Part shown: piece by piece, positions 1 through 64,000 of the stretch
Layout of the letters: each line of letters opens with the position of its first letter
How positions within the stretch are numbered: position 1 is the stretch's first letter
Source of the DNA: Dehalococcoidia bacterium
GTDB taxonomy: Bacteria; Chloroflexota; Dehalococcoidia; UBA6926
DNA: 64,000 nucleotides
Assembly (NCBI GenBank): GCA_034422835.1
Contig: DAOUJJ010000013.1
Span: forward strand, 12,618 to 76,617
Direction: 5' to 3'
Notes under the pieces: generated by a model
What the model was told of the DNA's origin: nothing
The model's input: the letters and a program-made list of their open reading frames with translations, nothing else
Databases searched by the model: none
Made by a program: the position numbers and the translations under genes

Positions 1-765
1 GGAATGACATATGACTTCTATTTGCAGGGGTCATACCGAAACGATACGAACATTCGCGGCGACAGCGATGTGGACATCGTCTTAGAGATGACGTCTACCT
101 TCAACTATGACACGACCTCACTCACTGATTGGGATCGACGCAGGGTAGAGGATTCGTTTGTTCCTGCCCAACACGAGTGGAACGCATTCAGACGCGAAGC
201 CCTGAAGACTCTCAGCTCAGAATTCGGCGACGATATGGTCGCCCAAGGCAACAAGTGCATTAAGTTGAAGAAAGACCCACCGAGACTGGCTGCGGATGTT
301 GTCGTGTGCAATGACCACCGTAAGTACGTCAACGCGTACCAGTACATTGAAGGCGTGGCCCTCTACGCCTTAAGGGACAAGCGATGGATCGTCAACTACC
401 CGAAACTGTATTACCGGAATGGTGCGGATAAAAGCAGGAGTACCAGTGACCGCTTCAAGCGGACGGTTCGGATGTTCAAGAATGCGAGGAATCGGCTCGT
501 CACGGACGGACGGATCAGCGAAGAACTTGCGCCGTCATACTTCATTGAGTGCCTCGTGTACAACGCGCCGGATTCTGCCTTCAAGACCGGATTTCAGGAC
601 ACGTATTGCGACATCGTCAACTGGATAGTTCAGAACGATCTGGGCGGACTCATGTGCCAGAACGGCCAAATGCCTCTCTTCGGTCCCACGCCCGAACAAT
701 GGTCTCTGGCGGATGCCAAAGCTCTCGGAAGCGCCCTCGTGACCCTGTGGAACAATTGGGGATAA
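1..765 (+). CDS. CBASS cGAS/DncV-like nucleotidyltransferase (SMODS domain), 5'-truncated by window edge
   Basis: GS-x10-DVD motif (GSYRNDTNIRGDSDVDIV) plus downstream acidic AADVVVCND, the pattern of SMODS/CD-NTase active sites. The ORF is open to the window start. A 2TM effector follows 8 nt downstream. Confidence 0.7.
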   Translation, partial: GMTYDFYLQGSYRNDTNIRGDSDVDIVLEMTSTFNYDTTSLTDWDRRRVEDSFVPAQHEWNAFRREALKTLSSEFGDDMVAQGNKCIKLKKDPPRLAADVVVCNDHRKYVNAYQYIEGVALYALRDKRWIVNYPKLYYRNGADKSRSTSDRFKRTVRMFKNARNRLVTDGRISEELAPSYFIECLVYNAPDSAFKTGFQDTYCDIVNWIVQNDLGGLMCQNGQMPLFGPTPEQWSLADAKALGSALVTLWNNWG

Positions 766-772
766 GCGGGCC

Positions 773-1357
773 TTGATGCACTCATACGACCTTGAGGGGC
801 GTGGACGGATATACGCGGGGCTGGCGATCCTCAGTGTGACGCTGGTGTGGCTGTTGGATTGGAGCTTGAACTTCACGGATGTTGACCCGCCATGGTGGTT
901 CAGCGCTCCCTCTGTTGCGGGCCTCTACACGATGCTCTACTGGGTATTCGACCGTCATGTTTGGCGGTGGAGGTTCCTACGCCGACTCGGCCTGCTATCG
1001 GTGCCTGACTTGAACGGCGCATGGACGGGTGAAATCGATTCCTCTTTCGGCGGGGAGGGCACGAACAGAGACATCAAGGTGAACATCAGGCAAAGGTGGG
1101 CGTCGATATTGATTACTCTCCAAGCCGGTGAGTCGATTTCGCGCAGCACAATGGCGGCCGTAGCGGCCCGGGACACGGACAGCCCCGAACTGACGTATAC
1201 ATACTTGAACGAACCCCATGGAAGGGCGGCTGACACCATGCAAATGCATCGGGGCACATGTACGCTCCGGCTGGCCGGCGACCGGCTTGAGGGCAACTAC
1301 TACACGGGCCGGGGCAGAGGCACGGTAGGAGAATTAAAGCTGAAGAGGAATGCGTGA
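773..1357 (+). CDS. CBASS effector, 2TM + beta-strand-rich C-terminal domain (Cap15 / S-2TMbeta-like)
   Basis: Two N-terminal hydrophobic helices (IYAGLAILSVTLVWLLDWSL; WWFSAPSVAGLYTMLYWVF) followed by a ~110-aa region of alternating beta-like pattern. It lies immediately after the SMODS gene on the same strand. Confidence 0.6.
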   Translation: MMHSYDLEGRGRIYAGLAILSVTLVWLLDWSLNFTDVDPPWWFSAPSVAGLYTMLYWVFDRHVWRWRFLRRLGLLSVPDLNGAWTGEIDSSFGGEGTNRDIKVNIRQRWASILITLQAGESISRSTMAAVAARDTDSPELTYTYLNEPHGRAADTMQMHRGTCTLRLAGDRLEGNYYTGRGRGTVGELKLKRNA

Positions 1358-1430
1358 ACACATATAGCGGCTACCATCGGATTCCTGCGTACCCCTACAA
1401 CGAACTCAGGCCAAACCTAGGAGCCAAGCC

Positions 1431-4400
1431 ATGCAGATAGTTGAAGGCAACCTGGTCTACTCCGCGACGGATCTTGTCGCATTTCTTGAATGTGGACATC
1501 TTTCAAATCTGGAGCGGTCCGCAGCACTAGGTGCTCTCACCAAGCCTAACCAGATCGACCCCATACTCGATCGCATTGCCGAACGAGGAGAGCGCCACGA
1601 GAAACTCTTTTTGGAGTCGCTACACGCTGAGCCCGTCCAAATCTTAGAAGTTAGCTTGGATGAGACTCTCCCGAGTGGAAAGCGCCTGCTGAAAGGTTGT
1701 GACGACACCCTTGGTGCGATGCGTAGTGGTGTAGACACGATATATCAGGCTGTGCTCTTTGATGGCCGGCGTTTAGGTTATGCGGATTTCCTGAGGCGTG
1801 TTGAACGACCTAGCGACTTGGGACCATGGAGCTACGAAGTCTGGGATACGAAGCTCGCAAGGCACGCAAAGGCATCAGCCGTACTTCAGCTCTGCATGTA
1901 TTCCGAGATGCTAGGCGCGGTTCAAGGTGTGACGCCAGTTGAAATGCACTTGGCTCTCGGTGGGGCACAGCAGGAGAAGGTTTCCTTCCGGGTGGCCAAC
2001 TATGCCGCCTACTATAGGCTTGTGCGGAGAGATTTTGAGTCTAGCCTCGATCTGCCGCTAGCCAATCCATTGCAGACCACTCCTGAGCCAGTGGAGCACT
2101 GCGCTATGTGTCGGTGGAGTTCTCAATGTCAGGCTAAATGGCGTCAGGAAGACGACCTAACCCTCGTTGCAAATCTGTCATCTCGACAGCGCCGTCTACT
2201 TCGCGGTGCTGGAGTGAATACCCGCACGGGACTCGCAGAAGACCTGCCTCAGCGATTAGATGGTATGGGTGAAGAGGTACTAGGTAGGCTACATCTTCAG
2301 GCTAAGATCCAAGTTCGAGGTGAACGGGATGGTATGACCATATCGGAGCACATTGAACCACCGCGGGATCGCGATGGGGCATTGATCTCGAATCACGGAC
2401 TACTGATGCTCCCTGAGCCATCCACTGGTGACCTTTTCTTCGACATTGAGGGTGACCCATTCTTCAGTTCCAAAGATGTGGATGGGATCGATTACCTATT
2501 CGGAGTTATGGAGGTAATCGAGAAAGATTCATTTGACCATCCGGAATTCCACTCATTTTGGGCGATCGAAGATGAAACGGTAACCCAGCAAGGTGAGCGA
2601 AGGGCGTTTGAGACTCTTGTCGACTTCTTCATGGACCGTCTTGAGGCAGACCCAAAGCTGCACATCTATCATTACGCACCTTACGAACCGACCGCCATGA
2701 AGAGGCTCGCCGGTCGTTACGGAACTCGCGAGAACGAGATTGACCAGCTACTGCGCGGAGGAGTCTTCGTCGACCTGTATCGCGCCGTACGGCAAGGAAT
2801 TCGTGCCTCCGTTGAGAGTTACTCTCTCAAGCACTTAGAACCACTTTACAATTTCAGGCGAGAGATTGATCTCCGGGATGCTGGGACAAGCATTGTTGAG
2901 TTCGAAACGTGGCTTGAACTCGGTGATGGAGAACAGCGAACAGAACTACTTGCGGACATCGAGAGCTATAACCGTGATGACTGTCTTTCGATCGTCTACT
3001 TGAGAAAGTGGCTTGAAGGTCAGCGTATCGAATTGGCCAACGAATTGGGGCACGCCCTTCCTAGACCAAGCGTAATTCAACCAGAAGAGAGGGAGGATAG
3101 TGAAACTCAAAATGAAGTTAGTCGAGTAGTATCTGCACTGATTGATGACTTGCCTGAATCGACCGACTCCATGACGGATGTCCAAAGAGGGCGATGGTTG
3201 TTAGCTCAACTGCTCAATTGGCACCGACGTGAGGACAGATCTCTCTGGTGGAGGTACTTTTATGTTGTCAAGGAGCTGACTGATGCTGAACGTCGAGAGG
3301 AACCAGACTGTTTAGGCGAGTTAACCTTCGATAAATCTTGGTCAGACCCCGCGCCAAATTCCCGGTCAAACATTTATCGCTTCAGTTTTCAGCCGCAGGA
3401 ACATGACATCCGGATCGGGATCAGGCCACTTGACCCTGAGATTGAAAAAACTGTTGGTGAAGTTGTAAGCCTGGACGATGAGCATGGCACCATTGATATC
3501 AAACGAGCCAAGTCACAGCCTGCCCCAACACCAACTTCATTAGTTCCGTTCGAGTATGTCAATCCTAGACCTAAGCCAGAGAGTTTGCTCAGTATAGCCA
3601 ACTGGGTGCTAACAAACGACATGAGTGCATCAGGAAGATTCCAGGTCGCCCGCGATTTATTGGCCAGAAGGCCTCCTCGTTTTGCGAGGCATGTTGAAGG
3701 AGAGCGCCTGCGCAAAGACACCGAGGACGCTCAGGACGCAGCACGACGGCTAGTCAAGGAATTGAATAGGAGTTACCTCGCGATCCAAGGCCCACCGGGT
3801 TCTGGCAAGAGCACGGTGGGAGCAACAATGATCGTCGATCTCCTAGAAGATGGTCAGCGCATAGGCGTTACAGCCAATAGCCACAAGGTCATTGGCGAGT
3901 TGCTCACGAAGGTTGCTAAGGAAGCCAAATCCCGGTCTCTCGCCACAAGAATCGGACAACGCTCGACCGATGCTCCAACATTCAGTGGCGCTATTCATCT
4001 CAGAAACAATGATGATGCACGAAATGCACTTGCTAACGGTGAAGCAAATGTCGTTGGTGGAACTTCTTGGCTCTGGTCGAGACAAGATATGGCAGACTCC
4101 ATCGATATCCTATTCGTCGACGAAGCTGGGCAAATGTCGCTAGCCGATGTGCTTGCAGCATCTCCTAGCGCAAAGAACGTTGTATTGCTCGGCGATCCGC
4201 AGCAGCTCGATCAGCCTTTACAGGGAACTCACCCACCGGGAGCGGAGGGGTCAGCCCTAGCGCATGTGCTCGACGGGGCTCAGGTGATGCCCGACGACCT
4301 CGGCCTATTCCTAGATGGAACTTGGCGGCTTCACCCACAAATCACAGCCTATACGTCCGAAGTGTTTTACGAAGGTCGTCTACATTCTCACGATGGGCGC

Positions 4401-4925
4401 GAACTGCTTGAACTGAAGGGTAAACCTCCACTGAATGGAACCGGCTTAAGATTCATCCCGGTGACCCATACAGCGCAATCAAGCGAGTCCATTGAAGAGG
4501 TGTCGCAAATATCTCAATTGCTCCGTCAGTTGCTGGAATCAAATGCAGCGTACCGAGATGCGAATGCAGCGACTCATCGCCTTGATAGCGATGGCGTGCT
4601 ATTGATTACGCCATACAACGATCAGGTTCGGGCTCTAAGCAAGGAACTGCCCAATTTCCGAATCGGGACTGTCGACAAATTTCAAGGGCAAGAGGCCCCG
4701 ATCTCAATTTACTCCATGGCAACGAGTTCCATAGATGAGGCACCCCGAGGCATGGAATTCCTCTACAGCCTTAATCGGCTGAACGTTGCAACTAGCCGGG
4801 CACAGTGCCTAGCTGTCGTCGTAGCCAGTCCTGAACTCTTGAGGGTACGCTGCCGCACTCCTCGCCAAATGCGCCTGGCAAATGCTCTCGCAATGTTTGT
4901 AGAGATGGCGGACAAGCAAGACTAG
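1431..4925 (+). CDS. Dna2/Nhi-like fusion: Cas4/AddB-type Fe-S PD-(D/E)xK nuclease + RNase-H-like (YprB/TM0106-type) exonuclease + SF1B (AAA_11/AAA_12, Upf1-like) helicase
   Basis: N-terminus: C21 plus C-x2-C-x5-C (EHCAMCRWSSQC), D...EVWDTK...QLCMY nuclease motifs, DIEGDPFF. C-terminus: Walker A GPPGSGKST, DEAGQ, LLGDPQQL, KFQGQE, NVATSRA helicase motifs. A/T-richer codon usage than the flanks. RBS TAGGAG precedes the ATG. Confidence 0.8.
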   Translation: MQIVEGNLVYSATDLVAFLECGHLSNLERSAALGALTKPNQIDPILDRIAERGERHEKLFLESLHAEPVQILEVSLDETLPSGKRLLKGCDDTLGAMRSGVDTIYQAVLFDGRRLGYADFLRRVERPSDLGPWSYEVWDTKLARHAKASAVLQLCMYSEMLGAVQGVTPVEMHLALGGAQQEKVSFRVANYAAYYRLVRRDFESSLDLPLANPLQTTPEPVEHCAMCRWSSQCQAKWRQEDDLTLVANLSSRQRRLLRGAGVNTRTGLAEDLPQRLDGMGEEVLGRLHLQAKIQVRGERDGMTISEHIEPPRDRDGALISNHGLLMLPEPSTGDLFFDIEGDPFFSSKDVDGIDYLFGVMEVIEKDSFDHPEFHSFWAIEDETVTQQGERRAFETLVDFFMDRLEADPKLHIYHYAPYEPTAMKRLAGRYGTRENEIDQLLRGGVFVDLYRAVRQGIRASVESYSLKHLEPLYNFRREIDLRDAGTSIVEFETWLELGDGEQRTELLADIESYNRDDCLSIVYLRKWLEGQRIELANELGHALPRPSVIQPEEREDSETQNEVSRVVSALIDDLPESTDSMTDVQRGRWLLAQLLNWHRREDRSLWWRYFYVVKELTDAERREEPDCLGELTFDKSWSDPAPNSRSNIYRFSFQPQEHDIRIGIRPLDPEIEKTVGEVVSLDDEHGTIDIKRAKSQPAPTPTSLVPFEYVNPRPKPESLLSIANWVLTNDMSASGRFQVARDLLARRPPRFARHVEGERLRKDTEDAQDAARRLVKELNRSYLAIQGPPGSGKSTVGATMIVDLLEDGQRIGVTANSHKVIGELLTKVAKEAKSRSLATRIGQRSTDAPTFSGAIHLRNNDDARNALANGEANVVGGTSWLWSRQDMADSIDILFVDEAGQMSLADVLAASPSAKNVVLLGDPQQLDQPLQGTHPPGAEGSALAHVLDGAQVMPDDLGLFLDGTWRLHPQITAYTSEVFYEGRLHSHDGRELLELKGKPPLNGTGLRFIPVTHTAQSSESIEEVSQISQLLRQLLESNAAYRDANAATHRLDSDGVLLITPYNDQVRALSKELPNFRIGTVDKFQGQEAPISIYSMATSSIDEAPRGMEFLYSLNRLNVATSRAQCLAVVVASPELLRVRCRTPRQMRLANALAMFVEMADKQD

Positions 4926-5151
4926 TTGACGGCGTTAAGGGAAATGCAAACAAACAAATTCGAGCGGAGGGGAGCGGCCTAGCTCCTAGTAAGTTGCCGA
5001 GCACAGGCACCCTTACAAGATCGGCATTTGCCCGGATGCTCGCAAGTGTCCAACTGTTCACACTCATTTCTGCCTCTCACAACGCCACCTCAAACCGAAA
5101 CGTTCGCAGTATCATCCCGTTAGGCCCATATCCCACCGCTGCAAAACAACA

Positions 5152-5187
5152 AGACTGGGGAGTGGCGGTTCCGCCACTCCCCAGTCT
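5152..5187. terminator. Bidirectional rho-independent terminator hairpin between the convergent Nhi-like gene and proX
   Basis: Perfect inverted repeat AGACTGGGGAGTGGCGG-ttcc-GCCACTCCCCAGTCT. On the minus strand it is followed by TTGTTGTTTT. Confidence 0.6.
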
Positions 5188-5246
5188 TCACACCGTCTTT
5201 ACAGCCAACGTTCCGGTATCAAACCGGTAGGCGCTGTGAGATTCCT

Positions 5247-6287
5247 TTAGGGAATCCAGGCCCTCCAGACCGACTCATTGGCATCAACCCACTCCTGCGC
5301 GGCGGCGCGCACCGGGAGGTCGTTCTCAGTCAGGTTGAGCACAATCTCGTTCTGTTGTGCGTTGGTCATCCGGAAGTTGACGAGGAACTCGTACGCCTCC
5401 GGGAACTCATCTTGAAGGCCGGGCCAAATCAGCTTGGCAACGGGATCCGTTGGGTAGCCGCAGTCATACCTCTCGCCGTCCGGATAGCAGTCTGTGGTCC
5501 ATTCCGGCATCTCAATCTGGATGAGGTTGTACTTGGCGTGTGCCCAGTGGGGTTCCCAAAGGTACGTCATGACTGGGTCGCCTCGCTGGAATGCGGCGTC
5601 CAGCTCGGCAAGCGCCGCGCCCTCAGACCCGGCGAATACCACCTGGAAGTCGACGCCAAATGCTTCAAGACGCTCCTCGGGTCTCGTATCCCACGCCGGA
5701 GTGAACTCAAGGAGTCTCCCGCTCGTTCCCGTGTCACTCGTTGCAAAGACAGACTTGTACTGATTCATGTCGTTAACGGTTTGGAGGTCGGGGGCAACGG
5801 CCTCGATGCCACGCTCAGAGTCTCCGTTGATGACGTAGGACGGCACATACCAGCCACCTGTGCCACTAATGCCGACCGGCCCCATGCGGTCCACCGTGGC
5901 CTCGTCAGCGTCGACGTATTCGGTAAGAAGATCAGCGCTGTATGACGGCCAGTTGCAGCACACAAAGTGGAAGTCGCCATTTTCGAGCCCAAGGAAGAGG
6001 GGCGCCGAATCGGCGGGCGCGAACTTGGTCGCGACCGTATGGCCCATCTCTTGCTCCAACAGGATCTGCGCCACAGCTGTCACGACAAGCTGACCGTTCC
6101 AATCCTGGTCGACGAGATAGAGGGTCCCCATCTCTTCCATTTCATCCGTCTCTGCATCGTCGGCCTGTTCACATGCCAGACCTGCCGCGAGGGCGACGGT
6201 CAACAGCAGTGCCAACGGGATGGCAACCCAGGCCTTTCTCAGTCTCTTCATTATTTCTCCCCTGTCTGTTAGTGGCGCGACAGACAA
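5247..6287 (-). CDS. proX: Glycine betaine/proline ABC transporter substrate-binding lipoprotein
   Basis: Signal peptide with lipobox (LAAGLAC), OpuAC-type fold motifs. Last gene of a proV-proW-proX operon. Confidence 0.8.
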   Translation of the reverse strand: MSVAPLTDRGEIMKRLRKAWVAIPLALLLTVALAAGLACEQADDAETDEMEEMGTLYLVDQDWNGQLVVTAVAQILLEQEMGHTVATKFAPADSAPLFLGLENGDFHFVCCNWPSYSADLLTEYVDADEATVDRMGPVGISGTGGWYVPSYVINGDSERGIEAVAPDLQTVNDMNQYKSVFATSDTGTSGRLLEFTPAWDTRPEERLEAFGVDFQVVFAGSEGAALAELDAAFQRGDPVMTYLWEPHWAHAKYNLIQIEMPEWTTDCYPDGERYDCGYPTDPVAKLIWPGLQDEFPEAYEFLVNFRMTNAQQNEIVLNLTENDLPVRAAAQEWVDANESVWRAWIP

Positions 6288-6367
6288 CCATGGTCGGTTG
6301 CCTTGTTCCGGTTGGTCACATACACAATCCTCCTTACCGGGTTTGTGGGCTTTTATCCTGATTAGCC

Positions 6368-8347
6368 CTATCTCAATGCTCCGGCTGTCATCGCAGCCCG
6401 CTGCTTTCCTTGGGTCATTCGATCAAGAACCATCGCCATGAAGACAATGGTCATGCCTGCAATCAGACCTTCGCCCATCTCCAGCCGAATGGAGGTGATG
6501 AAGACTATTTGTCCCAGACCGCCGCCGCCTACCAATCCGGCGATGATCACCATTGCCAGCACCATGATGATGGTCTGGTTGACGCCCATCATGATTGTCG
6601 GCATGGCCAACGGTATCTTGACCTGGAGCATCGTCTGGAGCGCTGTTGATCCATGAGACATCGCTGTCTCGATTGCCTGGGCCGGCACCCCCTTGATTCC
6701 AAGACTGGTCATCCGAATCACCGGAGGAAGCGCATAGACCGATGTGGCGATGATGCCGACCAGCGGGCCAATGCCCCAGAGCATGATCACGGGTATCAGA
6801 TACACGAAGATCGGCATGGTCTGCATCGTGTCCATAATGGGGCGCAGGATCGACTCGAACGTCCTGCTCTGGGACGCGATGGCGCCAAGTATGACCCCCA
6901 CGACTACAGTGAACACTCCCGCCGTTAGCACCTGGCTCAGTGTCTCAACGGTCATGTCCCAAAGCCCGCCGATGCCCGCAAACACAAGCCCCAAGACGGC
7001 GAGCAGGGCCACACGCCATCCTGCGGCGAAGTAAGCGGCGACCGCCGCGATTACCATCAGTGCAGGCCATGGAAGCCAAAGCAAGAACGTATTAACCGGC
7101 GCGAAACCGATCTCGCGGAACAGGACGTCACGGCTCCAGCTGGTGGCAAAGTGAATGTGTACAGCCATCCAATCAACCACCATGTTGATCTGATCTGTGA
7201 GTGAGAAGGTGAGCTCTTCGGGGAAGTCTCTCAGTGGCGCAATGAACGCGCCAAGCAGGGCCAAAAGGCCCAGGATCGTGATCGTCAGTATGTTTTTCCC
7301 TGGCATTCTTCGGAGTGTCTGGGTATTTGATCCGTCTGTAGAGGAATCGCCGGAGGAATTCGGAGTGGCGCTTTGGGGACCGGACCGCGCAAGGGCGTAA
7401 CTGAACCTGTCCAGGATGATGGCCAGGAGAACGATTGCTATGCCGCTCTGCAGCCCATCCCCGGCGTCCACCTCTCTCAATGACAGCCAGACATCCCGGC
7501 CGAGTCCCTCCACGCCGACCAGCGCAGTAATGATCACCATGGCGACCGCCATCATGATGGTTTGGTTGACGCCCATCATGATTGAGCCCTTGGCCAATGG
7601 AATCTGAACGTGAAATAACGTCTGGGCGGGTGTTGATCCATGAGATTGGGCTGTTTCGACAACTGCCTGTGGAACATGGCGGATGCCCAGGTTGGTCAGT
7701 CTGATGACGGGCGCAATGGAGTACACCACAGTCAGGAAAACGCCCTGCGCGCCGGCCACGCCAAACAGGACCAGCGCCGGGATGAGGTACACGAAGGCGG
7801 GCAGAACCTGCATCGTGTCGAGAAGTGGGCGGACAAGTGATTCGAATCGATTGCTGAAGGCGGCGAGTATACCAATGGGCACCCCAATCCCGACGGCGAT
7901 GAGCACGGAAACCCCCACCATGCTCAGCGTGACCATTGCGGAGTCCCAGAACCCAATCAGACCTGTGAACAACGCGGCCAGACCGCTGAACACTCCCAAC
8001 CATTTGCCGCCAAGCCTGAACCCCAGAAGTGAAACCCCCGCCACGACAAGCGGCCATGGGAGCCAGAGTAAAACGGCGTCGAGTCCGGCAATGCCCGCGT
8101 CAAGCACGCTGGAGATAGGATTGAAGAACCAGGCGAAACTGTCGCCGACCCAATCAAAAGCCGTGTCGATGGCCCCTTGGACGGGTAGTTCCCAGCTCTC
8201 AGGCCAGTTACCAAAGTCGGTATTTGCGTTGTTCGTTGCCAGCGTGTAGGCGAGGAGATAGGTGGCCGCACCGAGTGCGGCCCACAAGACCCACTTGAAT
8301 CGGGACTCGCGGATATAGCGAAGCTGCAGAGTCTCCGAGCGGATCAC
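6368..8347 (-). CDS. proW: Glycine betaine/proline ABC transporter permease, tandem-duplicated (two ProW-type TM domains fused)
   Basis: Two repeats of the BPD permease signature (…SHGST..QT…IPLA…[11 protein letters not shown]…); 659 aa. Start overlaps the proV stop. Confidence 0.8.
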
Positions 8348-9612
8348 ACTGCACCTTCGCCGCTTACCAGGGCGGCCATAGCCTCAGTGCGCGTTATGGT
8401 GCCGATGCATCGGCCGTCGTCCAGGACTGCGATGGGGGCGTCATTGTCAAGGACGAGGGAAATGAGCCGTTCAAGACGTGTGTCCGCTTCCGTAACGGGG
8501 CAGGAGTCTTGCATCGTGGATGCCACGCTGGTGTGCCCTGCCATGCCATTTCTTGGCACATCATCCATGTGCACGGTTCCAATGAAGCGGCCGTCATTGT
8601 CAACCACCACTGCGCATTCGCATTCTTGTGAGGTCATCGTGTGAATCAGGTCGGCCAACGGCTCATCCGCAGTCACGTAAACCGAGGGTTCGGTCATTAC
8701 GGAACGGGCGGTGAGGACCTTTGAGCGCGGCACGTCTCGCGTGAAGTCCCGCACGTAGTCGTCAATGGGGTTGGAGACCAGTTCTTCTGGTGTGCCCACC
8801 TGGACGAACTCTCCATCCTTCATGATGGCCACCCGGTCTCCCACTTTGAGGGCCTCCATGAAATCGTGGGTGATGAAGACCATCGTCTTCTTGACCAGTC
8901 GCTGGAGATCGATCAACTGATCCTGCATATCCCGGCGGATGAGGGGATCGAGAGCGCTGAACGGCTCGTCGAAAAGAAGGATCTCAGGGTCTACGGCCAG
9001 GGCGCGCGCCAGCCCAATGCGTTGCTGCATCCCCCCGCTTAGCTCATGCGGGTACCGCTGCTCCCATCCTGACAAGCCCACCAGGTCAATCACTTCCTCT
9101 GCGCGATTGAGCTGCGTGGCCTTATCGATGCCCTGGACTTGCAGACCATAGACAACGTTTTCAAGGACTCGCTTGTGAGGGAAGTTGCCGAAGTGCTGGA
9201 AGACCATGCCCATCTTGTGACGCCGCACGTCCCGCAGCTGCTGCTTGCTCATCGCAAGCAAGTCCTCACCGTCGACGTGGACATGTCCGCGGGTCGGTTC
9301 GATGAGTCTGCTCAAACAGCGGACAAGCGTGGACTTGCCGCTGCCGGAAAGGCCCATGATGACGAATGTCTCGCCTTCATGGACATCGAAAGAGACATCT
9401 CTAACGGCCACCACAGCCCCGGTCTCTGCCAGGACATCTTCCCTGGACTGGCCGGGCTCAATGGACTCGGCAAGCTCCTCGGCTCCGTCTCCAAAGACCT
9501 TCCAGAGGTTTTCGCAGACAAGCCTCGTGTCGACCTCTAGGTCGAGTTCGTCGGCTGCTTGAGCAAGATCGGCAGCATTGTCAGCTGCGGACTGAATATC
9601 GATATGGCACAC
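8344..9612 (-). CDS. proV: Glycine betaine/proline ABC transporter ATP-binding protein with C-terminal CBS domains
   Basis: Walker [18 protein letters not shown] signature, Walker [14 protein letters not shown]-terminal CBS-like repeats. Confidence 0.85.
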
Positions 9613-9935
9613 CCCCCACGGTGTTCGTCCGTTCAGGCAGGAGCGGGGTCGACACGCAGAATGGCCTCCGTCGCCACCCGCCGCCCGTATGTGTGCGGCT
9701 TAAAGTTCAAGCGCGATGGCACATCTGCATGTGCTGAATCCGGGCCGCCCCCGGTACTGCTTGGGTTTACCCCCCCAATTTGAGATTCGTCGCAGTGTAC
9801 AGGAAATCGGCGCAATGAGTAAACTCCCGGTTAAAGTCGCACTATTTTACGTCAACACGTAATATCTGTTGCAGCCGCCAACCGCGTGGGCACGCGATAC
9901 GAGATATCCCCCGACCTGATGCCGTAAGCTGAAGC

Positions 9936-10559
9936 ATGAGCACAAGAATGAAACTGAACAGTGATGGAGTGGAGTTTCCCGCCACTCCGGTCAGCGTCTA
10001 TGAGGCAATCTATCGCCGGCGGCACGTGAAAGAGTTCACATCCGACGCCGTTCCCCGCGAGACACTGGAGCGCCTCTTCTCCGCGGCTGTCTGGGCGCCC
10101 AATCACCGCCTGACTGAGCCAACACGGTTCTTCGCAGTCCAGAAAGACAGCGAGATGAGGTCCAGGATTGCCGATGTTGCGTGGCAATCGGCATATGACG
10201 GCGTGAGCAACCCCAACCCTGAACAGAAACAGCGCTCGGCAGATGATCTACGGGACAGGGTAATGACCGCTCCCGCCATGGTGTACGTCTACAGCGTTAA
10301 GGGACTGATCGAGGAGATCACCCTCGAAAACTACGCCGCATCCTGCATTGCCGTCCATAACATGGCCCTCGCCGCCGTTGCCGAAGGGCTCAGCCTTGGA
10401 TGGAGCACGGGACGCCTCACCAAGCTCCCGGGCCTGGCCGACATCCTGGGCGCGAACGAAGACTGGATGATGGTGGGTGTCGTATTCATCGGCAAGGCCG
10501 CTGAAGAACCCGCCACGCAGCGCACGCCGCACTCAGAACTGGTCACGTGGCTTGAGTGA
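9936..10559 (+). CDS. Nitroreductase family protein
   Basis: Nitroreductase-fold motifs (RRHVKEF…, NHRLTEPTRFF). Confidence 0.6.
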   Translation: MSTRMKLNSDGVEFPATPVSVYEAIYRRRHVKEFTSDAVPRETLERLFSAAVWAPNHRLTEPTRFFAVQKDSEMRSRIADVAWQSAYDGVSNPNPEQKQRSADDLRDRVMTAPAMVYVYSVKGLIEEITLENYAASCIAVHNMALAAVAEGLSLGWSTGRLTKLPGLADILGANEDWMMVGVVFIGKAAEEPATQRTPHSELVTWLE

Positions 10560-10633
10560 CCCTTAGACAGGCCCCGTTGACTTTCATTCCCGTGGCTGGC
10601 ACGGTCTATCTTGAGATTCTTGAACCGGAGTGA

Positions 10634-11119
10634 ATGGGAATGGTCGATAAGTCGACAAGGCCCTCCCGCAGGGCAACAAGGCTTGCGAAAGAGTCCGCCT
10701 TGAAACCCGCCGCCAACGGAATCGTCTACCTCTCCGGTGGCAACCCCCAGATCGCCAAGGGCGACGGCGACGGCCCTGTGCAGGCCTACATTGCCGCCAT
10801 GCCGGAGTGGAAGAGCGATGTTGGCCGACGCCTCGATGAACTCATCGTCCGTGCCGTGCCCAACGTTCGCAAGGCCGTCCGATGGAACTCCCCCTTCTAC
10901 GGCACGGAGGAGCACGGCTGGTTCGTCAGCTACCACGTCTTTGCCAAGTACATCAAGGTGACGTTCCTGAACGGCGTCTCGCTCGATCCCATGCCTCCCG
11001 CCGGCGGCAAGGACCCGGACGCCCGCTGGATTGACCTCTACGAAGGCGACTTTGACGAAGCTCAACTCACCGACTGGTTCCGCCAATCCGCCGCCCTCCC
11101 CGCCTGGAAAGGTTTTTAG
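10634..11119 (+). CDS. DUF1801 (YdhG-like) domain protein
   Basis: Sequence pattern typical of DUF1801. Stop abuts a repeat cluster. Confidence 0.5.
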   Translation: MGMVDKSTRPSRRATRLAKESALKPAANGIVYLSGGNPQIAKGDGDGPVQAYIAAMPEWKSDVGRRLDELIVRAVPNVRKAVRWNSPFYGTEEHGWFVSYHVFAKYIKVTFLNGVSLDPMPPAGGKDPDARWIDLYEGDFDEAQLTDWFRQSAALPAWKGF

Positions 11120-11120
11120 A

Positions 11121-11184
11121 CCGCTCATCCTGAGCCTGTCGAAAGGCCGCTCACCTGTCATTCCGGCGAAGGCCGGAATCCACC
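11121..11184. repeat. Palindromic repeat cluster (family 1 CTGAGCCTGTCGAAAGGC + family 2 GTCATTCCGGCGAAGGCCGGAATCC)
   Basis: Matches six other loci in the window. Hairpin-forming. Confidence 0.8.
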
Positions 11185-11292
11185 GCATGACGCGCAGCGT
11201 CACAGCATACCCCCGTGACACCCCCCGCCAACGTGCCCTACAATCTAATTCCCGTACTGACTCACCCAACCACTGAGAGGATTACCAAAACC

Positions 11293-11685
11293 ATGAACCA
11301 AGTGGACTTCTACCGACACAAGCTCGCCTACGAGACGGACTCGGCAGACCTCTTCGAGTCCCTCCAGAACGATGAACCGATCGTCGTAGTAGACGGCCGC
11401 GCCCACTTCGCGTATGGAGAGGAGCACATCCCCGGCGCGATAAACCTGCCTCACCGGGAGATCAACGCCGAGTCCACCGCATCCTTGGACAAGTCGAGGA
11501 CATACGTCTGCTACTGCGACGGTATCGGTTGCAACGCCTCCACCAAGACGGCACTAAAGCTGGCTGAATTGGGGTTCGAGGTACGTGAGCTCATCGGCGG
11601 CCTGGTCTGGTGGCGGCGCGACGGCTACGCCACCCACGGCACCGGCGCCACCGCAGACGACCCCAACATCCGCTGCGCCTGCTGA
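11293..11685 (+). CDS. Rhodanese-like single-domain sulfurtransferase
   Basis: Active-site loop CYCDGIGCN. The track ORF starts earlier (11215) but that N-terminus is repeat-encoded; the start is taken at MNQVDFY. Confidence 0.6.
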   Translation: MNQVDFYRHKLAYETDSADLFESLQNDEPIVVVDGRAHFAYGEEHIPGAINLPHREINAESTASLDKSRTYVCYCDGIGCNASTKTALKLAELGFEVRELIGGLVWWRRDGYATHGTGATADDPNIRCAC

Positions 11686-11693
11686 CTCCCCCC

Positions 11694-12371
11694 CTAAACC
11701 CTCACCTGCTCCACCTCACCACCCAGCACCACGTCTAGCACCTCCAGGATGGCCAGGGTCGGCACGCGGTCCCCGATGTCCAGGCCGACGTATCCCCACA
11801 CCACCCCGCCGTCCGGGAGGATGACGAACGTCGCAGGAGCGGCCACGCCGTCCCCCAGCAGGTTGAATACGCCGTAGCTCGTCGACACGTCCTCGTTCGT
11901 GTCCGCTAAAACGGGGAATTCCGCCCCGGCCAGCACCTCCATCCGCTCCGCATCGACCAGTAAGTCAGTGCTGATCGCCGCCAGACCGACGTTTCGGCTC
12001 TCAAACTCAACGTAGAAGCTCTGCAACTCGACCAGTTGCTGCTGGCAGATGCCTCAACCGTAACTACGGTAGAAGACAATCACGAGCGCCTCTCGCCCCG
12101 CGAGCAGATCATCCAGTGTGTACCGCTCGCCCGTCCCCGTTGGCAGTGAGAAATCCGGTGCTTGCGGCGCCTCAGGCTCAGGAGTCTCCGTTGGAACCGC
12201 GGTGGCCGTGGGCAAAGGCGTGTCCGTGGCAGACGGCGTTGGGGTGAACGAGGGTTCAGGAGTGGGAGCGGCTGTTGGCGTTTCCCCTGAGCAGCCGGCG
12301 ATGATGACGGCAATTGTCGCTAAAATGGCAACAAATAGCGTTGGCGGATGTCCCGGAAAAAATTTCCTCAC
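11694..12371 (-). CDS. Candidate selenoprotein: TlpA/ResA-like thiol:disulfide oxidoreductase lipoprotein with UxxC motif (in-frame TGA at 12054-12056)
   Basis: Track ORFs 12054..12371 and 11694..12026 are in the same frame, separated only by TGA. Read-through gives …VIVFYRSYG-U-GICQQQLVEL…, which aligns to the WCAPC redox motif of the TlpA paralogue at 39905..40603. Lipobox IIAGCS plus T/P-rich linker. SECIS-like hairpin 15-31 nt downstream. Confidence 0.6.
12023..12044 (-). ncRNA. SECIS-like stem-loop downstream of the in-frame UGA
   Basis: mRNA reads …UGA GGCAUCUGCCAG CAACU-GGUCG-AGUUG CAGAGC. A 5-6 bp stem with GGUCG apical loop (GU in loop) begins ~15 nt after the UGA. Confidence 0.35.
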
Positions 12372-12430
12372 ACGTCAATTGTACGGACTGCTCGTTCCCG
12401 GGGTGGTAAATCGCGGGCGTGCACTGCCCC

Positions 12431-12466
12431 CAAAAACCGTAGAGGCGCGTTCCACAACGCGCCCCT
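12431..12466 (-). terminator. Rho-independent terminator downstream of rplT
   Basis: Minus strand: AGGGGCGCGTT-gtgg-AACGCGCCTCT followed by ACGGTTTTTG. Confidence 0.6.
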
Positions 12467-12491
12467 TGCGAACCGGTGTCAAATGAGTGGC

Positions 12492-12866
12492 TTACGCCGC
12501 AGCCTTCTCCGCCGCCAGCGCCTCTTTAGCTGCCTCCGCGATGCGGGCAAAGGCCTGCGGGTCGCGAACGGCCAGATCGGCCAGCATCTTGCGGTCGACG
12601 GCCACGTTCGCCAGCTTGAGGCCGTGGATCAGGTTCCCGTACGTAATGTCGTTCTGCCGGGCCGCGGCGTTGATCCGCGTAATCCACAGTCGCCGAAAGT
12701 CGCCCTTGCGCTCACGCCTGTGCTCGTAGGCGTACTGCCAGGAGTGCAGCAGGGACTCTTGCGCCCGGCGAAACAGCTTGTGCCGGGAGCCCCATTGCCC
12801 CTTCATCAGGTTGATGACTTCCTTGTGGCGGCGGCGCGTTCGCGGCCCGCCCTTGATTCGGGTCAT
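12492..12866 (-). CDS. rplT: 50S ribosomal protein L20
   Basis: Strongly conserved L20 sequence (MTRIKGGPRTRRRHKEV…). Confidence 0.95.
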   Translation of the reverse strand: MTRIKGGPRTRRRHKEVINLMKGQWGSRHKLFRRAQESLLHSWQYAYEHRRERKGDFRRLWITRINAAARQNDITYGNLIHGLKLANVAVDRKMLADLAVRDPQAFARIAEAAKEALAAEKAAA

Positions 12867-12908
12867 GTCAGTGATCCTCTCTACAGATACTGAAAACGAG
12901 AATGCGGC

Positions 12909-13115
12909 CTATGGGCCGTACGGCAGCAGCCGCTGCACGCGACGCCGATCCGCCGGACTCAGCGGCATCTCGTCGCCATACAGGCGCTTGACGTCCTTCG
13001 GCTTGCGGCGACGCAGGTGACTCTGATGCCCCTTGCGCTTTGTCAGCTTGCCGGAGCCGGTCATGCCGATCCGTTTCTGAGTGCCCTTGTGCGTCTTGAG
13101 CTTGTACTTTGCCAT
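12909..13115 (-). CDS. rpmI: 50S ribosomal protein L35
   Basis: MAKYKLKTHKGTQKRI…; classical infC-rpmI-rplT order. Confidence 0.95.
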   Translation of the reverse strand: MAKYKLKTHKGTQKRIGMTGSGKLTKRKGHQSHLRRRKPKDVKRLYGDEMPLSPADRRRVQRLLPYGP

Positions 13116-13158
13116 GGTGATTCCTGTCCCCGCGCCTCTAACCGGTCTAATTCGTCTG

Positions 13159-13761
13159 TTAGTCGGGTGATCCCGCAGCCGCAGCCGCCTCCTCGACCTT
13201 TTCCTCGGCCGCCGGAGTCTCAGTTGTCTGCTTTGGCGATGCGGCGTTCTTGCGCTTCAGAGGGGCCAGGATCATGCTCATGCCCCGTCCCTCCAATTGC
13301 GGCGCCGTGTCGATGCCCGCTATGTCCTCCACTTGCTCTGATACCTTCTTGAGCAGATTGATCGCCAACTCGGGGTGCGTCGCCTCCCGGCCTCTGAAGA
13401 TGACCGAGACCTTGACCTTGTCCCCACCCTCAATCAGCTTGCGTACCGTCCTCGTCTTGAAGTCGATATCATGCTGACCGATCTTGGGGCGGAGCCGCAC
13501 CTCGCCGAGTTCCTGCGTGTGCTGTCCCTTGCGGAGCTCCCGCTCCTTCTTGGACTGCTCGTAGCGATACCGACCGTAATCGAGGATACGGCACACAGGG
13601 GGCTGGGCGCCCGGGGCAACCTCAACCAGGTCAAGGCCCCGATCCTGCGCCAGCTGAATGGCGTCTGCCGTTTGCATCACTCCAACTCGCTCACCGTCGT
13701 CGGCCACCACAAGGACTTCCGGCACGGTTATGCGTTGGTTGACGCGGTAATCTCTCGGTAT
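13159..13761 (-). CDS. infC: Translation initiation factor IF-3; probable non-canonical ATA start (track ORF begins at GTG 13725)
   Basis: IF3 sequence. In-frame upstream extension …I-P-R-D-Y-R-V-N-Q-R-I-T-VPEV matches the conserved IF3 N-terminus. ATA lies 5 nt downstream of SD GAGGGAG. infC genes classically use AUU/AUA. Confidence 0.8.
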   Translation of the reverse strand: MPRDYRVNQRITVPEVLVVADDGERVGVMQTADAIQLAQDRGLDLVEVAPGAQPPVCRILDYGRYRYEQSKKERELRKGQHTQELGEVRLRPKIGQHDIDFKTRTVRKLIEGGDKVKVSVIFRGREATHPELAINLLKKVSEQVEDIAGIDTAPQLEGRGMSMILAPLKRKNAASPKQTTETPAAEEKVEEAAAAAGSPD

Positions 13762-13873
13762 GTCTACTCCCTCGCTGTGTAGCTATCAGCCGTATTGCTC
13801 AAGCACGTACTCTACAATCCGCCTATTTACCCCGTCAAGAATGACTAAACCGCCAATCCCTCCATCCCTTCCG

Positions 13874-13903
13874 TTCGCCCTGAGCCTGTCGAAGGGCCGC
13901 GCC
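13874..13903. repeat. Palindromic repeat, family 1 (CCCTGAGCCTGTCGAAGGGCCGCGCCC)
   Basis: Abuts the stop codon of the fused CaiB gene. Confidence 0.8.
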
Positions 13904-16315
13904 CTACCTCAGCACCCCGCTCTCCGTGCCCTCCTTAATCTCCTCCTCGGACAGCCCAAGTACTGAACTGTACACATACTCATTATCCTCGCCGATCCAT
14001 GGCGCGCGGTTGGCCGCGGTTGCCTTGGACAGCGAGGGAATCGCCGGCAGCCCGTGGTGCGAGAGCGTTCCCCATGTCGAGTGCGTCGATTGCACGATGT
14101 GTCCACGTTCTCGCAAATGCGGATCGTGGTACAGGTCCTCGCTGTTCATCGCCACGCCCGCCGGCACCCCGACCTTCTGCAGCATGTTAAGAAGCTGGTG
14201 CGAGGTGAACGCCTGCGCCCACTCACTTATCTCATGGTCGATTTCGTCCCGATTCGCCCGACGGCCCGCTGCATCTGCGAATCGGGGATCGTCCGCCCAG
14301 TGCGGCGCTCCCATCGCCTGTGCCAGCGCGCGCCATTGCTCGTCCGTCTCGCACGCGATGACGATCCACGTGTCCGGGTACAGGCACGCATACGCCCCGT
14401 ACGGCGCGTAGTGGGCATTTATCGGCTCGTTATAGCCGACGCTGCCCCAGATGTTCCCGTTAATCGTGTAGTCCAGGATGGCCGGACCCATCATCGAGCC
14501 CTGGCCGTCCACCTGCGCGATTTCGATGAACTGCCCGCGGCCCGTCACGTCGCGGTACTCCAGCGCAGCGGCGGTGGAGAGCGCCACAAATGCGGCGCCC
14601 ACGTAGTCCGGTATCACGCCCTTCGCATGGTTCTGCATCGGCGAGTCCGGGTGCCCCCACAGCAAGGACAGTCCCGTCACCGCCTGCAGGTTGTTCCCGT
14701 ACGTCACCCAGTTGTTCAGTGGCCCCTCGGAACCCATCCCCGGCATACCGATCTGGATGACCCCCGGGTTGATCTTCGTCAGGTCGTCGTAGCCAAGACC
14801 GAGCCGCTTCATGACCGTCGCGCTGAAGTTATCGACGACAACATCGCTGTCCTTGACCAGTTGGCGGAAAAGGTCCTTGCCGCCATCGGAACGCAAATCG
14901 AGGGTGCAGCTCAGCTTATTGCGGTTCATATCGGGGAACAGCGGGCGCGTCGGCTCACGGTTGGCCTCAAGGCTTTCGGACTCCACCTTGATGACCTCCG
15001 CGCCATAGAAGCCGAGGAACATCGTCCCGATCGGTCCCGCGAATGCCCGCGTGATGTCTGCCACGCGAATGCCGTCCAACAGCGCGTCGTCGGGCGCTTT
15101 GCCGTTCGTCGGCGCAGGGTACGTGTCACGCCGCGGCGCAACCGAATCAATCTCGGCCAGCACCTCATCGCGATGCTGGTCCAGCAGCGGGGCAGGGCGC
15201 GTCTGGTTCCACGGCGTGGCTGACATGATGAACGGCTGTCCCGGCGTTTCATACTCGCCCACGACAGGATGCGTCACCTTCTGGAACCAGCCCCGCGACC
15301 GCATATGGTCGTCCGTTACAAAATCCTCGAACGTGTTGACGGGACAGCAGGCCAGCCCCAGCCGCTGCGCTTCCTCCACGAACTCATCGCGGTCGAACTG
15401 CTCAACGAACGACTGTATGAGGATCTGCGCCAGGTCCTCATTGTCCGTCCGGTACTGGGACGAGTCCCAGTCATCGCCGGACAGCACCGCGTCCTCCATC
15501 CACTGTCGGGACAGAACGCGCCAATGCCCGGTCATGAAGATCGCGATCTGGACGTACTTGTCATCCTTCGTCCGATAGATATTCGCGGGGCCGCCGCGCG
15601 GCCCCTGGCGCAACACGATCTCGCTCCGCTGGCTGTAGCGCGCAATCGTCCCGACCGTCGCGAACGTCAGCGCCTCTTGCAATGAGAGGTCGATGCGCTG
15701 GCCGAGCCCTGTCGCCCGCCGATGCCGTACGGCGTTGATCGCCAGGTACGCGCCATGAACTGCCGCAAGCTGCGCCCCGATCTGGCACGGCAGCACGACG
15801 GGCGCGCGCTCGTCGTCGCCCTGGCTCATCATCACGCCGGACATGGCCGAAATCACCGCCTCATTCGCTGTGAACGCGCTGTGCGGTCCCGTCTGCCCGA
15901 ACGGCGTGAGCGAAACCGTCACAAGGCCGGAGTTCAACTCCTCAAGACGCGCATCATCAATACCAAGTGAGGCCAACTGCCCCGGGGGAGTGCATTCGAC
16001 AAAGATATCCGCCCGCTCGATGAGCTTCTCAAGGGTCTCCCGGCCGCCGGAGTCCTCAACGTCAAGAACGATGCTGCGACGATTCAGATTGGCGTTGAGA
16101 AAAGGAATGCTGCGCTCGACATCCGCGATGTCGCCCGCGAACGGCGCGTGCATCCGATTCGGATCGCCCCCCGGCGGCTCCACCTTGATAACGTCCGCGC
16201 CGAGCCCGGCAAGGTACCCCGCGCAATACGCCGCGGGAATCTCCCCAATCTCAACAACCCGCAAATGCCCAAGCGCCGTATCCGCCCCACCATTAGTCAT
16301 AGCCACACTCCCCAC
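13904..16315 (-). CDS. Tandem-fused CoA-transferase family III protein (two CaiB/BaiF domains in one 803-aa chain)
   Basis: Two repeats of the CaiB signature (…VVEIGE…AGYLAGLGADVIKVE…; …IRVADIT…GFYGAEVIKVE…). Confidence 0.8.
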   Translation of the reverse strand: MGSVAMTNGGADTALGHLRVVEIGEIPAAYCAGYLAGLGADVIKVEPPGGDPNRMHAPFAGDIADVERSIPFLNANLNRRSIVLDVEDSGGRETLEKLIERADIFVECTPPGQLASLGIDDARLEELNSGLVTVSLTPFGQTGPHSAFTANEAVISAMSGVMMSQGDDERAPVVLPCQIGAQLAAVHGAYLAINAVRHRRATGLGQRIDLSLQEALTFATVGTIARYSQRSEIVLRQGPRGGPANIYRTKDDKYVQIAIFMTGHWRVLSRQWMEDAVLSGDDWDSSQYRTDNEDLAQILIQSFVEQFDRDEFVEEAQRLGLACCPVNTFEDFVTDDHMRSRGWFQKVTHPVVGEYETPGQPFIMSATPWNQTRPAPLLDQHRDEVLAEIDSVAPRRDTYPAPTNGKAPDDALLDGIRVADITRAFAGPIGTMFLGFYGAEVIKVESESLEANREPTRPLFPDMNRNKLSCTLDLRSDGGKDLFRQLVKDSDVVVDNFSATVMKRLGLGYDDLTKINPGVIQIGMPGMGSEGPLNNWVTYGNNLQAVTGLSLLWGHPDSPMQNHAKGVIPDYVGAAFVALSTAAALEYRDVTGRGQFIEIAQVDGQGSMMGPAILDYTINGNIWGSVGYNEPINAHYAPYGAYACLYPDTWIVIACETDEQWRALAQAMGAPHWADDPRFADAAGRRANRDEIDHEISEWAQAFTSHQLLNMLQKVGVPAGVAMNSEDLYHDPHLRERGHIVQSTHSTWGTLSHHGLPAIPSLSKATAANRAPWIGEDNEYVYSSVLGLSEEEIKEGTESGVLR

Positions 16316-16330
16316 CGATTAGGCGCATTC

Positions 16331-16457
16331 GTCATTCTCGTGCTTGACACGGGAATCCAGAACACCCTCCCCCAATCTGCGAGTACGATAGGCGTCACAC
16401 GTTGGCGGGTCAAGGATGAGACACCCCCCATTCACCCTGAGCCTGTCGAAGGGCCCC
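16331..16457. repeat. Palindromic repeat cluster (family 3 GTCATTCTCGTGCTTGACACGGGAATCCAGAAC; family 1 TTCACCCTGAGCCTGTCGAAGGGCCCC)
   Basis: Lies between the CaiB fusion and vapB. Confidence 0.8.
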
Positions 16458-16531
16458 ATTGCCCAACCATTCCCCCGTCGTTATAGTCCAAAGGGTAGAC
16501 ACCAAACGAACCGTCTACCCTGAGGTACCCA

Positions 16532-16825
16532 ATGAGCCTGAACATCAAGAACGAAGAGACCTGCCGACTCGCCGAAGAACTCGCCACGCTGACCAAGGAG
16601 AACAAGACGCAGGCAATCACCATCGCCCTGCGTGAGCGCCTCAAGCGGGAACGGGAGCGGCTTACGGAATTTGACCGATCCCTGGAAGGTTGGCTTCGCT
16701 GGAAAGAGGAACGACGCAAGAAGACTGCCGACATGCACCGCCGGCTTGCGCCGCATCTGCGCCCCACCTCATCCTCACAGGAGCTTCTCGACTCTCTCTA
16801 TGGCGAGCACGGCGAACCGAAGTGA
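16532..16825 (+). CDS. vapB: Type II antitoxin VapB (COG4423-like)
   Basis: MSLNIKNEETCRLAEELATLTKENKTQAITIALRERL… Stop overlaps the GTG of the downstream PIN gene. Confidence 0.7.
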   Translation: MSLNIKNEETCRLAEELATLTKENKTQAITIALRERLKRERERLTEFDRSLEGWLRWKEERRKKTADMHRRLAPHLRPTSSSQELLDSLYGEHGEPK

Positions 16826-17208
16826 TCGTCGATTCATCTGCAGTCTGCGCCATCCTGCTGAGAGAGACTGATGGCCCCTATTTTGAAGAAGCGCTATTCC
16901 GTGTGGACGGTCTCCGTATGTCTGCGTTCAATGTTCTTGAATCCGCCATCGTGTTGGAAAGTCGGCTGGGCCCGGCAGGCGGCACAGAATTCGATGCATT
17001 CCTTCAGCGCGAATCCATCGAAATCGTCCCGGTGACGCCTGAACAGGTCACCGTTGCCCGCCGCGCTTGGCGAGAATTCGGCAAAGGCAACCACCCCGCC
17101 GCCCTCAACCTCGGCGACTGCCTCGCCTACGCCCTCTCCCAAATGACCCGCGAACCCCTCCTCTACAAAGGCGCAGACTTCGAGCAGACGGACGTACGCC
17201 CCGCCTAA
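16822..17208 (+). CDS. vapC: PIN-domain toxin VapC
   Basis: VIVDSSAV… with conserved acidic residues of the PIN fold. GTGA overlap with vapB. The track ORF 16690..17208 extends upstream only because no stop intervenes. Confidence 0.7.
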   Translation: MIVDSSAVCAILLRETDGPYFEEALFRVDGLRMSAFNVLESAIVLESRLGPAGGTEFDAFLQRESIEIVPVTPEQVTVARRAWREFGKGNHPAALNLGDCLAYALSQMTREPLLYKGADFEQTDVRPA

Positions 17209-17356
17209 CCGCTCACCCTGAGCTTGTCGAAGGGCTCCGCCCGTCATTCCCACGAAAGCGGGAATCCAGAACTCCCTTCCCCGGTGGGGGGGGAGAGTCA
17301 GGGTGAGGGGTAAGCGCCCCACCCATGTCATTCCGAGCGCAGCCGAGGAATCTAAA
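17209..17356. repeat. Palindromic repeat cluster (family 1, family 2 GTCATTCCCACGAAAGCGGGAATCCAGAAC, family 4 GTCATTCCGAGCGCAGCCGAGGAATCTAAA)
   Basis: Starts directly after the vapC stop. A GGGGGG…CCCC palindrome lies between the units. Confidence 0.8.
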
Positions 17357-17419
17357 TTGTCCACCAGCAAATCAACTGCAGGAGCGGCTCATTTGTAACT
17401 CCAATAATTCCAACGAGCT

Positions 17420-19138
17420 TTACTCTTCGCCGCTACAGAGCTTGATTGCCTCCCTATGGATTGCTTCGGCGCGAGCGTGTATGAATGATTCATAGTCGGA
17501 TTTGATCTTCGCACCCCGTGCCTCTTCATCAGCTATTTCTGAATACCCCCCAACGCTTAGACTGTCGAACGGTATGATGTGTGTTTCTAATCGGCTACGA
17601 ATTTGATCCTCACCAAGAGGTGCACGTTCGGCACGCTCCCGCAGATAGGCCAACGGCTCTTTGGCGGAAATTCTCCGGTTGGTGTTCCATGTGATTAGGG
17701 CACAATTCAGAGCGAGACTGATATCGCCCTCATCGATCAAACCCACATTGTCAAGTAGGGCTTCCGGGAATAGATGATGGTATTCCCTTCTAGCAAGCGA
17801 ATCAGGAGTGGCTGGCGAGTCATCGGCAAAATCTCTGCCTCCAGCTCGTATAGAGACAGCCAGTATCGCCCGAGCCAAGGTACTGCGGAGTCGTGGCCAT
17901 GGAGCCCGTTCCAGTTCCTCAATCTCGGCAATCGGGAATCTGTCGTTGTCCAGTATCGGAATCAAGGCATCAGATTCTCCATCTACAAGCCTGGCCTTTA
18001 GACCACGATGATCTTGGAGTGCAGCAGTAGCGGCCGCGCGGTCGTATCTGTCTGTAAAGAAGGAGCGCCACAAGTATTGACGCAATAGCAAACGCGCTTC
18101 GCCGTGAGCATCTAGGGATTGTGGCATCTGACTCCAGATTGAGGCGATTATCGGCACCACAGCTACCGTAGGCAGACGATCACGGTCGTAAATGTGTTCC
18201 TCACTCAGAAACCTGATCGCGCCCCCGACACCTCTTTCAATCGATTCCCATTCTCTGGAAAGCCGCCGCATGTCCAACTGTAAAAAGGAGGCTTCCGTGG
18301 GGGGCCGGTTTTCTCTGAGAGCAGCAACTCGGAGAACAAGATCCGAGATATTGACATATCGCTCGGCCTCTGGAACGGCTGAACGCAGAGACCCTTCAAG
18401 TTCGTGTAGGGATTGTCCTGTTGCCGCCTCCATTTGGGCTACGACAATATCAAATGCAGATAGGCGGACAGAAGTTGTATTCATCTTGATGAACACATCA
18501 ATTGCTTCTCCAGGAGGCGTGCCCACTGGCAATTCTAGGTAGGGTAGATTCGCCTCCCTAAGGGCGTTTCGGTGTATTGCCAATTCTCGTTCTAGGGAGC
18601 GACTTTCTTCGACAGAACCCGTAGCTAGGTCGCACCAAGTGCCAATTTCGGTAGAATCAACTGCCGGACTAAGAATACGTATTGGTACTAGTCCTCGTCT
18701 CCGCTGTTCCTGAGGCTGATCGGCCCACAGAGGGTACCTCTGGCCCCCTCTGTGCCACCTGCCATAACTTCTAACTAACGATGGATCGTCCGCATCAGGA
18801 CGTAGCACAGCGAAATAGGTTCGATTCGCGTAACCGTCGTTGAGTGCCTTCCATATCGCTGTCAATCGTTGTTGGCCGTCCAGCAGGTTCTCAGTTGTGC
18901 GTTCTGTTTGGGGAGGAGCCCCCGCTATAGTGCGGCTTATAAACGGCTGTTTATCTCCTATAGCAAGTACCAGGGCGGCACCGATTGGCCGACCACGCAG
19001 GATGGTGTCTAGGAGTGTTTCGACATCGCCATGTCCCCAACTTTCCAGCCTTTGAAACCTTGGGAGCGTTAGTTGTCCAGTTCGAACGCGCCCTAGCCAG
19101 TCGGGAAGTCGCCGATTTCTAGCTTCCATTGACATTGT
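17420..19138 (-). CDS. GmrSD-family type IV (modification-dependent) restriction endonuclease, DUF262 + DUF1524
   Basis: DUF262 motif DGQQRLTA. C-terminal His-Me/HNH-like DUF1524 motifs (EYHHLFP…HIIP). Start taken at MSMEARNRR, preceded on the mRNA by GGAAGC with ~6-nt spacing; it overlaps the thrS 3' end by ~20 nt. A/T-richer than the flanks. Confidence 0.75.
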   Translation of the reverse strand, partial: TMSMEARNRRLPDWLGRVRTGQLTLPRFQRLESWGHGDVETLLDTILRGRPIGAALVLAIGDKQPFISRTIAGAPPQTERTTENLLDGQQRLTAIWKALNDGYANRTYFAVLRPDADDPSLVRSYGRWHRGGQRYPLWADQPQEQRRRGLVPIRILSPAVDSTEIGTWCDLATGSVEESRSLERELAIHRNALREANLPYLELPVGTPPGEAIDVFIKMNTTSVRLSAFDIVVAQMEAATGQSLHELEGSLRSAVPEAERYVNISDLVLRVAALRENRPPTEASFLQLDMRRLSREWESIERGVGGAIRFLSEEHIYDRDRLPTVAVVPIIASIWSQMPQSLDAHGEARLLLRQYLWRSFFTDRYDRAAATAALQDHRGLKARLVDGESDALIPILDNDRFPIAEIEELERAPWPRLRSTLARAILAVSIRAGGRDFADDSPATPDSLARREYHHLFPEALLDNVGLIDEGDISLALNCALITWNTNRRISAKEPLAYLRERAERAPLGEDQIRSRLETHIIPFDSLSVGGYSEIADEEARGAKIKSDYESFIHARAEAIHREAIKLCSGEE

Positions 19139-20921
19139 CTGACCCCCTCCCCGCCATCTCCTCCAGCACCCGCTCCATGAACTCCCCAACGGGCATCGCG
19201 CCCAGATTCTCGCTGTTCTCACGGCGACGCACAGCCACCGCACCCGACTCCGCCTCGCGGTCGCCAACGACCAGCATGTAGGGCACGTGCCTGGTCTGCG
19301 CCTCACGGATCTTCGCGTTCATACGCTCATTGCGGTCATCAATCTCAACGCGCAGCCCGACGGCGTGCAGCTGCTCCTGCACCTGCTGCGCGTAAGGGAT
19401 ATGCCGGTCTGCAATAGGGATAAGCGTCGCCTGCACCGGCGCGAGCCACACCGGGAACGCCCCCGCGTTGTGCTCCAACAGCACACCCAAAAACCGCTCC
19501 AGCGAGCCGAGGATCGCGCGATGGATCAGCACTGGCCGCTCGCGCGTGTTGTCCTCCGTCACGTATTCAAGGTCGAACCGCTCCGGCAGATTGAAGTCCA
19601 GCTGGAACGTGCTCAACTGCCACTCCCGCCGCAGCGCGTCCTGCGAGAACAGGTCGATTTTCGGCCCGTAGAACGCGCCCTCATTGGGTATCTCCTCAAA
19701 GTCGACGTCGGCAAGCGTTAGCGCCTCGCGAAGCGCCTGCTCAGCCTGATCCCAGACCTCATCGCTCCCCACGCGTTTCTCCGGTCGCAGCGACAGCGTA
19801 TAACGCGGCTCGTTCAGACCGAATGCCTGGTACACGTCCCGCATCATGCGGATCAGCGACGAGAATTCGTCCTGTATTTGGTCGAGTCGGCAGAAGATGT
19901 GGGCGTCGTCCTGCGAGAAGCTCCGTACGCGCGTCAACCCGTGTGTGACGCCGGAGCGTTCATTGCGATGCAGCCGCCCAAAGTCCGCCATACGCAACGG
20001 CAGCGCGCGGTATGAGTGCAGCTGGGATTGGTACACGATGCAGTGGCCGGGGCAGTTCATCGGCTTGACCCCGTACTCGATCTCATCCGACTGCGTCAGG
20101 TACATATTCTCCAGGTAGTTGTCGTAATGCCCCGACTGTTTCCAGAGGTCCGTCAAGAATATCTGCGGCGTGATGACCTCTTGGTAGCCGTACTTGTCGT
20201 ACAACTCCCGGATGAAATCGACCATCAGGTTGTAGACCGTCGCGCCCTTTGGCAGGAAGAACGGGCTGGCTGGCGCGATCGGGTCGAAGAAGAACAGGTC
20301 AAGCTCGCGCCCTAGCCGGCGGTGGTCCCGCCGCTCCGCCTCCGCCAACCGCTCCAGGTGCGCGTCAAGCTCCTCTTGTGTTTCGAACAGCGCCCCGTAG
20401 ATGCGCTGCAGCTGCGGATTGCTCTCATCGCCGCGCCAATACGCTCCGGCCACCCGCGTCAGCGTGAACGCCCCCGTCTTGTCCGTCGACTCCGCGTGCG
20501 GCCCCTGGCACAGATCCGTGAACTCGCGATGACTGTAGATGGAAACCGTGTCGTCCGTCAGGCTCTCGATGATCTCCACCTTGAAAGGCTGATCCGCGAA
20601 CCGCGCAAGTCCCTCGTCGCGCGGCATCTCACTCGCGACGAACGGCGCAGCAGACTTGGCGCTCTCCCGCATCCGCGCCTCGATCTCCGGCAGATCGTCC
20701 GTGGATAGCGTGCGCGGCAGCAGGAAGTCGTAGTAGAAACCGTCCTCGATGGGCGGCCCGATGCCCAGCTTCGCCTCGGGGAACATGGACAGCACGGCCT
20801 CCGCCATCATGTGCGCCGCGGAATGCCGCATCCGGATGAGCGTGTCGTTCTCGCCTGCGTAGCGCTCCTCAAGCGCGCTTCCGTCCGCGAGTGATTCTGC
20901 TTCGTGTTCCTGGTGTGACAT
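19119..20921 (-). CDS. thrS: Threonyl-tRNA synthetase
   Basis: ThrRS editing and class II catalytic motifs (HRHSAAHM…, FRLHRNERSG…). Confidence 0.9.
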   Translation of the reverse strand: MSHQEHEAESLADGSALEERYAGENDTLIRMRHSAAHMMAEAVLSMFPEAKLGIGPPIEDGFYYDFLLPRTLSTDDLPEIEARMRESAKSAAPFVASEMPRDEGLARFADQPFKVEIIESLTDDTVSIYSHREFTDLCQGPHAESTDKTGAFTLTRVAGAYWRGDESNPQLQRIYGALFETQEELDAHLERLAEAERRDHRRLGRELDLFFFDPIAPASPFFLPKGATVYNLMVDFIRELYDKYGYQEVITPQIFLTDLWKQSGHYDNYLENMYLTQSDEIEYGVKPMNCPGHCIVYQSQLHSYRALPLRMADFGRLHRNERSGVTHGLTRVRSFSQDDAHIFCRLDQIQDEFSSLIRMMRDVYQAFGLNEPRYTLSLRPEKRVGSDEVWDQAEQALREALTLADVDFEEIPNEGAFYGPKIDLFSQDALRREWQLSTFQLDFNLPERFDLEYVTEDNTRERPVLIHRAILGSLERFLGVLLEHNAGAFPVWLAPVQATLIPIADRHIPYAQQVQEQLHAVGLRVEIDDRNERMNAKIREAQTRHVPYMLVVGDREAESGAVAVRRRENSENLGAMPVGEFMERVLEEMAGRGSDNVNGS

Positions 20922-21012
20922 GCGACTTCATATCTCCTTGAGCTACTCCTATCTATAATGACGGTTGACGCGCCAAGCGTGAAAGAGGCGATTCGAGAAA
21001 GGCAGGGCCGAG

Positions 21013-21249
21013 ATGGACAAGTTAGGCTCTATGACAACGGACTGGTCACAGTGCCCGCAGGTGGAGCGGGTTCAAGGCAGGTACAGTGGTGCGTTGACGT
21101 TCCGCAACTCGCGAATGCCTGTGGAAAGCCTTATTTCAAACCTCGCTAGCGGGGCCACCGTGGAGCAATGGGCAGAGTGGTACGGGGGTGATCTTGACAT
21201 GGCCCGCGCCATTCTGGAGTTCCTTGCGGAAGATATGAGCCAGGCATGA
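21013..21249 (+). CDS. DUF433 domain protein (antitoxin-like), orphan
   Basis: DUF433 pattern (…QGRYSGALTFRNSRMPVESLISNLASGATVEQWAEWY…). Stop overlaps the start of the M42 peptidase (ATGA). Confidence 0.55.
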   Translation: MDKLGSMTTDWSQCPQVERVQGRYSGALTFRNSRMPVESLISNLASGATVEQWAEWYGGDLDMARAILEFLAEDMSQA

Positions 21250-22358
21250 CAACTGATCAGACAACCTACTCCCGCCAACGCCAACTCCTTGCGGAGCTGT
21301 CCAACGCCTTCGGGCCGACGGGCTACGAGGCCCCCGTCCGCGCCATCATGCGCCGCGAACTTGAGCCATTGACCGACGCGCTCGAAACCGACGGCATCGG
21401 TTCCCTCATCGCGCGCATCGGTGACGAAGCCGATGATGTGCCGCGCGTCATGCTCGCCGCCCACATGGATGAAGTCGGCCTCATGGTGCGCCAGATCACT
21501 GCGGAGGGTTTCCTCACCATCCAGACCCTCGGCGGCTGGCTGGATCAGGCCTTAATAAACCAGCGGTGGGTCGTCATGACCCGCAACGGCCCCATCCCCG
21601 GCCTCACCGGCATCAAGACTCCCCATGTTATGCAGCCGGACGCCCGAAACCAGGTCTTCAAGAAAGAAAGCATATTCATTGACGTGGGCGCCAGGGACAA
21701 GGAGGACGCCGAGCAGCGTCTCGCCATCCGCCCCGGCGACCCCGTCGCGCCCGACAGCCGCTTCCAGGAGATGGCCGGCGGCGAGCTCTACATCGGCAAG
21801 GCGTGGGACGACAGGGCAGGGGTAGCCGGACTCATTGAGATTGCACGCGCCCTGCGTGAATCCACAGAGCCACTCCCCGCCACCGTCTACCTCGTCGCCA
21901 CCGTCCAGGAAGAAGTCGGCCTGCGCGGCGCGCACACAAGCAGCTTTCACGTCATGCCGGACATCGGCATCAACCTTGAATCCGGCGTCGCGGGCGACTA
22001 CCCCGGCATCACCAAAGACGAGGCACAGGAAGAACTTGGCAAAGGCCCGACGGTCTTCCTCCATGACAGCTCCATGATCCCCAACCTCCGTCTCCGCGAT
22101 TTCTTTGTCGATGCAGCCGCCGAACTCGAGATACCGCTGCAATTCAACGTCCTCAGTGGCTACGGACAGGACGGCGCGGAGATGCAGAAAGCCGGGTCCG
22201 GCGCCCCCTCCATCAACATCGCCGTCCCCACCCGATACCTTCACAGCCACAACAGCGTCATCCACCGCGACGATTTCTCCAACGCCGTCCGCCTGGTCAC
22301 AGAAGTCGTCCGCCGCCTCACCCCCGAAACCGTCTCAGCCCTAACCACCTTCGACTAG
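21246..22358 (+). CDS. M42 family metallo-aminopeptidase (FrvX/TET-like)
   Basis: AHMDEVG, KAWDDRAG and EEVGLRGA motifs. Confidence 0.8.
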   Translation: MTTDQTTYSRQRQLLAELSNAFGPTGYEAPVRAIMRRELEPLTDALETDGIGSLIARIGDEADDVPRVMLAAHMDEVGLMVRQITAEGFLTIQTLGGWLDQALINQRWVVMTRNGPIPGLTGIKTPHVMQPDARNQVFKKESIFIDVGARDKEDAEQRLAIRPGDPVAPDSRFQEMAGGELYIGKAWDDRAGVAGLIEIARALRESTEPLPATVYLVATVQEEVGLRGAHTSSFHVMPDIGINLESGVAGDYPGITKDEAQEELGKGPTVFLHDSSMIPNLRLRDFFVDAAAELEIPLQFNVLSGYGQDGAEMQKAGSGAPSINIAVPTRYLHSHNSVIHRDDFSNAVRLVTEVVRRLTPETVSALTTFD

Positions 22359-22366
22359 CCCCCCCC

Positions 22367-22514
22367 CGCTCACCCTGAGCCTGTCGAAGGGCACCCTCCG
22401 TCATTCCCGCCCCTCTCCCGTCATTCCCGCGCAGGCGGGAATCTGAATCGTATTGTGCAGCCCAACCCCGTAACGCCATTCCTGTCATTCTGAGCGCAGC
22501 CGAGGAATCTAAAG
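22367..22514. repeat. Palindromic repeat cluster (family 1, family 2 GTCATTCCCGCGCAGGCGGGAATC, family 4 GTCATTCTGAGCGCAGCCGAGGAATCTAAAG)
   Basis: Directly downstream of the M42 peptidase stop. Confidence 0.8.
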
Positions 22515-22656
22515 ACTCCGGTTCGCCAGGCAACTCTTGTTATTCGAGGGTTGCGCGTCCGCACGGACTCTCTACACTGGTGCCCATGAGAGCCTTGCCC
22601 AACCTCTTCGACGTGATGGCCATATACGCCCTGTATCAGGGCAGGTGACGGATACG

Positions 22657-23190
22657 ATGTGGATAAGAAGAGTTGCTTTGCTGGGCGCAACCCTGCTGGC
22701 GTTGTCCTTCTTCTCGCTTCTCGCAGCCTGTGATGACGGAGATATATCCACACCTACTGTGATACCTACCCCGGAACCAACCCTGCCTTATAACCTTGAG
22801 GCCGAAAGGTCGCAGCTTGCCCACTCCAAGCACGCTTGGGAGCGCGACGGCCCGTACGACTATACCTTTGAGGCTGAGGCTTCGTGCAATTGTCCAGCAC
22901 CAAGAACGCCCTTCAGGATAACGGTCAGAGTGGGAGCCATTGAGTCAATGACGAATCTCAACACCGGCGAAGTGGTAACCGATGTACCCTGGCCCTTTCA
23001 GACTATCCACGAATTGTTTGATGAAATTGGATACTATTTGCATCGTGATCCGCCAGCCGCGTATATTTCCGTAGCATACCATCCTCGGTTGCGTTATCCC
23101 GTGTACATTGGTGTAGACCGCTCAGCGGACATGATTGATGATGAATATCGTTTGGTAATTACCTCGTTCAAGCCATTAGACCGTTCTTAG
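22657..23190 (+). CDS. Hypothetical lipoprotein
   Basis: Signal peptide plus lipobox LLAAC. The track ORF starts at 22537 but the upstream part overlaps a repeat. Confidence 0.45.
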   Translation: MWIRRVALLGATLLALSFFSLLAACDDGDISTPTVIPTPEPTLPYNLEAERSQLAHSKHAWERDGPYDYTFEAEASCNCPAPRTPFRITVRVGAIESMTNLNTGEVVTDVPWPFQTIHELFDEIGYYLHRDPPAAYISVAYHPRLRYPVYIGVDRSADMIDDEYRLVITSFKPLDRS

Positions 23191-23351
23191 GCCACAACGG
23201 CGCCGATACCGTGATTGATCTGCTTCCCGTGGCCCCAACGGTGGTAGGGACACCCCGCAGGCAAGGCAGGCAAGCGCGTCGCGGGCGCAGCCTTTATGAT
23301 GAAACCAAACTTGGCTACTGGAGTTTGACAGTGCCTCTTATTCCCAAAGTG

Positions 23352-24800
23352 ATGAGCACCCAGCACCCGGACAACGCTGCGGCGCCCGCCTATGCCGTTG
23401 ACGGAGTCATCAAGGGCGACGGCGAAATCATCGAAGCCGTCGACGCCTTCGGACTCGGCTGCGATGAGCAGATGTGGGACTCGGAAGGCAAGGACACTGA
23501 TACCCACGTCGTCCAGAAACTGCTGAGCAACTACTCCGACTTCTTCCGCGAGGAGCGCCGGTTGGGACGCGACACCGTCATCACCCTGCGCGTCCCCAAC
23601 CCCGCCATCGAGGTTGAGATGCGGAAACTGATGGTGGAGGCGCTGCAGAGCATCCCCACCGCCTTCGACGTGGCCCGTGAGTTCTATGGCGGTGACCCGG
23701 AGCCGCCCATACAGGAGATCATTCTTCCCTTCACCTCGTCCGCCAACGAACTCTCTCGCATTGTGGCGTACTACGAGAACTTCATCGTCGGACAGGAATC
23801 ACGCGCTCTCCTGGATGACGTATCCGTTCGTGATTGGATAGGCGAATTCCTCCCGAAGCGCATTCGCGTTATCCCGCTCGTGGAGGAGCGCGATCAGATG
23901 CTCCACGTCGATGACATCGTCCGGGAGTACCTGCAGGAGCGGGAGGAACCCTACCAGCGTGTCTTCCTGGCCCGCAGCGACCCTGCCCTGAACTACGGTA
24001 TGGTCGGCGCGGAAATCCTGCTCAAGGCCGCTCTCTACCGCGTTGACCGGCTCGCGCAGGAGACCGGCATTCCGATGTACCCAATCATTGGCGCCGGCTC
24101 CGTGCCGTTCCGTGGACACTTGAAACCCACCAACACGGCGCGGGCCTTCCGTGAATACCCCAGCGTCCACACGCTCACCGTGCAGTCTGCATTCAAATTT
24201 GACTACCCCCGGGATGACGTGACGTCGGGCATCGCCGAAATCCAGGCCCACGAGCAAACGCCCGCGCACCCTATTGATGAAGAACGCGCCATCGCCATCC
24301 TCGATAAGGCCGCTGCGGAATACCAAAGGCAGGTGAGGAACCTTGCCCCCACAATCGCCGCAGTCTCCGCCCTCTCACCGCGGAGGCGAGAGCGCAAACT
24401 GCACGTGGGACTATTCGGCTACGGCCGCTCGCTCTCCGGCTCAGACGACGTGACGCTGCCCCGCGCTATCGCCTTTACCACCGCCCTCTATTCGATAGGC
24501 GTTCCGCCGGAATTGCTCGGACTCGCCGCCCTTGACCAGGACGATTTCGCCTACCTGCGAGAGATATACCCGAGCTTTACGGAAGACCTCGCCACGGCGC
24601 TCCGCTACGCGAACGAGACACGCGTCAACCAACTGCTCGGCGACAACTATCGACGACTGCTGGTGCGCTTCACGGAAGAGATCGACCGCATTCACGAGGG
24701 ACTCACCACGGCGGTCTGGGCGAGCCTTGAGCAAGGCGCCACAGGGCGCGTGTCGCAATACATCGCGGAAGCGGGAGAACTCCGGCACTTCCTGGGCTGA
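23352..24800 (+). CDS. Archaeal-type phosphoenolpyruvate carboxylase
   Basis: N-terminus MSTQHPDNA is the hallmark of atPEPC; ~480 aa. The track ORF starts at 23211. Confidence 0.7.
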   Translation: MSTQHPDNAAAPAYAVDGVIKGDGEIIEAVDAFGLGCDEQMWDSEGKDTDTHVVQKLLSNYSDFFREERRLGRDTVITLRVPNPAIEVEMRKLMVEALQSIPTAFDVAREFYGGDPEPPIQEIILPFTSSANELSRIVAYYENFIVGQESRALLDDVSVRDWIGEFLPKRIRVIPLVEERDQMLHVDDIVREYLQEREEPYQRVFLARSDPALNYGMVGAEILLKAALYRVDRLAQETGIPMYPIIGAGSVPFRGHLKPTNTARAFREYPSVHTLTVQSAFKFDYPRDDVTSGIAEIQAHEQTPAHPIDEERAIAILDKAAAEYQRQVRNLAPTIAAVSALSPRRRERKLHVGLFGYGRSLSGSDDVTLPRAIAFTTALYSIGVPPELLGLAALDQDDFAYLREIYPSFTEDLATALRYANETRVNQLLGDNYRRLLVRFTEEIDRIHEGLTTAVWASLEQGATGRVSQYIAEAGELRHFLG

Positions 24801-25049
24801 ACCCGAACCGCAACCCAACCCGTATTGACAGGAAGGGGAATCGGGCGCATAGTTGAATCCGTTATCGGGGTCGGTATCGGCATGTGACCGCCCCGGTTGG
24901 TTGGAGACAATTCCCTATGACAAGAGACGTGGCAGCGCGTTTTGCATTGCATATGGATGCGCGCGAGCGCGTCGAGTGATCGTTGGGGAATGAAGCAGGC
25001 GTGAATCGCCCCCCGAGATTTTCCGGCGGGGCAGGCCATTTGAGGTTGC

Positions 25050-26768
25050 ATGGCAAAGTACGTCTTTGTGACCGGCGGCGTCGTTAGTTCCATCGGGAAG
25101 GGCATCACCGCCGCCGCCATCGGTCGGCTCTTCACAAGCCGCGGCATCAGGGTCGCAGTTCAGAAGCTCGATCCGTATCTGAACGTCGACCCCGGCACCA
25201 TGTCCCCCTATCAGCACGGCGAGGTCTTCGTCACGCGTGACGGCGCAGAGACTGATCTTGACCTCGGCCACTATGAGAGATTCGTCGATACGGAAATGAC
25301 ACGCTCATCCAGCGTCACCGCCGGCCAGGTCTACTCCTCCGTCCTCTCCCGGGAGCGGCGCGGCGACTTTCTCGGCGGCACCATCCAGGTCGTTCCGCAC
25401 GTCACCAACTCCATCAAGAACCGCATGCGACAGATCGCGGACGAGACCAAGGCGGAGGTCATCATCATCGAAGTCGGCGGCACCGTTGGCGACATTGAGG
25501 GCCAGCCGTTCCTTGAGGCCATCCGCCAGGTTCGCAACGAGGTGGGACGCGCCGATGCCATCTTCGTCCACGTCACCTATCTCCCTTATCTCCACGCCAC
25601 CGGAGAACTCAAGACCAAGCCCACGCAGCACTCCGTTCGTGAGCTTGGCCGCAGCGCCGGCATCGCACCTGACGTCATCATCGCCCGCAGCGAGGTTGAG
25701 GCCGATCAGGACACAATCGAGAAGATCGCCCTGTTCTGCGACGTTGAGCCGCAGGCGGTGATTCCCCTCTCCACCGTGGACACCATCTATCGCGTCCCCC
25801 TCCTCCTTGAAGAGCGCGGCCTCGGCGGCTACCTCCTTAATAGGATGCAGCTCGCGGAGTATGCCGAGAAAGAGCCGCAGCTCGATGACTGGCGTGGTCT
25901 CGTGCATCGCTTTGAAGAGCCCAAGCCCCCCCTCACCGTCGCCATCGTCGGCAAGTACGTCGAACTGCGTGACGCCTACCTTTCTGTTAAAGAGGCCCTC
26001 ACACACTCCGGCCTTGAGATCGGCGTCGACATAGACATCGACTGGATCTCCGCCGAGGGGCTGGAGGAGGACGGCTGGGAGGCGCAGCTGGAACGCGCGC
26101 ACGGCATCGTCGTCCCCGGCGGCTTTGGCGAGCGCGGCATCGAGGGCATGATTCGCGCCGCCTCCTACGCCCGTGAACAGCGCGTCCCGTATCTTGGCCT
26201 CTGTCTCGGCATGCAGATCATGGTCATTGAATTCGCGCGAAACGTCGCCGGCCTCGCTGGCGCAAACTCCACCGAGTTTGACGTCGCAACCCGCCACCCC
26301 GTCATCCACATCATGGAAGACCAGGAGCGCGTACGCGCCAAGGGCGGCACCATGCGTCTCGGCTCATATCTCTGCCACCTCACCCCCGGCACCAACGCCG
26401 CACGCGCATACGGCAACCCCGAGACCATCGTTGAGCGCCACCGCCACCGCTTTGAATTCAACAACGCCTACCGCTCCTCCTTTAATGAGGCCGGCCTCAT
26501 CGTCAGTGGCGCATATCGTGAGCTCGATCTCGTTGAGATCTCTGAGATCCGCGACCATCCCTTCATGCTTGGCACGCAATTCCACCCCGAGTTCAGGTCG
26601 CGCCCCACCAACGCCCACCCCCTCTTCCGTGAGTTCGTCTCCGTCGCCGCCAGCATCCTCCGTGAGGGCGAACAACCGCCGCTCATCGTCGCCCAGGACG
26701 GACTCGCGCATCCCGCCCAACGATTTGACCCCACCCCCAACACCGCAGCCTCCCGTACATCCGCCTGA
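25050..26768 (+). CDS. pyrG: CTP synthase
   Basis: MAKYVFVTGGVVSSIGKGI…; glutamine amidotransferase C-terminal domain (GLCLGMQ). Confidence 0.95.
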   Translation: MAKYVFVTGGVVSSIGKGITAAAIGRLFTSRGIRVAVQKLDPYLNVDPGTMSPYQHGEVFVTRDGAETDLDLGHYERFVDTEMTRSSSVTAGQVYSSVLSRERRGDFLGGTIQVVPHVTNSIKNRMRQIADETKAEVIIIEVGGTVGDIEGQPFLEAIRQVRNEVGRADAIFVHVTYLPYLHATGELKTKPTQHSVRELGRSAGIAPDVIIARSEVEADQDTIEKIALFCDVEPQAVIPLSTVDTIYRVPLLLEERGLGGYLLNRMQLAEYAEKEPQLDDWRGLVHRFEEPKPPLTVAIVGKYVELRDAYLSVKEALTHSGLEIGVDIDIDWISAEGLEEDGWEAQLERAHGIVVPGGFGERGIEGMIRAASYAREQRVPYLGLCLGMQIMVIEFARNVAGLAGANSTEFDVATRHPVIHIMEDQERVRAKGGTMRLGSYLCHLTPGTNAARAYGNPETIVERHRHRFEFNNAYRSSFNEAGLIVSGAYRELDLVEISEIRDHPFMLGTQFHPEFRSRPTNAHPLFREFVSVAASILREGEQPPLIVAQDGLAHPAQRFDPTPNTAASRTSA

Positions 26769-26862
26769 CAAACAAACAGTCCTTTCCTTAAATAGAGAAA
26801 AAGCAAACACACACAGACAAACGCACGGGCATCCTCTCATCGCCCGCAGCAAAGGAGACATC

Positions 26863-28650
26863 GTGGACACCACAGACACCCCCAACACCGACGAGCCGCA
26901 GCGCCCCGTCACCCGGCGCGGCATCGCCCGCCCCCCTCGCACCCGACGCACAACGGCATCCGCTGCAACCGAAACCCCTCCTGAGGAAACTACTGCCGAG
27001 GAGGCCGTGGCCGACAACGGCGCAGCCCTCGTCGAAACCCCCACCGAAAACGGCGCATCCGCCCCCACTGAGGAATCCCCTTATTCCGGCGAAAGCCGGA
27101 ATCCATCGGGTACCCCCTCCATCACCGCCGGCCTACCACCCGCCACCAACACCACCACTGAAATCATCGATGACATCGAAGACGAAGCGCCGGTCGGCCC
27201 ACCCCGCCGCGCCCCTCGCCAACGCCCCGCCAACGGTGCAGGGCGGCAGCGGCGCGAACGCCCGGACCGCGGCGACCGCCCACAGCGCCCCCGCCCGCCC
27301 GCCAACGCTGCCGCTGACGGCGCCGATTCTGACTCCCAACCGCGTGAACCCCGCGTCGTTGATCTGCCGGAGCCCCTTCACCACGTCACCATCCCACAGC
27401 TTGAGGCCCTTGATCGTGACGAGGCCGCCCGCCTTGCGGAGTTCCTCAACATGCCCCCCGGCGCAGCCCTCCGCCGTGACGAGATGGTCCATCGCGCCAT
27501 CCAGCAGCTCGGTGAGCGCGGCGGCACAATCTCCGCCAGCGGCATCCTTGAGATCACCAACGACGGCTACGGTTTCATCCGCCACCGCACACTCCGCCAC
27601 AACATCAACGATGTGTACGTCGCCCAGTCGCAGATCCGCCGCTTCAGCCTCCGCACCGGCGATTGGGTCACCGGCCTCGTCCGCTCTCCCAAGAGCGGCG
27701 AGAAATACTACGGCCTCCTCCGCGTTGACACCGTCACCGGCCAGGAACCCGAGATCTCCCGCCGCCGCCCCGTCTTTGACCAGCTCACCGCCCTCTTCCC
27801 CGATCGACTCTACGATCTTGAGACGAATCAGAAGGCCGTCGCCGCCCGCCTCCTCAATCTCATCGCCCCCATCGGCTTTGGGCAGCGCGCGTTGATCGTC
27901 TCCCCCCCCAAGGCCGGCAAGACCATCCTCCTCCACCAGATCGCGGACGCCATCGCCTCCCAATACCCCTCAACACACATCATGGCCGCTCTCATCGGCG
28001 AGCGGCCCGAGGAGGTCACCGATTGGGAGCGCACCGTTAAAGGAGCGGAGGTCATGGCATCCACCTTTGACGAGCCCGTTGAAGAGCACACCCGCGTCGC
28101 GGAGCTCGTTCTCGCGCGCGCCAAGCGGCTCGTCGAGGCCGGGCAGGATGTCGTCATCCTTCTCGATTCCATCACCCGCCTCGCCCGCGCCTACAACATC
28201 GCCGCCCCATCCAGCGGACGCACCCTCTCCGGCGGCATGGACCCCGTCGCGCTGTATCCCCCCAAGCACTTCTTCGGCGCAGCCCGCAACACCGAGGAAT
28301 CCGGCACCCTCACCATCGTCGCCACTTGCCTGGTTGACACCGGATCGCGGCTTGATGATGTCATCTACGAAGAGTTCAAGGGCACCGGCAACATGGAAGT
28401 CCACCTGGACCGCAAACTCGCCGAGCGCCGCATCTACCCCGCCATAGACGTCCTCAAGTCCGGCACCCGCCGTGACGAGCGGCTCTACGACAACAAGACC
28501 TACCGCGGCATCGTCACGCTCAGGCGCATGATGGCCATGCTCTCCAACTCCAACCTGGACGCATCCGACGCCACAGAGCGCATCCTCGATCGCATCAGCA
28601 AAACCAAGACCAACGCCGAATTCATAGCCACCCTCTCCCGCGAAATCTAA
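26863..28650 (+). CDS. rho: Transcription termination factor Rho with ~200-aa Arg/Pro/Thr-rich N-terminal extension
   Basis: Rho RNA-binding and ATPase motifs (GYGFIR…, PPKAGKT…). GTG start 6 nt after RBS AAAGGAG. The track ORF 26173.. begins inside pyrG in another frame. Confidence 0.85.
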   Translation: MDTTDTPNTDEPQRPVTRRGIARPPRTRRTTASAATETPPEETTAEEAVADNGAALVETPTENGASAPTEESPYSGESRNPSGTPSITAGLPPATNTTTEIIDDIEDEAPVGPPRRAPRQRPANGAGRQRRERPDRGDRPQRPRPPANAAADGADSDSQPREPRVVDLPEPLHHVTIPQLEALDRDEAARLAEFLNMPPGAALRRDEMVHRAIQQLGERGGTISASGILEITNDGYGFIRHRTLRHNINDVYVAQSQIRRFSLRTGDWVTGLVRSPKSGEKYYGLLRVDTVTGQEPEISRRRPVFDQLTALFPDRLYDLETNQKAVAARLLNLIAPIGFGQRALIVSPPKAGKTILLHQIADAIASQYPSTHIMAALIGERPEEVTDWERTVKGAEVMASTFDEPVEEHTRVAELVLARAKRLVEAGQDVVILLDSITRLARAYNIAAPSSGRTLSGGMDPVALYPPKHFFGAARNTEESGTLTIVATCLVDTGSRLDDVIYEEFKGTGNMEVHLDRKLAERRIYPAIDVLKSGTRRDERLYDNKTYRGIVTLRRMMAMLSNSNLDASDATERILDRISKTKTNAEFIATLSREI

Positions 28651-28659
28651 CCCCCACAC

Positions 28660-28863
28660 GTGGCCAGGAAATACAGAGACGCCATTCGCCTCATCCAGCA
28701 GGACGGCTGGTATTATTCGTACAGCACCGGCGGGCATGACCACTACCGCCATGCCGTCAAACGCGGCAAGGTGACCGTTGACGGACGTCCCGGCGAAGAC
28801 ATCCGCCGAAAGCGTTGGGCATATATCATGAGGCAGGCAGGACTCAGGGAGCGATACTCATGA
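28660..28863 (+). CDS. hicA: HicA family mRNA-interferase toxin
   Basis: …DGWYYSYSTGGHDHYRH…GKVTVDGR…IMRQAGL matches the HicA consensus. Confidence 0.75.
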   Translation: MARKYRDAIRLIQQDGWYYSYSTGGHDHYRHAVKRGKVTVDGRPGEDIRRKRWAYIMRQAGLRERYS

Positions 28864-29207
28864 AACTCACATACGCCATCATCATGGTCGAGGGATCCAA
28901 CAACTGGGACGGCTACACCCCGGACATTCTCAACATGTTCACCGCCGGTGACGACATCGAAGATATGCGCAATCGGCTTCGCAACGGCATCAAGGCCTAC
29001 GTCGAAGACTGCGCTGAGCGCGATGAACCCATCCCATGGCCCACGATAACCACCGTCGAAGAGGCCCTCGAATATGAGGCCAAAACCGACGCCGAATACG
29101 CCGCCGAATACCCCGATGACCCCACCGACGAAGAAGAGGGCTGGTCTCCCCCCATCGCAGAAATGATCGAAATCGAAGTCAACCTCCCCCAAACCGCCAC
29201 CCCGTAA
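28860..29207 (+). CDS. hicB: HicB family antitoxin (UPF0150 domain)
   Basis: MKLTYAIIMVEGSNNWDGYTPDI…; ATGA overlap with hicA. Confidence 0.7.
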   Translation: MKLTYAIIMVEGSNNWDGYTPDILNMFTAGDDIEDMRNRLRNGIKAYVEDCAERDEPIPWPTITTVEEALEYEAKTDAEYAAEYPDDPTDEEEGWSPPIAEMIEIEVNLPQTATP

Positions 29208-29261
29208 CCCCCCCCCTGGTAAACTGGACACCACCGCGAAACGTCCCCAACAGGAGGACCC

Positions 29262-29477
29262 ATGGCAAGCCAGGCAATCACCGAATCCCACCTCGATGTA
29301 CGACTCGATGGCCTCCGCCAAGAGATGAACGCCATGAAGTACGAAGTCAAGACGGACATCGCCCACGCCGAGACCCGCATAACCAAATGGATCATCGGCA
29401 CCATGCTTTTTGCCGGACTTGGCTCCGCCGCCATCGCCGCATCAATCACCTTCGGCGCCATCCAACTCCTTGATTAA
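29262..29477 (+). CDS. Small tail-anchored membrane protein (N-terminal coiled coil + single C-terminal TM; XhlA/DUF1640-like architecture)
   Basis: Heptad-like L..L...L segment followed by TM helix WIIGTMLFAGLGSAAIAASITFGAI. Confidence 0.45.
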   Translation: MASQAITESHLDVRLDGLRQEMNAMKYEVKTDIAHAETRITKWIIGTMLFAGLGSAAIAASITFGAIQLLD

Positions 29478-29599
29478 CCCCCCATATCCACCCCCCTCTC
29501 CTTTAACCCCTACATATGCCCCCCGCGCCCCCGCCGCCTCATCAAACCCAGTCCTAAACCCGATTCGATATTCCCTACCTGATCCAAGCCAAACGACTA

Positions 29600-29629
29600 T
29601 TGACAACACTTGCAAATCTCCCCTAAACT
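29600..29629 (+). promoter_or_regulatory. Near-consensus sigma70-type promoter (TTGACA-18-TAAACT) for the giant surface-protein gene
   Basis: TTGACA at 29600-29605 and TAAACT at 29624-29629. Gives a ~370-nt structured leader before the GTG at 30001. Confidence 0.45.
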
Positions 29630-30000
29630 CACGGTCAGTGACTACGCCTAGATGCAGGCGTGGGGCTTTCCGCGTATTGCATGCACACTCGCGGCAAGCC
29701 CCGCTGTAACAAAGCGCAGTCGGGATAAAGCGAGCGGATAACGGAGAGCGCGCGGCTCTCCACAGTTATGGAGACCAACCGGACAAGCAAGCGCGGGAAA
29801 GTCAGCACACCCTGCCGATCCAACAACCCTCACTCCGGCAGGCGCCCCTGACTCCCACACACGGGGAGGAGCAGATGCACTCACAAGAACCCTGGCAGTC
29901 GCGAAGCCCCACGGGCAGCGTGAATAAATCTTTGATTTCATCTACACTTGGAAAGACGGGACGCAAAGGTCCACATCACAGTTACGGAAGGGGGCTTCCT

Positions 30001-33000
30001 GTGAAGCGCAAAGCACTAGTTATCCTGACGGTCGCGATCCTCGCGTTCGCCATGATCCCGGCCCTCGGGGCGGGCGCGGCGGTTGGCACGGTCAAGATCG
30101 TTACCCCGGATCAGCTGGCCAACCCCACGGGGAAGACCGGCTCGGCCTTTGAAAAGCTCAATGCCGCGGACTACGTCTCCGACAAGACCGGTATGGAGAC
30201 TAGCTTAGAGGATGCCGGTGGCACCCTTTACGCCGTTATCGATGATAATGACGGCGTTTCCAACGCTTTGACTGACTACTACGCCTACTTCACCGATGCA
30301 AGGCCAGGCACCGCAGATGGTGGTGGTAACGCCTACAACATTGATCCGGGCACGACAACGCCATCCACCACGAACGGCATAGTCGCTGATTGGGTTACAG
30401 ATACTGTTGACCCTGTTGCCATGGGGGATCTTGTTGCCCGTACGGACGATACGGCCACCACTGACGTCAATGAGTCTGACGGCGCCGATGACCTCGAGAT
30501 TGGCGATAGGAACCGGAATGGTGAGATCGACTCTGGCGACCTTCTGATTGAGATTGGGTACTTCGTGCCGCCTGTCGTAGACGATCCGGATACTACGGAT
30601 AATGAGCAAGAGGACCTGCAGTTCGAAGCCGTGCGAACCGTGAATGTCGGAAACGCGTTCCAGGATGCCAGCAGAAACGGCAAGGAAGCCTTCCTTAACT
30701 TGAACACGATTCCCGCTTTCCCTGCGGCACGTGACGCTGCAGATCAGTTGGACACCACTGAGGTTGGTGCCTTGCGCATCAGGTTCGCATCTGCGGGTGT
30801 TAACGAACTCAAGTATGGCGATGATGCGGCTGTGGAACTTCGAGGCAAGAGCCGGGTGCAAGTCCGGAGTTCGTCCGGCGATCCGATTCGGATCACCGTG
30901 AGAGAGAAGAATCTTGTCGAACTCGCCAAGCAGAAAGCCGGGGTTAATCACGCAGCGCTGACTGCGACGGACACTGACGGAAACTCCACGACCGACTCAC
31001 GTGATTCCGGCGTTTTCGTCGGCATGTTTGGCGTGATTCGCAATGACTTCAAGGAAGCGATTGCAACGTGGACGCCGACTCCCACAGACTCTGCGCAGTC
31101 CGAGGAAATAACTGTGATTGCCGCAGGCGGTACACCTGCCGCCGACGAAGTTCTGCCAGTCGAAGCGGAGACTGATTCTGCAAGCGATAATTTCGAGTTG
31201 GCGATGACGGAGATCACGCTTCCGGGCGTCAACAAGGATAACGTTCTCAAGGCTAATACCACAGAAACGCGTAACGACGATGTTACCGTAACGATCAAGG
31301 ATCCAGAGCGTAATGATACGCCCGATGCTGCTGCCGACCCGCCTGTGGTTGATAAGGCAGACGCTGACGTTGATGATGAGATAAGAGTCACTGCTGTAAC
31401 TGTTGGAGATCCAGATCCGCAAACAGGTGCGGTGGTCATCACAGTGGCCACGAAGCATGGAGCCGACGCTACTACAGCCACCGATGGTGACACTCTAGAA
31501 GATGACATATTCGTCCTTACCTACACGACCACTGATCTCAATAACAACATCAACGACCTGATTGCAGCCGTTGCCGCGACAGACAAGGACGCAGATCGGG
31601 ATGAGGCGTTCTACGATTTCTGCCAGGGCACAACCGAAGGCAAGGAGTGCGCCGAGAGGGACAAGTTGGAGGCGGCCCTGAAGGCTCATGTTACAAATCT
31701 GGGCCTTTCATCTGCGACCGATCTTACGGGTGATGATGCCAGCGCGCTGGTGAACTCGCTCGTCGGCGCGGAGCACGGCGATACCCTCACCGTGAGCTAC
31801 GCAGATGCCGACCCCAGCAGCACGCGCACAGATACTGCTGAGGTGGACCTGAACGCCCCGACGATCGGCTCGCTTGATCCTGCAAACAACTCCTACGTCG
31901 ATAACGATGACTTCTCGGTGTTCTTCAGCGTGACGGATCCGGATTCGGGCATCCCGGAGGACGCCCATGATGCGACTGAACAGACCATCAGAGCCGGCAT
32001 GGCTTACGTTGAAGAGGTAGTCACGTTTGGCGAAGGCGACGCTGATCCTGTTTCCAACTTGGCAAACGGTGACGAAGCGGTTCTCGATGTGGATGACACC
32101 ATCCAGGATGGCGAGCGCTACGATCTTGAGATTGACGTGACGCAAGCCGCGGAAGCCGCCGAAGGTGATGAGGATACCGACGCGAAGACGGTGACGGTCC
32201 GGGTCAAGATTACGGCTTATGACCTTGCCCGAAACTTCGTCACAAAGACGTACGAGTTCGTGATCGATAACATTGATCCCGTCCTTGAGGACGCCATCAC
32301 CGGATGGGGCATCTCAAGCAGCGCGACAGCACTGCGCGCCAACGGCGATGAGGGCGCATACGTCTTGGTGGAACAGCAGAGGGACAGAATTGTTCTCGTG
32401 TTCGATGACGCAATCCAGGGCGATGCCCTGCTGGAACAGAACATCCAGGTGTCCGGCACCAGCGTCTCAAGCATCGAGTGGCTCGATAACACCGGCAGCA
32501 ACGTCATCAGCGTCGGCGATGCAGACATGTCAGAGACTGCCGGTGACCTTGACTTCAATGCCAAGACTCGGACAAGTGCCGATGCCCCTGATGTTGTCAG
32601 GGAGTTGGGCCTCCGGACAGAAACCAATGGTCAGGATGCGCGGCACCTCCTGTTCCTGACGCTTGAGGCTGATCTCGCTACGGATGCCCGCCCAACCATC
32701 GAGATTGATGGCGGCGACCTGACCGACCTCGCAGGAAACCTGAATAAGAGCGACCACGAGAGGCGCCCGGATGACCGCCTTGCGCCGATCTTCAAGATCA
32801 GTGTTGAGGAAGCCTTGAGCAACGACACCTTCAACGTGACGGTGGAAACCTCTGAGGACTTGAAGCGCAGGCCTACCGCGTCCATCTCCAATGGCAGAAT
32901 TCTTCGCCCCATCACCCTGAAGGCAGGCACCGGAAACACGTGGGCGCTCTCCACTGACCGGAAGGGACTTAACCTCGTTGCCCGTGAGGGCAGGCAGGAC

Positions 33001-34122
33001 GGTGTCTACGAGGTCACGGTTGAGGGCAGTGACGAAATTGGCAATGAGGCAATGGCCACAAGCGGCAAGTGGGAGTTTGACACCCAAGCCAACAACGGCG
33101 TCCTGCCCAACCGTGGTGGCGTGGCCGCTGATGACGGCACCAAGGCAAAGGCTGATCTCGCCCAGAAGATCGAGAGGAACGAAGTCGTCTTCCTGAACCT
33201 GCTCTTCACCGCTGAGACCGGTGAGTACACCGGCGACACCAAGAAGAAGGTCAACATCAGCAGCCTGAGCCTTGATACCCTGGCGGATGATGCGATTGAT
33301 TCCAAGAACAAGCTCGTAGCCAGTCCCACGGTCGAGAGCACCTTGGACGTGGATGCCGGTTCGGCGCAGAGCTCGGACGGCATCAAGCACGTCATCGCCC
33401 TCGCGGACCTCGCGATTGGCAGCTACCGCCTGAACGTGGACTACGCTGACGAGGCGGGCAACACGGGCAAGTTCGGCTACGTGTTCAAGATCACCGCCCC
33501 GGCCCCCGTAGAGATCGCCGTGGTACCGGGCTGGTCCTTGGTGTCCATCCCTGGCACCCCGGTTGACTCGAGCGTCGCTGGTGTCTTCGAAGGCTCGTCG
33601 GTGACGGATGTGTGGAGCCTGGATAACGAGACCAAGCGCTGGCAGTACGCTGGCAAGGATGCGAACGGCGAATGGGTGGAAGGCACCCTGCCGCAGATCG
33701 TGGCCGGCCGCGCGTACTTCGTCCGCAGCACCACCTTCGACCCGATCAAGGTCCTGACCGAGCGGTTCAGCCCGGAGACCACGCCGTCGCAGTACGTCGT
33801 GACCAGCGGCTGGAACGGCATCGGCTACACCCCCGCGGGCAGCGAGACGGCGATCAGCGTCGACGGCTACCTGAGTTCGCTCGGGGCCAGCGGATGGGGC
33901 ATGATCCGGATGTGGAACGCGGACGCGACCCCGCCGCAGTACGAGACCTACTTCGCCAGCGGCGCGATGACCGACGGCTTCCCGGACGGTGACGGCAACG
34001 CTGCCTGCGCAACGCCAACGTCCGATTGCGACGCTGACAACATTGCTGCTGGTGTAGCGAAGGTTGAGAAGGGCAAGGGCTACCTGCTCTTCGCGACCCG
34101 CAACGGAGTCATCGGCGGCTAA
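30001..34122 (+). CDS. Giant secreted acidic cell-surface protein with dockerin/EF-hand-like Ca-binding loops (S-layer/adhesin-like)
   Basis: GTG start after SD GGAAGGGGG. Signal peptide VKRKALVILTVAILAFAMIPALGAGAA. D/T/E-rich throughout, DRNRNGEIDSGDL-type loops; 1373 aa. Confidence 0.6.
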   Translation: MKRKALVILTVAILAFAMIPALGAGAAVGTVKIVTPDQLANPTGKTGSAFEKLNAADYVSDKTGMETSLEDAGGTLYAVIDDNDGVSNALTDYYAYFTDARPGTADGGGNAYNIDPGTTTPSTTNGIVADWVTDTVDPVAMGDLVARTDDTATTDVNESDGADDLEIGDRNRNGEIDSGDLLIEIGYFVPPVVDDPDTTDNEQEDLQFEAVRTVNVGNAFQDASRNGKEAFLNLNTIPAFPAARDAADQLDTTEVGALRIRFASAGVNELKYGDDAAVELRGKSRVQVRSSSGDPIRITVREKNLVELAKQKAGVNHAALTATDTDGNSTTDSRDSGVFVGMFGVIRNDFKEAIATWTPTPTDSAQSEEITVIAAGGTPAADEVLPVEAETDSASDNFELAMTEITLPGVNKDNVLKANTTETRNDDVTVTIKDPERNDTPDAAADPPVVDKADADVDDEIRVTAVTVGDPDPQTGAVVITVATKHGADATTATDGDTLEDDIFVLTYTTTDLNNNINDLIAAVAATDKDADRDEAFYDFCQGTTEGKECAERDKLEAALKAHVTNLGLSSATDLTGDDASALVNSLVGAEHGDTLTVSYADADPSSTRTDTAEVDLNAPTIGSLDPANNSYVDNDDFSVFFSVTDPDSGIPEDAHDATEQTIRAGMAYVEEVVTFGEGDADPVSNLANGDEAVLDVDDTIQDGERYDLEIDVTQAAEAAEGDEDTDAKTVTVRVKITAYDLARNFVTKTYEFVIDNIDPVLEDAITGWGISSSATALRANGDEGAYVLVEQQRDRIVLVFDDAIQGDALLEQNIQVSGTSVSSIEWLDNTGSNVISVGDADMSETAGDLDFNAKTRTSADAPDVVRELGLRTETNGQDARHLLFLTLEADLATDARPTIEIDGGDLTDLAGNLNKSDHERRPDDRLAPIFKISVEEALSNDTFNVTVETSEDLKRRPTASISNGRILRPITLKAGTGNTWALSTDRKGLNLVAREGRQDGVYEVTVEGSDEIGNEAMATSGKWEFDTQANNGVLPNRGGVAADDGTKAKADLAQKIERNEVVFLNLLFTAETGEYTGDTKKKVNISSLSLDTLADDAIDSKNKLVASPTVESTLDVDAGSAQSSDGIKHVIALADLAIGSYRLNVDYADEAGNTGKFGYVFKITAPAPVEIAVVPGWSLVSIPGTPVDSSVAGVFEGSSVTDVWSLDNETKRWQYAGKDANGEWVEGTLPQIVAGRAYFVRSTTFDPIKVLTERFSPETTPSQYVVTSGWNGIGYTPAGSETAISVDGYLSSLGASGWGMIRMWNADATPPQYETYFASGAMTDGFPDGDGNAACATPTSDCDADNIAAGVAKVEKGKGYLLFATRNGVIGG

Positions 34123-34190
34123 CCCAAACAGAAACCGGACAGCAACCCGCAAGGCAAGCTACAGAGCAAACTGAACGGATAGCTGAAAAA

Positions 34191-34227
34191 GAGAGGGGCG
34201 GCGCACCAGCGCCGCCCCTCTCCCTTT
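34191..34227 (+). terminator. Rho-independent terminator after the giant gene
   Basis: GAGAGGGGCGGCGC-acca-GCGCCGCCCCTCTC followed by CCTTT. Confidence 0.55.
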
Positions 34228-34250
34228 AACCCATCTGCTACACTGTCCCC

Positions 34251-34478
34251 ATGACAACCCAAACCCCACCCACAGACAACGAGCGCCTCGCCCGCCTGGA
34301 AGGCATCGTCGAACAAATCGGCGAACGCCTTGATAGCCTTGAGCGTCGTTTGGATAACCTTGAGCGCAGCTTGGACAGCCTCCGCAATTTCATGTTCATG
34401 GGCTTCGGACTCTTGTGGGCCACCATGGTTGGCGGCTTCATCGCCATCTTCATTGGCATCGCCAACATCAACACCTAA
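34251..34478 (+). CDS. Small tail-anchored membrane protein (coiled coil + C-terminal TM), same architecture as 29262..29477
   Basis: ERLARLEGIVEQIGERLDSLERRLDNLE… followed by TM FMFMGFGLLWATMVGGFIAIFIGI. Confidence 0.45.
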   Translation: MTTQTPPTDNERLARLEGIVEQIGERLDSLERRLDNLERSLDSLRNFMFMGFGLLWATMVGGFIAIFIGIANINT

Positions 34479-34483
34479 CCCCT

Positions 34484-35431
34484 TTGGAAGACCTCGTCAC
34501 CCGCCTCCTTGAAGGCAACCTCAACGCCGCCCCACGCATCCTCACCCTCCTCGAAAAGGGCGACCCCCAGGCCGATGCCATCATGCAGCGCATCGCCACC
34601 CACCGCGGGGGCACCCACATCATCGGCATCACCGGCCCCCCCGGCGCGGGCAAGAGCACCCTCGTTGAGGCCATGACCGCAGAACTCCGCAAACGACAAC
34701 AGACCGTCGGCGTCCTCGTCGTCGATCCCTCAAGCCCCTTCACCGGCGGCGCAATCCTGGGAGACCGCGTCCGCATGAGAGACCACTTCCTGGATCCCGG
34801 CGTGTTCATCCGCAGCATGGCCACGCGCGGGGCGTCCGGCGGCCTCTCCGCCATCGCCCCCTCCGCCATGCGCGTGCTGGACGCGGCGGGCATGGACGTG
34901 ATCATCGTGGAGACGGCGGGCGTGGGGCAGACGGAGCTGGACATCATGCACACCGTCGATAGCGTGGTGGTGGTGGTGGTGCCGGAGGCGGGCGACGCGA
35001 TCCAGACCATGAAGGCCGGGCTGCTGGAGATCGCCGACGTGTTCGTGGTCAACAAGTCCGACCGCCCCGGCGCGAAACGCATGGCCGCCGACCTGGAGAC
35101 GACCGTGCACCTGGGCAGCCGCGACATGGACTGGTGGACGATTCCCGTGCTGCAGACCGAGGGGATCCGCAACAAGGGCATCACGGAACTGGTGGACGCG
35201 GTGGGGCGGCACCACGAGACGCTGCGCGAGACGGGACGGCTGGAAGCCCGCCGCGCCGAGCAGAGACGCTCAGAGTTTCACGCGGCGTTGAGGGAGCGGC
35301 TGCTGGAGCGGCTGACGCGGGCGGAGCACTCGGAGGCGTTGGCGGACATCCTGCGGAAAGTGGAAACCGGAGAACTGCCCCCCATCACCGCCGCCACCCA
35401 CGTGCTTGAGAACCCGGATTTGCTGGCCTAA
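34484..35431 (+). CDS. meaB: MeaB/ArgK-like G3E-family GTPase (methylmalonyl-CoA mutase accessory)
   Basis: GITGPPGAGKST, VETAGVGQ, NKSD motifs. TTG start inferred. The track ORF starts at 34415. Confidence 0.7.
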   Translation: MEDLVTRLLEGNLNAAPRILTLLEKGDPQADAIMQRIATHRGGTHIIGITGPPGAGKSTLVEAMTAELRKRQQTVGVLVVDPSSPFTGGAILGDRVRMRDHFLDPGVFIRSMATRGASGGLSAIAPSAMRVLDAAGMDVIIVETAGVGQTELDIMHTVDSVVVVVVPEAGDAIQTMKAGLLEIADVFVVNKSDRPGAKRMAADLETTVHLGSRDMDWWTIPVLQTEGIRNKGITELVDAVGRHHETLRETGRLEARRAEQRRSEFHAALRERLLERLTRAEHSEALADILRKVETGELPPITAATHVLENPDLLA

Positions 35432-36582
35432 CTCCCCAGAGCGGCCTCCACCCCCAAGAACCGCCCAATATCCTCCACTTCCTCCCGCACCGCATCCCAA
35501 ACGCCGCCCGTCCGGTCACCTTGAGCCTGTCGAAGGGCCTCAAACCCATCAACCACTATCTCAAGCCCCCGTCCACCCCGCACCCACCGCCACGACCACG
35601 TCGCCACCGCAAACCCATCGATAGCCAGCACGGGCCGGATCATCCCCCCGCCCGCATTCACTCGAGACAGATGCTCCGGCGCAACCGCCAGCCCCCGCCC
35701 CCGATACCCAAGCAAATACGTATCAAAAAACCCCAACAGCCGCACCAGTCCGTCATTCCCGTGCTTGACACGGGAATCCAGAGCATCCCCCGCCACCCAC
35801 ATCCCCTCCCCCTCAACATCAACCTCCACCAACTCGCCCTCAATCGACTCCCATCCCGCCCGGGTGTCCCGCAGCGGCAGCCCCGACCACACGGCGAAGT
35901 CGCGCGGCGTCGAGGGCCCGAACGCCCTGATATACCGGCCCGCCAGCCGCGCGAGCGCCTCCTCCCGCGAGAGTTCCGGCCGCTCGATGCCCGCCAGCCA
36001 CGAGTCCGTTGCCGCGAACGTCTCCGTCTTGCCGTCCAACAGCGGCCCGTGCGTGGTGATGCCCAAAAACCCCCCGGACCGCACGATGTGGTGCAGCGCC
36101 TGGTTCTCAACGGGGATGTCGTGGGCAGCCAGCCGCTTCCCCAACTGCTGCCGTGTCAGCGGCCCCTCGGCGGTCAGGATGTCGACGGCGTGCCCGTGCG
36201 CCCTGTCCAGTGTCTTTTCATCGAGGCCGAGTTCACGGCGGCGGCCGCGCCCGGCGGAAAACGACGATGGCCCCAGCAGCGCCGTCATCCACCGATGATC
36301 TTCCGAAGGGATGAGGTGCAGCGTGCCGCGCATGGCCCACGTGCGGACGATGGAACGATCATGTGACAGCGCCTGTATAACGTCAGCGGATGTCAGCCCG
36401 GAGCTTCGCACGCGGACCTGGAGGGGCGCAGCGTTCATGTCCTGCGCCTGGATGCCGCCCGTGCGCCGCACGATGTCGAGCACGGGCTCCGCGCTGTTTT
36501 GTGAGCTTACCGCCCCATCCAACCCCTGCGAGACGGTACGAAACCGCCGCGCCTCATCAACGGAAAGCGTAACGGCGGGCAT
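35428..36582 (-). CDS. AlkZ/YcaQ-family winged-helix DNA glycosylase (DUF1006) carrying two in-frame palindromic-repeat insertions near the 3' end
   Basis: N-terminal MPAVTLSVDEARRFR…LSHDRSIVRTWAMRGTLHL and LLGFFDTYLLGYRGR motifs typical of YcaQ/AlkZ. Repeat family 3 (35751-35781) encodes …DSRVKHGNDG… and repeat family 1 (35513-35542) encodes …ALRQAQGDR… in the gene frame. Confidence 0.6.
   Translation of the reverse strand: MPAVTLSVDEARRFRTVSQGLDGAVSSQNSAEPVLDIVRRTGGIQAQDMNAAPLQVRVRSSGLTSADVIQALSHDRSIVRTWAMRGTLHLIPSEDHRWMTALLGPSSFSAGRGRRRELGLDEKTLDRAHGHAVDILTAEGPLTRQQLGKRLAAHDIPVENQALHHIVRSGGFLGITTHGPLLDGKTETFAATDSWLAGIERPELSREEALARLAGRYIRAFGPSTPRDFAVWSGLPLRDTRAGWESIEGELVEVDVEGEGMWVAGDALDSRVKHGNDGLVRLLGFFDTYLLGYRGRGLAVAPEHLSRVNAGGGMIRPVLAIDGFAVATWSWRWVRGGRGLEIVVDGFEALRQAQGDRTGGVWDAVREEVEDIGRFLGVEAALGS
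35513..35781. repeat. Two palindromic repeat units (family 1 at 35513-35542; family 3 at 35751-35781) inside the alkZ-like ORF
   Basis: TCACCTTGAGCCTGTCGAAGGGCCTC and GTCATTCCCGTGCTTGACACGGGAATCCAGAG. Confidence 0.8.
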
Positions 36583-36610
36583 GGCGGGCGCAGCGCGAGG
36601 CCCGGGGAGT

Positions 36611-38044
36611 CTATCCCGCGGCTAGCTCCGCCTTGGTCACGTGGTAATCCCGCAGGCGGCGGATGGCGCGGGCGGCGTCCTGGAACGAGGGGAACACGGC
36701 GATGCCGCGGTCCGCCACCTTCACCCGGAACTCCGCCAGCGTGGCCTCATCCTGGTTCCACGTCGCAATGACGCCGAACGGCTTGTCGGTCGACTCCTGG
36801 AACTCCTTGAACATGTCGATCAGATCGTCCGTGGTCTTTCCCTGCCGCTCAAGCCGCCGGGAGATGAAGCCGATGCTGGCCTCAATGACGATGATGTCCG
36901 TATTCGGATCAGCCGCCAGCGCGTCAAGCATCTCCCGCCCGCGTTCGATGCTCGTCAGCGAGCCGGACACGTCCAGGGGATTCTTGTAACTGCCGCCAAC
37001 AACCGTGACGATGGGCTCCAGGATGTCATAGCTCTCCTGCGTCAGATCAGGAACGGTCAGGCCCTCCCGCCCGAACGCGTCGGACACCAGCACGGACTGC
37101 CCGCCCGTCTGCGCCACAATGCCCATGCGGCTGCCCGTGAACGGCTTCATGAAGTGCAGGGCCTTGAAGGCGTCCATCAGCTCGTCCTGCGTGTCGACAC
37201 GGATCGCGCCCGTTTGGCGCATCATCGCGTCCCACAGCGCCATATCGGAGGCCAGGTGGCCCGTGTGGGATGCGGCGGCGCGGGCTCCCTCGCGTGTCTG
37301 CCCGCCCTTCCAGATAATGACGGGCTTGCGCGGCGCGATGTCACGCAGCGCCTCGAAGAACTTGCGGCCGTCCCGCGTCCCCTCGACATACATGCCGATC
37401 GACTTGACCTCCGGGTCCTCGCCCAGGTACTCAAGCCAATCACCCTGGTCGACAGCGATGCTGTTGCCCATGCTGATGGATTTGAGTGGGTAGAGGCCGT
37501 TGATGCGGGCCCGCATCACAAAGCTCGTGGCGTGCGTGCCGGAATTGGACATGAACCCGATGTCCCCGCCATCGCCGATCCACTGGTCTGCGGAGTTCCG
37601 AATGCCCGTCTTGGAGTGGTATAGGCACATGCAGTTTGGGCCTACGAGGTTGAAGTTCGCCTCTTGCGTCATCTGCGTCAGCGCATCCTGCAGCTGGACG
37701 CCCTGCTCCTCGCCCGTTTCGGCAAAGCCGGAGGTGAACAGCGCCGCCGCACCGGCGCCGACGTCGATGGCGTCTTTCACGATGCGGGGCGCGACGGGGC
37801 GCGGCACCGCGACGATCACATAGTCAACCTGCCCCGGCACGTCGGCGAGGCTGGGATAGTTCTCAAATCCCATCTCAAGGATGCCCGGGATCTCGTTCTC
37901 ATCGATCTGGACGGACACAACCTTGGCCTTGGCGTCACGCACGCTCTTCAGCCACATGTAGTCCGTGATCTTCTTGTCGCCCACCACGGCAATCACCTGT
38001 GGGTTGAATGCCCTGTCCAGGTTGGCCTTGCGTGTCGCGTCCAT
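36611..38044 (-). CDS. Acetyl-CoA synthetase (ADP-forming) alpha subunit / CoA-binding domain protein
   Basis: CoA-binding and succinyl-CoA-synthetase-like alpha motifs (…IAVVG…, SNSGTHA…). Confidence 0.7.
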   Translation of the reverse strand: MDATRKANLDRAFNPQVIAVVGDKKITDYMWLKSVRDAKAKVVSVQIDENEIPGILEMGFENYPSLADVPGQVDYVIVAVPRPVAPRIVKDAIDVGAGAAALFTSGFAETGEEQGVQLQDALTQMTQEANFNLVGPNCMCLYHSKTGIRNSADQWIGDGGDIGFMSNSGTHATSFVMRARINGLYPLKSISMGNSIAVDQGDWLEYLGEDPEVKSIGMYVEGTRDGRKFFEALRDIAPRKPVIIWKGGQTREGARAAASHTGHLASDMALWDAMMRQTGAIRVDTQDELMDAFKALHFMKPFTGSRMGIVAQTGGQSVLVSDAFGREGLTVPDLTQESYDILEPIVTVVGGSYKNPLDVSGSLTSIERGREMLDALAADPNTDIIVIEASIGFISRRLERQGKTTDDLIDMFKEFQESTDKPFGVIATWNQDEATLAEFRVKVADRGIAVFPSFQDAARAIRRLRDYHVTKAELAAG

Positions 38045-38076
38045 CTGTCTACTCCTTCGTTTGCTGTGCGGTGGGA

Positions 38077-38859
38077 CTAGTCCGCTGTTAGAACGATGCG
38101 GGCGTCAACGGCGATCGTTCCGTCCGCATACGCCAGCACCGGATTCAGATCCATCTCTGCCACATCAGATGTCTCGCTCACGAACGACGAGACCGCCCCG
38201 ATAACGCCTTCCAGCGCCCCGAGATCGACGGCTTGAGTCGCCCGATGCCCTGTCAGCAGGGGATACCCCTTGATCTCACGGACAATGGCGCCCGCATCCC
38301 TCTTCGTCAGGGGAGCAATCCGAAACGCCACATCCTGCAGGACCTCAACGGCGATGCCGCCAAGGCCGAACATGATGACGGGGCCGAATTGGTGATCGCG
38401 GGTCATCCCCACGATGACTTCAACGCCGCCGCCGGGCGCCTGCGACTGTACCGTCACGCCGTCGATTGACGCGTTCGGCTCCGCCGCTTTGGCGCTCGCC
38501 ATGATCTCGTCGTACGCTGCCCGCGCGGCATCCGCATCTGCGATACCGAGCTTCACGCCGCCGACGTCGCTCTTGTGCGTGATCTCGCGTGAGGACACCT
38601 TCATGACGACAGGAAAGCCGATGCTCTCTGCCGCCGATGCGGCCTCATCTGCCGACGCGGCCGGCGTCGGCATAGTCACCCGGATGCCCTGCCCCTGCAA
38701 GATGGCCTTGGATTCCTCTTCCGTCAAAATGAGCCGTCCTTCGGCTCGTGCTCGTGCCGCCGTCTCATCAAACAGGGCGGACGCTGATGCTGTCACAAAG
38801 ACACCCCCACCAAGTACTCCCCAATTGCGCGCCAGATGCGCCGGATGCCCCGCGGCCAC
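38077..38859 (-). CDS. Acetyl-CoA synthetase (ADP-forming) beta subunit, ATP-grasp domain
   Basis: ATP-grasp motifs (…PVVMKVSSREITHKSDVGGV…, DLNPV). Confidence 0.7.
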   Translation of the reverse strand: MAAGHPAHLARNWGVLGGGVFVTASASALFDETAARARAEGRLILTEEESKAILQGQGIRVTMPTPAASADEAASAAESIGFPVVMKVSSREITHKSDVGGVKLGIADADAARAAYDEIMASAKAAEPNASIDGVTVQSQAPGGGVEVIVGMTRDHQFGPVIMFGLGGIAVEVLQDVAFRIAPLTKRDAGAIVREIKGYPLLTGHRATQAVDLGALEGVIGAVSSFVSETSDVAEMDLNPVLAYADGTIAVDARIVLTAD

Positions 38860-38928
38860 TTCGGCCGCAATGCACTTGCTAGTGTATACGAATCGACCGC
38901 CCTTACGCCTATCTGCGCGAGAAGGCCT

Positions 38929-39888
38929 TTACAGCCGCGCTACCCCTACGAGTGTCGCGTTAACGATGAACCGATGGGAATACGTTGTTGCCGGCGCGCA
39001 TGTCACCAACGACAGCGTCGGGCTGTCCGAGTAATCGAATACGTCCACGTCCTCCGGCAGAACCACAGTCGTGTCAGTAGCGCGGTAGAGGAACACGTCG
39101 CCGCCGGCCATGATCATGATGTCTACAATCTCTCCGCGCCGTAGGAGGGGTGCAATCTCATCCAGCCGCGCGAATATAGACCCCTCGCCCGCGAACGGTG
39201 AATTCACGTGGCCGGACATCACCGTATTGCCGATCTCGCCCGGTGTTGCGGAACCGACGTGGAAACCCACTGCGCGGTCGGCCGTCTCCCACTCGGCGGT
39301 CTCGCCATCCCACAGGATGGTGAGGTCGACAACATGCGATTCCAGGTCGATAGCGGGGATGAGGATGTGCGCCGGTCTCGGCTGCTCTCCATACGTCTCA
39401 AGGAGGTCCTCTTCCGTGACCAACTTGAAATTCTCCTTGATCGGCTGCAGCAGAGCGCCGTCGTCGGCCTTGGCCAAATAGTGACTGAAATCCCGGAGGA
39501 CGCCGAATTCGTCATAAAGACTGTCGTTTGCTGCCTCATCGGTCTCTGGAGTCTGGGTCTCAGAGGGAAGCGCCGACTCCGTGCTGACGGGTGATGTGGA
39601 AGTGGCAGGCGTGGCAGTTGTTGTCCGCGTCGCTGTAGCGGATGGCGTGGATGGCGGAGCTGTGGTCGGCTGTACCGTTGGCAGACCACGTGTCAGGTCC
39701 TCTTGCGTGAGGCCGCTGTCGGCCTGCGTCACATTCAATTCATCCAGGTTTGCCTCTGAATACGTCCCGACAGCGAAATAACCCGCCGCGAACAGCACCA
39801 ACAAGACGCCAATGGCCGCCATCAGGACGCCCACAACGAGCATGGGCCGAACAAAGATCAGCGCCCAGAGTCCGATGAGACGATCCAT
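38929..39888 (-). CDS. Sortase family transpeptidase (membrane anchored)
   Basis: Catalytic TLSLVTC motif and N-terminal TM. Start taken at MDRLIGLW. Confidence 0.7.
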   Translation of the reverse strand: MDRLIGLWALIFVRPMLVVGVLMAAIGVLLVLFAAGYFAVGTYSEANLDELNVTQADSGLTQEDLTRGLPTVQPTTAPPSTPSATATRTTTATPATSTSPVSTESALPSETQTPETDEAANDSLYDEFGVLRDFSHYLAKADDGALLQPIKENFKLVTEEDLLETYGEQPRPAHILIPAIDLESHVVDLTILWDGETAEWETADRAVGFHVGSATPGEIGNTVMSGHVNSPFAGEGSIFARLDEIAPLLRRGEIVDIMIMAGGDVFLYRATDTTVVLPEDVDVFDYSDSPTLSLVTCAPATTYSHRFIVNATLVGVARL

Positions 39889-39904
39889 AGTGTGCTCTCT
39901 GCCG

Positions 39905-40603
39905 CTAGCCGAGTATCTCTGCGATCCTCTCATCGAGGACCGTGCCGTTCACCACGCCTGCCCATCGCGTATGCACCGTGCCGTCCTGCTGGATGAAGAA
40001 CGTCACCGGCAGCCCGCCCACGCCGTAGTCGATGGTCGCCTCCCCGTCCGGGTCGGTCACCATGACGTAGCCATCGTCGACGGGAACGTTGAACTCCTCG
40101 ATGAAAGCGAGCGCGTCCTCATTCGTATCCTGGATCGCAACGCCGATGAACCGGACTCCCTGGTCCTTGTACCGCTCGTGAGCCTCGACCAGATGCGGCA
40201 TCTCAACGCGGCACGGAGCGCACCATGACGCCCAGAAATTCACCACGATTGGCGAGCCCTCGAAGTCGGACAAGCTCACGTCTCCCGCCCCGTTCAACTG
40301 AGAAAGAGTGAATGACGGCGCTGCGATGCTGGTGCGTGTCGTCGTATCCATCGGCATCGTCTCGCGCGTCAGCAGGCTGTACGCGAGGAGGCCAATGAAC
40401 GCCGCCATCACCACAACCGCCACACTGATGACGACAATCCCTGGGCGTTGCCGATTCTGAGGGCCCAGACGGGCGTCATGAACCGGCTCAGCGATGCTGT
40501 CAGTATCGCCATCGTCTGCCGCCCGTCCCTGTTCCGGCCCATCGCCGGACATATCGGGAGAATCTCTCTCGTCGGCGTCATCCATAAACCACATTCCCCG
40601 CAC
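39905..40603 (-). CDS. TlpA/ResA-like thiol:disulfide oxidoreductase (membrane anchored), Cys version
   Basis: NFWASWCAPCR redox motif and N-terminal TM. Paralogue of the Sec-containing redoxin at 11694..12371. Confidence 0.8.
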   Translation of the reverse strand: MRGMWFMDDADERDSPDMSGDGPEQGRAADDGDTDSIAEPVHDARLGPQNRQRPGIVVISVAVVVMAAFIGLLAYSLLTRETMPMDTTTRTSIAAPSFTLSQLNGAGDVSLSDFEGSPIVVNFWASWCAPCRVEMPHLVEAHERYKDQGVRFIGVAIQDTNEDALAFIEEFNVPVDDGYVMVTDPDGEATIDYGVGGLPVTFFIQQDGTVHTRWAGVVNGTVLDERIAEILG

Positions 40604-40674
40604 CTATGATTATACCTGCTTGTCTCTACAGGCCCTACGAACATTTGCCCGTTTTGTGCCATAGTGTAAGTGTC

Positions 40675-43512
40675 ATGTCGGGCCAGCAGCAGAGCGAACA
40701 GGAAACCACGCGCGAGGAGGTCTTTAATACTGACCTCGCGAACATGCTGCGGGACTTAAGCCTTCTTGATGCACGCCCTGAGCGAAGACGCGGACAGTCT
40801 GCACCGGATATTGCTGTTCACTTGCATGATGGCGAACGCATTATCGTGGAATGCAAGTGGGAATCCGCCGCAAGAGATTTGGATGATCAGCTTGCGCGTC
40901 GATTAGATAGCTTTCCAGAACTGCTGGCGGTGGTTGGCGTGCTGTATCCGGATCGTCTGCAATCAACCGCTGACGCGCGTGCTGATTTGGCGTCAGAAAG
41001 TGAATTGCGCTGGTTTCTGTACGGTTCTCGCGGAGTGGCAGTTGACGCGCGAACGACTTTTACGGGCTCAATAGAGGATCTGGGCAAGTACATAAGGACT
41101 CTACCACTTAGCCTCGAAGGAGCCGACCGAGTCGATGCTGCGGCAGGCTCAATCAGGTATGCAGTTGAGAGAGCATCGGGAATGGTTCATGACAGACACG
41201 CACGCATCGGGGAGCGAATTGCGGCAATCATCGCCGAGTCGGACAACGAAAAAGATCGGCTTGCCGCATTGAGAATCGGTTGCTTGGTGATATTCAATGC
41301 AATGGCCTTTCAAGATCGACTTTCCCCACGCAATAGCCAAGTGCCGACCCTACAAGAGGCCTTAGAGGGCGGAATTCAAGGGCTTGAGAACTCGTGGCGT
41401 ACAGTGCGAGAGTCCATCAACTATGTGCCGGTTTTTGAGTTGGCAGAGCAAGTCCTCGGTGTCTTGAGAACGGCCCCCACGGACCTCTGGCGTCCCGTAC
41501 TGCAATACCTTGCGGATGCAGTCGATGAAACTCGCAATCTCGAAGGACATGACCTCTCTGGCCGTCTCTTTCACACGCTCTTGAGTGAAGCCAAGTATAC
41601 CGGCGCGTACTACACTTCGGTCCCTGCTGCCACTATGCTGGCGCAGCTTGTCTTTGATGGTTGGCCGCCAAGAGTCGACTGGAAAGACCATGAATTCCCA
41701 GCTTCGCTTAGTGTCGCTGATATAGCCTGCGGCACCGGCACCCTGCTAATGGCCGTGGCGTCTGAGGCTCAAAGGAAACATGAGGAAGCCGGAGGCAATA
41801 GGATTGCTGAGCTTCACAAGGCAATGGTTGAGCAGGCGCTGCACGGCTATGACGTCCAGCTTTCTGCTATTCACTTTGCCGCAACAAGTCTTGCCATGCT
41901 GAACCCTGAAATCCAATTTGACCGTATGCGACTTTGGGTGATGCCTCACGGAGTCGAGGGGGATCGCGTTTCCCTTGGTTCCCTTGAATTCCTCGCATCG
42001 GAAGAGGCGGCTGTACAACATGCTTTGTCCCCTGAGAGCCTGGGTGTTGGTGAACGCGCGGCTGAGCGAGTATCGGGCGAAGGCCGGCGCAGTACCGAAG
42101 ATGGTGAGACTGCCCGATTACCGGACTTGGATCTAGCCATCATGAATCCCCCCTTCACTCGGTCAGTCGGAGGAAATCTATTGTTTGGCAGCCTACCTGC
42201 AAGCGAACGCCGCGCTATGCAGAGCGATCTTTCTCGCCGTCTGAGTTCACGTCTGGCGTCTGCAACCGCGGGGCTTGGTCCCGCTTTTGTCGCCACTGCT
42301 GCCCGTCGACTGCGTCTTGGCGAAGGGCGGCTCGCCCTGGTCCTGCCCTCAACTGTGGCTACCGGCCCATCATGGACGCAGACCCGCGCCTTGATTGAGC
42401 AAGATTTTCACTTGGATATGCTGATTACATCCCATGATCCGCAGCGATGGAACTTCTCTGATAGCACGGATCTGTCCGAGGCACTATTGATTGCGACACG
42501 ACGAGGTGAGGACGATAAGACTGAAGAATCGTCAACCCAATTCGTGAATCTTTGGCGCAATCCTGACAACGTGTTTGACGCGGAGAGAATGGCGCGTGCC
42601 ATATCAGTTGCTCAGCCCGCTGATTTGAATGGAACAGGAACGGCATTGCTCCGTTTGGACGGTAGGGACGTCGGCGAAGTCGTATCGGCGCCGCAAGCCT
42701 CTTTCGCACGGGACAAGTGGCCGGGTGGCCAGTTCGCGCGTGCCGACCTCACACGCAGTGCGATGCGCCTGCTCAGAAACAACGAAGCCTGGATGCCGGG
42801 CGGCGACTCAGCGCAACTCCCTATGTGCAGATTGGATGAGGTCGGACAACTTGGCCCGGATGTGCGTGATGTTCGCGACGGATTTGAATATACCGATGCC
42901 GTAACAGCATATCCGATGGTGTCTGGCCATCAGGCCCATCTACGAACCAGACTTGTCTGTGAGCCGGACCGGTACTTGGCCCCATTGGTCGCGGCCCGTG
43001 AAGGACGACGGCTGAAACCTCTCAACCTTTTGTGGCCACGGGCTGGCCAACTACTCTTGGCAGAGAGACTCTGGCTCAATACAACTCGCGTGGTGGGTAT
43101 GTACTGTACAGAGCGTGTTCTCTCTAATGTCTGGTGGCCTATACGAAATGGCGATTCACGACGGGATAGAGCACTTTGTGCCTACTTCAACAGCACTGTA
43201 GGAATCTTGGGTCTAATGGCAACGCGAAATACGACACGGGCAGGCTGGGTCAAACTCAAGAAAGCTGACCTTCAGCGCCTCCCTGTTCTGGATGTCCGCG
43301 CCCTCTCGGAAGAACAGCTTGACGCCCTCGCAGAGCTATTCGATGAAGTTTCGGAGATGGAGTTCATGCGCCTGCCTGAAATGGCTGATGACCCCGCGCG
43401 CAAGGCGCTTGATGACGGCCTCTCACGTATCCTCAACCTCCCTGACCTCGCCCCTCTCCGCCGCCTCATCGCCACTGAACCTGTCGTATCTAATCAGCGC
43501 CTAGGTTCGTAA
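40675..43512 (+). CDS. Single-chain type IIG/IIL-like restriction-modification enzyme (N-terminal PD-ExK-like nuclease + gamma-class N6-adenine MTase + TRD)
   Basis: PD-x15-ECK near the N-terminus. MTase motif X GAYYTS, motif I DIACGTGTLL, motif IV NPPF. ~300-aa C-terminal putative TRD. No partner genes adjacent. A/T-richer. Confidence 0.5.
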   Translation: MSGQQQSEQETTREEVFNTDLANMLRDLSLLDARPERRRGQSAPDIAVHLHDGERIIVECKWESAARDLDDQLARRLDSFPELLAVVGVLYPDRLQSTADARADLASESELRWFLYGSRGVAVDARTTFTGSIEDLGKYIRTLPLSLEGADRVDAAAGSIRYAVERASGMVHDRHARIGERIAAIIAESDNEKDRLAALRIGCLVIFNAMAFQDRLSPRNSQVPTLQEALEGGIQGLENSWRTVRESINYVPVFELAEQVLGVLRTAPTDLWRPVLQYLADAVDETRNLEGHDLSGRLFHTLLSEAKYTGAYYTSVPAATMLAQLVFDGWPPRVDWKDHEFPASLSVADIACGTGTLLMAVASEAQRKHEEAGGNRIAELHKAMVEQALHGYDVQLSAIHFAATSLAMLNPEIQFDRMRLWVMPHGVEGDRVSLGSLEFLASEEAAVQHALSPESLGVGERAAERVSGEGRRSTEDGETARLPDLDLAIMNPPFTRSVGGNLLFGSLPASERRAMQSDLSRRLSSRLASATAGLGPAFVATAARRLRLGEGRLALVLPSTVATGPSWTQTRALIEQDFHLDMLITSHDPQRWNFSDSTDLSEALLIATRRGEDDKTEESSTQFVNLWRNPDNVFDAERMARAISVAQPADLNGTGTALLRLDGRDVGEVVSAPQASFARDKWPGGQFARADLTRSAMRLLRNNEAWMPGGDSAQLPMCRLDEVGQLGPDVRDVRDGFEYTDAVTAYPMVSGHQAHLRTRLVCEPDRYLAPLVAAREGRRLKPLNLLWPRAGQLLLAERLWLNTTRVVGMYCTERVLSNVWWPIRNGDSRRDRALCAYFNSTVGILGLMATRNTTRAGWVKLKKADLQRLPVLDVRALSEEQLDALAELFDEVSEMEFMRLPEMADDPARKALDDGLSRILNLPDLAPLRRLIATEPVVSNQRLGS

Positions 43513-43633
43513 CAACTCCCCGCCCTTTACCCCGCACCTTTGCGGTGCCACAATATGGCATCTATCTATCGGGATGGCGGGCATCACGATGCCCCGCGCC
43601 TGATGACGAACAACGGAGGGGGGCCGTTACACC

Positions 43634-44851
43634 ATGTTCATGCCGCTTGAGGGTGTCCGCATCATTGATCTGACCCATTACACCGCCGGGCCGTACGCCA
43701 CGCGAATCCTCGGCGACTACGGCGCAGATGTCATCAAGATCGAAAGGCCGGGCGGGGGCGATCCCGCGCGACGCATCGGCCCCTTTTTCCATGATGAGCC
43801 CGACCTCGAAAAGAGCGGCCTCTTCCTGTTCCTCAACACCAACAAGCGCTCCGTCACCCTTGATATCAAGACCGAGAAGGGCAAGCAGATCATCAAGGAG
43901 CTCGTCAAGGAGGCGGATATCCTCATCGAGAACTTCCCGCCCGACGTCATGCCGAACGCCGGCCTGGGCTACGAGGAACTCAGCCAGATCAACCCCCAAC
44001 TCGTCATGACCTCCATCAGCAACTTCGGCAAGACCGGCCCCTACAAGGACTGGGTTGGACTTGATCTGACCCTCTATGCGATGGGCGGCAATATGTGGGG
44101 TTCCGGCGATCCCGAGTTGGAGCCGCTCAAGACCGCCGGCCGCATGGCCAGCTTCCACGTCGGCTATGCCGCCGCCCTCGCCACCGCTCTCGGCCTCACC
44201 AACGCCGAGTTACGAGGGCAGGGCGAGAACATCGACGTCAGCTATTTCGAGGTCACGCTGCAATCCATTGATGGCCGTATGCAGAAGCTGCTCGGCTACC
44301 AGTACAACAACCAGGTGCCGATGCGCGTCTCTCCGGGCGCCAGCCTTGGCCTCGGCAGCGGTGTCTACCCCTGCCTGGACGGCATGTTCATGACGACGGC
44401 CGGCGCGGCGCAGTTCCCCAACATGGCCCGCATGGTTGGCGCGGAGGACATCCTCACGCAGCCCGGTTGGGACACCGTCGCCGCCCGCTCCCGCCCGGAG
44501 GCCGCCGAAGAGTGGGAGGCCACCCTCATCCCCTGGATGCTGGAGCGCACCACCAAGGAGGTGCAGCGCGCCTGCATGGAGCACGGTGTGCTCGGCGGGC
44601 CCCTCAATACCATTGAGAACCTCATGAACGATGAGGACTTTGACGCGCGCGGCTTCTGGCAGACCATCGACCACCCCGCCACCGGCCCGCTCACCTACCC
44701 CGGCTTCAACTCCCGAATCCACTTCGACGACGGCGAGCGTCCCGCCCGACGCCGCGCTCCACTGCTTGGAGAGCACACCGCCGAGGTCCTCAAGGAGATC
44801 GGTATCGAGGGCGAGGAGGTCTCACTTCTCCGCTCTGAGGGCGTCATCTAG
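43634..44851 (+). CDS. CoA-transferase family III (CaiB/BaiF)
   Basis: VRIIDLTHYTAGPYATRILGDYGADVIKIE…. Confidence 0.85.
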   Translation: MFMPLEGVRIIDLTHYTAGPYATRILGDYGADVIKIERPGGGDPARRIGPFFHDEPDLEKSGLFLFLNTNKRSVTLDIKTEKGKQIIKELVKEADILIENFPPDVMPNAGLGYEELSQINPQLVMTSISNFGKTGPYKDWVGLDLTLYAMGGNMWGSGDPELEPLKTAGRMASFHVGYAAALATALGLTNAELRGQGENIDVSYFEVTLQSIDGRMQKLLGYQYNNQVPMRVSPGASLGLGSGVYPCLDGMFMTTAGAAQFPNMARMVGAEDILTQPGWDTVAARSRPEAAEEWEATLIPWMLERTTKEVQRACMEHGVLGGPLNTIENLMNDEDFDARGFWQTIDHPATGPLTYPGFNSRIHFDDGERPARRRAPLLGEHTAEVLKEIGIEGEEVSLLRSEGVI

Positions 44852-44895
44852 CCCCCTGAAACGTGAAGAGACGCCAAAGCTAAAGGAGCATAACA

Positions 44896-46248
44896 ATGAC
44901 TGCCACAGAGAACAATCGCCGAGATATGAGCGCCTCACCCGTCCCCGGCACGGGCAAGCTGCCCCTTGAGGGTCTCCGCATCTTGGACATCACCGTGGTG
45001 TGGGCCGGGCCGTACGGCACCATGCACCTGGCCGACTGGGGTGCGGAGGTCATCCGCATCGAGTCCATCAAGCACTTTGCCACCAGCACGCGCGGGCAGA
45101 TGGCGCGCCCGCCCATTGAATTCGTGCGTCTCCGCAACACCGGCATGGGCTATGTCGATGACGACCCCGGCGAGCGCCCCTGGAACCGCCAAGCCATCTT
45201 CAACACGCATTCCCGCAACAAGCTCTCCGTCACCATGGATCTCGCCTCTCCCGAAGGTCAGGAAGCCCTTGAGAGACTCGTCGCGCAGGCCGACGGTTTC
45301 CTGGAGAACAACGTCGCCATCTCCATGGAGCGGTTCGGCATCACGTGGGAGCGCCTCTCCGCCATCAACCCGCGCCTCATCATGGTGCGGATGCCCGCAT
45401 TCGGCATCGAGGGCCCGTACAAGAACTACCGCACGTGGGGCAACCACATGGAGGCGCTGGCCGGCCATCCGTACCTGCGCGCCTACCCGGACGAGGACCC
45501 TGCCCGCGGCCCCAGCGGCGTCCCCAGCGACGCGGCGGGCGGCGTCGGCGGCGCGCTCGCGTTCATCATGGGTCTGCGCCATCGCAACAAGACCGGCAAG
45601 GGCATCCTCATCGAGGCGCCCACCGCCGAGAACTTTGTCCCGTTCCTTGGCGATTTCGTCATGGACTACTCCATGAACGGCCGCGTCTATACCCAGCTCG
45701 GCAACGGCCATCTTTTCCTCGCCCCGCACAACGTCTACCGCTGCGCCGGTGAGGAACGCTGGCTCACAATCGCCTGCCGCTCGGACGCGGAGTTCCGCAC
45801 GCTCTGCCAGATCATGGGAGAGCCGAATCTTGCCGACGATCCCAGATTCGCTGACAGCCTCAGCCGCTATCAGAATCGCCGCGCGCTCGATGAGGTGATC
45901 TCACGTTGGACGGTTGAGCAGGACGCGAAGGAGACCATGCACCGACTACAGGCCGCCGGCGTGCCCGCCGGCATGGTGATGGACGAGGCCGATGTCCACG
46001 CGGACCCGCAGGTCGCGGAGCGCAACTTCTTCCAGGAGGTCACGCATCCGGAGGCGGGAACCCACAAGAACCCGACGACGGGCTTCAAGCTCCAGAACAC
46101 GCCCTATGAGATCCGCCGCCACGCCGTGCTGCTTGGCCAGGACAACGAATACGTCTACAAGAACGTCATGGGCTACTCAGACGAGGAGTACCAGAAGTTC
46201 ATCGACATGGGCCATGTCGGCATGGACTACGACCCGGACGTGCAGTAG
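44896..46248 (+). CDS. CoA-transferase family III (CaiB/BaiF)
   Basis: LRILDITVVWAGPYGTMHLADWGAEVIRIE…. Confidence 0.85.
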   Translation: MTATENNRRDMSASPVPGTGKLPLEGLRILDITVVWAGPYGTMHLADWGAEVIRIESIKHFATSTRGQMARPPIEFVRLRNTGMGYVDDDPGERPWNRQAIFNTHSRNKLSVTMDLASPEGQEALERLVAQADGFLENNVAISMERFGITWERLSAINPRLIMVRMPAFGIEGPYKNYRTWGNHMEALAGHPYLRAYPDEDPARGPSGVPSDAAGGVGGALAFIMGLRHRNKTGKGILIEAPTAENFVPFLGDFVMDYSMNGRVYTQLGNGHLFLAPHNVYRCAGEERWLTIACRSDAEFRTLCQIMGEPNLADDPRFADSLSRYQNRRALDEVISRWTVEQDAKETMHRLQAAGVPAGMVMDEADVHADPQVAERNFFQEVTHPEAGTHKNPTTGFKLQNTPYEIRRHAVLLGQDNEYVYKNVMGYSDEEYQKFIDMGHVGMDYDPDVQ

Positions 46249-46263
46249 CGAGGACGGCCCGCT

Positions 46264-46498
46264 GTCATTCTGAGCGGAGCGCAGCGGAGTCGAAGAATCT
46301 AAAGCCTCAAATGCGCCGCCAAACCCCCTCCCCACCGTGAGGGAGGGCAAGGTGGGGGGCACATCCGCTCATCCTGAGCCTGTCGAATGACGTGAGCCCA
46401 TCCGTCATTCCCGCGAAAGCGGGAATCCAGAGCCGTCGATAGGGCGGACTCCTCATTAATTCCGAGTGAAGCGCAACAGGATTGAGGAATCTAAGCAC
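46264..46498. repeat. Largest palindromic repeat cluster (family 4 variant, CCCCTCCCCACCGTGAGGGAGGG palindrome, family 1, family 2 GTCATTCCCGCGAAAGCGGGAATCCAGAG, family 4/5 TTCCGAGTGAAGCGCAACAGGATTGAGGAATCTAAG)
   Basis: Five hairpin units within 235 bp, immediately after the CaiB stop. Confidence 0.8.
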
Positions 46499-46559
46499 TT
46501 AGTCTAACAGCCCACTTTCTTTATGGACGTGTTGCAACCTGCCCCTACCATCTTGCTTG

Positions 46560-46784
46560 TCATATCCCACGCTGTGGAAGACGGTCATCCGCTTGATCCG
46601 GAGCCTCATCTATGACCTTTAGGCTCCGTAGCATACTGTCCAAGTGCCTCTGCAAGGCCGGCCAATCCGTGTTCTCGTATCCTCGGAACTGGAGACTCGC
46701 CAGCTCATTCTTGACACCTCTAATGGCTGACTCCAAACGATTAACTCTGCCTTCCAATTCAATAATTCGCGCTTCGTCTTGCAT
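46560..46784 (-). CDS. Small coiled-coil hypothetical protein
   Basis: ARIIELEGRVNRLESAIRGVKNELASL heptads. A/T-richer islet. Confidence 0.3.
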   Translation of the reverse strand: MQDEARIIELEGRVNRLESAIRGVKNELASLQFRGYENTDWPALQRHLDSMLRSLKVIDEAPDQADDRLPQRGI

Positions 46785-46846
46785 TACATATCCTCCCTAA
46801 TCGACTGTATGAAGTACCAGATCTATTTGCATGCCCAATGTTGTTA

Positions 46847-47632
46847 TTAACCCCACCAATCAAAATCGCGCCGGGCGAACTCTTGAGATATGAGTAGATC
46901 TGGTTGCTCATAGAGCAGCGCGTCGATTTCTTCCCTCAGACTCCCGTGCATATATTCCCACATTACTGGAGATAACCGTCTCTCCAGACGCATGTGGAGT
47001 AGAAGTTCCACTTCATCGTTATTGGAATAGAAGCCGGCAAGGTCGATCGAACGCAGGCTATAGTTGTGGCGTTCTGCATAATCCAAGAGAGATTCGTTTG
47101 GCCTAATCCACTCTCCTACTTCAATCATCCGGTTAAAGATCCTCCAGAGGTACTCACCGTAATTCACATAACCGCCGACCGATTCCCCGTTGTATTCAAG
47201 AAAGTCTCGGAATGGCATTGTGTCATATTGCCCGGCGGCAGAAAGGCGGTAAGCAAAAAAGGCATCCCAGTACCCATCCTTGATGAGCGCCTGATACGGA
47301 CCAGTTTGGCTCGCCCACTGTTCACTAGTGGCGAGGTAGCCGTTCCACACTCGTTCGAGTTCATTTGGATCAAGGAAAGTTGGCCCGGGGATAGGGGTTG
47401 GAGTGTTTTGAGGCAATTGCGTGGGTAGGGGAGTTTGCGCTGCTATTGGAGTTGGTGACACGGGAAGTGGCGTAAGCGTTGGTGTTGCGGTTGGAGTTGC
47501 TGAAGGAACCGGCGTATAGACCGGTACGGTTGTGGCAGGCTCAGCAGATTGCGAGCCCCGTGAGCAACCAACAACCAGCGCCCCGGTACACAGGATCAGG
47601 ATGACCACTAGGGAGATAGCTAAAACACGCAC
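46847..47632 (-). CDS. Hypothetical lipoprotein with Pro/Thr-rich linker
   Basis: Signal peptide plus lipobox LVVGCS, PT-rich linker, ~170-aa C-terminal domain of unknown function. Confidence 0.5.
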   Translation of the reverse strand: MRVLAISLVVILILCTGALVVGCSRGSQSAEPATTVPVYTPVPSATPTATPTLTPLPVSPTPIAAQTPLPTQLPQNTPTPIPGPTFLDPNELERVWNGYLATSEQWASQTGPYQALIKDGYWDAFFAYRLSAAGQYDTMPFRDFLEYNGESVGGYVNYGEYLWRIFNRMIEVGEWIRPNESLLDYAERHNYSLRSIDLAGFYSNNDEVELLLHMRLERRLSPVMWEYMHGSLREEIDALLYEQPDLLISQEFARRDFDWWG

Positions 47633-47671
47633 GAGGGCATTCTAACAGCCCCTTTTCATCTTGAGGGGATG

Positions 47672-47713
47672 CCCCCCCTCACAGCTTGCTCGCCAGTTCC
47701 TCCATGTGGCCGG
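47672..47713. repeat. Direct repeat copy 1: duplicated phoU 3' end flanking the hicBA-like cassette
   Basis: CCCCCCCTCACAGCTTGCTCGCCAGTTCCTCCATGTGGCCGG is near-identical (1 indel, 1 mismatch) to 48325-48364. Confidence 0.75.
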
Positions 47714-47716
47714 CTC

Positions 47717-47989
47717 TTACTTGATGATCCCGCGCCCCCGCAGAATCTCCATATACCCGTCCCTATCCAGAGGGCAATTGACAGCGTCACGCAACTGTTG
47801 CTCAGTAAGCTTTAACTGCTGGCGGATTCGTTGATGGTGCGGCAAGTCACCACTGTCTTTGCGGGAGCGTTTGGAGCGTACGACTACTCGGCCACCGACG
47901 TAGAGTCGAGCCTTAACATGATCTCCGCCCCGAACCTCAAAGCCGAATTTCCGGACGACCTGGTCAAACTCACGCGCCGTCAGTGGCAT
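47717..47989 (-). CDS. HicA-like (YcfA/dsRBD-fold) toxin with C-terminal extension
   Basis: …VRKFGFEVRGGDHVKARLYVGGRVVVRSKRSRKDSGDLP…IRQQLKL resembles the HicA consensus. Overlaps the upstream HicB-like gene. Confidence 0.5.
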   Translation of the reverse strand: MPLTAREFDQVVRKFGFEVRGGDHVKARLYVGGRVVVRSKRSRKDSGDLPHHQRIRQQLKLTEQQLRDAVNCPLDRDGYMEILRGRGIIK

Positions 47990-48299
47990 CGACCTGACGG
48001 AGCTTTCCAATGAGAATATCGTAGATTGCTTGAAGCGCGGGCCCCAACCTGTCCCGGTCCTCGTGAAGATCACTAAAGAGTTCCACGATGGACTGCTGAA
48101 GGTCGCTTAGCGCCTCCTCCAGCGTGTCGCCTACTCCGTACTCCTCTAGCTCGGGCGCATCAGCTATGTATGTACCGTCCACGATTTCCCACGTCACCTT
48201 GATAGGCTCGACCACTCGTAGGCTGGCATCACCCAAGTCGCGAAGTTCAAGTGGTTGAGGAATCGTAGACGCAGGCGCGCTGAATCGCTGAGTGCTCAT
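47970..48299 (-). CDS. HicB-like antitoxin (UPF0150-type domain)
   Basis: …VTWEIVDGTYIADAPELEEYGVGDTLEEALSDLQQSIVE… typical of the HicB N-domain. Confidence 0.5.
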   Translation of the reverse strand: MSTQRFSAPASTIPQPLELRDLGDASLRVVEPIKVTWEIVDGTYIADAPELEEYGVGDTLEEALSDLQQSIVELFSDLHEDRDRLGPALQAIYDILIGKLRQVDATDGA

Positions 48300-48324
48300 A
48301 GCAGTACCAGTATAACCGCCCGCG

Positions 48325-48364
48325 CCCCCCTACAGCTTGCTGGCCAGTTCCTCCATGTGGCCGG
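48325..48364. repeat. Direct repeat copy 2 (the native phoU 3' end)
   Basis: CCCCCCTACAGCTTGCTGGCCAGTTCCTCCATGTGGCCGG; encodes the phoU C-terminus …HMEELASKL*. Confidence 0.75.
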
Positions 48365-49010
48365 TGACGAGGAAGACGACGCGCTCTGCGATGTTCGTCG
48401 TCCGGTCCGCGATGCGCTCAAAGTTATGTGTCGCCCACACCAGGTACGTCGCCTCCTGCACCAGCGACGGATTCTCAATCATGGTCTGAATCAGGGCGTG
48501 GTAGGACGAGTCCTGCATCGCGTCGACCTCATCGTCCTCCTCGCAGATCCTGCGGGCGGCGTCGGCATCGCGCTCTACCAACGCCGTCAATGCCCGCCGG
48601 AGCATGTCCCGGCACTTCTCCGCCATCTGCGGCAGCGTGTCCAGGGGCCGCACCGTGCTGTCCGCCCCGATCATCTCCGCGATGCGCGCATTGCCCTCCG
48701 CATGGTCCGCCATCCGCTCAAGATCGACAATGATGTTCAGCACGGCCACGACGACGCGCAGGTCGCCGGCCATCGGCTGCTGCGTTGCGATGACGCGGAT
48801 GGCCTTTTCCTCAGTGTCAAAGCGCGCCTTATCGATGCGCTCATCCTCGGCAACCACCTGCTGCGCAAGATTCGAGTCCCGATTCAGCAGCGCCTCCAGA
48901 GAGCGTTCGATGGACTTGTCCACCATGGAGCCCATGGCGAGAACGTCATCCAGGAGCTCTCGCAGCAGCCGATCAAAGTCGGTGCGGGTCGCGTGCGGTT
49001 CCATTGCCAT
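48330..49010 (-). CDS. phoU: Phosphate transport system regulator PhoU
   Basis: Two PhoU repeats (…DKARFDTEE…, …VVAVLNIIVDLERMADHA…). Confidence 0.9.
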   Translation of the reverse strand: MAMEPHATRTDFDRLLRELLDDVLAMGSMVDKSIERSLEALLNRDSNLAQQVVAEDERIDKARFDTEEKAIRVIATQQPMAGDLRVVVAVLNIIVDLERMADHAEGNARIAEMIGADSTVRPLDTLPQMAEKCRDMLRRALTALVERDADAARRICEEDDEVDAMQDSSYHALIQTMIENPSLVQEATYLVWATHNFERIADRTTNIAERVVFLVTGHMEELASKL

Positions 49011-49063
49011 CGTCCGTCACCTCCCCCGATTACGGGTTGGTCTTGACAGGTTATACAGTCTAC

Positions 49064-49999
49064 CTAACTGAAGCGGCCAGTGATATAGTCCTCCGTCGTC
49101 TTCTCCCGCGGATTCGTGAATATCTCTGACGTAGCATCGTATTCCACCAGCATCCCGGCCCGGTCCTCCCCCATGTGCATGAACGCCGTCATCTCGGATA
49201 CCCGCGCCGCCTGCTGCATGTTGTGCGTCACAACAAGAATGGTGTACTCATGCCCCAACTCCTGCATCAGTTCCTCGATGCGAAGCGTTGACGCCGGGTC
49301 CAGCGCGGAGCATGGCTCATCCATGAGAATCACGTCCGGCTCAACGGCCAGCGTTCGCGCGATGCAGAGCCGCTGCTGCTGACCGCCGGAAAGCTCATTC
49401 CCCTGTTGCTTCAGCTTGTCTTTCACCTCGTCCCACAGCGCCGCCTGCGTCAGGCATCGCTCAACAATCTCATCCAGCTCCGCGCGTTTCTTGATGCCGT
49501 GGCGTCGTGGTCCGTAGGTGATGTTGTCATAGATGGACATCGGCAGAGGGTTTGGCCGTTGGAACACCATCCCGACGGCGCGGCGCAGTTCAGTCACGTC
49601 CACGCGGCGGTCATAGATCGGCACGCCGCTCATCTCGACAGTGCCCTCGATCCGCGCGCCCGGGATCAGATCGTTCATGCGGTTGAAGCTGCGCAGGAGT
49701 GAACTCTTGCCGCAGCCGGACGCGCCGATAATCGCCGTCACCGTGCGTTCGGGAATCTCCACGGAGATGTCCTTCAGCGCCCGGAACTCGCCGTAATAAA
49801 GCGACATATTCTCCGTGCGCAGTGAAACCGGCCGCTTTGATACCGCTATCCGACCCGTCGCCTGTTGAACCGTCATCGCATTGTTCGGACTGCCCGCTGC
49901 TTCCTGTTGTGTAGCCGCGTTCGCTACGGTCGTCATGATAGGCGCCCGCAGCGGCTCGGCGCTACCTGGGCTTTTAGTCAGATTGTTCGTCATTGTCAT
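49064..49999 (-). CDS. pstB: Phosphate ABC transporter ATP-binding protein (copy 1, with N-terminal low-complexity extension; true start uncertain)
   Basis: …[37 protein letters not shown]…[13 protein letters not shown]…. Confidence 0.85.
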
Positions 50000-50866
50000 T
50001 TATCCGAATCGTCCTGTGATGTAGTCCTCCGTCGCGCGTTTCATCGGCGTGGAGAATATCTGCCCCGTCTCTCCGGTCTCAACGACGTAACCGGTCTGCT
50101 GGTCATCAACCGTCAGGAACGTCGTGTAATCGGACACGCGCGCCGCCTGCTGCATGTTATGCGTGACCAAAACGATGGTGTAATTCGGCGCGAGCTCCCG
50201 CATCAGGCCCTCAATCGCCAGCGTCGCAATCGGATCGAGAGATGAACACGGCTCGTCCATCAGGATGACCTCCGGGTCAAGCGCCAGCGTCCGTGCGATG
50301 CAGAGGCGTTGCTGCTGTCCGCCGGACAACGTGTACGCCGAATCCTTCAGCCTGTCCTTTACCTCGTCCCACAACGCAGCCTGCCGCAGGCACCGCTCGA
50401 CGAGCGCGTCCATATCCCCCTTGAACCTCGCGATGCGCGGCCCAAACGCCACGTTGTCATAGATCGACTTCGGGAACGGGTTGGGCTTCTGGAACACCAT
50501 CCCGATGCGGAACCGAATCTCGGTGGGGTCCGCATCCTCCGCGTACACGTTGTCACCATGGAACAGGACTTCACCCTCCACACGCGCTGTGCGGATCAGG
50601 TCATTCATCCGATTCATGCATCGCAGGAGCGAACTCTTGCCGCAGCCGGACGGCCCGATGAACGCCGTGATCTTGCGCGGTGGAATGTCCAGGTTCACGT
50701 CCTTCAGCGCCTGAAATCCACCGTAGAACAGATTCAACCCGCGCACTGATAGCGCAGGTGGCGCGGAAATCGCTGTCGCAGTTGCCATATATGTAACTCT
50801 CTCCCTGCCTGCCTTATTCTTCGGACCGCCGCTGGAACCTGTCCCGCAGCAGGATTGCCGTCGCAT
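50000..50866 (-). CDS. pstB: Phosphate ABC transporter ATP-binding protein (copy 2)
   Basis: …[37 protein letters not shown]…. Confidence 0.9.
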
Positions 50867-51728
50867 TCATCGTCAGCAGAACGAGCAGCAGGATGATGAT
50901 TGCCGCGGCCGTCACGTGCTGCCAGTCCAGCTGCGGACGTGAGACCCAGTTGAAGATCTGGATGGGCAGCACAGTGAATCGCTCGAATGGATGCCCGGGC
51001 GTGAAGGTGACGAAGACAAGACCAGAGATGGCCAGCAGCGGCGCCGCCTCACCGATCGCGCGGGACATCGCAAGGATCGTGCCCGTCAGGATGCCCGGCA
51101 GCGCGGACGGCAGTACCACGTGCCGTACTGTCTGCCAACGCGTCGCTCCCAGTGCCAACGACCCCTGCCGATAGCTGTCCGGCACCGCTCGAATCGCCTC
51201 TCGTCCCGCCACGATTAACAGCGGCAGCACCAGCAGCGTTAGTGTCAGCGCGCCGGCAAGGATGACCCGGTCCAGGCTCAGAAGGAACACAAAGACGGCC
51301 AGACCCAACAGCCCGTACACGATGGACGGAACGCCAGCCAGGTTGGATATGTTCACTTCAATCAGCTGCGTCAGCCTGTTGCGCGGCGCGTACTCCTCGA
51401 GATAGATCGCTGTCGCCGTCCCGATGGGGAAAGTGAATAGCGCCGTCAGCCCGCCAACCCACAGCGTCCCGAATAAAGCGGAGCGCAATCCGGCGTCTGC
51501 GGGTCGCCGCGATGGATAGGTCGACAGGAAATCCCAGTCAATCCACGGCAGCCCGTCAATAAGAACATCGATAATAAGGGCGGCCAGCGTCGCAAGTCCT
51601 ACGAGCGTCGACAGGAAGAACAGCACGACCGCCGCGTTGCCAAGCCAGCGCCGCCCGCGCAGACTCCGGTGAAATTGCTCCGCGCTAACGCTGCCGACGC
51701 CGTTGGTGTTCGTTGATTCCATTGACAT
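50814..51728 (-). CDS. pstA: Phosphate ABC transporter permease PstA
   Basis: BPD permease motif; position in operon. Confidence 0.85.
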
Positions 51729-51734
51729 GTGCCC

Positions 51735-52688
51735 TTAGTACGCCTGCCGCCAGCGTCGGACCACCCAATGGCCAAGAACGTTCATGGCGAGCGTCATCAC
51801 GAACAGCAGCAGGGCCACAGCGAAGATCGTGTAGTAGATCGTCGTCCCCTGCGGCGTCTCGCCGAAACCAACCTGCACGATGTAGGCCGTCATCGTCTGG
51901 ATGCTCTCCCGCGGGTCCAGCGTGAGACGTGGTGTCGCACCCGCAGCGATCGTGACCAGCATCGTCTCTCCTATCGCGCGGGAGAGCCCGAGAATAATTG
52001 CGGCCACGATGCCGGACAACGCCGCCGGCGTCACCACCCGCATTGCCACCTCAAACCGTGTTGCGCCCAGCGCATAGGCCGCCTCGCGGAGTGAGCGTGG
52101 CACGGCCAGCATCGCGTCCTCCGTGAGGGAAGACACGATCGGGATGATCATTACCCCCATCACAAGCCCCGCGCTCAGGGCGTTGAAGATAATCATGTCC
52201 GGGAAGAGGAACTGCTGCAGCAGGGGCGTCACGAACGTGAGGGCGAAATAGCCGTAGACCACAGTCGGAATGCCCGCCAGAATCTCCAGCATCGGCTTGA
52301 CGATGCGTCGGAAGCGGTCCGGCGCGTACTCGCTCAGGAAGATAGCCGTGAACAGCCCCACCGGTCCCGCCACCAGGATTGCGATGGCAGCCACGAGGAT
52401 GGTGCCGGCAACAAGTGGGAGCACGCCGAAGAGAGATGGCTGGAACCGTGGAGTCCATACCGTGCCGGTCAGGAATTCGATGACAGAGACTTCCTGGAAG
52501 AACCGGAAGCTCTCATTGACCAGTACAAAGACGATTCCCAGGGTCGTGGCGATTGAGATAACCGTTGCGCCGAGAAGAAGCATGTGGATTGCCGTCTCGG
52601 TTCCGCGCTCTGCCCGTGAGCCGGACAGCAGGCGTTTCTCCAGGTCCTCCCGCGAAACGCGAGGCGCGCTAAATGACGCTCCAGCCAA
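51735..52688 (-). CDS. pstC: Phosphate ABC transporter permease PstC
   Basis: BPD permease motif; position in operon. Confidence 0.85.
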
Positions 52689-52749
52689 GAATGTGGTCCT
52701 TCCCCAGTTGGCCCCGACAGCCCCCGCGCATTAGGATGCCCCACCCAGA

Positions 52750-53220
52750 TTAAGCGCGGGTTAAGAAACCAAAAACCGCCGCCTCCTCAGGCACCGGTAT
52801 CCCCAACTCATCCAGCAACACAAGCACACGTGCCCGTATCGTGTCGCGTATCTCCCGCACCGCCGCAACCGGAAGTCCCTTCGGATCGGGCAGCCCCCAA
52901 TCCTCCGCATCAAATATCGCGCCGGGGCACGCGTCATCAACGTTGCACCCCATGGTGATGACCCTGTCGGCGCCTTCCAGCATCTCCTCCGTCACCACCT
53001 GCGGCGTCGCGTCTCCCAGGTCCAGCCCGATCTCCCGCATTACGTCAACCACTTCGGGATGCACGTGTTCTGCCGGCATTGTCCCCGCGGACATCGCGGT
53101 GGCCCTTCCATCGGAGAGAACATTCAGCAGTGACGCCGCCATTTGGCTGCGGCCTGCGTTGTGAACACAAACGAATAGAATCTCCGGATGCTGATTCGAA
53201 GAGCGATTTGCTTCAGTCAT
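52750..53220 (-). CDS. arsC: Arsenate reductase, LMW-PTPase/thioredoxin-coupled type
   Basis: P-loop ILFVCVHNAGRSQMA (CX5R). Embedded between pstC and pstS. Confidence 0.75.
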   Translation of the reverse strand: MTEANRSSNQHPEILFVCVHNAGRSQMAASLLNVLSDGRATAMSAGTMPAEHVHPEVVDVMREIGLDLGDATPQVVTEEMLEGADRVITMGCNVDDACPGAIFDAEDWGLPDPKGLPVAAVREIRDTIRARVLVLLDELGIPVPEEAAVFGFLTRA

Positions 53221-53335
53221 CTCCTCACCTCACAGTGTCCATAGTTTCCCGGGATTCTCATGAAGGATGGTCTTTCGGGTGGGAGAACTTGGGAGGAGCA
53301 TCCCACCCGAAAGACCTGTTCCATACTTGGAGGCG

Positions 53336-55258
53336 CTAGGCCCCGGTGTATGCCTTGACCAGTTTGCCCTTCTCCTCGTCGTAGTCGGGGAGGGCAGTGT
53401 AGCCGACCTCCGGCACGAGCCGTGGCAGGTTGTCGAGGTAGTAATCGACAAACAGCTTGAGTTCAGGCCGCGCGCGTAGCTTGTTGACGTCCACGTAGAT
53501 GAAGATCGGGCGGGCCAGCGGCGCATAGCTGCCGTCCGCGACCGTCTCATCACTTGGAGCCACACAGCCGTTGCCGCCGTCGATCTCCACCAGCTTCAGC
53601 TGGCTCGCATTCTCCGCGTAGTAGGCGTACCCGAAGTAGCCCAGGGAATTGCGGTCACCAGCGATGCCGCGCACCAGTACGTTGTCGTCAGAGGACGCCA
53701 CGTAGTTGGAGCGGGAGACGCCCTCATCGCCATTCACAACGTCCGTGAAGTAGTCGAACGTGCCGGACTCCGTGTCAGGCCCATAGAGACTGATCGGTTC
53801 GTCCGGGAAACCGGCGCGGACGTCGTCCCATGAATCGACGGTGCTGTCCGGCTTCCAGATCTCATTGAGCTCGGCAATGGTCAGACAATTCACGAAGTCG
53901 TTGGATGTATTGACCATGACGGCCAGTCCGTCCAGCGCAACGGTCAACTCAACCCACGGGATCCCGTTCTCCGCGGCGGCCGTCGCCTCGGATTCCTTGA
54001 TCGGGCGTGAAGCGTCGGAAATCTCCGTCTCGCCGACGGTGAAGCGCTTGAATCCGCCGCCCGTGCCGGACACGCCTACGTTGACACGGATGTTGTTGTA
54101 CTCAATGCCGAAGTCCTCGGCAACCGCCTCGGAGATCGGTGCAACCGTGCTTGAGCCGTCAATCTCGATGGTTCCTGAGAGGTTCATCAGATCAGGCGGG
54201 TTCGACATGATCTGGAGCGCCGCCGCAATCTTGGCCTTCTCAAAGTCGTATGACGGAAGCGCCGTGTATCCAACCTCCGGCACCAGCACCGGCGCCTGGT
54301 CCAGGTAGAAGTTCACGAATGCCTGCAACTCGGGGCGAGCAGCCAGCTTGTCCGCGTCCACGTAGATAAAGATCGGGCGGGCCAGCGGCGCATAGCTGCC
54401 ATCCGCCACTGTCGCATCGCTTGGCTCAACGCAGCCGTTGCCGCCGTCGATTGCCACGAGCTTCAACTGGCCGGCGTTCTCGGCGTAGTAGGCGTATCCG
54501 AAGTAACCCAAAGAGTTGCGGTCCCCGGAAATGCCGCGCACCAGCACGTTGTCATCTGACGAGGCAACGTAATCAGAGCGGGACACACCCTCGTCGCCAT
54601 TCACCACGTCTGTGAAGTAGTCGAACGTGCCGGATTCCGTGTCCGGGCCGTACAGGTTGAGGTCGTCACTTGGGAAACTTGAGCGCACGTCATCCCATGA
54701 ATCAACAGTGCTGCCCGGCTTCCAGATCTCGTGCAGCTCCTCAACGGTGAGGCACGTCACGAAATCGTTCTGCGTGCTGACCATGACAGCCAACCCGTCC
54801 AGCGCCACAGTCAGCGGGATGAAGTTGATGCCGTTTGCGACGGCTTGTCCTGCCTCACTGTCCTTGATGGGACGTGACGCATCGGAAATCTCGGTCTCGC
54901 CCACGGTGAAGCGCTTGAATCCGCCGCCCGTGCCGGAGATGCCGACGTTCACGCGAACGTCAGGATGCACCGCCAGGAACTCCTCGGCCACCGCCTCGGA
55001 AATTGGCGCGACCGTGCTGGAGCCGTCAATCTCGATGGTTCCCGAAAGCTCTACCCCGCCCGACGTGGTGGTCGTCTGGGATGTTGTTCCGCCCGACGTG
55101 GGGGGAGTCGAAACCTGCGCCCCACTACTGGACGAATTCGAATCTGATTCGGACGCTGACGACTCGTCGTCTCCACATGCCGCGCCCCCAAGCACGACAA
55201 TCAGTCCAAGAGCGCCGACAAATAACAACTGACGCCATGTCTTACCTAACTGCATCAT
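53336..55258 (-). CDS. pstS: Phosphate-binding lipoprotein PstS, tandem duplication of two PBP domains in one chain
   Basis: Two repeats of …SGTIEIDGSSTVAPISEAVAE…VNVG(I/V)SGTGGGFKRF… Signal peptide plus lipobox GGAACG. Start taken at MMQLGK after SD AAGGAGG; the track ORF extends to 55315. Confidence 0.85.
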   Translation of the reverse strand: MMQLGKTWRQLLFVGALGLIVVLGGAACGDDESSASESDSNSSSSGAQVSTPPTSGGTTSQTTTTSGGVELSGTIEIDGSSTVAPISEAVAEEFLAVHPDVRVNVGISGTGGGFKRFTVGETEISDASRPIKDSEAGQAVANGINFIPLTVALDGLAVMVSTQNDFVTCLTVEELHEIWKPGSTVDSWDDVRSSFPSDDLNLYGPDTESGTFDYFTDVVNGDEGVSRSDYVASSDDNVLVRGISGDRNSLGYFGYAYYAENAGQLKLVAIDGGNGCVEPSDATVADGSYAPLARPIFIYVDADKLAARPELQAFVNFYLDQAPVLVPEVGYTALPSYDFEKAKIAAALQIMSNPPDLMNLSGTIEIDGSSTVAPISEAVAEDFGIEYNNIRVNVGVSGTGGGFKRFTVGETEISDASRPIKESEATAAAENGIPWVELTVALDGLAVMVNTSNDFVNCLTIAELNEIWKPDSTVDSWDDVRAGFPDEPISLYGPDTESGTFDYFTDVVNGDEGVSRSNYVASSDDNVLVRGIAGDRNSLGYFGYAYYAENASQLKLVEIDGGNGCVAPSDETVADGSYAPLARPIFIYVDVNKLRARPELKLFVDYYLDNLPRLVPEVGYTALPDYDEEKGKLVKAYTGA

Positions 55259-55319
55259 TCCTCCTTCTTCACCTGCCGTGTGATGCACCAAGTTCTCAAA
55301 ACTGAGCGTAGGCAAGGCG

Positions 55320-55359
55320 GATTAAAGAGGTGACAACACGCGGTTAAATCACGATTAAG
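55320..55359 (-). promoter_or_regulatory. Putative Pho box (four direct TT(A/T)A(A/T)C / TTGTCA repeats at ~11-bp spacing) upstream of pstS
   Basis: Minus-strand reading: TTAATCgtgaTTTAACCgcgtgTTGTCACctcTTTAATC. Confidence 0.35.
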
Positions 55360-55393
55360 GCATCCTTGCGTACCGATGCCACCACGGAGCGCC

Positions 55394-58198
55394 TTAGGAC
55401 ATCTGCCCCCAGGACGGCCCCGACTTCACGTCCACCACCAGCGGCACGTCAAGCTCCGGCATAACCAGAGGCATAACCTCATCGACGATGGCCGTCAGCG
55501 CCTCCTGCTCGTCGTCCGGGGCTTCGAACAGCAGCTCATCGTGAATCTGCAGCAGCATCAGTGTCCGCATCTCCGATTCATCAAGCCGCTCCTGCATCCT
55601 TAGCATCGCAAGCTTGATGATCTCAGCGGCAGTCCCCTGTACCGGCATGTTGATGGCCATCCGCTCCGCCGCCGCGCGTGCCTGCTGGTTGGATGCCTTG
55701 ATCTCCGGCAGGTACCGTCGCCGCCCCAGCAACGTTTGCACGTAGCCGTTCTCACGCGCCCCGGCGATGGTGTCGTCCATGTACTTTCGCACCTTGGGGA
55801 ACCGCTCGAAATATGCCTCGATGAACGCGTCCGCCTCCTTGCGTTCTATCTCAAGGCGTGTTGACAGCCCGAACCCGCCCATTCCATAGACGATGCCGAA
55901 ATTGACGGCTTTCGCGATTCGCCGATGCTCTGACGTCACGTCCTCAGGACGAAGTCCCATTACGGTTGAGGCTGTTGACGAGTGAATGTCCTCTCCGGCG
56001 TGAAACGCATCCTTGAGTCCCCCGTCATCCGACAGGTGTGCCAGCACGCGCAGTTCCACCTGCGAATAATCCGCCGACACCAACTGCGACCCGTCGCTCG
56101 CGATGAATGCCTCACGGATCCGGCGTCCTGATTCCGTGCGCACGGGGATGTTCTGCAGATTCGGGTCCTGCGACGCGATACGACCCGTCGCGGAGCCTGT
56201 TTGATTGAAGCTCGTGTGAATACGTCCCGTGCCCGTGTACACGTCCTTCGGCAGCGAGTCCACATACGTTGATACCAACTTGGACAATTCACGGTATTCA
56301 AGGATGCGCTGAACGATGTGGCTGTGCTGTTCCCCGCTCTTGACCAGACCCTCCAGGACGGCAGCGTCGGTTGAGTAACCCGTCTGCGTGCGTCGACGCG
56401 CGGGCAGCCCCAGCTTTTCGAACAGCACCTCGCCCAGCTGTTTCGGAGAATTAAGGTTGAAGACAAGGGGCTCGTCCATACCGGCCCCCGCGCCGGCCTC
56501 GTCGTAGATTTCCTGCGTCATCTGATTGAGGTTTGCGTGCATCTCTTCAGACATGGTCGCCAACAGCCCGGCATCCAGGCGGACGCCGTTCCGCTCCATC
56601 CGTGACAGAACCGGCGCGAGCGGCATCTCAAGGCCCTCAAACAGAGGACTCGCCCCTTGCTCTTCAAGAATCGGCGCCCACGACTCCATCATCCGCAGCG
56701 TGTAGTCGGCGGCGGAGCATGTGTATTGCAAAGCCGTCTGCTCGTCCAGAGCATGGAACGGAACCGCCTTTGCACCGCGTCCCAACAGCTCTTCCCGGGT
56801 CGGCAGTTCCTGCCCAAATTCAGACAGGACGAGTATTGGCAGGGCAGTGGACGGCTTGCCGAGCATGTGGGCTGCAACGGACGTGTCCCAGATCGCGTTC
56901 TCCACCGTCACGCCGCCGTTCTGGAGCGGGGGCAAAATCTCACGCGCGACATGCGTTACCAGCGTCCGCGGACTTCCCTCCGGCCCGTTTTCAGCAAGAA
57001 AACGCCGGAGACGGTGGAGCATATCGCTGCCCGCCGCCATGGGTATTCCAAGTCCCTCTTGCATCAGGGGGATGTATGCCGCCTGCCCGGAGGCCCAGGA
57101 GATTCCTATGCCCACAGGCACACCCTCCATCACACGTTGGGATGTGACCGGCACGACGATGGAGAAATGCGTGGCATCGGAGATTTCAGTAAGCAGGTCT
57201 TCTAACTCTTGTGCGGTCGCGATGGTTCGGTATGTCGTGTCCACGTCCGGCGCCGGCGTGGTCTCCTCAACAACTGCCGTGTCACCGCCAACATCGGGTA
57301 TCCGATTCAAGAGCGACGTAAACTCCATTTCACGGAAGAATGCGACCAGGCGTGACCGGTCAAAGTTCTCCGTCCACTGCAGGTCATCCAGCGTCACCGG
57401 CAGGTCAAGTTCCGTGACGATCCGCGTGAGCTCCAGTCCCTGCATTGCGGCCTCGCGCCCGTCAACCAGGCGTTGCCGTACGCGCTCCGGCGTGACGTTG
57501 TCAATGTGCTCATATAGCTCGCCGACGGTGCCGTACTCGCTAAGGAGTGTCGTTGCCGTCTTTGCACCCACTCCCTGCACGCCGGGGATGTTATCGGATG
57601 GATCCCCCTGCAGCGCCTTCAAGTCCGGTATCTGCTCCGGCGAAAGCCCGTACCGCTCTTTCACCGCGTCAGGATCAAAGAGGGATTCATTTCTTGCTCC
57701 TCGCTGATACAAGATGCTGACTGTAGGGGAGACCAACTGCATCGTGTCCTGGTCTCCCGTCACGATGATTGTCCGCAGCCCCTGCTCCGTAGCGCGCCGC
57801 GAAAAATGCCCAAGCACGTCGTCCGCCTCATAGCCCGGCAGTTCGACGATGGACAGGCCAATCGTTTCGACGGCTTCTCGCACCCGTCCGTACTGGGCGC
57901 GCATCTCATCCGGCATATGGGGGCGCTGTGCCTTGTAGCCGTCATACATCTCATGGCGGAACGTGGGGCCGGACACGTCAAACGCTACGGCCGCGTACGC
58001 CGGCCGTCTTTCACTAAGGACCTTCAAGAGCGAGGCTGAGACGCCAAAGACTGCATTCGTGGCCTCACCTGAGTGCGAGACCGATAGATGTTGAATGGCA
58101 TGAAACGCGCGATGGAACATCGCGTGGCCATCAAAGAGCACGACGAGATCGTTATCAATCCCCCGGCCCTGTTTCCGTCCTGCCGCCGATTGTGTCAT
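55394..58198 (-). CDS. polA: DNA polymerase I
   Basis: 5'-3' exonuclease, 3'-5' exonuclease and polymerase A-family motifs (…DYSQVELR…, …KAVNFGIVYG…). Confidence 0.95.
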   Translation of the reverse strand: MTQSAAGRKQGRGIDNDLVVLFDGHAMFHRAFHAIQHLSVSHSGEATNAVFGVSASLLKVLSERRPAYAAVAFDVSGPTFRHEMYDGYKAQRPHMPDEMRAQYGRVREAVETIGLSIVELPGYEADDVLGHFSRRATEQGLRTIIVTGDQDTMQLVSPTVSILYQRGARNESLFDPDAVKERYGLSPEQIPDLKALQGDPSDNIPGVQGVGAKTATTLLSEYGTVGELYEHIDNVTPERVRQRLVDGREAAMQGLELTRIVTELDLPVTLDDLQWTENFDRSRLVAFFREMEFTSLLNRIPDVGGDTAVVEETTPAPDVDTTYRTIATAQELEDLLTEISDATHFSIVVPVTSQRVMEGVPVGIGISWASGQAAYIPLMQEGLGIPMAAGSDMLHRLRRFLAENGPEGSPRTLVTHVAREILPPLQNGGVTVENAIWDTSVAAHMLGKPSTALPILVLSEFGQELPTREELLGRGAKAVPFHALDEQTALQYTCSAADYTLRMMESWAPILEEQGASPLFEGLEMPLAPVLSRMERNGVRLDAGLLATMSEEMHANLNQMTQEIYDEAGAGAGMDEPLVFNLNSPKQLGEVLFEKLGLPARRRTQTGYSTDAAVLEGLVKSGEQHSHIVQRILEYRELSKLVSTYVDSLPKDVYTGTGRIHTSFNQTGSATGRIASQDPNLQNIPVRTESGRRIREAFIASDGSQLVSADYSQVELRVLAHLSDDGGLKDAFHAGEDIHSSTASTVMGLRPEDVTSEHRRIAKAVNFGIVYGMGGFGLSTRLEIERKEADAFIEAYFERFPKVRKYMDDTIAGARENGYVQTLLGRRRYLPEIKASNQQARAAAERMAINMPVQGTAAEIIKLAMLRMQERLDESEMRTLMLLQIHDELLFEAPDDEQEALTAIVDEVMPLVMPELDVPLVVDVKSGPSWGQMS

Positions 58199-58234
58199 GC
58201 CATTGCGCCTGGCTCTTCCCCGTGGGCGATGAGC

Positions 58235-58687
58235 CTACGGGTCCGGGGTCGCGTCTCTGTCCTCCGGCAGCATCCACGCCCGCAGCGCAAGCACCCGCGC
58301 CCGTGCTCGATGAAGCTCTCCCAACGCCTCAATGATCGCATGCGCGTCAGGCCAACCGGCCATATCCACGTCTTTGCGGAAGGGATGTGTCGTGATGTGA
58401 AGCGGCAACAACGCGCGTGCCGCCTCATGGACGGGCGCTACGGTCAGGGGGTCTTCAGTCAGGTACTGTCCAAGACTGCCGAGACGGTCAGCAAGGACCC
58501 TTACGCGCGACTCCGCCTCACGAAGCGCGGTTATCGCCTCCGAGTACCGTTCACGGGGCGTCTTGGTTTCGCCGCCGCCTGTAACCATGCGTGCCGCTTC
58601 AGGCGGCGAAGCTTCACGTCGCTGCATCATTGTTCTGACACAAGAGTACCGTAGAGGAAGAAAACATGCCTGCCTCGCGTTGCTCAC
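58235..58687 (-). CDS. Hypothetical protein (start uncertain)
   Basis: ORF without recognisable motifs, upstream of polA. Confidence 0.25.
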   Translation of the reverse strand: MSNARQACFLPLRYSCVRTMMQRREASPPEAARMVTGGGETKTPRERYSEAITALREAESRVRVLADRLGSLGQYLTEDPLTVAPVHEAARALLPLHITTHPFRKDVDMAGWPDAHAIIEALGELHRARARVLALRAWMLPEDRDATPDP

Positions 58688-58691
58688 GCTG

Positions 58692-58720
58692 TTGACGATG
58701 CAATCACTTGCCCCATAATC
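58692..58720 (+). promoter_or_regulatory. Sigma70-like promoter TTGACG-17-ATAATC for SBP paralogue 1
   Basis: The -10 region plus downstream CGATA(A/G)GT is repeated upstream of paralogue 3 (62692-62727). Paralogue 2 has TTGACA-17-ATACTC (60619-60647). Confidence 0.4.
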
Positions 58721-58776
58721 GATAGGTAAGCGCGGAACGAGTATTTATGGTTATCGTGCAGCGAGGACGAGAGCAA

Positions 58777-60597
58777 ATGACACGATTGAGCAGGCCAGGG
58801 CTTCTGCTCGTCATCTGCCTTGCGTTGCTCATCGCTGCTGCGGCTTGTACGAACGACGACTTGACATCAACGTCCACTGCGGAACCAACCGTCACCGGTG
58901 ATGGTGCAGACGGCCAGAACGGAAGCGAACCTCGACCCACACCAACCGTGAACCCGCCGGTTCCCACCGTTGAGCCCGCTGGGACCACTACCGTCGACAC
59001 AACGTCAATCAGCGGCAAGCCTGTTCCCAGCGCTGCCGTGCGTGGCGGAACGCTAATCGCCTCCGTTTGGCATGCAGAGCAAACATTCAGCACGTGGGAA
59101 GATCGTGAAGGCGCGTCATTCGTCATGATGCACCCCTTGCATAATCTCCTCTTGCAGCCTCGAACCTGGGGTGATACGAATGATTTTCAGCGGCACAACT
59201 TCCTTGAGCTTTACCAGGACCTGGCGCTGGGATGGGAGATTTCCGGGGATGGATTGACCGTCACGGTCAACCTGAGACGTGACGTTTCCTGGACGGATGG
59301 CACGCGATTAACCTGCGAAGATGTTGCCTGGACGTATAATTCCATCCGAACAGGCAGGGGCCTGATTCGCAGCCCGAGGTCCGTTTACCTCGGCTCCGTC
59401 AGGGAAGTCCTTTGCGAGGACGATTACACTGTCCGGTTCATCCTCAGCGAACCACAGGCGGCAATCATCGATGCGCTCGCCCTTCCACATAACATCATTC
59501 GGCCCCAACACGTTTACGCCAATGACACCGCAGCGATGCGGGATCGTCTCCCCACTGTCACCACGGGGCCGTTTGTTGTTGCAGATCACGTGCCGGGTGA
59601 GAGCATCACGTATCGGCGGAATGACTCTTATTGGGATCAACCTTTTCCGTTCCTGTCAGGTCTGCAATTCGTGATTCTGGCCGAGTCCGCCTTGGCCACC
59701 GGACTCCGCTCAGGAACCATCGACGTCGGAAAGCCGTCGGGGTATGCCAAGGAAGAAGCTGAAACCCTGGAAAGTGAGTGTGAGAACTGCCAAGTATGGC
59801 CCCGGGTATTGGCCATGGGCAACACGCACCACGTTATCCTTAACCACGCCAGGGAGCCCTGGAATACCAGTGGCATCAAAGAGGTAATCGCCCTGGCAAT
59901 TGACAATACAAAATACATCCGAAATGTGCATAACGGCTGGCATTTCCCGCCAACCGGTTGCGGCACGTATCCCTTCTCAACCTGGGCAATGCCAATTGAC
60001 CGTTGCACGGACATTCCCGGCTATGGAGACTTCTCTGCTAAATCCTCACCGGCCGCGGACAAGGTGCAGGCCAGGGAGATCCTTGCCGATCTCGGTTACT
60101 CTCCCGGTGAGTTGTCCATCTCCATCCTCTTCAGTGAGGAAACTGAGCAGGTTATCCCCGCAGTCATCTCTGATTTTCAGGAAATCGGCATAAACGCTGC
60201 TTCTGTCGCCCTCAACCAAAGGGACTTTCTTGCGCGTCTCTCTGAAGGAGACTTCGATGCTGCCGTCCATTCTGAATGGGCCATCAGTGATGCCCCGGAC
60301 ATCCTGCTGTTTGGGCACTTTTATACGGGTGGGCGTGACAACTTCGGGCGATTCAGCAATCCGGAACTCGATGACCTCATCGACGAGATGGGCGCTGCCA
60401 CAGACCCGACCACCCGGCGAGAACTCGCGTGGGACGCGTTGGAAATGGCGCTCGAACAACAGGCAAAGATCGTTGTATCACACGGCGTCCTCGTGCCCAT
60501 CTACAGTAATCGGGTACACGGGATCATGCCCGGACTTGATTTCCAGGCTGAGCGCGGCCCTCAACTCCGGTATGATCACGCCTGGTTGGCCGGCTGA
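58777..60597 (+). CDS. ABC transporter substrate-binding lipoprotein, family 5 (peptide/nickel/opine type), paralogue 1
   Basis: Signal peptide plus lipobox LIAAAAC. Family-5 SBP architecture; shares long conserved blocks with the two downstream paralogues. Confidence 0.75.
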   Translation: MTRLSRPGLLLVICLALLIAAAACTNDDLTSTSTAEPTVTGDGADGQNGSEPRPTPTVNPPVPTVEPAGTTTVDTTSISGKPVPSAAVRGGTLIASVWHAEQTFSTWEDREGASFVMMHPLHNLLLQPRTWGDTNDFQRHNFLELYQDLALGWEISGDGLTVTVNLRRDVSWTDGTRLTCEDVAWTYNSIRTGRGLIRSPRSVYLGSVREVLCEDDYTVRFILSEPQAAIIDALALPHNIIRPQHVYANDTAAMRDRLPTVTTGPFVVADHVPGESITYRRNDSYWDQPFPFLSGLQFVILAESALATGLRSGTIDVGKPSGYAKEEAETLESECENCQVWPRVLAMGNTHHVILNHAREPWNTSGIKEVIALAIDNTKYIRNVHNGWHFPPTGCGTYPFSTWAMPIDRCTDIPGYGDFSAKSSPAADKVQAREILADLGYSPGELSISILFSEETEQVIPAVISDFQEIGINAASVALNQRDFLARLSEGDFDAAVHSEWAISDAPDILLFGHFYTGGRDNFGRFSNPELDDLIDEMGAATDPTTRRELAWDALEMALEQQAKIVVSHGVLVPIYSNRVHGIMPGLDFQAERGPQLRYDHAWLAG

Positions 60598-60683
60598 CCA
60601 ACCCTTGTACTACTAGGATTGACATACCTTTAAGCGCTGTCATACTCAATGAATCTACCCAGAGTTAATAAGGTAGGAGGAAG

Positions 60684-62546
60684 TTGATGAGCAGATGGAC
60701 ATTACTCCTTGTCGGCTTGGTCGCCACGCTCGCGTTGCTTGCGGCAGCGTGCGGTACGGCCGAGGAGGATGAGGAGCAAGATACAACGGCGCCGGCGGAA
60801 CCCACCGCTACGCCCCTGTTGATTACGGGGAGTTCGCCTACGGCGGTTCCTGCTGATACGGATGATGATATGGACGACGACATGGACACGATGGAAGAGA
60901 ACGTGTCTGTGAGTGGCATTCCGCTTGACCCTGATGCGGTCTTTGGTGGCACGCTCAAGCTTGCCTACCGGTCGAACAACCCCTTGAATCCTTGGGAAGA
61001 GGCGGCCGGCCCCGCGTTTGATGTTGGGCACCTGCTCAACAACATGTTGATCAAGCCTCGCACTTGGGGAACCGAAGACGATTTCAGGAACAACGCATTC
61101 TTCGAGTTGCATCCTGATTTGGCCAGTTCTTGGGAACAGTCCGAAAACGGCCTCGCCTGGACATTCACCCTGCGTGACGGGATTGAATGGTCGGACGGCA
61201 CGGCGCTCACGTGCAATGACGTGAAGTGGTCATTCGACACGATCCGCCTGTCAAATGACGCCGGACTCCTCCGCAGCCCGCGGAAGACCCATTACCTGGC
61301 AATCGACGGCATCACGTGCGCGGATGACTTGAACGTGGTCTTCAACCTTCGGTGGGCGAAGCCTGCCGTCCTGGAGGTCATTGGTCAGCCCTACAACATC
61401 ATCTTCCCGTCCCACATCTACCAGACAGAGTTCCTGGAGACCGGCAAGCTGGACTCCATGCGTGAAGAGCCCTCCAAGGCGACCACAGGAGCGTTTAGGC
61501 TGGCTAACTACATCCCCGGTGAGGGATACACGTTTGAGAAGAACCAGGACTACTGGGATGCGCCGCTTCCGTACGTTGACGGCGTGGAGATGATCTTCCT
61601 GTCCCGTTCGAACATCCCGCCGGCTCTAAGAACCGGCGCAGTACACGTGGGTGACTCGCACGGCTACACCGGAGGACAGGCCCTCACCCTGATCCAGGAA
61701 CGTGATGACGAAGTCTTCAAGATCTACGATCGTGTCATTGCCTCGTCATTCAGCCCCGCGCTCTTCCTTAACAAGAACCGCGAGCCGTGGAATGACCCGG
61801 CTGTGAACACCGCTTTTGCGTTGGCCGTTGACAACCAGAACTACGTCACCACCGTACAGAACGACCTTTTCGTGCTGCCGACGGGCTGTGGTTTCTACCC
61901 CACCAGCGAGTGGGCGATGCCTGCCGAGCGTTGCGCTGCCATCCCCGGCTACGCGGACGTCTTCGGCGCTACGCCGGAAGAGCGCCTCGCTCAGGCTGAC
62001 AGAGACAAGGAGCGTGCCAAGCAGATCCTTGAAGACGCCGGCTACACCGGTGAGAACGCACTGAACCTGAAAATGGTCGTGTGGGGCGTGATTCGGGCGG
62101 ACGGTCCCGCCATCCAGTTGGATCTGCAGGAAATCGGCGTGAACGTGGAGATTGTCGAGTTCGATTCCACGACCACCTACACCAAGTGGTCCAATGCCGA
62201 CTTTGACGTGGGAGTCCACAGCTTCTGGATCGCGGGAATCGACCCGGACGTGACGCTGTACGAGCACTTCTACACCGGCTCGGATCGCAACTACAACCGC
62301 TACAGCAACCCTGAGTTCGACAACCTGGTCAATACCATGAGCCGGACCCTGGACAAGGAAGAGCGGAAGGAGCTTGCGTGGCAGGCCATGGAGCTTGCTC
62401 TGACTGACGTGGGTAAGGTCGTCATATCGCACGGTTCCTACTACCCCATGGTCAGCGCCAACCTTGGTGGCTACATGCCCGCGCCGAACTACCTCGCAGG
62501 CTACGGCCCGGTGAAGCGCTATTCCCACGTCTGGATCGAAGAGTAA
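60684..62546 (+). CDS. ABC transporter substrate-binding lipoprotein, family 5, paralogue 2
   Basis: MMSRWTLLLVGLVATLALLAAACGTAEEDEE…; strong SD AGGAGGA. Confidence 0.75.
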   Translation: MMSRWTLLLVGLVATLALLAAACGTAEEDEEQDTTAPAEPTATPLLITGSSPTAVPADTDDDMDDDMDTMEENVSVSGIPLDPDAVFGGTLKLAYRSNNPLNPWEEAAGPAFDVGHLLNNMLIKPRTWGTEDDFRNNAFFELHPDLASSWEQSENGLAWTFTLRDGIEWSDGTALTCNDVKWSFDTIRLSNDAGLLRSPRKTHYLAIDGITCADDLNVVFNLRWAKPAVLEVIGQPYNIIFPSHIYQTEFLETGKLDSMREEPSKATTGAFRLANYIPGEGYTFEKNQDYWDAPLPYVDGVEMIFLSRSNIPPALRTGAVHVGDSHGYTGGQALTLIQERDDEVFKIYDRVIASSFSPALFLNKNREPWNDPAVNTAFALAVDNQNYVTTVQNDLFVLPTGCGFYPTSEWAMPAERCAAIPGYADVFGATPEERLAQADRDKERAKQILEDAGYTGENALNLKMVVWGVIRADGPAIQLDLQEIGVNVEIVEFDSTTTYTKWSNADFDVGVHSFWIAGIDPDVTLYEHFYTGSDRNYNRYSNPEFDNLVNTMSRTLDKEERKELAWQAMELALTDVGKVVISHGSYYPMVSANLGGYMPAPNYLAGYGPVKRYSHVWIEE

Positions 62547-62761
62547 TCCATTCGACAGGGATAGTGCGGCGCCGAACTGAATCGGCAGACCGCAAGAGGG
62601 CCCCGATGCCACGGCATCGGGGCCCTTCACTTTTCCGCCCCCTCAACCTGATTCCGGCGGAGGTCGCCCCAACACCCTTGCATTACGAGGATTGACATGT
62701 CGTTAACCACTGTCATAATCGATAAGTCTGACCAGATTTTGAGGGGAGGAAGGGAGACCCC

Positions 62762-64000
62762 ATGAATAGATGGACATTGCTCCTTATTGGCTTGGTCGCC
62801 ACGCTTGCGTTGCTTGCAGCCGCGTGTGGCACGGCCGAGGAAGAGGAGGAGGACACAACCGAAACGGTGGAACCCACCGCGACGGCGATCGTCATTGAAA
62901 GCAGCGCCGCAGATCCTACGGCAACGCCCGAAATGACGGGTGGTGACACCATGACAGATCCGACCACCTCCGTCAGCGGCATCCCGCTTGATCCGGACGC
63001 CCAGTACGGCGGCACCCTTCAGATTTCATACACCAGCCACAGCCCAAGCTTCGTGCCGTGGGAGTCCGCAGCCGGCCACTCATTCGAAGTGGGGCAGATG
63101 CTCAACAGCATGTTGATCAAGAACCGAACGTGGGGCACGGAAGAAGACTTCAACAACTTCGCCTACTTCGAACTGCATCCTGACCTCGCCACGGATTGGG
63201 AGCAGTCTGAAAACGGACTGGCATACACCTTCAACCTGCGGGACGGTGTGGAATGGTCGGACGGTGTGGCAGTCAGCTGCAACGACATCAAGTGGTCGTT
63301 TGACACCATCAGGCTTCAGCAGGACGCCGGGCTGCCAACCAGCCCGCGCAAGACGCACTACCTGGCAGTCGACTCAATCGTCTGCCCGGATGACTTGACA
63401 GTGGTCTTCAACCTGCGGTGGGCGAAGCCGGCCATGATTGAAGTCATCGGTCAGCCTTACAACGTCATCTTCCCGGCGCACATCTACCAGACTGAGTTCC
63501 TGGAGACGGGCGCGTTGACATCCTTCAGGGAAGAGCCGTCCAAGGCAACCACCGGCCCCTACAGGCTGGCCAACTACATTCCTGGCGAGATATTCCAGTT
63601 TGAGCGCAACCCGGACTACTGGGATCAGCCGCTTCCGTACTTGGATGGCGTGGATATGCGCTTCCTTGGACCGGGTTCCTCACAGATCCCGCCGGCCCTG
63701 CGCGCAGGCCGTCTGCACATCGGCAGCCCCAACGGCTACACCGGCGGACAGGCGGACACGCTCCTCGCAGAGTGCACGGAAACCTGTCAGTTCTGGCAGA
63801 ACCGCATCATCGCATCCTCGTTCAGCCCGGCGCTGTTCATCAACAAGGAGCGCGAAGGCTGGATGTCGGATCAGAGGATCCACGAAGCGTTTGCTCTCGC
63901 CGTTGACAACCAGAAGTACATCACGACGGTTCGCAACGACTGGTACGAGCTTCCCGTGGGCTGCGGATTCTATCCGACATCCCCGTGGGCCATGCCACGA
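62762..64000 (+). CDS. ABC transporter substrate-binding lipoprotein, family 5, paralogue 3 (3'-truncated by window end)
   Basis: MNRWTLLLIGLVATLALLAAACGTAEEEEE…; near-identical signal peptide to paralogue 2. The ORF is open to the window end, so it is absent from the ORF track. Confidence 0.7.
   Translation, partial: MNRWTLLLIGLVATLALLAAACGTAEEEEEDTTETVEPTATAIVIESSAADPTATPEMTGGDTMTDPTTSVSGIPLDPDAQYGGTLQISYTSHSPSFVPWESAAGHSFEVGQMLNSMLIKNRTWGTEEDFNNFAYFELHPDLATDWEQSENGLAYTFNLRDGVEWSDGVAVSCNDIKWSFDTIRLQQDAGLPTSPRKTHYLAVDSIVCPDDLTVVFNLRWAKPAMIEVIGQPYNVIFPAHIYQTEFLETGALTSFREEPSKATTGPYRLANYIPGEIFQFERNPDYWDQPLPYLDGVDMRFLGPGSSQIPPALRAGRLHIGSPNGYTGGQADTLLAECTETCQFWQNRIIASSFSPALFINKEREGWMSDQRIHEAFALAVDNQKYITTVRNDWYELPVGCGFYPTSPWAMPR

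Follow-up and report, generated by a model that had tools for sequence, protein, structure and literature searches.

Bad (WP_053413574), from Geobacillus stearothermophilus, carries an Fe-S cluster and has both ssDNA endonuclease and 5'-3' helicase activities; its central domain is unexplained, and its authors left the physiological function open (PMC7430649). Eukaryotic Dna2 (PDB 5EAN) places an Fe-S RecB nuclease N-terminal to an SF1B motor on a single chain, and AddB has the same iron-staple Fe-S nuclease (PMC7430649). AddAB and RecBCD also combine two nuclease activities with a motor and act on DNA ends, but they are multi-subunit enzymes with SF1A motors and Chi recognition, encoded by housekeeping genes with conserved synteny. 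Nhi (SERP2475, staphylococci) is a single chain of 606 aa in which an N-terminal PD-(D/E)xK nuclease, HsdR-like and without Fe-S, precedes a Dda-like SF1 helicase of the DUF2075/PF09848 type; its C-terminus is glyoxalase-like (bioRxiv 10.1101/776245). Mokosh uses a nuclease of the PLD family (MkoB, or the MkoC N-terminus), and in Type II Mokosh a nuclease is likewise fused to an Upf1-like helicase. For the TM0106 family, the literature searched gave unrelated matches only, and no characterised member was found in it.

Here we describe a member of that family encoded in a 64,000-nucleotide stretch of a Dehalococcoidia contig (the window), where its gene lies beside a CBASS pair at one edge of a defence island comprising Type I restriction-modification (R-M), TIR, PIN, HicB and CBASS genes. 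The open reading frame runs exactly as the sequence-only reading had placed it, and the relevant features are as follows.

4..765, + strand: CD-NTase (CBASS cyclase); PADLOC cyclase PDLC00788, E 6e-90
773..1357, + strand: Cap15 two-TM CBASS effector; Pfam Cap15_CD_rec E 4e-33, Cap15_TM E 1e-10, PADLOC 2TM effector E 9e-62
1358..1430, + strand: spacer of 73 nt between cap15 and the nuclease-helicase gene, with the RBS GGAG at 1420-1423
1431..4925, + strand: nuclease-helicase, 1164 aa
1431..2330, + strand (aa 1-300): module 1, Fe-S 'iron-staple' RecB/Cas4-type PD-(D/E)xK nuclease; TIGR03491, invariant residues, Foldseek alignment to the Dna2 nuclease
2418..3020, + strand (aa 330-530): module 2, DEDDy 3'-5' exonuclease fold; D338, E340, D448, Y513 and D517, with H414/E419
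3021..3710, + strand (aa 531-760): linker ahead of the motor; helical bundle and small beta-barrel by AlphaFold secondary structure
3711..4925, + strand (aa 761-1164): module 3, SF1B Upf1/Dna2-like helicase; Pfam AAA_11/AAA_30/AAA_12, PDB sequence matches, Foldseek
5151..5188, - strand: terminator hairpin of the convergent opuA operon; perfect 17-bp stem, T-tract on the minus strand

Three modules on one polypeptide

The protein belongs to the helicase-fused form of the TM0106 family and does not differ from it. The NCBIfam profile TIGR03491 ('TM0106 family RecB-like putative nuclease') was matched at aa 11-528, scoring 255.5 bits (cutoff 97.45), and the match covers profile positions 2-462 of 462, that is, the whole profile, which upholds the family assignment made earlier. 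In public annotation the TM0106 name already stands on homologues of the same length that are 37-67% identical.

Profile matches and invariant residues agree with the proposed anatomy of Fe-S nuclease, exonuclease and SF1B helicase. In the N-terminal module, the Fe-S cysteines (C21 and C224-x2-C227-x5-C233) and the RecB-nuclease residues D119, D139-x-K141 and Q153-x3-Y157 are all invariant in an alignment of 40 homologous sequences spanning 37-95% identity; the Pfam PDDEXK_1 match to this module is weak by itself (E 5.5e-3). The central module is matched more strongly by PolB exonucleases than by Cap18, whose likeness is generic to the DEDD fold. AlphaFold gives a confident fold, with a long helix at aa 501-539 and beta-barrel strands at aa 632-705, and the linker motif WHRRE...WW (H598, R600, E601, W606, W607) is invariant in the 40-sequence alignment. 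The helicase module is complete, as had been claimed, since AAA_11, AAA_30 and AAA_12 are matched and the SF1B motifs are all invariant (Walker A G787-K793, Walker B D897-E898, GD922..Q925, R966, T1080-Q1087 and R1116..R1123); its PDB sequence matches are Sen1, Upf1, Ighmbp2 and Dna2. The catalytic residues, whose possible degeneracy the sequence-only reading had named as a reason to abandon its proposal, are intact.

Over the full length, the closest structure found by Foldseek is that of Dna2 (5EAN, E 8e-26, at a sequence identity of 13%), in keeping with the Dna2-like logic first proposed. Dna2 itself is without the approximately 200-aa DEDDy exonuclease that is set here between nuclease and motor, and no Pfam Dna2 domain was matched at E ≤ 0.01, so that at the sequence level the protein is not a member of that family. 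The likeness to Bad, which we compared through its published description and motif spacing, extends over a three-part architecture of about 1200 aa. The chain opens with a RecB nuclease bearing four Fe-S cysteines, continues with a conserved central domain that is predicted to contain a coiled coil, and ends in an SF1B helicase; Walker A follows nuclease motif III at a spacing of 665 aa in Bad and 654 aa here (PMC7430649). Sporadic distribution and restriction-modification genes as neighbours are also common to both (PMC7430649).

The earlier description of the protein as Nhi-like is valid as an analogy, Nhi being likewise a single-chain nuclease-helicase that is found in defence islands and on plasmids with an HGT-like distribution, as is the present family (bioRxiv 10.1101/776245). 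Membership in Nhi does not hold. PF09848 scores 20 bits, under its 24-bit cutoff, and only at aa 782-903, and the protein is 1164 aa long against about 600 aa for Nhi, its nuclease is of the Fe-S type, and it carries a DEDDy exonuclease, a module that is absent from Nhi (bioRxiv 10.1101/776245). Mokosh was rejected as well: MkoA (E 9.5e-42) is the strongest PADLOC match of the helicase domain, followed by MkoC (5.5e-26), but both lie wholly within the helicase half (best stretch aa 963-1151), and no PLD domain is present. Unlike AddAB and RecBCD, the protein is one chain with an SF1B motor, and its second nuclease belongs to the DEDD type, not to the RecB type.

The CBASS pair and the defence island

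On the source contig (L013) the island reads HsdR-PIN-TIR-HsdS-HicB-HsdM, then CD-NTase-Cap15-nuclease-helicase, then opuA. The CD-NTase, whose 5' end is clipped by the window edge, is 292 aa when complete on the contig and belongs to a 5,071-nt block conserved with a second locus, L015. The nuclease-helicase gene starts 73 nt after cap15 with its own RBS, 7 nt upstream of the ATG, as had been noted from the letters. A scan of the spacer and its comparison with L015 revealed no promoter-like or terminator-like site and no conserved regulatory element, conservation being poor except for the RBS and start region; co-transcription with the CBASS genes is therefore possible. The hairpin that physically bounds the block on the right, 226 nt beyond the stop codon, is real (dG -35.6 kcal/mol, z -7.5), but the earlier claim of a strong bidirectional terminator at 5152-5187 goes further than the data, since the T-tract lies on the minus strand only and the hairpin formally terminates the convergent opuA operon.

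The position directly after cap15 raises the question of whether the protein serves this CBASS specifically, as an accessory or a second effector that, for example, is activated by its cyclic-nucleotide signal or regulates it. The sequence-only reading had offered an unusual CBASS accessory as one of two alternatives, and we now reject it as highly improbable. A CD-NTase or Cap15 adjoins the homologue in only 2 of 99 loci, even when a sensitive phmmer search is included, which is not the recurrent co-occurrence with CD-NTase operons by which a Cap gene is recognised. In the closest relatives of this CBASS (pairs 68-74% identical), the slot after cap15 is variable, and is either occupied by a gene for a 1257-aa PIN-TPR-GreABC protein or empty. 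The nuclease-helicase showed no domain of the kinds that sense cyclic nucleotides (SAVED, CARF, STING or Cap15-type receptor), and its resemblance to Cap18 falls below the PolB exonuclease match. Its third-position GC content (GC3) also sets it apart from the CBASS genes. The deviant composition reported earlier was confirmed, with a GC3 of 0.512 versus 0.714 ± 0.092 for 40 other ORFs of the window.

A link to the neighbouring R-M system is a second possibility, which we regard as improbable. Type I R-M genes lie directly upstream of the cassette both on the source contig and in L015; bad adjoins a Type III-like Mod methyltransferase gene in Geobacilli (PMC7430649). Among the homologues, a full-length Type III Res ORF overlaps the start of the nuclease-helicase by 4 bp in L061, in L041 a TmtA-like protein comes after the Type III Res, and a methyltransferase lies downstream of the homologue in Sphingobium. 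Against such a tie, the R-M operon of the window is on the opposite strand, with the CBASS genes intervening, and the R-M proteins of L013 and L015 are only 26-35% identical, whereas the nuclease-helicases are 75% identical. The partners also change by locus, being Type III, Shango, GajB-like, McrC, Ubl-E1-E2 or CBASS genes, and many loci have none of these.

Neighbours and distribution of the homologues

All-against-all clustering of 723 neighbour ORFs from 99 loci revealed no conserved partner gene, the largest cluster comprising 6 loci; the 311-aa proteins upstream of the homologues in L021 and L025 are likewise unrelated to each other. Conserved synteny with the housekeeping flank was rejected too. 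L001 and L005 share with the window only an OpuA paralogue, 24-46% identical and located on the opposite flank, and no other flank gene common to them and the window was found.

The neighbours are enriched in defence genes. The ORFs within two positions of a homologue, called by a crude longest-ORF rule, matched 172 PADLOC families per 147 ORFs in one set and 250 per 143 ORFs in a second, while the control of 39 ordinary ORFs from the window matched 6; this amounts to 1.2-1.7 versus 0.15 families per ORF in what is an aggregate, approximate test. Matches to the 'mad3' model were discounted because the same model matched 3 of the 39 control ORFs; those to UvrD-like or methyltransferase proteins may be housekeeping paralogues, and variable regions may be over-represented in the metagenomes and plasmids sampled. 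At E<1e-60 there are at least 21 distinct neighbours, and the control has none below 1e-50. They include Type III Res, Type IIG RM, SngB/SngC, DarG, DrmD, HerA, JetA, DpdE, ZorD, PD-T4-6, PDC-M16A/B and PDC-S06/S08. In 10 of 13 annotated contexts that we inspected one by one, defence genes lie within 10 kb, and several contexts have a WYL (BrxR/CapW-type) regulator upstream of the homologue in divergent orientation.

The family is large and patchily distributed. The nuclease-helicase has more than 7,000 relatives, the N-terminal module alone forms 7,501 clusters at 50% identity, and at least six phyla are represented, among them Chloroflexota, Proteobacteria, Planctomycetota and Gemmatimonadota. 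Homologues occur in 69 plasmid records, 26 of which are conjugative; carriers of plasmid copies include Rhizobium, Sphingobium and Pseudomonas luteola. None was found in 50,697 phage genomes, and among the 2.9 M contigs of IMG/VR about 7 carry the gene in full length; a phage origin or a phage replication gene was rejected on these figures.

These neighbourhood data fit the other alternative of the sequence-only reading, a stand-alone defence gene in an island. We consider it somewhat probable that the nuclease-helicase is a stand-alone, horizontally mobile DNA-degrading enzyme, most likely serving anti-phage or anti-plasmid defence and carried as cargo at the edge of the island. The sole evidence for its defence role is gene context, that is, guilt by association, which makes it a good but unproven candidate. 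Several observations count against defence. Some homologues adjoin housekeeping genes (PFK, peptidase M29, isochorismatase) or repair genes (AddAB, SbcCD-like). In many homologues GC3 resembles that of the host, and their full-length identity is 65-69% across many genomes, which would also suit a conserved cellular function.

We have therefore weighed a repair or recombination enzyme, either a Dna2 counterpart or an AddAB/RecBCD substitute, that would carry out end resection or flap and fork processing with a single chain and would often travel on mobile elements, standing beside defence genes incidentally. This we judge unlikely. The homologues are not consistently found in repair or replication contexts, the 99 loci showing neither conserved synteny nor a repair-gene partner; their patchy distribution includes plasmids, and strong defence matches are several-fold richer among their neighbours than in the control. 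In the hotspot formed by Type I R-M and CBASS genes, the nuclease-helicase is interchangeable with the PIN-TPR-GreABC gene, and its composition is foreign within the window.

A candidate mechanism for degrading DNA from its ends

For the preferred reading, a defence enzyme that degrades DNA, the likely polarities follow from homology to Dna2, Bad and PolB exonucleases. On the model of Dna2 and Bad, the protein would take up a free 5' single-stranded end or a ss/ds junction and pass it by way of the Fe-S RecB-type nuclease to the SF1B motor, which would travel 5'->3' on that strand at the expense of ATP and unwind the duplex. The Fe-S nuclease would cut the strand tracked by the motor, and the central PolB-type DEDDy exonuclease would digest the opposite, 3'-ended strand. 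With motor and both nucleases on one polypeptide, foreign DNA that is linear, nicked or replicating could be shredded in both strands, a degradation comparable to that by two-subunit AddAB or three-subunit RecBCD. We infer this division of labour between the two nucleases, and also that dependence on DNA ends would serve as the self/non-self rule; a further point against the defence role is that neither a sensor nor an element for telling self from non-self was found.

More tentatively, the helicase-fused TM0106 family, possibly including Bad, might be a very widespread and unlisted single-gene immune system, in which one chain with two nucleases and a 5'-3' motor attacks foreign DNA at ends or junctions and shreds its two strands. 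Unrelated defence operons (Type III R-M, Shango, GajB-like, McrBC, ubiquitin-like cassettes and CBASS) may repeatedly have taken it up as their final gene, and it would there serve them all as a second stage that degrades the DNA ends made by first-line systems. PADLOC v2 (2023) does not list the family, and the literature searched did not show it among validated systems, which counts against the defence reading. If the defence reading is true, thousands of sequence clusters in at least six phyla would join the catalogue of bacterial immune systems, bacterial Dna2-like enzymes would gain a biological role, and the central region of this architecture would be assigned a fold and a likely activity, that of a PolB-type 3'-5' exonuclease. 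The protein may also be viewed as a compact, natural single-chain DNA-end processor with two nucleases. As its three active sites are now named, the corresponding point mutants can be made at once.

Three catalytic modules and their closest relatives

The 1164-aa open reading frame was placed as the sequence-only reading had it, with these genes and signal around it:

4-765, + strand, CD-NTase gene, 5′ end truncated at the window edge
773-1357, + strand, Cap15 effector gene
1431-4925, + strand, nuclease-helicase gene
5151-5188, hairpin

The earlier three-module interpretation (RecB-like nuclease, exonuclease and SF1B helicase) is correct. The NCBIfam profile TIGR03491 ('TM0106 family RecB-like putative nuclease') is matched in its entirety at residues 11-528 (255 bits, cutoff 97), and Pfam detects RNase_H_2 at residues 335-528 (E 1e-20), the SF1B helicase domains AAA_11, AAA_30 and AAA_12 within residues 766-1133, and a weak PDDEXK_1 match. 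In an alignment of 40 homologues from several phyla (37-95% identity), all three active sites are intact.

Table. Residues invariant in the 40-homologue alignment
Fe-S cluster: C21, C224, C227, C233
RecB nuclease: D119, D139, K141, Q153, Y157
DEDDy exonuclease: D338, E340, H414, E419, D448, Y513, D517
SF1B helicase: G787...K793, E898, D922, Q925, R966, T1080-Q1087, R1116...R1123

The AlphaFold model of the full-length protein is confident (pLDDT 82.3, pTM 0.72), and the structure search that had been proposed gave Dna2 (5EAN) as the best PDB match (E 8e-26), aligned across nuclease and helicase, followed by Ighmbp2, Upf1, Sen1, ZNFX1 and nsp13. The protein had also been called Nhi-like. Nhi has 606 residues, an HsdR-like nuclease, a Dda-like DUF2075 (PF09848) helicase and a glyoxalase-like tail (bioRxiv 10.1101/776245); since PF09848 falls below its cutoff here, the protein does not belong to Nhi. 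Mokosh was likewise rejected, because the PADLOC MkoA and MkoC matches are confined to the helicase and the PLD nuclease is absent. By architecture, and as judged from its published description, the closest characterised enzyme is Bad of Geobacillus stearothermophilus, an Fe-S cluster-containing ssDNA endonuclease and 5′-3′ translocase and helicase that prefers 5′ overhang junctions, whose gene adjoins a Type III-like methyltransferase and whose central conserved domain was 'completely unknown' to its authors (PMC7430649). Nuclease motif III and Walker A are 665 aa apart in Bad (PMC7430649) and 654 aa apart in the present protein.

By analogy with Dna2 and Bad, a 5′ ssDNA end or junction may be fed via the Fe-S nuclease to the SF1B motor, which would run 5′ to 3′ and unwind the duplex while the Fe-S nuclease cuts the tracked strand. 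The PolB-type exonuclease would digest the complementary 3′-ended strand, so that linear, nicked or replicating DNA could be destroyed on both strands by a single ATP-driven polypeptide. The protein showed no sensor domain, and the only self/non-self rule that we propose is that an intact circular chromosome would offer no entry point.

The protein is an ordinary representative of a very large family that already has a name but is uncharacterised. At E<1e-10 it has over 7,000 relatives; the best 120 of these are all about 1165 aa long and 65-69% identical, and several already carry the TM0106 family name. With a 37%-identical gammaproteobacterial homologue as query, this architecture was also recovered from Proteobacteria, the PVC group and Gemmatimonadota. 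The N-terminal 560 residues matched 7,501 clusters (50% identity), including 1,794 at E<=1e-30, and the best matches are mostly 1110-1190 aa long and hence the helicase-fused form. Family members occur in 69 plasmid records (26 conjugative), in none of 50,697 GenBank phage genomes, and as about seven full-length copies, several at contig edges, among 2.9 million IMG/VR contigs.

The cassette and the CBASS pair

On the source contig (L013), HsdR, PIN, a CAP12-type TIR gene, HsdS, HicB and HsdM lie to the left of the window, then come CD-NTase, Cap15 and the nuclease-helicase, and opuA, nitroreductase and IF3/L35/L20 follow; a defence island thus ends with the nuclease-helicase gene. In L015, where the homologue is 75% identical, the layout from HsdM through the three genes recurs, with different genes downstream. 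The sole substantial DNA alignment of the two loci covers 5,071 nt at 70% identity, from the first CD-NTase codon to the end of the nuclease-helicase gene, and their restriction-modification proteins are just 26-35% identical. The three genes have been inherited together, as a single cassette, in these two genomes.

The 73-nt distance from cap15 and the gene's own ribosome-binding site (GGAG, 7 nt ahead of the ATG) were borne out, and neither a sigma-70-like promoter nor a terminator-like site was found in this spacer. The hairpin, described earlier as a strong bidirectional terminator, is real (perfect 17-bp stem, dG -35.6 kcal/mol, z = -7.5) but not demonstrably bidirectional: only the minus strand carries a T-tract, which makes the hairpin formally the terminator of the convergent opuA operon. 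The deviant composition also holds (GC3 0.512 versus 0.714 ± 0.092 for the window's 40 other ORFs), unlike the host-like CBASS genes (0.68 and 0.72).

Could the enzyme be a CBASS accessory? A sensitive phmmer search covered 99 independent loci with a homologue, taken from 12 genomes, 80 metagenome contigs, plasmids and look-ups; it found CD-NTase and Cap15 in the source contig and L015 only. Three further CD-NTase/Cap15 pairs, 74%, 70% and 68% identical to the window's, are likewise placed divergently from a Type I hsdM; in two of them cap15 is followed by a gene for a 1257-aa PIN-TPR-GreABC protein, whereas the third has no comparable gene in this slot. With CBASS in 2 of 99 loci and variable content in the cap15 slot, an accessory role is unsupported as a family property; a hotspot of Type I restriction-modification and CBASS carries several interchangeable cargo genes, among them the nuclease-helicase.

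The PIN-TPR-GreABC protein (PF20698; L108 8604-12377, L110 8606-12379), which replaces the nuclease-helicase after cap15, is an uncharacterised defence-island candidate in its own right. The CD-NTase scores 250 bits against NF053871 ('DS2_2_antiphage anti-phage nucleotidyltransferase'), under the 350-bit cutoff, and has relatives at 60-81% identity in more than 100 clusters. When the Type I operons beside the CBASS pairs were compared (L013 1-8328, L015 1-8248 and the upstream halves of L108, L110 and L111, the loci of the closest CBASS relatives), small cargo between hsdR, hsdS and hsdM was found to differ per genome: PIN, TIR and HicB; DUF1828, DUF6978, DUF4238 and an NTase pair; HepT/MNT and UvrD; or DUF2442. 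Such cargo looks like a recurrent hotspot, always paired with a divergent CD-NTase-Cap15. Elsewhere in the window we noted:

17420-19306, - strand, 628-aa ORF, GmrSD_N domain (E 1.5e-19), type IV restriction-like, of foreign composition (GC3 0.494, window mean 0.71)
22537-23190, + strand, low-GC3 ORF, DUF6174
29875-34122, + strand, very large ORF (1415 aa), no Pfam match at E<=1e-4
40606-43512, + strand, very large ORF (968 aa), no Pfam match at E<=1e-4, low GC3 (0.542)
46847-47632, - strand, low-GC3 ORF

The GmrSD_N gene, about 12.5 kb from the nuclease-helicase with housekeeping genes between, is likely a second acquired defence gene.

Neighbours of the homologues

All-against-all clustering of 723 neighbour ORFs revealed no fixed partner gene, the largest cluster being present in only 6 loci, and the immediate neighbours (n=147) match 126 Pfam families, each seen at most three times. 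Defence genes are, all the same, strikingly frequent among these neighbours. Within two positions, PADLOC at E<=1e-10 gave 172 families for 147 ORFs and 250 for 143, against 6 families, none below 1e-50, for 39 ordinary window ORFs in the identical scan; according to a review, predicted anti-phage genes make up about 1.5% of bacterial genes (PMC13434031). At E<1e-60 there are at least 21 distinct neighbour proteins, including Type III Res, Type IIG RM, Shango SngB and SngC, DarG, DISARM DrmD, HerA, JetA, DpdE, ZorD, PD-T4-6, PDC-M16A/B and PDC-S06/S08. The neighbourhood survey suggested earlier also found defence genes within 10 kb in 10 of 13 individually inspected annotated contexts, for example a WYL/BrxR-like regulator with GmrSD, a multiubiquitin-E2-E1-DUF6527 cassette, SNF2 with VapBC and HNH, DUF2357, or HEPN with DUF3883; WYL regulators lie divergently upstream in several. 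The homologue is repeatedly the terminal ORF of unrelated defence operons, on the same strand with tight spacing or a 4-bp overlap.

Table. Genes preceding the nuclease-helicase, by homologue locus
L061: Type III Res
L041: Type III Res, then TmtA-like protein
L024: DrmD-like helicase, then TmtA-like protein
L058: GajB-like UvrD helicase
L065: SngB-SngC
L089: McrC
L013, L015: CBASS

There are counter-examples, with PFK, peptidase M29 or isochorismatase upstream, or AddAB in the vicinity. The main rival, a repair enzyme, is in our view improbable. With the gene last in its island and its homologues in defence-rich surroundings, a stand-alone defence-island gene, one of the two alternatives in the sequence-only reading, is the best-supported explanation and somewhat more probable than all others combined. 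The finding is unsurprising in kind, yet it marks a large gap in the catalogue of defence systems, one that can be put to the test since the active-site residues are now named.

Several neighbours deserve separate mention. The second-largest neighbour cluster consists of WYL-domain (BrxR/CapW-like) regulators about 328 aa long (5 loci, including L113 6950-7939 (-), L114 6913-7896 (-), L021 6214-7200 and L112), and on two sphingomonad plasmids they lie immediately upstream and divergent. The TmtA-like protein (1034 aa, a Tiamat-like GHKL ATPase with an 'ELLQNAEDA' motif; L024 4867-7968, L041 4900-8001) ends 11 nt before the nuclease-helicase in L024; in L041 it runs 4 bp into the start of that gene. 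The copies from these unrelated loci are 32% identical over their full length (E 9e-127), and the SF2 enzyme upstream differs (DrmD-like in L024, Type III Res in L041); SF2 enzyme, TmtA-like protein and nuclease-helicase may form a three-gene sub-system. On a Phenylobacterium plasmid (L025 4600-7957), a multiubiquitin/E2/ThiF-E1/DUF6527 cassette and a 311-aa hypothetical protein precede the nuclease-helicase, and DUF6527 occurs twice among the immediate neighbours of homologues.

Follow-up and report, generated by a model that had tools for sequence, protein, structure and literature searches.

Mixed clusters of REP-like repeats in a Dehalococcoidia-like genome are probably solo copies of modules that bracket small GIY-YIG nuclease genes

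The closest described counterpart of the repeats studied here is found in Neisseria, where the pairing of Ssn nucleases with short hairpins was first described in 2025 (Chenal et al., Nat Commun 2025, PMC11893778). The nuclease binds its hairpin only as single-stranded DNA and in one orientation only, with the cut falling a few nucleotides upstream; SsnA shows no binding to RNA, and Chloroflexota receive no mention in that paper (PMC11893778). The corresponding DNA motifs, termed NTS or Ssn-related motifs (SRM), are the same thing as the CGTC-tagged REPs (Di Nocera et al. 2013, PMC3733652), which include Neisseria dRS3 and Rickettsia RPE-4 and RPE-6. Further points of comparison are the REPIN-RAYT systems, the BIMEs of E. 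coli, and the RPEs and Wolbachia protein-coding palindromes, which are short palindromic repeats lying in frame within functional genes, at loops. The UPF0213-type proteins, a second group of small GIY-YIG proteins, are treated as putative UvrC-like repair nucleases (PMC1839093).

The window analysed here, a stretch of 64 kb from a Chloroflexota (Dehalococcoidia-like) MAG, carries REP-like repeats of several families, and units were present at all seven loci named in the initial annotation. Independent assemblies of relatives contain these families as well, which excludes an assembly artefact. Within the window, the F1 core CCTGAGCCTGTCGAAGGGC occurs in 7 copies vs 0.03 expected (≤3 mismatches), the shell GTCATTCY..GRAATC in 9 copies vs 0.11 expected, and ATTCC..GGAAT in 11 copies vs 1.49 expected. 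The repeats lie mostly in intergenic spacers, often straight after stop codons, and the + strand carries every copy, giving a uniform orientation over ~55 kb. CGTC-tagged REPs form mostly head-to-head dimers and rarely cluster (PMC3733652), whereas the window holds no head-to-head dimers, inverted pairs or doublets, and mixed-family clusters are the rule. We consider it likely that these repeats represent solo (orphan) copies of the short modules found on both sides of small, single-domain GIY-YIG nuclease genes. Within this explanation, it is directly demonstrated which motifs the units are, that genes and repeats are paired, and that units turn over; a GIY-YIG partner within the present genome is putative.

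All units described below are on the + strand. The first cluster begins with an F1 unit (11121..11147) 2 nt past the DUF1801 stop at 11119, followed by an F2b unit, TGTCATTCCGGCGAAGGCCGGAATCCAC, at 11156..11183. At locus 2, the F1 unit at 13871..13897 adjoins the stop of the CaiB fusion (13904) as a clean insertion of ~34 nt that is missing in three relatives. In the spacer separating the divergent CaiB fusion and vapB genes lies an F3 unit with a 9-bp stem and a 5-nt loop (16330..16360), and the third locus also includes F1 (16428..16454). The fourth begins with F1 (17209..17235) 1 nt past the vapC stop at 17208, and continues with an NTS-like F2 unit carrying one stem mismatch (17242..17269), the G/C-rich unit F5a (17274..17320) and an F4 unit (17326..17356) with an ATTC/GAAT shell and the 12-nt loop GAGCGCAGCCGA. 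These positions bear out the earlier observation that several units abut stop codons. The fifth locus comprises F1 (22366..22392), 8 nt past the stop of an M42 peptidase gene, a truncated F2 head followed by a complete F2 (22399..22446), and F4 (22483..22513). The last cluster opens 15 nt past a CaiB stop with a long F4 variant (46263..46304), which is followed by the G/C-rich F5b (46326..46362), an F1 with a degenerate 3' end (46365..46391), an F2 (46403..46430) and a degenerate long F4-like unit (46455..46498). The G-rich F5 units constitute a fifth family that the first reading had overlooked, as it had a further F2-type copy at 27078-27107 within rho. The locus at 35513-35781 is no intergenic cluster; it consists of two units 200 nt apart within the coding sequence of an AlkZ-like gene.

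Based on the definitions given in PMC11893778, F2 and F3 are Ssn-related motifs. The published SRM pattern (HGTCWYN(0-2)YYVSBRHN(0-5)WNVSBRGN(0-2)RNCYNB) matches 4 copies in the window vs 0.82 expected, at 11156, 16330, 35751 and 46403, and the F2 unit at 46403..46430 equals the exact Neisseria NTS consensus CGTCATTCCCGCGMAVGCGGGAATCYRG. F2 is laid out as CGTC-ATTCCCGC-GAAA-GCGGGAAT-CCA. More generally, F2 and F3 resemble the CGTC-tagged REPs in their CGTC head, 8- or 9-bp stem opening AT, 4- or 5-nt loop and CCA tail; several families per genome, and intragenic copies that favour DNA-repair and RNA-binding proteins, are further likenesses (PMC3733652). They also contain the Neisseria dRS3 core, and the 20-nt core of the complete F2 within 22399..22446 is the dRS3 sequence ATTCCCGCGCAGGCGGGAAT. 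The published SRM pattern does not fit the units at 17242, 22419 and 27078, nor does it fit F1, F4 and F5, which lie beyond the SRM definition. F4 retains the head and the outer part of the stem, with a loop of 12 nt; it is a divergent long-loop variant, and in a relative an Ssn-like gene has inverted F4 units as its ends.

Folding separated the families further. F2 (-9.0 kcal/mol, z -4.3) and F3 (-9.6 kcal/mol, z -4.5) fold significantly, and for these the description of the families as hairpin-forming holds; it fails for the F1, F4 and F5 units of the window (z -0.08, +0.6 to +1.1 and -0.5, respectively). Compared across genomes, F1 has a 4-bp stem whose pairs covary, closing an 11-nt loop that is conserved; the inner stem is Watson-Crick paired in 80-83% of units vs 34-46% expected. 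The label of MITE was rejected: the units, 27-45 nt long, are single hairpins or half-hairpins lacking terminal inverted repeats, and no target-site duplication was found at the one clean insertion, the F1 at locus 2. The GIY-YIG cassettes of relatives, unlike the window units, have 50-63-bp duplications.

Turnover of units was seen within two protein-coding genes. The rho gene (26863..28650, + strand, 595 aa) contains a repeat unit in its N-terminal region, an F2b-type copy at 27078..27107 that encodes the peptide PYSGESRNPS; the same site is occupied by F1 in one relative (L122) and by F5 in another (L124). The Rho sequences of three genomes share 94-95% identity, and almost every difference maps to one of two N-terminal module sites. 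The AlkZ-like DNA glycosylase gene (35428..36582, - strand), with a full-length match to PF06224, contains two in-frame units antisense to the gene, namely F1 at 35512..35538 (aa 349-360, ALRQAQGDRTGG) and F3/SRM at 35751..35781 (aa 267-278, ALDSRVKHGNDG), the latter site holding F2b, F4 or F5 in three relatives. At site A of this gene, F3, F2b, F4 or F5 is found across four genomes with near-identical flanks. Repeat-derived peptides occur in the AlkZ-like proteins of 12/18 clade members and 0/7 outgroup members, and the sites coincide with the lowest-confidence blocks of the AlkZ structure model. Since close relatives carry different families at identical sites of rho and of the AlkZ-like gene, the units turn over as cassettes. 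The suggestion that the loci are insertion hot spots is upheld, with orthologous spacers and protein loops in relatives holding other families or none.

As in RPEs, the units are in frame, the host genes are otherwise intact and conserved, and, for the AlkZ-like gene, outgroup orthologues lack the repeat-derived peptides. The window differs from RPEs and Wolbachia palindromes in that the same codon positions carry differing families in Rho proteins that are 94-95% identical, and in that several events replaced native sequence of similar length rather than simply adding to it. Translated repeats had been regarded as a source of spurious open reading frames. This is correct for some, e.g. 10331..11269 (- strand), which has no Pfam match, but incorrect for LDSRVKHGNDG, ALRQAQGDRTG and PYSGESRNPS, which are segments of the genuine AlkZ-like and Rho proteins.

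The pairing of repeats with nuclease genes was observed in relatives and in an independent sample. Among the relatives, F3 brackets an Ssn-like gene in L123, inverted F4 brackets one in L127, and F1 brackets a UPF0213-type gene in L124. In 80 metagenome loci selected solely on the protein, the Ssn-like gene had an outward-facing GTC hairpin upstream in 52/75 and downstream in 58/79 cases, vs ~0.11 expected. The two arms of one cassette are 0.82 identical, vs 0.65 between loci. GIY-YIG enzymes hydrolyse DNA and are not known to act as transposases. The repeat-gene-repeat layout and the clustering of repeats around genes, together with the oriented CGTC-head hairpins, correspond to the NTS/SRM-SsnA system of Neisseria (PMC11893778). 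The differences are that the host is a Chloroflexota MAG, that in-frame units in rho and the AlkZ-like gene exchange families at fixed sites, that a single orientation prevails, and that no ssn gene lies within ~82 kb. No GIY-YIG gene was found in the window or 10 kb on either side, and no partner gene was seen for F5.

Mobilisation of these elements by a RAYT, the IS200/IS605-type tyrosine transposase that mobilises REPs and REPINs in Pseudomonas, E. coli and Neisseria (the last per Bertels and Rainey), is an alternative that we regard as unlikely. RAYTs recognise REP-like hairpins with a conserved unpaired head, and the 21-mer ATTCCCGCGCAGGCGGGAATC, a Neisseria REP linked by Bertels and Rainey to Group 2 RAYTs, has its 20-nt core at 22423-22442. 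REPIN-RAYT systems and BIMEs also share with our repeats the mosaic clusters and the many short-hairpin copies, which depend on a rare nuclease gene, possibly a domesticated one, with the hairpins on its own flanks. However, the partner here is a ~95-aa GIY-YIG hydrolase rather than an HUH tyrosine transposase, and the hairpins bracket GIY-YIG genes, not Y1 transposase genes. The co-oriented units of the window never form the inverted pairs that define REPINs. A search of the window, its flanks and ~200 fetched loci yielded no IS200-like gene, although the approximate query sequence makes this a weak test, and Di Nocera et al. could link no transposase to CGTC-REPs (PMC3733652).

We assign a similarly low probability to a role mainly at the RNA level, in which the units would be transcription terminators or 3'-end stabilisers selected at gene ends. 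Five clusters begin ≤16 nt from a stop codon, stem pairing on the + strand includes G-T wobbles, and REPs stabilise upstream mRNA in other bacteria. Against this, the + orientation is fixed whatever the direction of transcription: loci 1 and 5 and the rho copy are in sense orientation, locus 2 and the AlkZ-like copies in antisense. Moreover, a cluster sits between divergent genes, three units are embedded in coding sequences, F1, F4 and F5 do not fold, and the lack of RNA binding by SsnA points the same way (PMC11893778). The proposed function as terminators found no support, as no unit is followed by a T-run or matches a terminator pattern, and none of the 10 terminator-like sites called in 11000-23000 coincides with a unit.

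Finally, it is very improbable that the repeats are recombination scars at the borders of horizontally acquired gene modules, as first suggested, and synteny largely refutes this: the genes downstream of the CaiB pair, where the window has a repeat cluster, do vary among all four genomes, and the spacer that separates the 1415-aa gene from rho is where GIY-YIG cassettes, hicAB and an IS all land, but the block ThrRS-GmrSD-vapBC-CaiB fusion-IF3-L35-L20 is syntenic in three relatives (L125-L127), the junctions of true indels (hicAB and a 968-aa gene) carry no repeats, and the flanking genes are mostly housekeeping (IF3, ThrRS, CTP synthase, Rho, PEP carboxylase).

Under the GIY-YIG-module explanation, the nucleases would drive the spread of the modules. 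More specifically, single-strand breaks made by the nuclease at a resident module may be repaired by copying a module from elsewhere in the genome, and modules are exchanged like cassettes at hot spots. They accumulate where they are tolerated, i.e. immediately past stop codons, in spacers, and in protein loops that are disordered or exposed at the surface. The uniform + orientation over ~55 kb is not predicted by this model. Also counting against the explanation are the mismatch of F1, F4 and F5 to the SRM pattern, the link drawn by Bertels and Rainey between the Neisseria 21-mer and a Group 2 RAYT, and the replacements of native sequence noted above.

F1 is probably the equivalent module for another GIY-YIG subfamily, UPF0213 (BH0048-like, Slx1-related). 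It is a pan-bacterial module with a covarying 4-bp stem and the conserved loop GAGCYTGTCGA, and such loops occur in the flanks of 5/5 independent UPF0213-type genes; around ~60 Ssn-type genes none was found, bar one weak match. At least 22/45 proteins of the family have F1-encoded tails produced by read-through. The F1-flanked genes belong to the small GIY-YIG proteins of the UPF0213/YhbQ/COG2827 group (PDB 1zg2, 1ywl; Slx1 relatives): a profile comparison with PDB 1zg2 gave 4.8e-23 for the UPF0213 type and only 1.2e-5 for the Ssn type, and the structure model was closest to UPF0213 proteins, followed by Slx1. No UPF0213 gene was seen near the window. The orientation of F1 did not track GC skew (70 loci, p = 0.55). 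In the literature, we found no paper describing the F1/UPF0213 pairing or a cognate repeat for UPF0213 proteins.

We tentatively propose, with somewhat less than even confidence, that UPF0213/YhbQ-type proteins, regarded so far as orphan UvrC-like repair nucleases, and F1 form a second pan-bacterial nuclease-hairpin pair beside Ssn/NTS, and that in this Chloroflexota lineage F1, SRM, F4 and F5 are interchangeable cassettes that overwrite each other and native codons at fixed hot spots, including those in the essential rho gene. If so, the cassette pattern would point to nuclease-triggered copy-repair, rather than transposition, as the route by which these repeats spread.

The short palindromic repeats of the window are real. 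Direct reading of the seven loci between 11121 and 46498 found all of the units of families F1-F4 listed in the initial annotation. Pattern searches of the window returned seven matches to the F1 core at up to three mismatches (0.03 expected), nine to GTCATTCY…GRAATC (0.11 expected) and eleven to ATTCC…GGAAT (1.49 expected). A search for repeats brought in a further F2-type copy at 27078-27107, and a fifth, G-rich family (F5) was located at 17274-17320 and 46326-46362. The claim that the units form hairpins stood for F2 (z -4.3) and F3 (z -4.5), which are significant DNA hairpins, and not for the F1, F4 and F5 units of the window. No Rfam family matched F1-F5 at the gathering score, with weak matches to FtrB and whalefall-1 alone. 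The sub-gathering matches to FtrB (RF02748, a Francisella sRNA) overlap the F2/F3 hairpins at 16334-16356 and 46387-46464, and the FtrB model itself may contain a hairpin like SRM, the degenerate Ssn-related motif.

The window is part of a 192,839-bp metagenome scaffold, and the nearest homologues come from MAGs labelled Chloroflexota or Dehalococcoidia. On a gene map built from Pfam domain matches, locus 1 lies between DUF1801 and rhodanese genes, followed by IF3; loci 2 and 3 mark the stop and the start of the CaiB fusion, respectively; and locus 4 separates vapBC from GmrSD, with ThrRS next. Locus 5 lies between the M42 peptidase and DUF6174 genes, with PEP carboxylase, CTP synthase and Rho onward, then MeaB and an AlkZ-like gene, and locus 7 adjoins the CaiB pair. 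The DUF6174 gene (22537-23190) is upstream of PEP carboxylase, and in L122, one of the syntenic loci fetched from relatives, it lies at 20080-20974 between CTP synthase and PEP carboxylase; a mixed repeat cluster is found directly upstream of it in both.

Locus 6 is coding rather than intergenic. Its F1 and F3 units are antisense, in-frame parts of an AlkZ-like glycosylase gene of full length, to whose product they contribute ALRQAQGDRTGG and ALDSRVKHGNDG. The F2-type copy at 27078-27107 keeps the reading frame of rho and encodes PYSGESRNPS in the N-terminal part of the protein. The suggested role as terminators is not supported; no unit resembles an intrinsic terminator, and unit orientation is independent of transcription direction.

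Two other parts of the window were recorded separately. A defence island spans 4-4925 and positions 1-10000 of the adjoining upstream stretch, and contains no F-family repeats. It comprises CBASS (CD-NTase C-terminal domain and Cap15, 4-1357) and a 1164-aa RNase_H_2/AAA helicase (1431-4925), with type I restriction-modification (HsdR/M/S), a TIR-domain protein, hicB and a PIN gene just upstream. Tandem paralogue pairs and arrays with 73-88% DNA identity occupy 49064-50866, 53336-55315 and 60684-64000 (D1-D3 and D6-D12 of the repeat search); they include four consecutive SBP_bac_5 solute-binding genes and are unrelated to the repeats.

Six syntenic loci from relatives were compared with the window. 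The block ThrRS-GmrSD-vapBC-CaiB fusion-IF3-L35-L20 is kept in three of the six, and its genes are therefore not recently acquired modules. The proposal that the repeats mark module boundaries finds no support in this synteny or in two indels, the hicAB pair and a 968-aa gene, whose junctions are devoid of repeats. The hicAB toxin-antitoxin pair, accompanied by a small ORF (28743-29709), lies between rho and a 1415-aa gene and is missing in L122 and L124. The 968-aa gene (40606-43512), with no Pfam match on record and repeat-free borders, is present in L122 and missing in L123 and L124. In other relatives the spacer between the 1415-aa gene and rho holds GIY-YIG cassettes (L123, L127) and an rve-family IS (L127), and with such varied inserts it counts as a hot spot of mobile genes that are unrelated to one another.

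Turnover of the repeats is rapid. At locus 2, ~34 nt with the F1 unit have been cleanly inserted and are missing in three relatives, and the GmrSD/vapC spacer, which carries locus 4 in the window, measures just ~10 bp in L125. Site A of the AlkZ-like gene is occupied by F3, F2b (an F2 variant), F4 or F5 across four genomes, with similar slot length and near-invariant flanks. Repeat-derived peptides occur at three hot spots in 12 of 18 members of the AlkZ clade and in none of seven outgroup proteins. Rho is 94-95% identical across three genomes, and two sites in the N-terminal part account for nearly all differences. R1 carries either native sequence or F1, with 42 nt replaced by 33 nt, and R2 carries F2b, F1 or F5. 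The AlkZ-like protein was modelled with AlphaFold (pLDDT 87.5), and both occupied sites coincide with the blocks of lowest confidence (65 and 66). F5, which encodes peptides such as PSPLPEGEG and SPSMGEGRGGGE, shares the in-frame hot spots of the other families in relatives, namely in rho and the AlkZ-like gene of L124; neither a partner gene nor a significant fold was detected for it.

Part of this repertoire is of a recently described kind, here in a new host group. F2 and F3 consist of a CGTC head, a stem of 8 or 9 bp starting with AT, a loop of 4 or 5 nt and a CCA tail, as in the CGTC-tagged REPs, a superfamily that includes Neisseria dRS3 and Rickettsia RPE-4 and RPE-6 and is found inside repair and RNA-binding genes (PMC3733652). 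Exact 20-mers of the window repeats are present in Neisseria papers. The Neisseria motif NTS has been defined as CGTCATTCCCGCGMAVGCGGGAATCYRG, together with the degenerate SRM pattern (Chenal et al. 2025, PMC11893778). The unit at 46403-46430 is an exact NTS, and four window units match SRM against 0.82 expected, none of them F1, F4 or F5. The same study reported an NTS-ssnA-NTS gene architecture and found that SsnA, a small GIY-YIG nuclease, binds the hairpin only as ssDNA and in a single orientation, cuts just upstream and modulates transformation in Neisseria through its activity (PMC11893778). A GIY-YIG/REP link is therefore not new for the CGTC/SRM families; UPF0213, Chloroflexota and intragenic copies are not mentioned there (PMC11893778).

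Small GIY-YIG genes also occur within the repeat clusters of relatives. The gene in L123 (cassette at 17245-17712) is flanked by F3 copies in direct orientation that belong to a 63-bp duplication, that in L127 lies between inverted F4 ends, and that in L124 lies between F1 hairpins, its own stop codon falling in an F1 unit. The L124 cassette (11146-11868) is bordered by a direct duplication of ~50 bp from the 3' end of AlkZ, around an F2; the long direct duplications in L123 and L124 are at odds with ordinary transposition. In an independent test on 80 metagenome loci picked by protein alone, an outward-facing GTC hairpin was found upstream, ~38 nt off the match, at 52 of 75 loci and downstream, ~25 nt off, at 58 of 79, with ~0.11 expected per window. 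Arm identity was 0.82 within the same cassette and 0.65 between different loci.

F1 is pan-bacterial. Its exact 18-mer was matched in at least 120 stretches from species-representative genomes, with Actinomycetota, Cyanobacteria, Chloroflexota, four Proteobacteria classes, Bacteroidota, Acidobacteriota, Planctomycetota and CPR among the matches listed, frequently as a full hairpin or in inverted pairs. Across 87 units, none chosen via the exact 18-mer, the three inner stem pairs (CG, GC and TA) are Watson-Crick in 80-83% against 34-46% expected, while outer positions pair near chance, which defines the conserved F1 unit as the loop GAGCYTGTCGA closed by a stem of 4 bp.

The genes bracketed by F1 belong to a GIY-YIG subfamily distinct from the Ssn type. 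Their profile matches the UPF0213 structures 1zg2 (4.8e-23) and 1ywl (5.1e-19), whereas the Ssn-type profile reaches no better than 1.2e-5; the two profiles are homologous yet distinct (hhalign probability 99.1%, identity 30%). The model of the UPF0213-type protein (pLDDT 88) is nearest to UPF0213 proteins, then Slx1. F1 loops flank all five independent UPF0213-type genes, and the flanks of ~60 Ssn-type genes contained none, bar one weak match. In at least 22 of 45 family proteins, the reading frame continues into a tail encoded by F1 (for example PSTSSGRTE, FDKLRTN and PELVEG). Many of the UPF0213-type database entries (P0253-P0354) are extended at the N or C terminus by translated F1 units, and many come from contigs of less than 1.5 kb, a pattern that assembly breaks at the repeats would produce. 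Sampling from F1 outward placed a GIY-YIG gene near the repeat at 2 of 120 loci, which is compatible with many solo copies per gene and alone gives no sign of association; the association comes from the reverse sampling, from gene to repeat. Each repeat family is paired specifically with a GIY-YIG subfamily, F1 with UPF0213 and SRM with Ssn. Literature searches on F1 strings, F1 peptides and UPF0213 returned no description of a linked repeat, no UPF0213 relatives were found in viral contigs, and no specific NCBIfam model for these small proteins was found.

All units of all families lie on the + strand, over ~55 kb and nine loci, irrespective of the direction of neighboring genes; this includes two units ~4 kb past the window end (16073-16174 of the downstream stretch). 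GC skew is negative across the entire window. Replication-strand bias as the cause was rejected, as F1 orientation does not track local GC skew at 70 loci of other genomes (32 versus 38, p = 0.55).

The data show motif identity, specific pairing and rapid site-specific turnover, including that of in-frame copies. We hypothesise that the nucleases cause the spread of the repeats, possibly by break-triggered copying from other modules. Such copying is suggested, and cut-and-paste transposition disfavoured, by the replacement signatures at AlkZ site A and in Rho, by the duplications of 50-63 bp that surround cassettes of relatives, and by the hydrolytic chemistry of GIY-YIG enzymes. No nuclease gene was found within ~82 kb.

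The pan-bacterial F1 and UPF0213 pairing, the co-oriented mixed clusters and the cassette exchange in rho and the AlkZ-like gene go beyond the published literature that we found. In genome annotations, the repeats account for many false ORFs and unusual protein tails (for example LDSRLRGNDG, ALRQAQGER and PSTSSGRTE). UPF0213 would be a second, uncharacterised nuclease family with its own candidate ssDNA recognition sequence, directly testable in vitro, which matters for the ssDNA tools proposed for Ssn enzymes. Neither the Ssn study of 2025 (PMC11893778) nor prior REP work settled how such abundant repeats originate and spread. The window and its relatives supply natural before/after pairs, with empty and filled sites and family swaps between near-identical flanks, that constrain the mechanism of spread.

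Follow-up and report, generated by a model that had tools for sequence, protein, structure and literature searches.

Prx-like selenoproteins carry the AhpC/TSA domain (pfam00578) and are recognized by a thioredoxin-like UxxC motif, in which U is selenocysteine (Sec), instead of TxxC or TxxU. They are abundant in marine metagenomes (PMC1088965; PMC2398784; PMC9312934; PMC13188914). The family is attributed to Kryukov and Gladyshev (2004), and its members with UxxC or UxxU motifs are considered to be thiol:disulfide oxidoreductases. The name "Prx-like protein" is that of the Sargasso Sea selenoproteome, and "Prx-like 1" is that of the GOS data (PMC2398784). A second point of reference is provided by proteins of the NF040769, PRX_like2, and selenoprotein L groups, which have the motif context FYRG-x-W-[C/U]-x-x-C in common. 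A third is provided by ResA, TlpA, and DsbE (CcmG), which are membrane-tethered proteins of the thioredoxin fold whose CxxC motif lies on the outer side of the membrane.

The SECIS element of Escherichia coli fdhF, known from the literature of the Bock laboratory, is a mini-hairpin of about 17 nt with the loop GGUC and a spacer of 11 nt. By the published criterion, a bacterial SECIS element is a stem-loop located immediately downstream from the UGA codon, with a small apical loop that contains a G.

Here we describe a gene from a 64,000-nt stretch of marine Dehalococcoidia DNA, the whole of which is referred to below as the window. Two minus-strand ORFs, at 12054..12371 and 11694..12026, share the same frame, and the TGA at 12054-12056 is their sole interruption. 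This arrangement had been recognized in an initial annotation made from the sequence, and the frame indeed stays open down to the TAG at 11694-11696. The in-frame TGA almost certainly encodes Sec in the active site of a predicted membrane-tethered redox protein of the thioredoxin fold. More specifically, we assign a probability of roughly 0.92 to the reading in which the two ORFs are one gene whose UGA is decoded as Sec106 by means of a SECIS element, and whose product is an extracytoplasmic Prx-like lipoprotein with the motif U-G-I-C.

The interrupted gene and its place among redoxins

The features of the gene are collected in Table 1. The read-through protein begins with VRKFF...IIAGC, the end of which is a lipobox, and continues with a linker rich in Thr and Pro. 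A lipoprotein of about 225 amino acids with these parts and a thioredoxin fold had been proposed, and the 225 codons, the IAGC lipobox, and the PF00578 domain all agree with that description.

Table 1. Features of the redoxin gene and its upstream flank (window coordinates)
Feature	Coordinates	Strand	Details and basis
Selenoprotein CDS	11694..12371	-	GTG start 12369-12371, Sec-UGA 12054-12056, TAG stop 11694-11696; 225 codons
Predicted lipoprotein-type signal peptide, residues 1-27, MRKFFPGHPPTLFVAILATIAVIIAG-C	12291..12371	-	Lipobox IAGC; from reading the sequence, without a dedicated signal-peptide predictor
Thr/Pro/Ala/Glu-rich linker, residues 28-69, from lipid anchor (predicted) to redox domain	12165..12290	-	From reading the sequence
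AhpC/TSA domain (Prx-like, thioredoxin-fold), residues 70-191	11799..12164	-	PF00578
UGA read as selenocysteine, residue 106, first position of U-G-I-C	12054..12056	-	TGA at 122/122 homologous sites
TGC, Cys109, second residue of UxxC at the Prx peroxidatic Cys position	12045..12047	-	T-G-I-C of the AhpE alignment
SECIS hairpin, 17 nt, G-CAACU / GGUCG / AGUUG-C	12023..12039	-	Starts 14 nt after UGA; loop 12029-12033
Terminator-like hairpin, 11 bp followed by a T-run	12441..12466	-	Between rplT stop and redoxin start; consensus scan only

The Pfam AhpC-TSA model matches residues 70-191 with 84.5 bits (gathering cutoff 26; E = 7.4e-24), and the match extends from profile position 4 to 122 of 124. 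The domain reads ...ALVIVFYRSYG-[TGA]-GICQQQLVELQSFY..., where the residues that follow the TGA are GICQQQLVELQ. Because a single AhpC-TSA domain runs across the TGA, the codon interrupts one domain and does not separate two genes. The predicted architecture recurs throughout the family. By a crude regular expression, at least 71 of 102 family ORFs encode a hydrophobic segment with a lipobox-like Cys after it, and most of the others have either a lipobox missed by the expression or a hydrophobic segment resembling a signal anchor. Linker length has a median of 42 amino acids, and Pro, Thr, Ser, Ala, and Glu make up 71% of the linker residues.

The protein had initially been labeled TlpA-like, a designation that profile searches do not bear out. 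It scores 33 bits against ResA (cutoff 170), matches neither DsbE nor TlpA, and has the motif YG-U-GIC where a WCxxC would be looked for. In its predicted topology it resembles ResA, TlpA, and DsbE, but it falls outside their family. The redoxin encoded at 39905..40603 of the window, cited as a Cys-containing paralogue, does align so that the TGA falls on the first Cys of its CxxC motif (WCAPC), as had been claimed. The two proteins share only 28% identity (BLASTP, E = 2e-06), so this redoxin is better described as a distant superfamily relative.

The best NCBIfam match is NF040769, the SelL-related redox protein, to which the window protein aligns with 46.2 bits, below the cutoff of 120, and with whose group it shares the FYRG-x-W-[C/U]-x-x-C context. 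The same model is the best match for seven relatives from three phyla, among them the Cys-form protein P0008, again at scores (50-78 bits) that are all below 120, and the match covers approximately the first 100 of the 173 profile positions. Cys forms of the PRX_like2 type (CPxC...QLxEL) have no hairpin, unlike the window gene. Scores against the PrxU, AhpC, and PrxQ models are far below their cutoffs, and the 18 bits obtained with NF041057 (Rcas_1661 thioredoxin-like (seleno)lipoprotein; cutoff 190) come from the signal peptide and linker only. Among the curated protein models tested, none captures the clade above its cutoff save the Pfam AhpC-TSA domain.

The solved structures closest in sequence are BCP from A. 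pernix (2cx3) and AhpE from M. tuberculosis (1xxu, 1xvw, and 4x0x), with E values of about 1e-8 and alignments over the whole fold (query residues 4-129). When FFPLAF-T-GIC-QGEL of AhpE is aligned with FYRSYG-U-GIC-QQQL of the window protein, Sec stands where Prx has its Thr, and Cys109 coincides with the peroxidatic Cys. The PxxxTxxC signature and catalytic triad of peroxiredoxins are lost, with Arg in place of Pro, Sec in place of Thr, and Pro aligned with the catalytic Arg. Due to the loss of this triad, peroxidatic chemistry of the Prx type is not expected, and thioredoxin-like exchange at UxxC is the more likely activity.

With the Prx-like family the window gene has in common the AhpC/TSA domain, the UxxC motif, and a bacterial SECIS element immediately after the UGA. 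Judged by its sequence, it is a member of that family by the operational definition taken from the published description (pfam00578 plus UxxC). The clade to which the gene belongs differs in its predicted lipoprotein anchor, its linker rich in Pro and Thr, its extended motif FYRxxxUxxCxxQLxEL, and its tandem forms with two or three Sec residues. Whether it is called Prx-like or SelL-related, the window protein is of a family known since 2004-2005. The biological stakes of this one gene are modest; family and mechanism are already known in outline.

Conservation of the UGA codon and of a hairpin downstream

A scan of 185,579 species-representative genomes produced 80 loci, with 174 relatives in all; a first metagenome scan with protein alignment confirmed no match. 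The relatives are 40%-94% identical to the window protein and come mostly from metagenome-assembled genomes of marine Dehalococcoidia, Chloroflexota, or SAR202; Latescibacterota and Spirochaetia contribute a few. TGA homologues are thus found in at least three phyla. Complete genomes that carry the gene include OZ242019.1, OZ241912.1, and OY282365.1.

The codon aligned with the window TGA is itself TGA at 122 of 122 sites in 86 sequences (85 related loci and the window), and never TAA, TAG, or a Cys codon. A regular expression that allowed either a stop codon of any kind or Cys at this position recovered 121 sites in 85 sequences, every one of them TGA. The remaining locus, which an upstream frameshift had masked from the expression, also has TGA. 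For five loci (L001-L005), the in-frame TGA at the same codon was confirmed directly on the DNA. The question whether homologues carry Cys or TGA, which was raised with the initial annotation, can be answered on this basis: TGA is invariant in the clade, and Cys occupies the UGA position in more distant homologues, as WCTFC in P0008 and as WCPxC in 29 Cys-form genes. The second Cys of the motif, encoded by TGC or TGT, is present at 115 of 115 unique sites.

Public protein databases obscure this pattern. In the first protein search, at least 11 database "proteins" ended exactly at ...FYRSYG, ...FYRSFR, ...VFYRAFW, or ...VFFRAWW, and in many of them the sequence opens with a C-terminal redoxin half-domain. 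These entries are fragments that gene callers have cut between successive TGA codons. In every public record examined, standard gene callers have split the gene into two meaningless ORFs, and correct annotation recovers what is predicted to be a functional extracytoplasmic selenoprotein.

A SECIS-like hairpin about 15 nt beyond the UGA, with the stem CAACU/AGUUG, had also been pointed out. The hairpin is indeed there, 14 nt after the codon, and it covaries among relatives. It comprises a 6-bp stem and a 5-nt loop, is built from the codons for Q-L-V-E-L, and occurs at a fixed position after every UGA of the family as N-CAR-CU, N-GNN-G, AG-YUG-N (alignment columns 18-34). The proposed extension of the stem by CUGC/GCAG is not supported: only 68% of its cells pair, and it would displace the closing pair G18-C34, with which it is in competition. 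For the window alone, the 60 nt after the UGA fold no more stably than shuffled sequences (z = +0.87), and the significance of the hairpin therefore comes from comparative data only.

These data show that the hairpin is under selection at the RNA level. Between base 3 of the stem Gln codon and base 1 of the second Leu codon, the pair is G-C at 55 sites, A-U at 45, and G-U at 13. The A.C mismatch is found at two sites, when approximately 23 are expected under independence (odds ratio 95), and the covarying changes in the Gln and Leu codons are both synonymous. The closing pair takes four Watson-Crick forms (G-C 67, U-A 8, C-G 6, A-U 2). The Glu codon in the stem is GAG at 115 of 115 sites, versus 65% elsewhere in the same genes, and the second Leu codon is YUG at 112 of 115, versus a background of 50%. 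The covariation is retained in both halves of the data when divided by GC3, and the stem Gln codon is not linked to its neighboring Gln codon (p = 0.12, with the trend reversed). Pairing is seen in 95.5% of cells, compared with 89.0 +/- 0.7% after shuffling (0 of 500 shuffles reach the observed value) and with no more than 37% when the register is slid. Changes on both sides are seen in 55 cells, compared with 19 +/- 10 (again reached by 0 of 500 shuffles). The sites are phylogenetically non-independent, which inflates these p-values but leaves unaffected the comparisons within genomes and the control with Cys forms described below. Among multi-domain loci, 15 of 23 use different but still complementary pairs within one genome. 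RNAalifold independently recovers the core of the hairpin, and among 16 orthologues, 12 are identical to the window over the 33 nt after the UGA while synonymous sites elsewhere are near saturation. Searches of Rfam gave no matches at the gathering threshold for the window, nor at E <= 10 for the hairpin region.

The hairpin has the hallmarks of a SECIS element, namely a small apical loop, a conserved G followed by U, and fixed spacing. Like the fdhF element, it is approximately 17 nt long, is placed at a short and fixed distance, and has G and U in its small loop (GGUCG). It differs from that element in its 14-nt spacer, its lack of a bulged U, and its shorter stem.

Because the GC-rich preferred codons for QLxEL are partly self-complementary, a control with Cys forms was needed. 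The control set comprised Cys-containing genes with the same QLxEL peptide (29 loci and P0008), retrieved with a DNA pattern in which all synonymous positions of the stem could vary, and Cys and Sec forms were compared at equal GC content (0.555 vs. 0.559). All five core pairs are intact in 102 of 107 Sec forms but in only four of 20 Cys forms (Fisher p = 1e-12). Half of the Cys forms (10 of 20) use the Glu codon GAA, which none of the 107 Sec forms does, and the A.C mismatch is likewise found in 10 of 20 Cys forms versus two of 107 Sec forms. The first loop base is G in five of 20 and 106 of 107, respectively, and the mean hairpin energy is -3.2 kcal/mol for Cys forms and -8.7 kcal/mol for Sec forms. 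P0008 is a Cys form that keeps the stem. A stem that is rare in Cys forms and nearly universal in UGA forms goes with the UGA, as is expected of a SECIS element, and this restriction to UGA genes offers a simple and reusable contrast of codons in Sec and Cys forms for telling SECIS elements from hairpins that arise by chance codon choice. The SECIS element may even dictate the protein sequence, in that the loop codon would be forced to begin with G (Val or Gly) at a position where Cys forms have Lys.

Alternative explanations for the in-frame UGA

The sequence downstream from the TGA is translated. Among 17 orthologues, the median dN/dS is 0.18 over 34 upstream codons and 0.13 over 94 downstream codons, a set from which the SECIS codons were left out, with dS relative to the window ranging from approximately 0.3 to 1.1. 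Together with the Cys at 115 of 115 sites, the downstream value of 0.13 rules out both a pseudogene and a true stop with renewed initiation beyond it; we attach only slight probabilities to them. A TGC codon becomes TGA by a single substitution, the orthologue L003 has apparent frameshifts, and P0003 and L004 come from error-prone assemblies, all of which would suit a Cys redoxin that acquired a nonsense mutation and whose downstream half is decaying. Such decay is extremely improbable for a codon that is TGA at every homologous site in three or more phyla and is nowhere Cys, and for a downstream half that is constrained as strongly as the upstream half and always retains its second Cys. A single-base error is always conceivable in a metagenome assembly, but here its probability is negligible. 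Over 20.3 kb, the window matches at 100% identity a 192,839-bp ENA metagenome scaffold (ERZ23495130, scaffold_222) that contains the identical gene, a Logan contig carries the identical gene as well, and the same TGA is found in 85 other loci, closed long-read chromosomes included; the codon is consequently no artifact of one assembly.

Gene callers annotate the split form in every database entry, and a TTG located 27 nt downstream from the TGA (at 12026) could serve as the start of a C-terminal fragment to accompany an N-terminal lipopeptide. A genuine stop of this kind would break the thioredoxin fold after strand beta1 and before helix alpha1, within the active site. The stretch GICQQQLVE, from the TGA to the nearest possible start, is conserved as protein, its Cys included. 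The downstream "start" varies moreover, being TTG in the window and GTG in other relatives, and the TGA is never exchanged for TAA or TAG, whereas the true stop of the adjoining rhodanese gene is TGA in the window and TAA in six relatives. Genuine termination is accordingly very improbable. Somewhat less so, yet still improbable, is the insertion of one of the standard amino acids (Trp, Cys, Arg, or Gly) at the UGA, either through a change of the code or through near-cognate suppression stimulated by the hairpin. A downstream hairpin can stimulate read-through as well, and the window and related flanks gave no Sec machinery (see below). Against a change of the code, TGA ends five of the 27 long ORFs in the window, conserved genes among them, which means that UGA is a normal stop in this genome and has not been reassigned genome-wide. 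Furthermore, the UGA sits exactly on the redox Cys position, the classic site of Sec/Cys exchange, the hairpin carries SECIS hallmarks, and reports describe the clade as rich in selenoproteins and equipped with selA and selB. The original claim of Sec in a UxxC motif is therefore upheld by the invariance of the TGA, the Cys of distant homologues, purifying selection, covariation of the stem, and loss of the stem in Cys forms.

On the reading of the UGA as Sec, the hairpin at 12023..12039 would recruit SelB with Sec-tRNA(Sec), following the standard bacterial mechanism, and Sec would be inserted at residue 106. The sequence further suggests that the protein is exported and anchored to lipid through Cys27, in which case the Thr/Pro-rich linker may hold the redox domain away from the membrane. 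The selenolate of Sec106 would be the attacking nucleophile and would take part in selenylsulfide/dithiol exchange with Cys109. The U-x-x-C motif would then cycle between selenolate/thiol and selenylsulfide states, as the motifs of the thioredoxin-fold oxidoreductases ResA and TlpA do, and the protein would act as a thiol:disulfide (or hydroperoxide) reductase outside of the cytoplasm.

Genomic context and tandem relatives

No gene for SelA, SelB, or SelD and no tRNA-Sec was found in the 64-kb window or in approximately 0.6 Mb of related flanks, and for the window this agrees with what had been noted at the outset. ARAGORN detected no tRNA-Sec in the window and 63 loci, and the window has no tRNA gene at all. 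When the SelA, SelB, and SelD proteins of E. coli were compared with the window and all loci by tblastn, thiL was the sole match. A gene with AIRS/AIRS_C domains near the L001 homologue was considered as selD and rejected, because it is thiL (282.6 bits, cutoff 184). Support for Sec machinery could only be drawn from the literature, at the level of the clade. Dehalococcoidia genomes assembled from metagenomes, with 46-49 selenoproteins, are listed among the richest bacteria in BSepDB (PMC13326102), and in a sponge metagenome, the two bins that have SAR202 as their nearest 16S relative carry selA (one and four copies) and selB (one copy each) (PMC5649159, Table S4). With its unusually clean comparative SECIS signal, the gene is a well-documented addition to the view that marine Dehalococcoidia make heavy use of selenium.

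The putative terminator after rplT (Table 1) suggests that the redoxin gene is a separate transcription unit. A rhodanese gene next door had been mentioned in the initial annotation, but it is not conserved beside the redoxin gene among relatives and is unrelated to the selenoprotein finding. The end of this rhodanese (...CAC-TGA) was evaluated as a possible terminal Sec and was ruled out by the TAA that relatives have at that position.

A naive scan of the window for pairs of ORFs split by TGA was too noisy to be useful, and a coding-score filter left ten candidates, the redoxin gene included. Most of the others are antisense to long plus-strand ORFs, of which Pfam identifies those for PEP carboxylase and Rho as real genes; a third antisense-overlapped ORF (29710..34119) has no Pfam match. 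The plus-strand candidate at 10631 has an upstream stretch of 25 codons, and its downstream part is a DUF1801 gene with its own ATG. A minus-strand candidate at 59712 is also among the ten. Within the reach of this filtered scan, with Pfam applied to some of the ten candidates, no second selenoprotein was found in the window.

The clade is widespread in marine and sponge-associated Dehalococcoidia. It is possible, although we consider it unlikely, that it constitutes a distinct, apparently Sec-only group of surface-tethered redoxins whose multiplication in tandem creates an extracellular redox array built on selenols.

The most notable side finding is the occurrence among relatives of polypeptides with two or three Sec domains, when reviews list one or two Sec residues for the Prx-like family. 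If uncatalogued, these tandem lipoproteins would rank with the bacterial polypeptides of highest known Sec density. The tandem arrays include 14 reading frames with two Sec codons, and one locus (L079; OY282385.1) encodes a lipoprotein of three domains in which a separate SECIS element follows each of the three UxxC motifs.

SECIS-loop codon and amino acid choice

The 17-nt SECIS hairpin of the redoxin gene is formed by codons that are themselves translated. In 106 of 107 Sec forms, the loop codon (columns 25-27 of alignment A2; window positions 12030-12032) begins with G and encodes Val or Gly, and the codon at this position in the Cys forms is mostly that for Lys (AAG). The amino acid at this position therefore appears to be constrained by the RNA element.

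Tandem and frame-shifted relatives

Two Sec codons lie within a single reading frame in 14 reading frames among the redoxin relatives, and one frame of about 700 aa (L079) carries three. These genes code for tandem multi-domain lipoproteins, with long Pro/Thr-rich linkers between the domains and a separate SECIS hairpin for every UGA. The Prx-like selenoprotein family is described in reviews as having one or two Sec residues. In other related loci, two or three single-domain redoxin genes are situated side by side.

At both L001 and L005, the second gene upstream of the tandem Sec-redoxin gene is a CMD/AhpD-like one (PF02627). Prx-like and AhpD-like selenoprotein genes were reported as neighbours in the GOS study (PMC2398784). 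A NAPRTase gene adjoins the CMD/AhpD-like gene at both of these loci, which are unrelated.

The orthologue at L003 (TARA scaffold_12, 334 kb) retains the TGA and the SECIS, and has at least three reading-frame shifts inside the gene. Either the assembly contains errors here or this lineage carries a decaying copy. Similar frame shifts were seen in P0003, a further database relative on an 86 kb contig.

Features of the window and of related loci
Feature	Position	Strand	Remark
Rhodanese-domain gene	11293..11685	+	convergent with redoxin
Double CaiB/CoA-transferase III gene	13904..16315	-	803 aa; adjoins infC-rpmI-rplT
Putative ORF	29710..34119	+	1,469 residues; several antisense frames also coding-like by score
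CMD/AhpD-like gene	L001:7517-8089
Tandem multi-Sec lipoprotein	L001:9617-11035
CMD/AhpD-like gene	L005:7388-8026
Tandem multi-Sec lipoproteins	L005, L038, L066, L070
Three-Sec lipoprotein	L079 (OY282385.1), 2719-4827
Frame-shifted orthologue	L003:9500-10420

Neighbouring genes, stop codons and lineage

The 3' end of the rhodanese gene reads IRCAC-TGA-LPP-TAA, and a C-terminal Sec at this TGA was considered and rejected. Six relatives have TAA at the same codon, so the TGA is an ordinary stop. Nor is rhodanese a constant neighbour of the redoxin, its place being taken by an HNH gene at L002 and by a TIR-domain gene at L003.

For the putative 1,469-residue ORF, no Pfam family was found at E<=1e-5. 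Among 27 long ORFs of the window, a small sample that includes at least one spurious ORF, the stop codons are TAA (12), TAG (10) and TGA (5). This TGA share seems low for a genome of 60% GC; one possible reason is that a selenoprotein-rich organism avoids UGA as a stop.

The context of the CaiB gene, together with the sample names of L002/L118 and L011, suggests a SAR202-like member of the Dehalococcoidia that is possibly sponge-associated. L011, a close orthologue, comes from APA_bin_32, whose name looks like that of a sponge-metagenome bin.

Follow-up and report, generated by a model that had tools for sequence, protein, structure and literature searches.

Turnover of putative DUF262-type defence genes between thrS and infC in a Dehalococcoidia bacterium, and a probable deletion that made one of them overlap thrS

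The window analysed here, a stretch of 64 kb from a Dehalococcoidia bacterium, carries on its minus strand, in this order, thrS, a DUF262/GmrSD-like gene (DUF262-A), a double family-III CoA-transferase gene (CaiB2) and infC-rpmI-rplT, with vapBC on the opposite strand between DUF262-A and CaiB2. An earlier note on this DNA had named the same genes between thrS and infC, and this gene content was confirmed; the vapBC pair lies on the plus strand, opposite to thrS and infC. The features are as follows.

19119..20921, minus strand: thrS (threonyl-tRNA synthetase), 600 aa (TIGR00418, 711 bits; Pfam tRNA_SAD, tRNA-synt_2b and HGTP_anticodon)
19143..19152, minus strand: GGGGAGGGGG, Shine-Dalgarno-like, encoding the G-R-G end of ThrRS (sequence)
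19119..19142, minus strand: junction at which the thrS stop TGA of relatives L002, L003 and L126 reads TCA, followed by six new codons and TAG (DNA alignments)
19119..19135, minus strand: overlap of the thrS 3' end with the DUF262-A start, 17 nt (sequence, independent gene call, identical Logan contig)
17420..19135, minus strand: DUF262-A, GmrSD-like (BrxU-like) putative type IV restriction enzyme, 571 aa (Pfam, profile, fold, motifs)
17209..17419, unstranded: short dispersed repeats/hairpins between the convergent DUF262-A and vapC (RNA fold z-score -2.0)
16822..17208, plus strand: vapC (PIN-domain toxin), 128 aa (Pfam PIN; sequence; gene call)
16532..16825, plus strand: vapB (Rv0623-like antitoxin), 97 aa (Pfam PSK_trans_fac, 64 bits)
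16459..16521, plus strand: promoter-like TTGCCC-17-TATAGT, then an inverted repeat, upstream of vapB (pattern matches only)
16316..16461, unstranded: CaiB2-vapB intergenic region with dispersed repeat units at 16350-16373 and 16428-16461 (repeat scan)
16413-16385, minus strand: promoter-like site for CaiB2 (promoter scan)
13904..16315, minus strand: CaiB2, double family-III CoA-transferase, 803 aa (GTG start) or 798 aa (ATG at 16300) (Pfam, NCBIfam, PDB, synteny)
13871..13904, unstranded: a single copy of the dispersed repeat CCCTGAGCCTGTCGAAGGG, immediately past the CaiB2 stop (repeat scan)
13809..13838, minus strand: promoter-like TTGACG-18-TAGAGT upstream of infC (scan; alignment, conserved in four relatives)
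13159..13761, minus strand: infC (IF3), 200 aa from the ATA at 13761 (TIGR00168, 204 bits)
12909-13115, minus strand: rpmI (Pfam L35p)
12492-12866, minus strand: rplT (Pfam L20)
12466-12441, minus strand: terminator-like hairpin after rplT, 11-bp stem plus T-run (terminator scan)

Of 77 informative thrS loci, 51 have infC less than 400 nt downstream, several of them in Dehalococcoidia/Chloroflexota MAGs, in agreement with the earlier statement that the two genes are normally adjacent. Since this is the common state, the linkage is interrupted here, where 5.4 kb separates the two genes. Such interruption is not rare, direct adjacency being absent at 26 of the 77 loci. For the thrS-infC-rpmI-rplT cluster of E. 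coli, IF3 is described as autoregulated by way of a non-canonical start codon (PMC5499595 and references therein). As in E. coli, infC-rpmI-rplT lies downstream of thrS on the same strand, and infC has a non-canonical AUN start behind a strong Shine-Dalgarno (SD) sequence; however, the start here is AUA, not AUU or AUC, thrS and infC are not contiguous, and a promoter-like site of its own immediately precedes infC, whereas the E. coli promoters lie inside thrS. The proposal that IF3 starts at an ATA 5 nt after GAGGGAG was borne out. There is no ATG, GTG or TTG in the infC sequence before 13725, the in-frame ATA at 13761 follows the SD (13773-13767) at that distance behind in-frame stops (13791-13786), and TIGR00168 aligns IF3 residue 5 to model position 5. 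Both ATA and GAGGGAG are invariant in all close relatives, and ATA recurs at the infC start position in other Chloroflexota-type MAGs. In the upstream alignment TTGACGG and GGCGGATTGTA.AGT are also invariant, and an Rfam search detected no leader. Because infC has a conserved promoter-like site of its own, the loss of thrS as upstream neighbour need not matter for it; with this site, the SD and the ATA all kept, IF3 autoregulation via the non-canonical start would be expected to be unaffected.

CaiB2 is, as the earlier note had it, one gene with two CaiB units: a single 803-aa ORF with two complete CoA_transf_3 domains (Pfam). Its N-terminal half resembles BbsE and its C-terminal half BbsF, the best matches being subunit A (9fn0_A, 3e-46) and subunit B (9fn0_B, 3e-57), respectively, of the BbsEF succinyl-CoA:(R)-benzylsuccinate CoA-transferase (PDB 9fn0). 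CaiB2 and BbsEF both belong to family III, whose CoA-transferases act as interlocked dimers, but CaiB2 carries the two subunits in a single chain. Every match of CaiB2 in NCBIfam is far below its equivalog cutoff.

In the vapBC pair, which Pfam confirms by its PSK_trans_fac and PIN domains, the vapC start (GTG) and the vapB stop share 4 nt (GTGA). Just upstream of vapB is a perfect 9-nt inverted repeat, AGGGTAGAC-N12-GTCTACCCT, which together with TTGCCC-17-TATAGT is a candidate promoter/operator of vapBC; promoter-like matches in the region are as numerous in the consensus scan as expected by chance. Palindromic repeat clusters had been said to separate each of the genes, and we found them at three junctions and not between thrS and the GmrSD-like gene. 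In the 64-kb window one repeat unit is present in 7 copies and another in 5, where chance would give about 0.03 and 0.19, respectively, and the repeats are dispersed genome-wide elements rather than the ends of an inserted element. The cluster at 17209..17419 is absent from L126, in which DUF262-A and vapC are 9 nt apart.

The presence of a GmrSD-type gene was upheld by a Pfam GmrSD_N match of 71.6 bits (cutoff 33.2) in the 571-aa protein. DUF262-A carries DGQQR at residues 86-90 and E451-x-H453-H454-L-F-P457 in its C-terminal part, both motifs being invariant across the family. Its only significant PDB match is BrxU (7P9K; profile 2e-9, Foldseek 5e-12 over the full length); in PADLOC it matches HEC-05 and PDC-M55C weakly, the former at the N-terminus only. 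The closest known systems are the BrxU/GmrSD-family type IV restriction enzymes (BrxU, PDB 7P9K, Picton et al. 2021, PMC8565348; HEC-05 and HEC-06, Payne et al., bioRxiv 10.1101/2024.01.29.577857). DUF262-A shares with BrxU/GmrSD a single polypeptide of about 570-590 aa, an N-terminal DUF262 domain with LPxxQR and the invariant DGQQR, an LLDS-like stretch corresponding to the RLFDS motif of BrxU, and a long helical linker, as in BrxU, to a C-terminal region whose invariant E-x-H-H-L-F-P and Asn residues are as expected of a His-Me/HNH finger. On the other hand, it is only about 16% identical to BrxU, Pfam detects no C-terminal GmrSD_C/DUF1524 domain in it, and its putative nuclease motif is a variant HHLFP, in contrast to DHIYP or EHICP (D/E-H-I-x-P) in known BrxU/GmrSD proteins. 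The AF2 model has a pLDDT of 79 and is weakest at residues 440-520 (pLDDT 45-70). With 1996 matches in the protein search, DUF262-A forms a large subfamily of its own. Its homologues, like those of BrxU/GmrSD, are found in defence islands, alongside genes for CBASS, a helicase and a methyltransferase (L122, L123), and one lies beside transposases (L083). By homology, DUF262-A may be a BrxU/GmrSD-like, NTP-dependent and modification-dependent DNA nuclease directed against phage with modified DNA.

The start of DUF262-A does overlap thrS, as had been claimed, although not from position 19138 and not over some seven codons: the ATG is at 19135-19133, in the +1 frame relative to thrS, and the overlap of 17 nt (11 nt from a second ATG at 19129) comprises five sense codons and the stop. 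An independent gene call agrees on the start. ThrRS is 600 aa long here compared with 593-594 aa in the relatives, which end in ...GRG*, and is thus 6-7 aa longer, with the C-terminal extension SDNVNGS. Homology to L002, L003 and L126 ends at window position 19139 (blastn). The Shine-Dalgarno-like GGGGAGGGGG ends 7 nt short of the DUF262-A ATG, with its GGAGG core about 10 nt upstream. Homologues in other contexts place a G-rich SD of their own 8-10 nt ahead of this same ATG-NNN-ATG (GGGGAGGGA in L082, for instance), and both this spacing and the N-terminus M-x-M-E-A-R-N-R are conserved in the family.

Six close relatives, all MAGs, were compared, and they show five distinct configurations:

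L126: thrS, 132 nt, DUF262-A (75%), vapCB, CaiB2, infC
L121: thrS, 354 nt, DUF262-A (78%), two retropepsin-like genes, vapCB
L082: thrS, retropepsin-like gene, DUF262-A (77%), retropepsin-like gene, CaiB2, infC
L002 and L085: DUF262-B (24% identity to DUF262-A) plus vapCB in the slot
L003: canonical GmrSD on the other strand and no vapBC (Pfam GmrSD_N and GmrSD_C; HEC-06, 1.6e-82)

Only the space between thrS and the CoA-transferase gene varies. DUF262-A orthologues occupy it in four genomes, mostly with a vapBC module, and these slot copies form one clade in an NJ tree; the direction of some slot events, replacement or independent gain, is read from this one tree. DUF262-B of L002 belongs to the same broad subfamily as DUF262-A (hhalign probability 99.5). 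All three DUF262 types have a GC3 of 0.47-0.56 compared with 0.80-0.83 for thrS and CaiB2. In the window the DUF262 gene (GC 0.53, GC3 0.47) is the only compositionally foreign gene of this region, with GC of 0.52-0.54 over the gene against 0.60-0.65 in the flanks, and it diverges faster, at about 70-72% nucleotide identity compared with 78-85% in the flanks.

The 'immigration control region' of E. coli is a hypervariable restriction locus with alternative hsd/mcrBC/mrr contents. Like it, the slot described here has conserved genes on either side (thrS and CaiB2-infC), holds different, non-orthologous restriction-type genes in closely related genomes, is atypical in composition, is accompanied by a toxin-antitoxin module and has no dedicated integrase. 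It differs in its setting, a cluster of translation genes in an uncultured Dehalococcoidia-like clade, in its small size (1.7-3 kb) and in that all three alternatives are of DUF262 type, replaced like-for-like across the six relatives and five configurations.

The earlier note read the locus as a 5.4-kb insertion (GmrSD, vapBC, double CaiB) between thrS and infC, with possible coupling of the restriction gene to thrS. In its full form this reading would be one recent mobile insertion, designed for that coupling. The genes do lie between a pair that most bacteria keep side by side, the DUF262 gene is of foreign composition, and repeats occur at three junctions. However, CaiB2 has a host-like GC3 of 0.80 and is 82-96% conserved at the amino acid level in every close relative while the neighbouring slot varies, the repeats are not confined to this locus, and neither an integrase or transposase (gene list) nor a tRNA (tRNA search) was found there. 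The order thrS/DUF262/vapCB/double CaiB/infC is shared with L126 and therefore predates the source genome; L126 has it with a 132-nt spacer, so the overlap is secondary, a genome-specific deletion by the DNA alignments rather than a property of an inserted element. The 5.4-kb stretch is a composite, and the reading as a single insertion, largely refuted by synteny, is very improbable. An assembly or binning artefact at the junction, or a DUF262 start downstream without thrS overlap, is still harder to credit. The window is a metagenome-assembled scaffold and GC changes abruptly at the junction, but an independently assembled Logan contig (run SRR13587050) is 100% identical across it over 2129 nt, and both flanks are syntenic with the relatives. 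As to the start, A5, N7 and R8, which never vary in the family, are specified by 19123-19112, a stretch that spans the thrS stop and runs just past it, and this leaves no room for a start outside the overlap; the sequence has no in-frame start codon downstream of 19129 near the N-terminus.

Selection may instead have favoured transcribing a type IV restriction gene together with thrS, in which case defence expression would track the translation state, such as ThrRS autoregulation, growth rate or phage-induced shut-off. The overlap is real, DUF262-A is intact with all family-invariant residues, a good SD-like sequence is retained at normal spacing, and defence genes that sit within other operons usually share their orientation, which may permit co-regulation (bioRxiv 10.1101/2024.01.29.577857). 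Nevertheless, the overlap is unique to the source genome, the orthologous slot genes of L126, L121 and L082 keeping a spacer or an intervening gene, and the destroyed thrS stop with seven arbitrary added residues resembles a deletion accident. We therefore consider an adaptive origin unlikely, and the arrangement looks accidental.

It is probable that this region is a defence-gene hotspot inside the old thrS-infC linkage, in which a genome-specific deletion later joined the defence gene residing there to thrS. The starting point would be the common bacterial state, also seen by comparison in several Dehalococcoidia, of thrS, 30-250 nt and infC-rpmI-rplT. Because the nearest outgroup, L004 (ThrRS 63%), does not have infC near thrS, we infer ancestral adjacency for the clade from lineages further away and from the gene order and orientation that were kept. 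The clade with ThrRS at least 86% identical has the double CoA-transferase gene between thrS and infC, and this gene shows core-gene-like inheritance. The slot may then have turned over by homologous recombination through its conserved flanks, possibly aided by dispersed repeats. Finally, the alignment points to a deletion, confined to the source genome and about 130-350 bp long, that would have taken the final two nucleotides of the thrS stop, the intergenic spacer and any promoter within it; microhomology at GGGGAGGGGG, of only 8-10 nt, is a plausible cause. In its present form thrS has seven extra codons, the DUF262-A ATG is within thrS, and the thrS 3' GGGGAGGGGG stands in for the cassette's own similar SD.

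Given the deletion of the spacer and the use of GGGGAGGGGG as SD, co-transcription of DUF262-A with thrS is likely. DUF262-A would be transcribed with thrS or from within it, and its translation may be coupled to that of thrS via the 17-nt overlap; a consensus scan, a crude one, found no promoter within the thrS 3' coding region. Overall, the locus is an ordinary defence hotspot with a lineage-specific gene fusion, a tidy case of a known phenomenon rather than a new kind of system.

We found that the locus is a small defence hotspot inside the old thrS-infC linkage, beside a clade-specific fused CoA-transferase gene. Its genes, with the evidence behind each call, are as follows.

12492-12866, minus strand: rplT (Pfam)
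12909-13115, minus strand: rpmI (Pfam)
13159-13761, minus strand: infC (start-codon inspection and TIGR00168)
13904-16315, minus strand: CaiB2, a double CoA_transf_3 protein gene, 803 aa (Pfam)
16532-16825, plus strand: vapB (Pfam)
16822-17208, plus strand: vapC (Pfam)
17420-19135, minus strand: DUF262-A, a GmrSD-like protein gene, 571 aa (Pfam GmrSD_N)
19119-20921, minus strand: thrS, 600 aa (TIGR00418, 711 bits)

The genes named in the earlier note are real after small coordinate corrections, and vapBC lies on the opposite (plus) strand. Directly 3' of rplT, a strong terminator-like hairpin (12441-12466, minus strand), whose 11-bp stem contains 7 GC pairs and precedes a T-run, is the probable end of the infC-rpmI-rplT operon. 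On the other side of thrS, a small DUF433-like gene (21013-21249, plus strand) lies between an M42 peptidase gene and thrS, and the matching position in a related locus, L121, holds three DUF433/DUF5615 pairs in tandem (L121 1091-3210); this side of thrS may likewise be a site where toxin-antitoxin-like genes vary. A HicA/HicB toxin-antitoxin pair beside and upstream of rho, about 8 kb from thrS (1715-2262 of L001, the comparison locus for this genome), adds to the evidence that such small modules often lie between core genes of this genome.

Direct adjacency of thrS and infC, taken as the normal state in the earlier note, is indeed the majority state, though interruption is not rare. A ThrRS scan with one genome per species retained 80 loci, 77 of which had room downstream of thrS. 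In 51 of the 77, infC followed on the same strand within less than 400 nt; in 6 it lay beyond a larger gap, in 2 it was elsewhere or divergent, and in 18 the flank contained no infC. Several Dehalococcoidia or Chloroflexota MAGs show the direct arrangement (L032, L034, L035, L046, L058 and L064); Anaerolineae, Ktedonobacteria, Thermoflexus and Roseiflexus loci do not. By-eye inspection of the ORFs in four gapped loci (L021, L027, L059 and L075) recognised no defence gene; the ORFs were unrelated (a histidine-kinase-like and an RRM-like protein are examples) or could not be identified in this way, and these four loci give no hint so far of a general defence hotspot at the junction beyond this clade. 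The nearest outgroup, L004, carries citrate synthase and other genes downstream of thrS and does not help to polarise events.

A 192.8-kb metagenomic scaffold (ENA ERZ23495130, NGUY21-1 scaffold_222) matches the window, whose nearest relatives are MAGs labelled Dehalococcoidia or Chloroflexota. Six same-clade loci were compared, and the slot between thrS and CaiB2 was found in five configurations.

Contents of the slot between thrS and CaiB2 in same-clade loci (percentages are identities to the window's proteins unless stated)
L126 (GCA_026713485.1); ThrRS 92.6%; 132-nt spacer, DUF262-A (75% aa), vapC, vapB, with 9 nt from DUF262-A to vapC
L121; ThrRS 86% across residues 1-491 (the gene is frameshifted as assembled); 354-nt spacer, DUF262-A (78%), a pair of retropepsin-like genes, vapCB; contig stops before CaiB2
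L082; ThrRS 86%; retropepsin-like gene, DUF262-A (77%), retropepsin-like gene
L002 and L085; ThrRS 92%; 100-nt gap, the paralogue DUF262-B (630 aa, 24% identical to DUF262-A), vapCB (59-69% aa)
L003; ThrRS 94%; canonical GmrSD (type C) of 571 aa on the opposite strand with GmrSD_N and GmrSD_C, 68-aa ORF; vapBC absent

Three non-orthologous DUF262 proteins thus occupy the slot among relatives. CaiB2 is 82-96% identical wherever the contig reaches it, and infC-rpmI-rplT follows directly. The GC content at third codon positions (GC3) is 0.83 for thrS and 0.80 for CaiB2, 0.67-0.72 for vapBC, and 0.47, 0.56 and 0.52 for DUF262 types A, B and C, respectively. Since CaiB2 is clade-conserved and host-like, vapBC intermediate and DUF262 foreign in GC3, the 5.4 kb between thrS and infC is composite. 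The proposal that a single 5.4-kb insertion had split the linkage is therefore abandoned, as only the DUF262 slot is compositionally foreign.

In a neighbour-joining tree built on 70 family members, the DUF262-A copies from the four slots form one group, in which the window pairs with L082 and L126 with L121, and the next branch is a protein from an unrelated context (P0028). Homologues elsewhere, at 70-77% identity, lie in defence islands (L122 and L123, with a CBASS-like SMODS/patatin pair and helicase and methyltransferase genes), beside transposase and integrase genes (L083) and in an unrelated metabolic neighbourhood (L084). Together, the tree and the gene orders fit an old occupancy of the slot by DUF262-A, with later replacement in the lineages of L002 and L003. 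At the DNA level, DUF262-A is about 70-72% identical to all the slot copies, compared with 78-85% for the flanks; the lower value reflects either rapid evolution or exchange of alleles, as is usual for defence genes. Alongside DUF262-A, we also observed retropepsin-like (gag-asp_proteas) genes of 117-127 aa in L121 (6964-8291), L082 (7455-7838 and 9885-10238) and L127 (9754-10107). Each of the two copies in L121 is followed by a duplicated vapC 3' fragment (85-87% aa identity to residues 76-128), which suggests a small mobile or duplicating unit.

We considered whether a mobile element had integrated here. Integration targeted to a tRNA gene was rejected, as a tRNA search of 9000-25000 found none, and the gene list holds no integrase or transposase. 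The repeats around the slot have a different character from element ends. The motif CCCTGAGCYTGTCGAAGGG has seven copies in the window against 0.03 expected (11128, 13878, 16435, 17216, 22373, 35519 and 46372), and GCGGGAATCCAGAAC has five against 0.19 expected (16349, 17258, 35770, 43285 and 46419); both are also scattered at many places in related loci. The repeat cluster between DUF262-A and vapC (17209-17419) is missing from L126, and thus such repeats come and go. An Rfam scan of 11500-22500 at E <= 1 gave no match at all, whether to a thrS, infC or L20 leader or to a family for the repeats. The two motifs are dispersed short intergenic repeats and, with no integrase or tRNA, an integrated mobile element does not explain the slot. 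Its turnover probably proceeds by recombination through the conserved flanks.

DUF262-A matches PF03235 over residues 15-235 (71.6 bits, cutoff 33.2). The published GmrSD family definition combines a DUF262 domain carrying DGQQR with a DUF1524 domain carrying a (D/E)HIxP HNH motif (PMC8565348; bioRxiv 10.1101/2024.01.29.577857), the DGQQR motif of DUF262 being defined in PMC8565348. This nucleotide-hydrolysis motif is D86 G87 Q88 Q89 R90 in DUF262-A and is invariant in 24 family members, as are LPRFQR, E451-x-H453-H454-L-F-P457, N477 and N486. PF07510 (GmrSD_C/DUF1524) gave no match to the whole protein or, at E <= 0.1, to its isolated C-terminal 226 aa. Residues 451-457 read E451-Y-H453-H454-L-F-P457, a variant of (D/E)-H-I-x-P in a low-confidence region of the structural model. 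An hhalign comparison with DUF262-B was full length (probability 99.5) and aligned EYHHLFP with DIHHIFP. The L003 protein gave only a short, low-probability match to the DUF262-A profile; it is recognised by PADLOC as HEC-06 (1.6e-82) and matches PF07510 at 64.9 bits, and the two are not close, though both match Pfam GmrSD_N. For DUF262-A, PADLOC gave weak N-terminal matches to HEC-05 and PDC-M55C, and NCBIfam has no model matching DUF262-A, vapB or vapC. Against PDB sequences, the 24-sequence profile had BrxU (7P9K, 2.2e-9) as its sole match below E = 0.01. An AlphaFold2 model (pLDDT 79.2, pTM 0.60) likewise retrieved BrxU with Foldseek (7p9k_A, E 5.4e-12, probability 1.00, 643 aligned columns, TM 0.42), the next PDB match having E = 2. 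DUF262-A therefore resembles the GmrSD family in its N-terminal features and fold, and differs from the published definition in the missing Pfam C-terminal match and the variant nuclease motif. We place it in a GmrSD-like (BrxU-like) subfamily with a probable nuclease domain. This large subfamily, defined by the HHLFP motif and the lack of a Pfam GmrSD_C match, is a putative type IV restriction family.

The DUF262-A start does overlap thrS, as the earlier note had it, at 19135-19133 rather than 19138, and an independent gene call agrees. A second ATG lies at 19129, and with the thrS stop TAG at 19121-19119 the overlap is 17 nt. All 12 homologues inspected begin with M-x-M-E-A-R-N-R or M-E-A-R-N-R, and A5, N7, R8 and W13 are invariant in the 24-sequence alignment. 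Because the A5 codon (19123-19121) already overlaps the thrS stop, any DUF262-A start must overlap thrS, and a downstream start clear of thrS is ruled out. Five homologues from other contexts have a G-rich Shine-Dalgarno (SD) sequence 8-10 nt upstream of the first ATG; the GGAGG core of GGGGAGGGGG, the sequence of the last thrS codons, lies 10 nt upstream of the window's ATG at 19135. A 2129-nt Logan contig from an independent assembly (SRR13587050_95465) shows 100% identity across the junction, which argues against a scaffold-specific assembly error. A ThrRS-DUF262 frameshift fusion was rejected, since the frames differ by +1 with no evident slippery site and the homologues all start M-x-M.

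The thrS gene ends in ...GGGGAGGGGG TGA in L002 and L003 and in ...GGTGAGGGGG TGA in L126; in the window it ends in ...GGGGAGGGGG TCA GAC AAT GTC AAT GGA AGC TAG. Similarity by blastn to these three loci ends at 19139; inside DUF262-A, similarity restarts at 19108 for L126 and at 19130 for L121. The 132-354-nt spacer is therefore missing from the window, as are the final two bases of the thrS stop, and this loss extended ThrRS by a C-terminal SDNVNGS (600 aa versus 593-594 aa in relatives) and shifted the DUF262-A start into thrS. A deletion through microhomology between the thrS end and the SD of the cassette (GGGGAGGGA in L082) is plausible, but 8-10 nt are weak evidence. With the intergenic spacer, any promoter within it has been lost, and a consensus scan of the thrS 3' region detected no promoter-like site. 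Judging from this arrangement, DUF262-A is most probably co-transcribed with thrS and coupled to it in translation. The idea that a single insertion had tied restriction to thrS holds only in part; the probable coupling goes back to a deletion in this genome. A more far-reaching reading makes the junction in this clade a dedicated exchange site for GmrSD-type genes, swapped like for like among three DUF262 families, with the thrS fusion in this genome subjecting a modification-dependent nuclease to the transcription and translation of the gene for an essential aminoacyl-tRNA synthetase. If true, defence output would depend on the condition of the translation machinery. We consider this reading improbable. 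The fusion is seen in one of five genomes with an orthologous DUF262-A, and we regard it as an accident rather than design.

The other two modules can be described more briefly. VapBC is recognised by matches to PF01850 and PF07704, with the small antitoxin gene preceding the PIN-domain toxin and the vapB stop and vapC start overlapping in GTGA (16822-16825). Upstream of vapB, 16459-16521 (plus strand) holds a promoter-like TTGCCC-17-TATAGT and, after it, a perfect inverted repeat of 9 nt, AGGGTAGAC-N12-GTCTACCCT, 10 nt upstream of the vapB ATG; this is a likely candidate for the vapBC promoter and operator. PADLOC gave no matches for vapBC or CaiB2. CaiB2 matches PF02515 (592.9 bits) in two stretches of one chain, a single ORF kept in relatives. 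Its N-terminal half best matches BbsE (9fn0_A, 3e-46) and its C-terminal half BbsF (9fn0_B, 3e-57), so that it looks like a fusion of both subunits of a heterodimeric family III CoA-transferase; its NCBIfam equivalog matches all fall far below cutoff. In metagenomes, full-length fused homologues with about 30% identity are frequent (L090-L108). A metagenome scan with CaiB2 found just one further close relative, L085 (of the L002 type), and homologues at 50-65% identity do not adjoin thrS or infC on their short contigs.

The non-canonical infC start was also upheld. In-frame stops lie at 13791-13786 and no ATG, GTG or TTG occurs before 13725. The ATA at 13761 is 5 nt downstream of GAGGGAG, and residue 5 of the product from this codon falls at position 5 of the TIGR00168 model. 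Both ATA and SD are invariant in L002, L003, L082 and L085. Seven more distant Chloroflexota-type MAG loci have ATA at the same position (L017, L027, L032, L034, L035, L058 and L064), and four other loci have ATC. The known IF3 arrangement is thus present here too, but with AUA where a review-type statement gives AUU or AUC as the infC start in all bacteria (PMC5499595); predicted ATA starts in Chloroflexota-type genomes are a minor extension of that rule. A promoter-like TTGACG-18-TAGAGT (13838-13809) is conserved in L002, L003 and L082. It appears that infC has a promoter of its own, and loss of the upstream thrS neighbour is therefore unlikely to matter for infC.

In conclusion, we found nothing relevant in the literature on a defence hotspot at thrS/infC. 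The components are of known kinds throughout, namely a defence hotspot, a GmrSD-like enzyme, a vapBC module and a non-canonical IF3 start, and current concepts are unchanged by what is a clean example rather than a new principle. Our analysis documents a small defence hotspot within one of the most conserved translation-gene linkages of bacteria, in an uncultured Dehalococcoidia-like lineage, where a short deletion can make an autonomous defence gene the passenger of a housekeeping gene.
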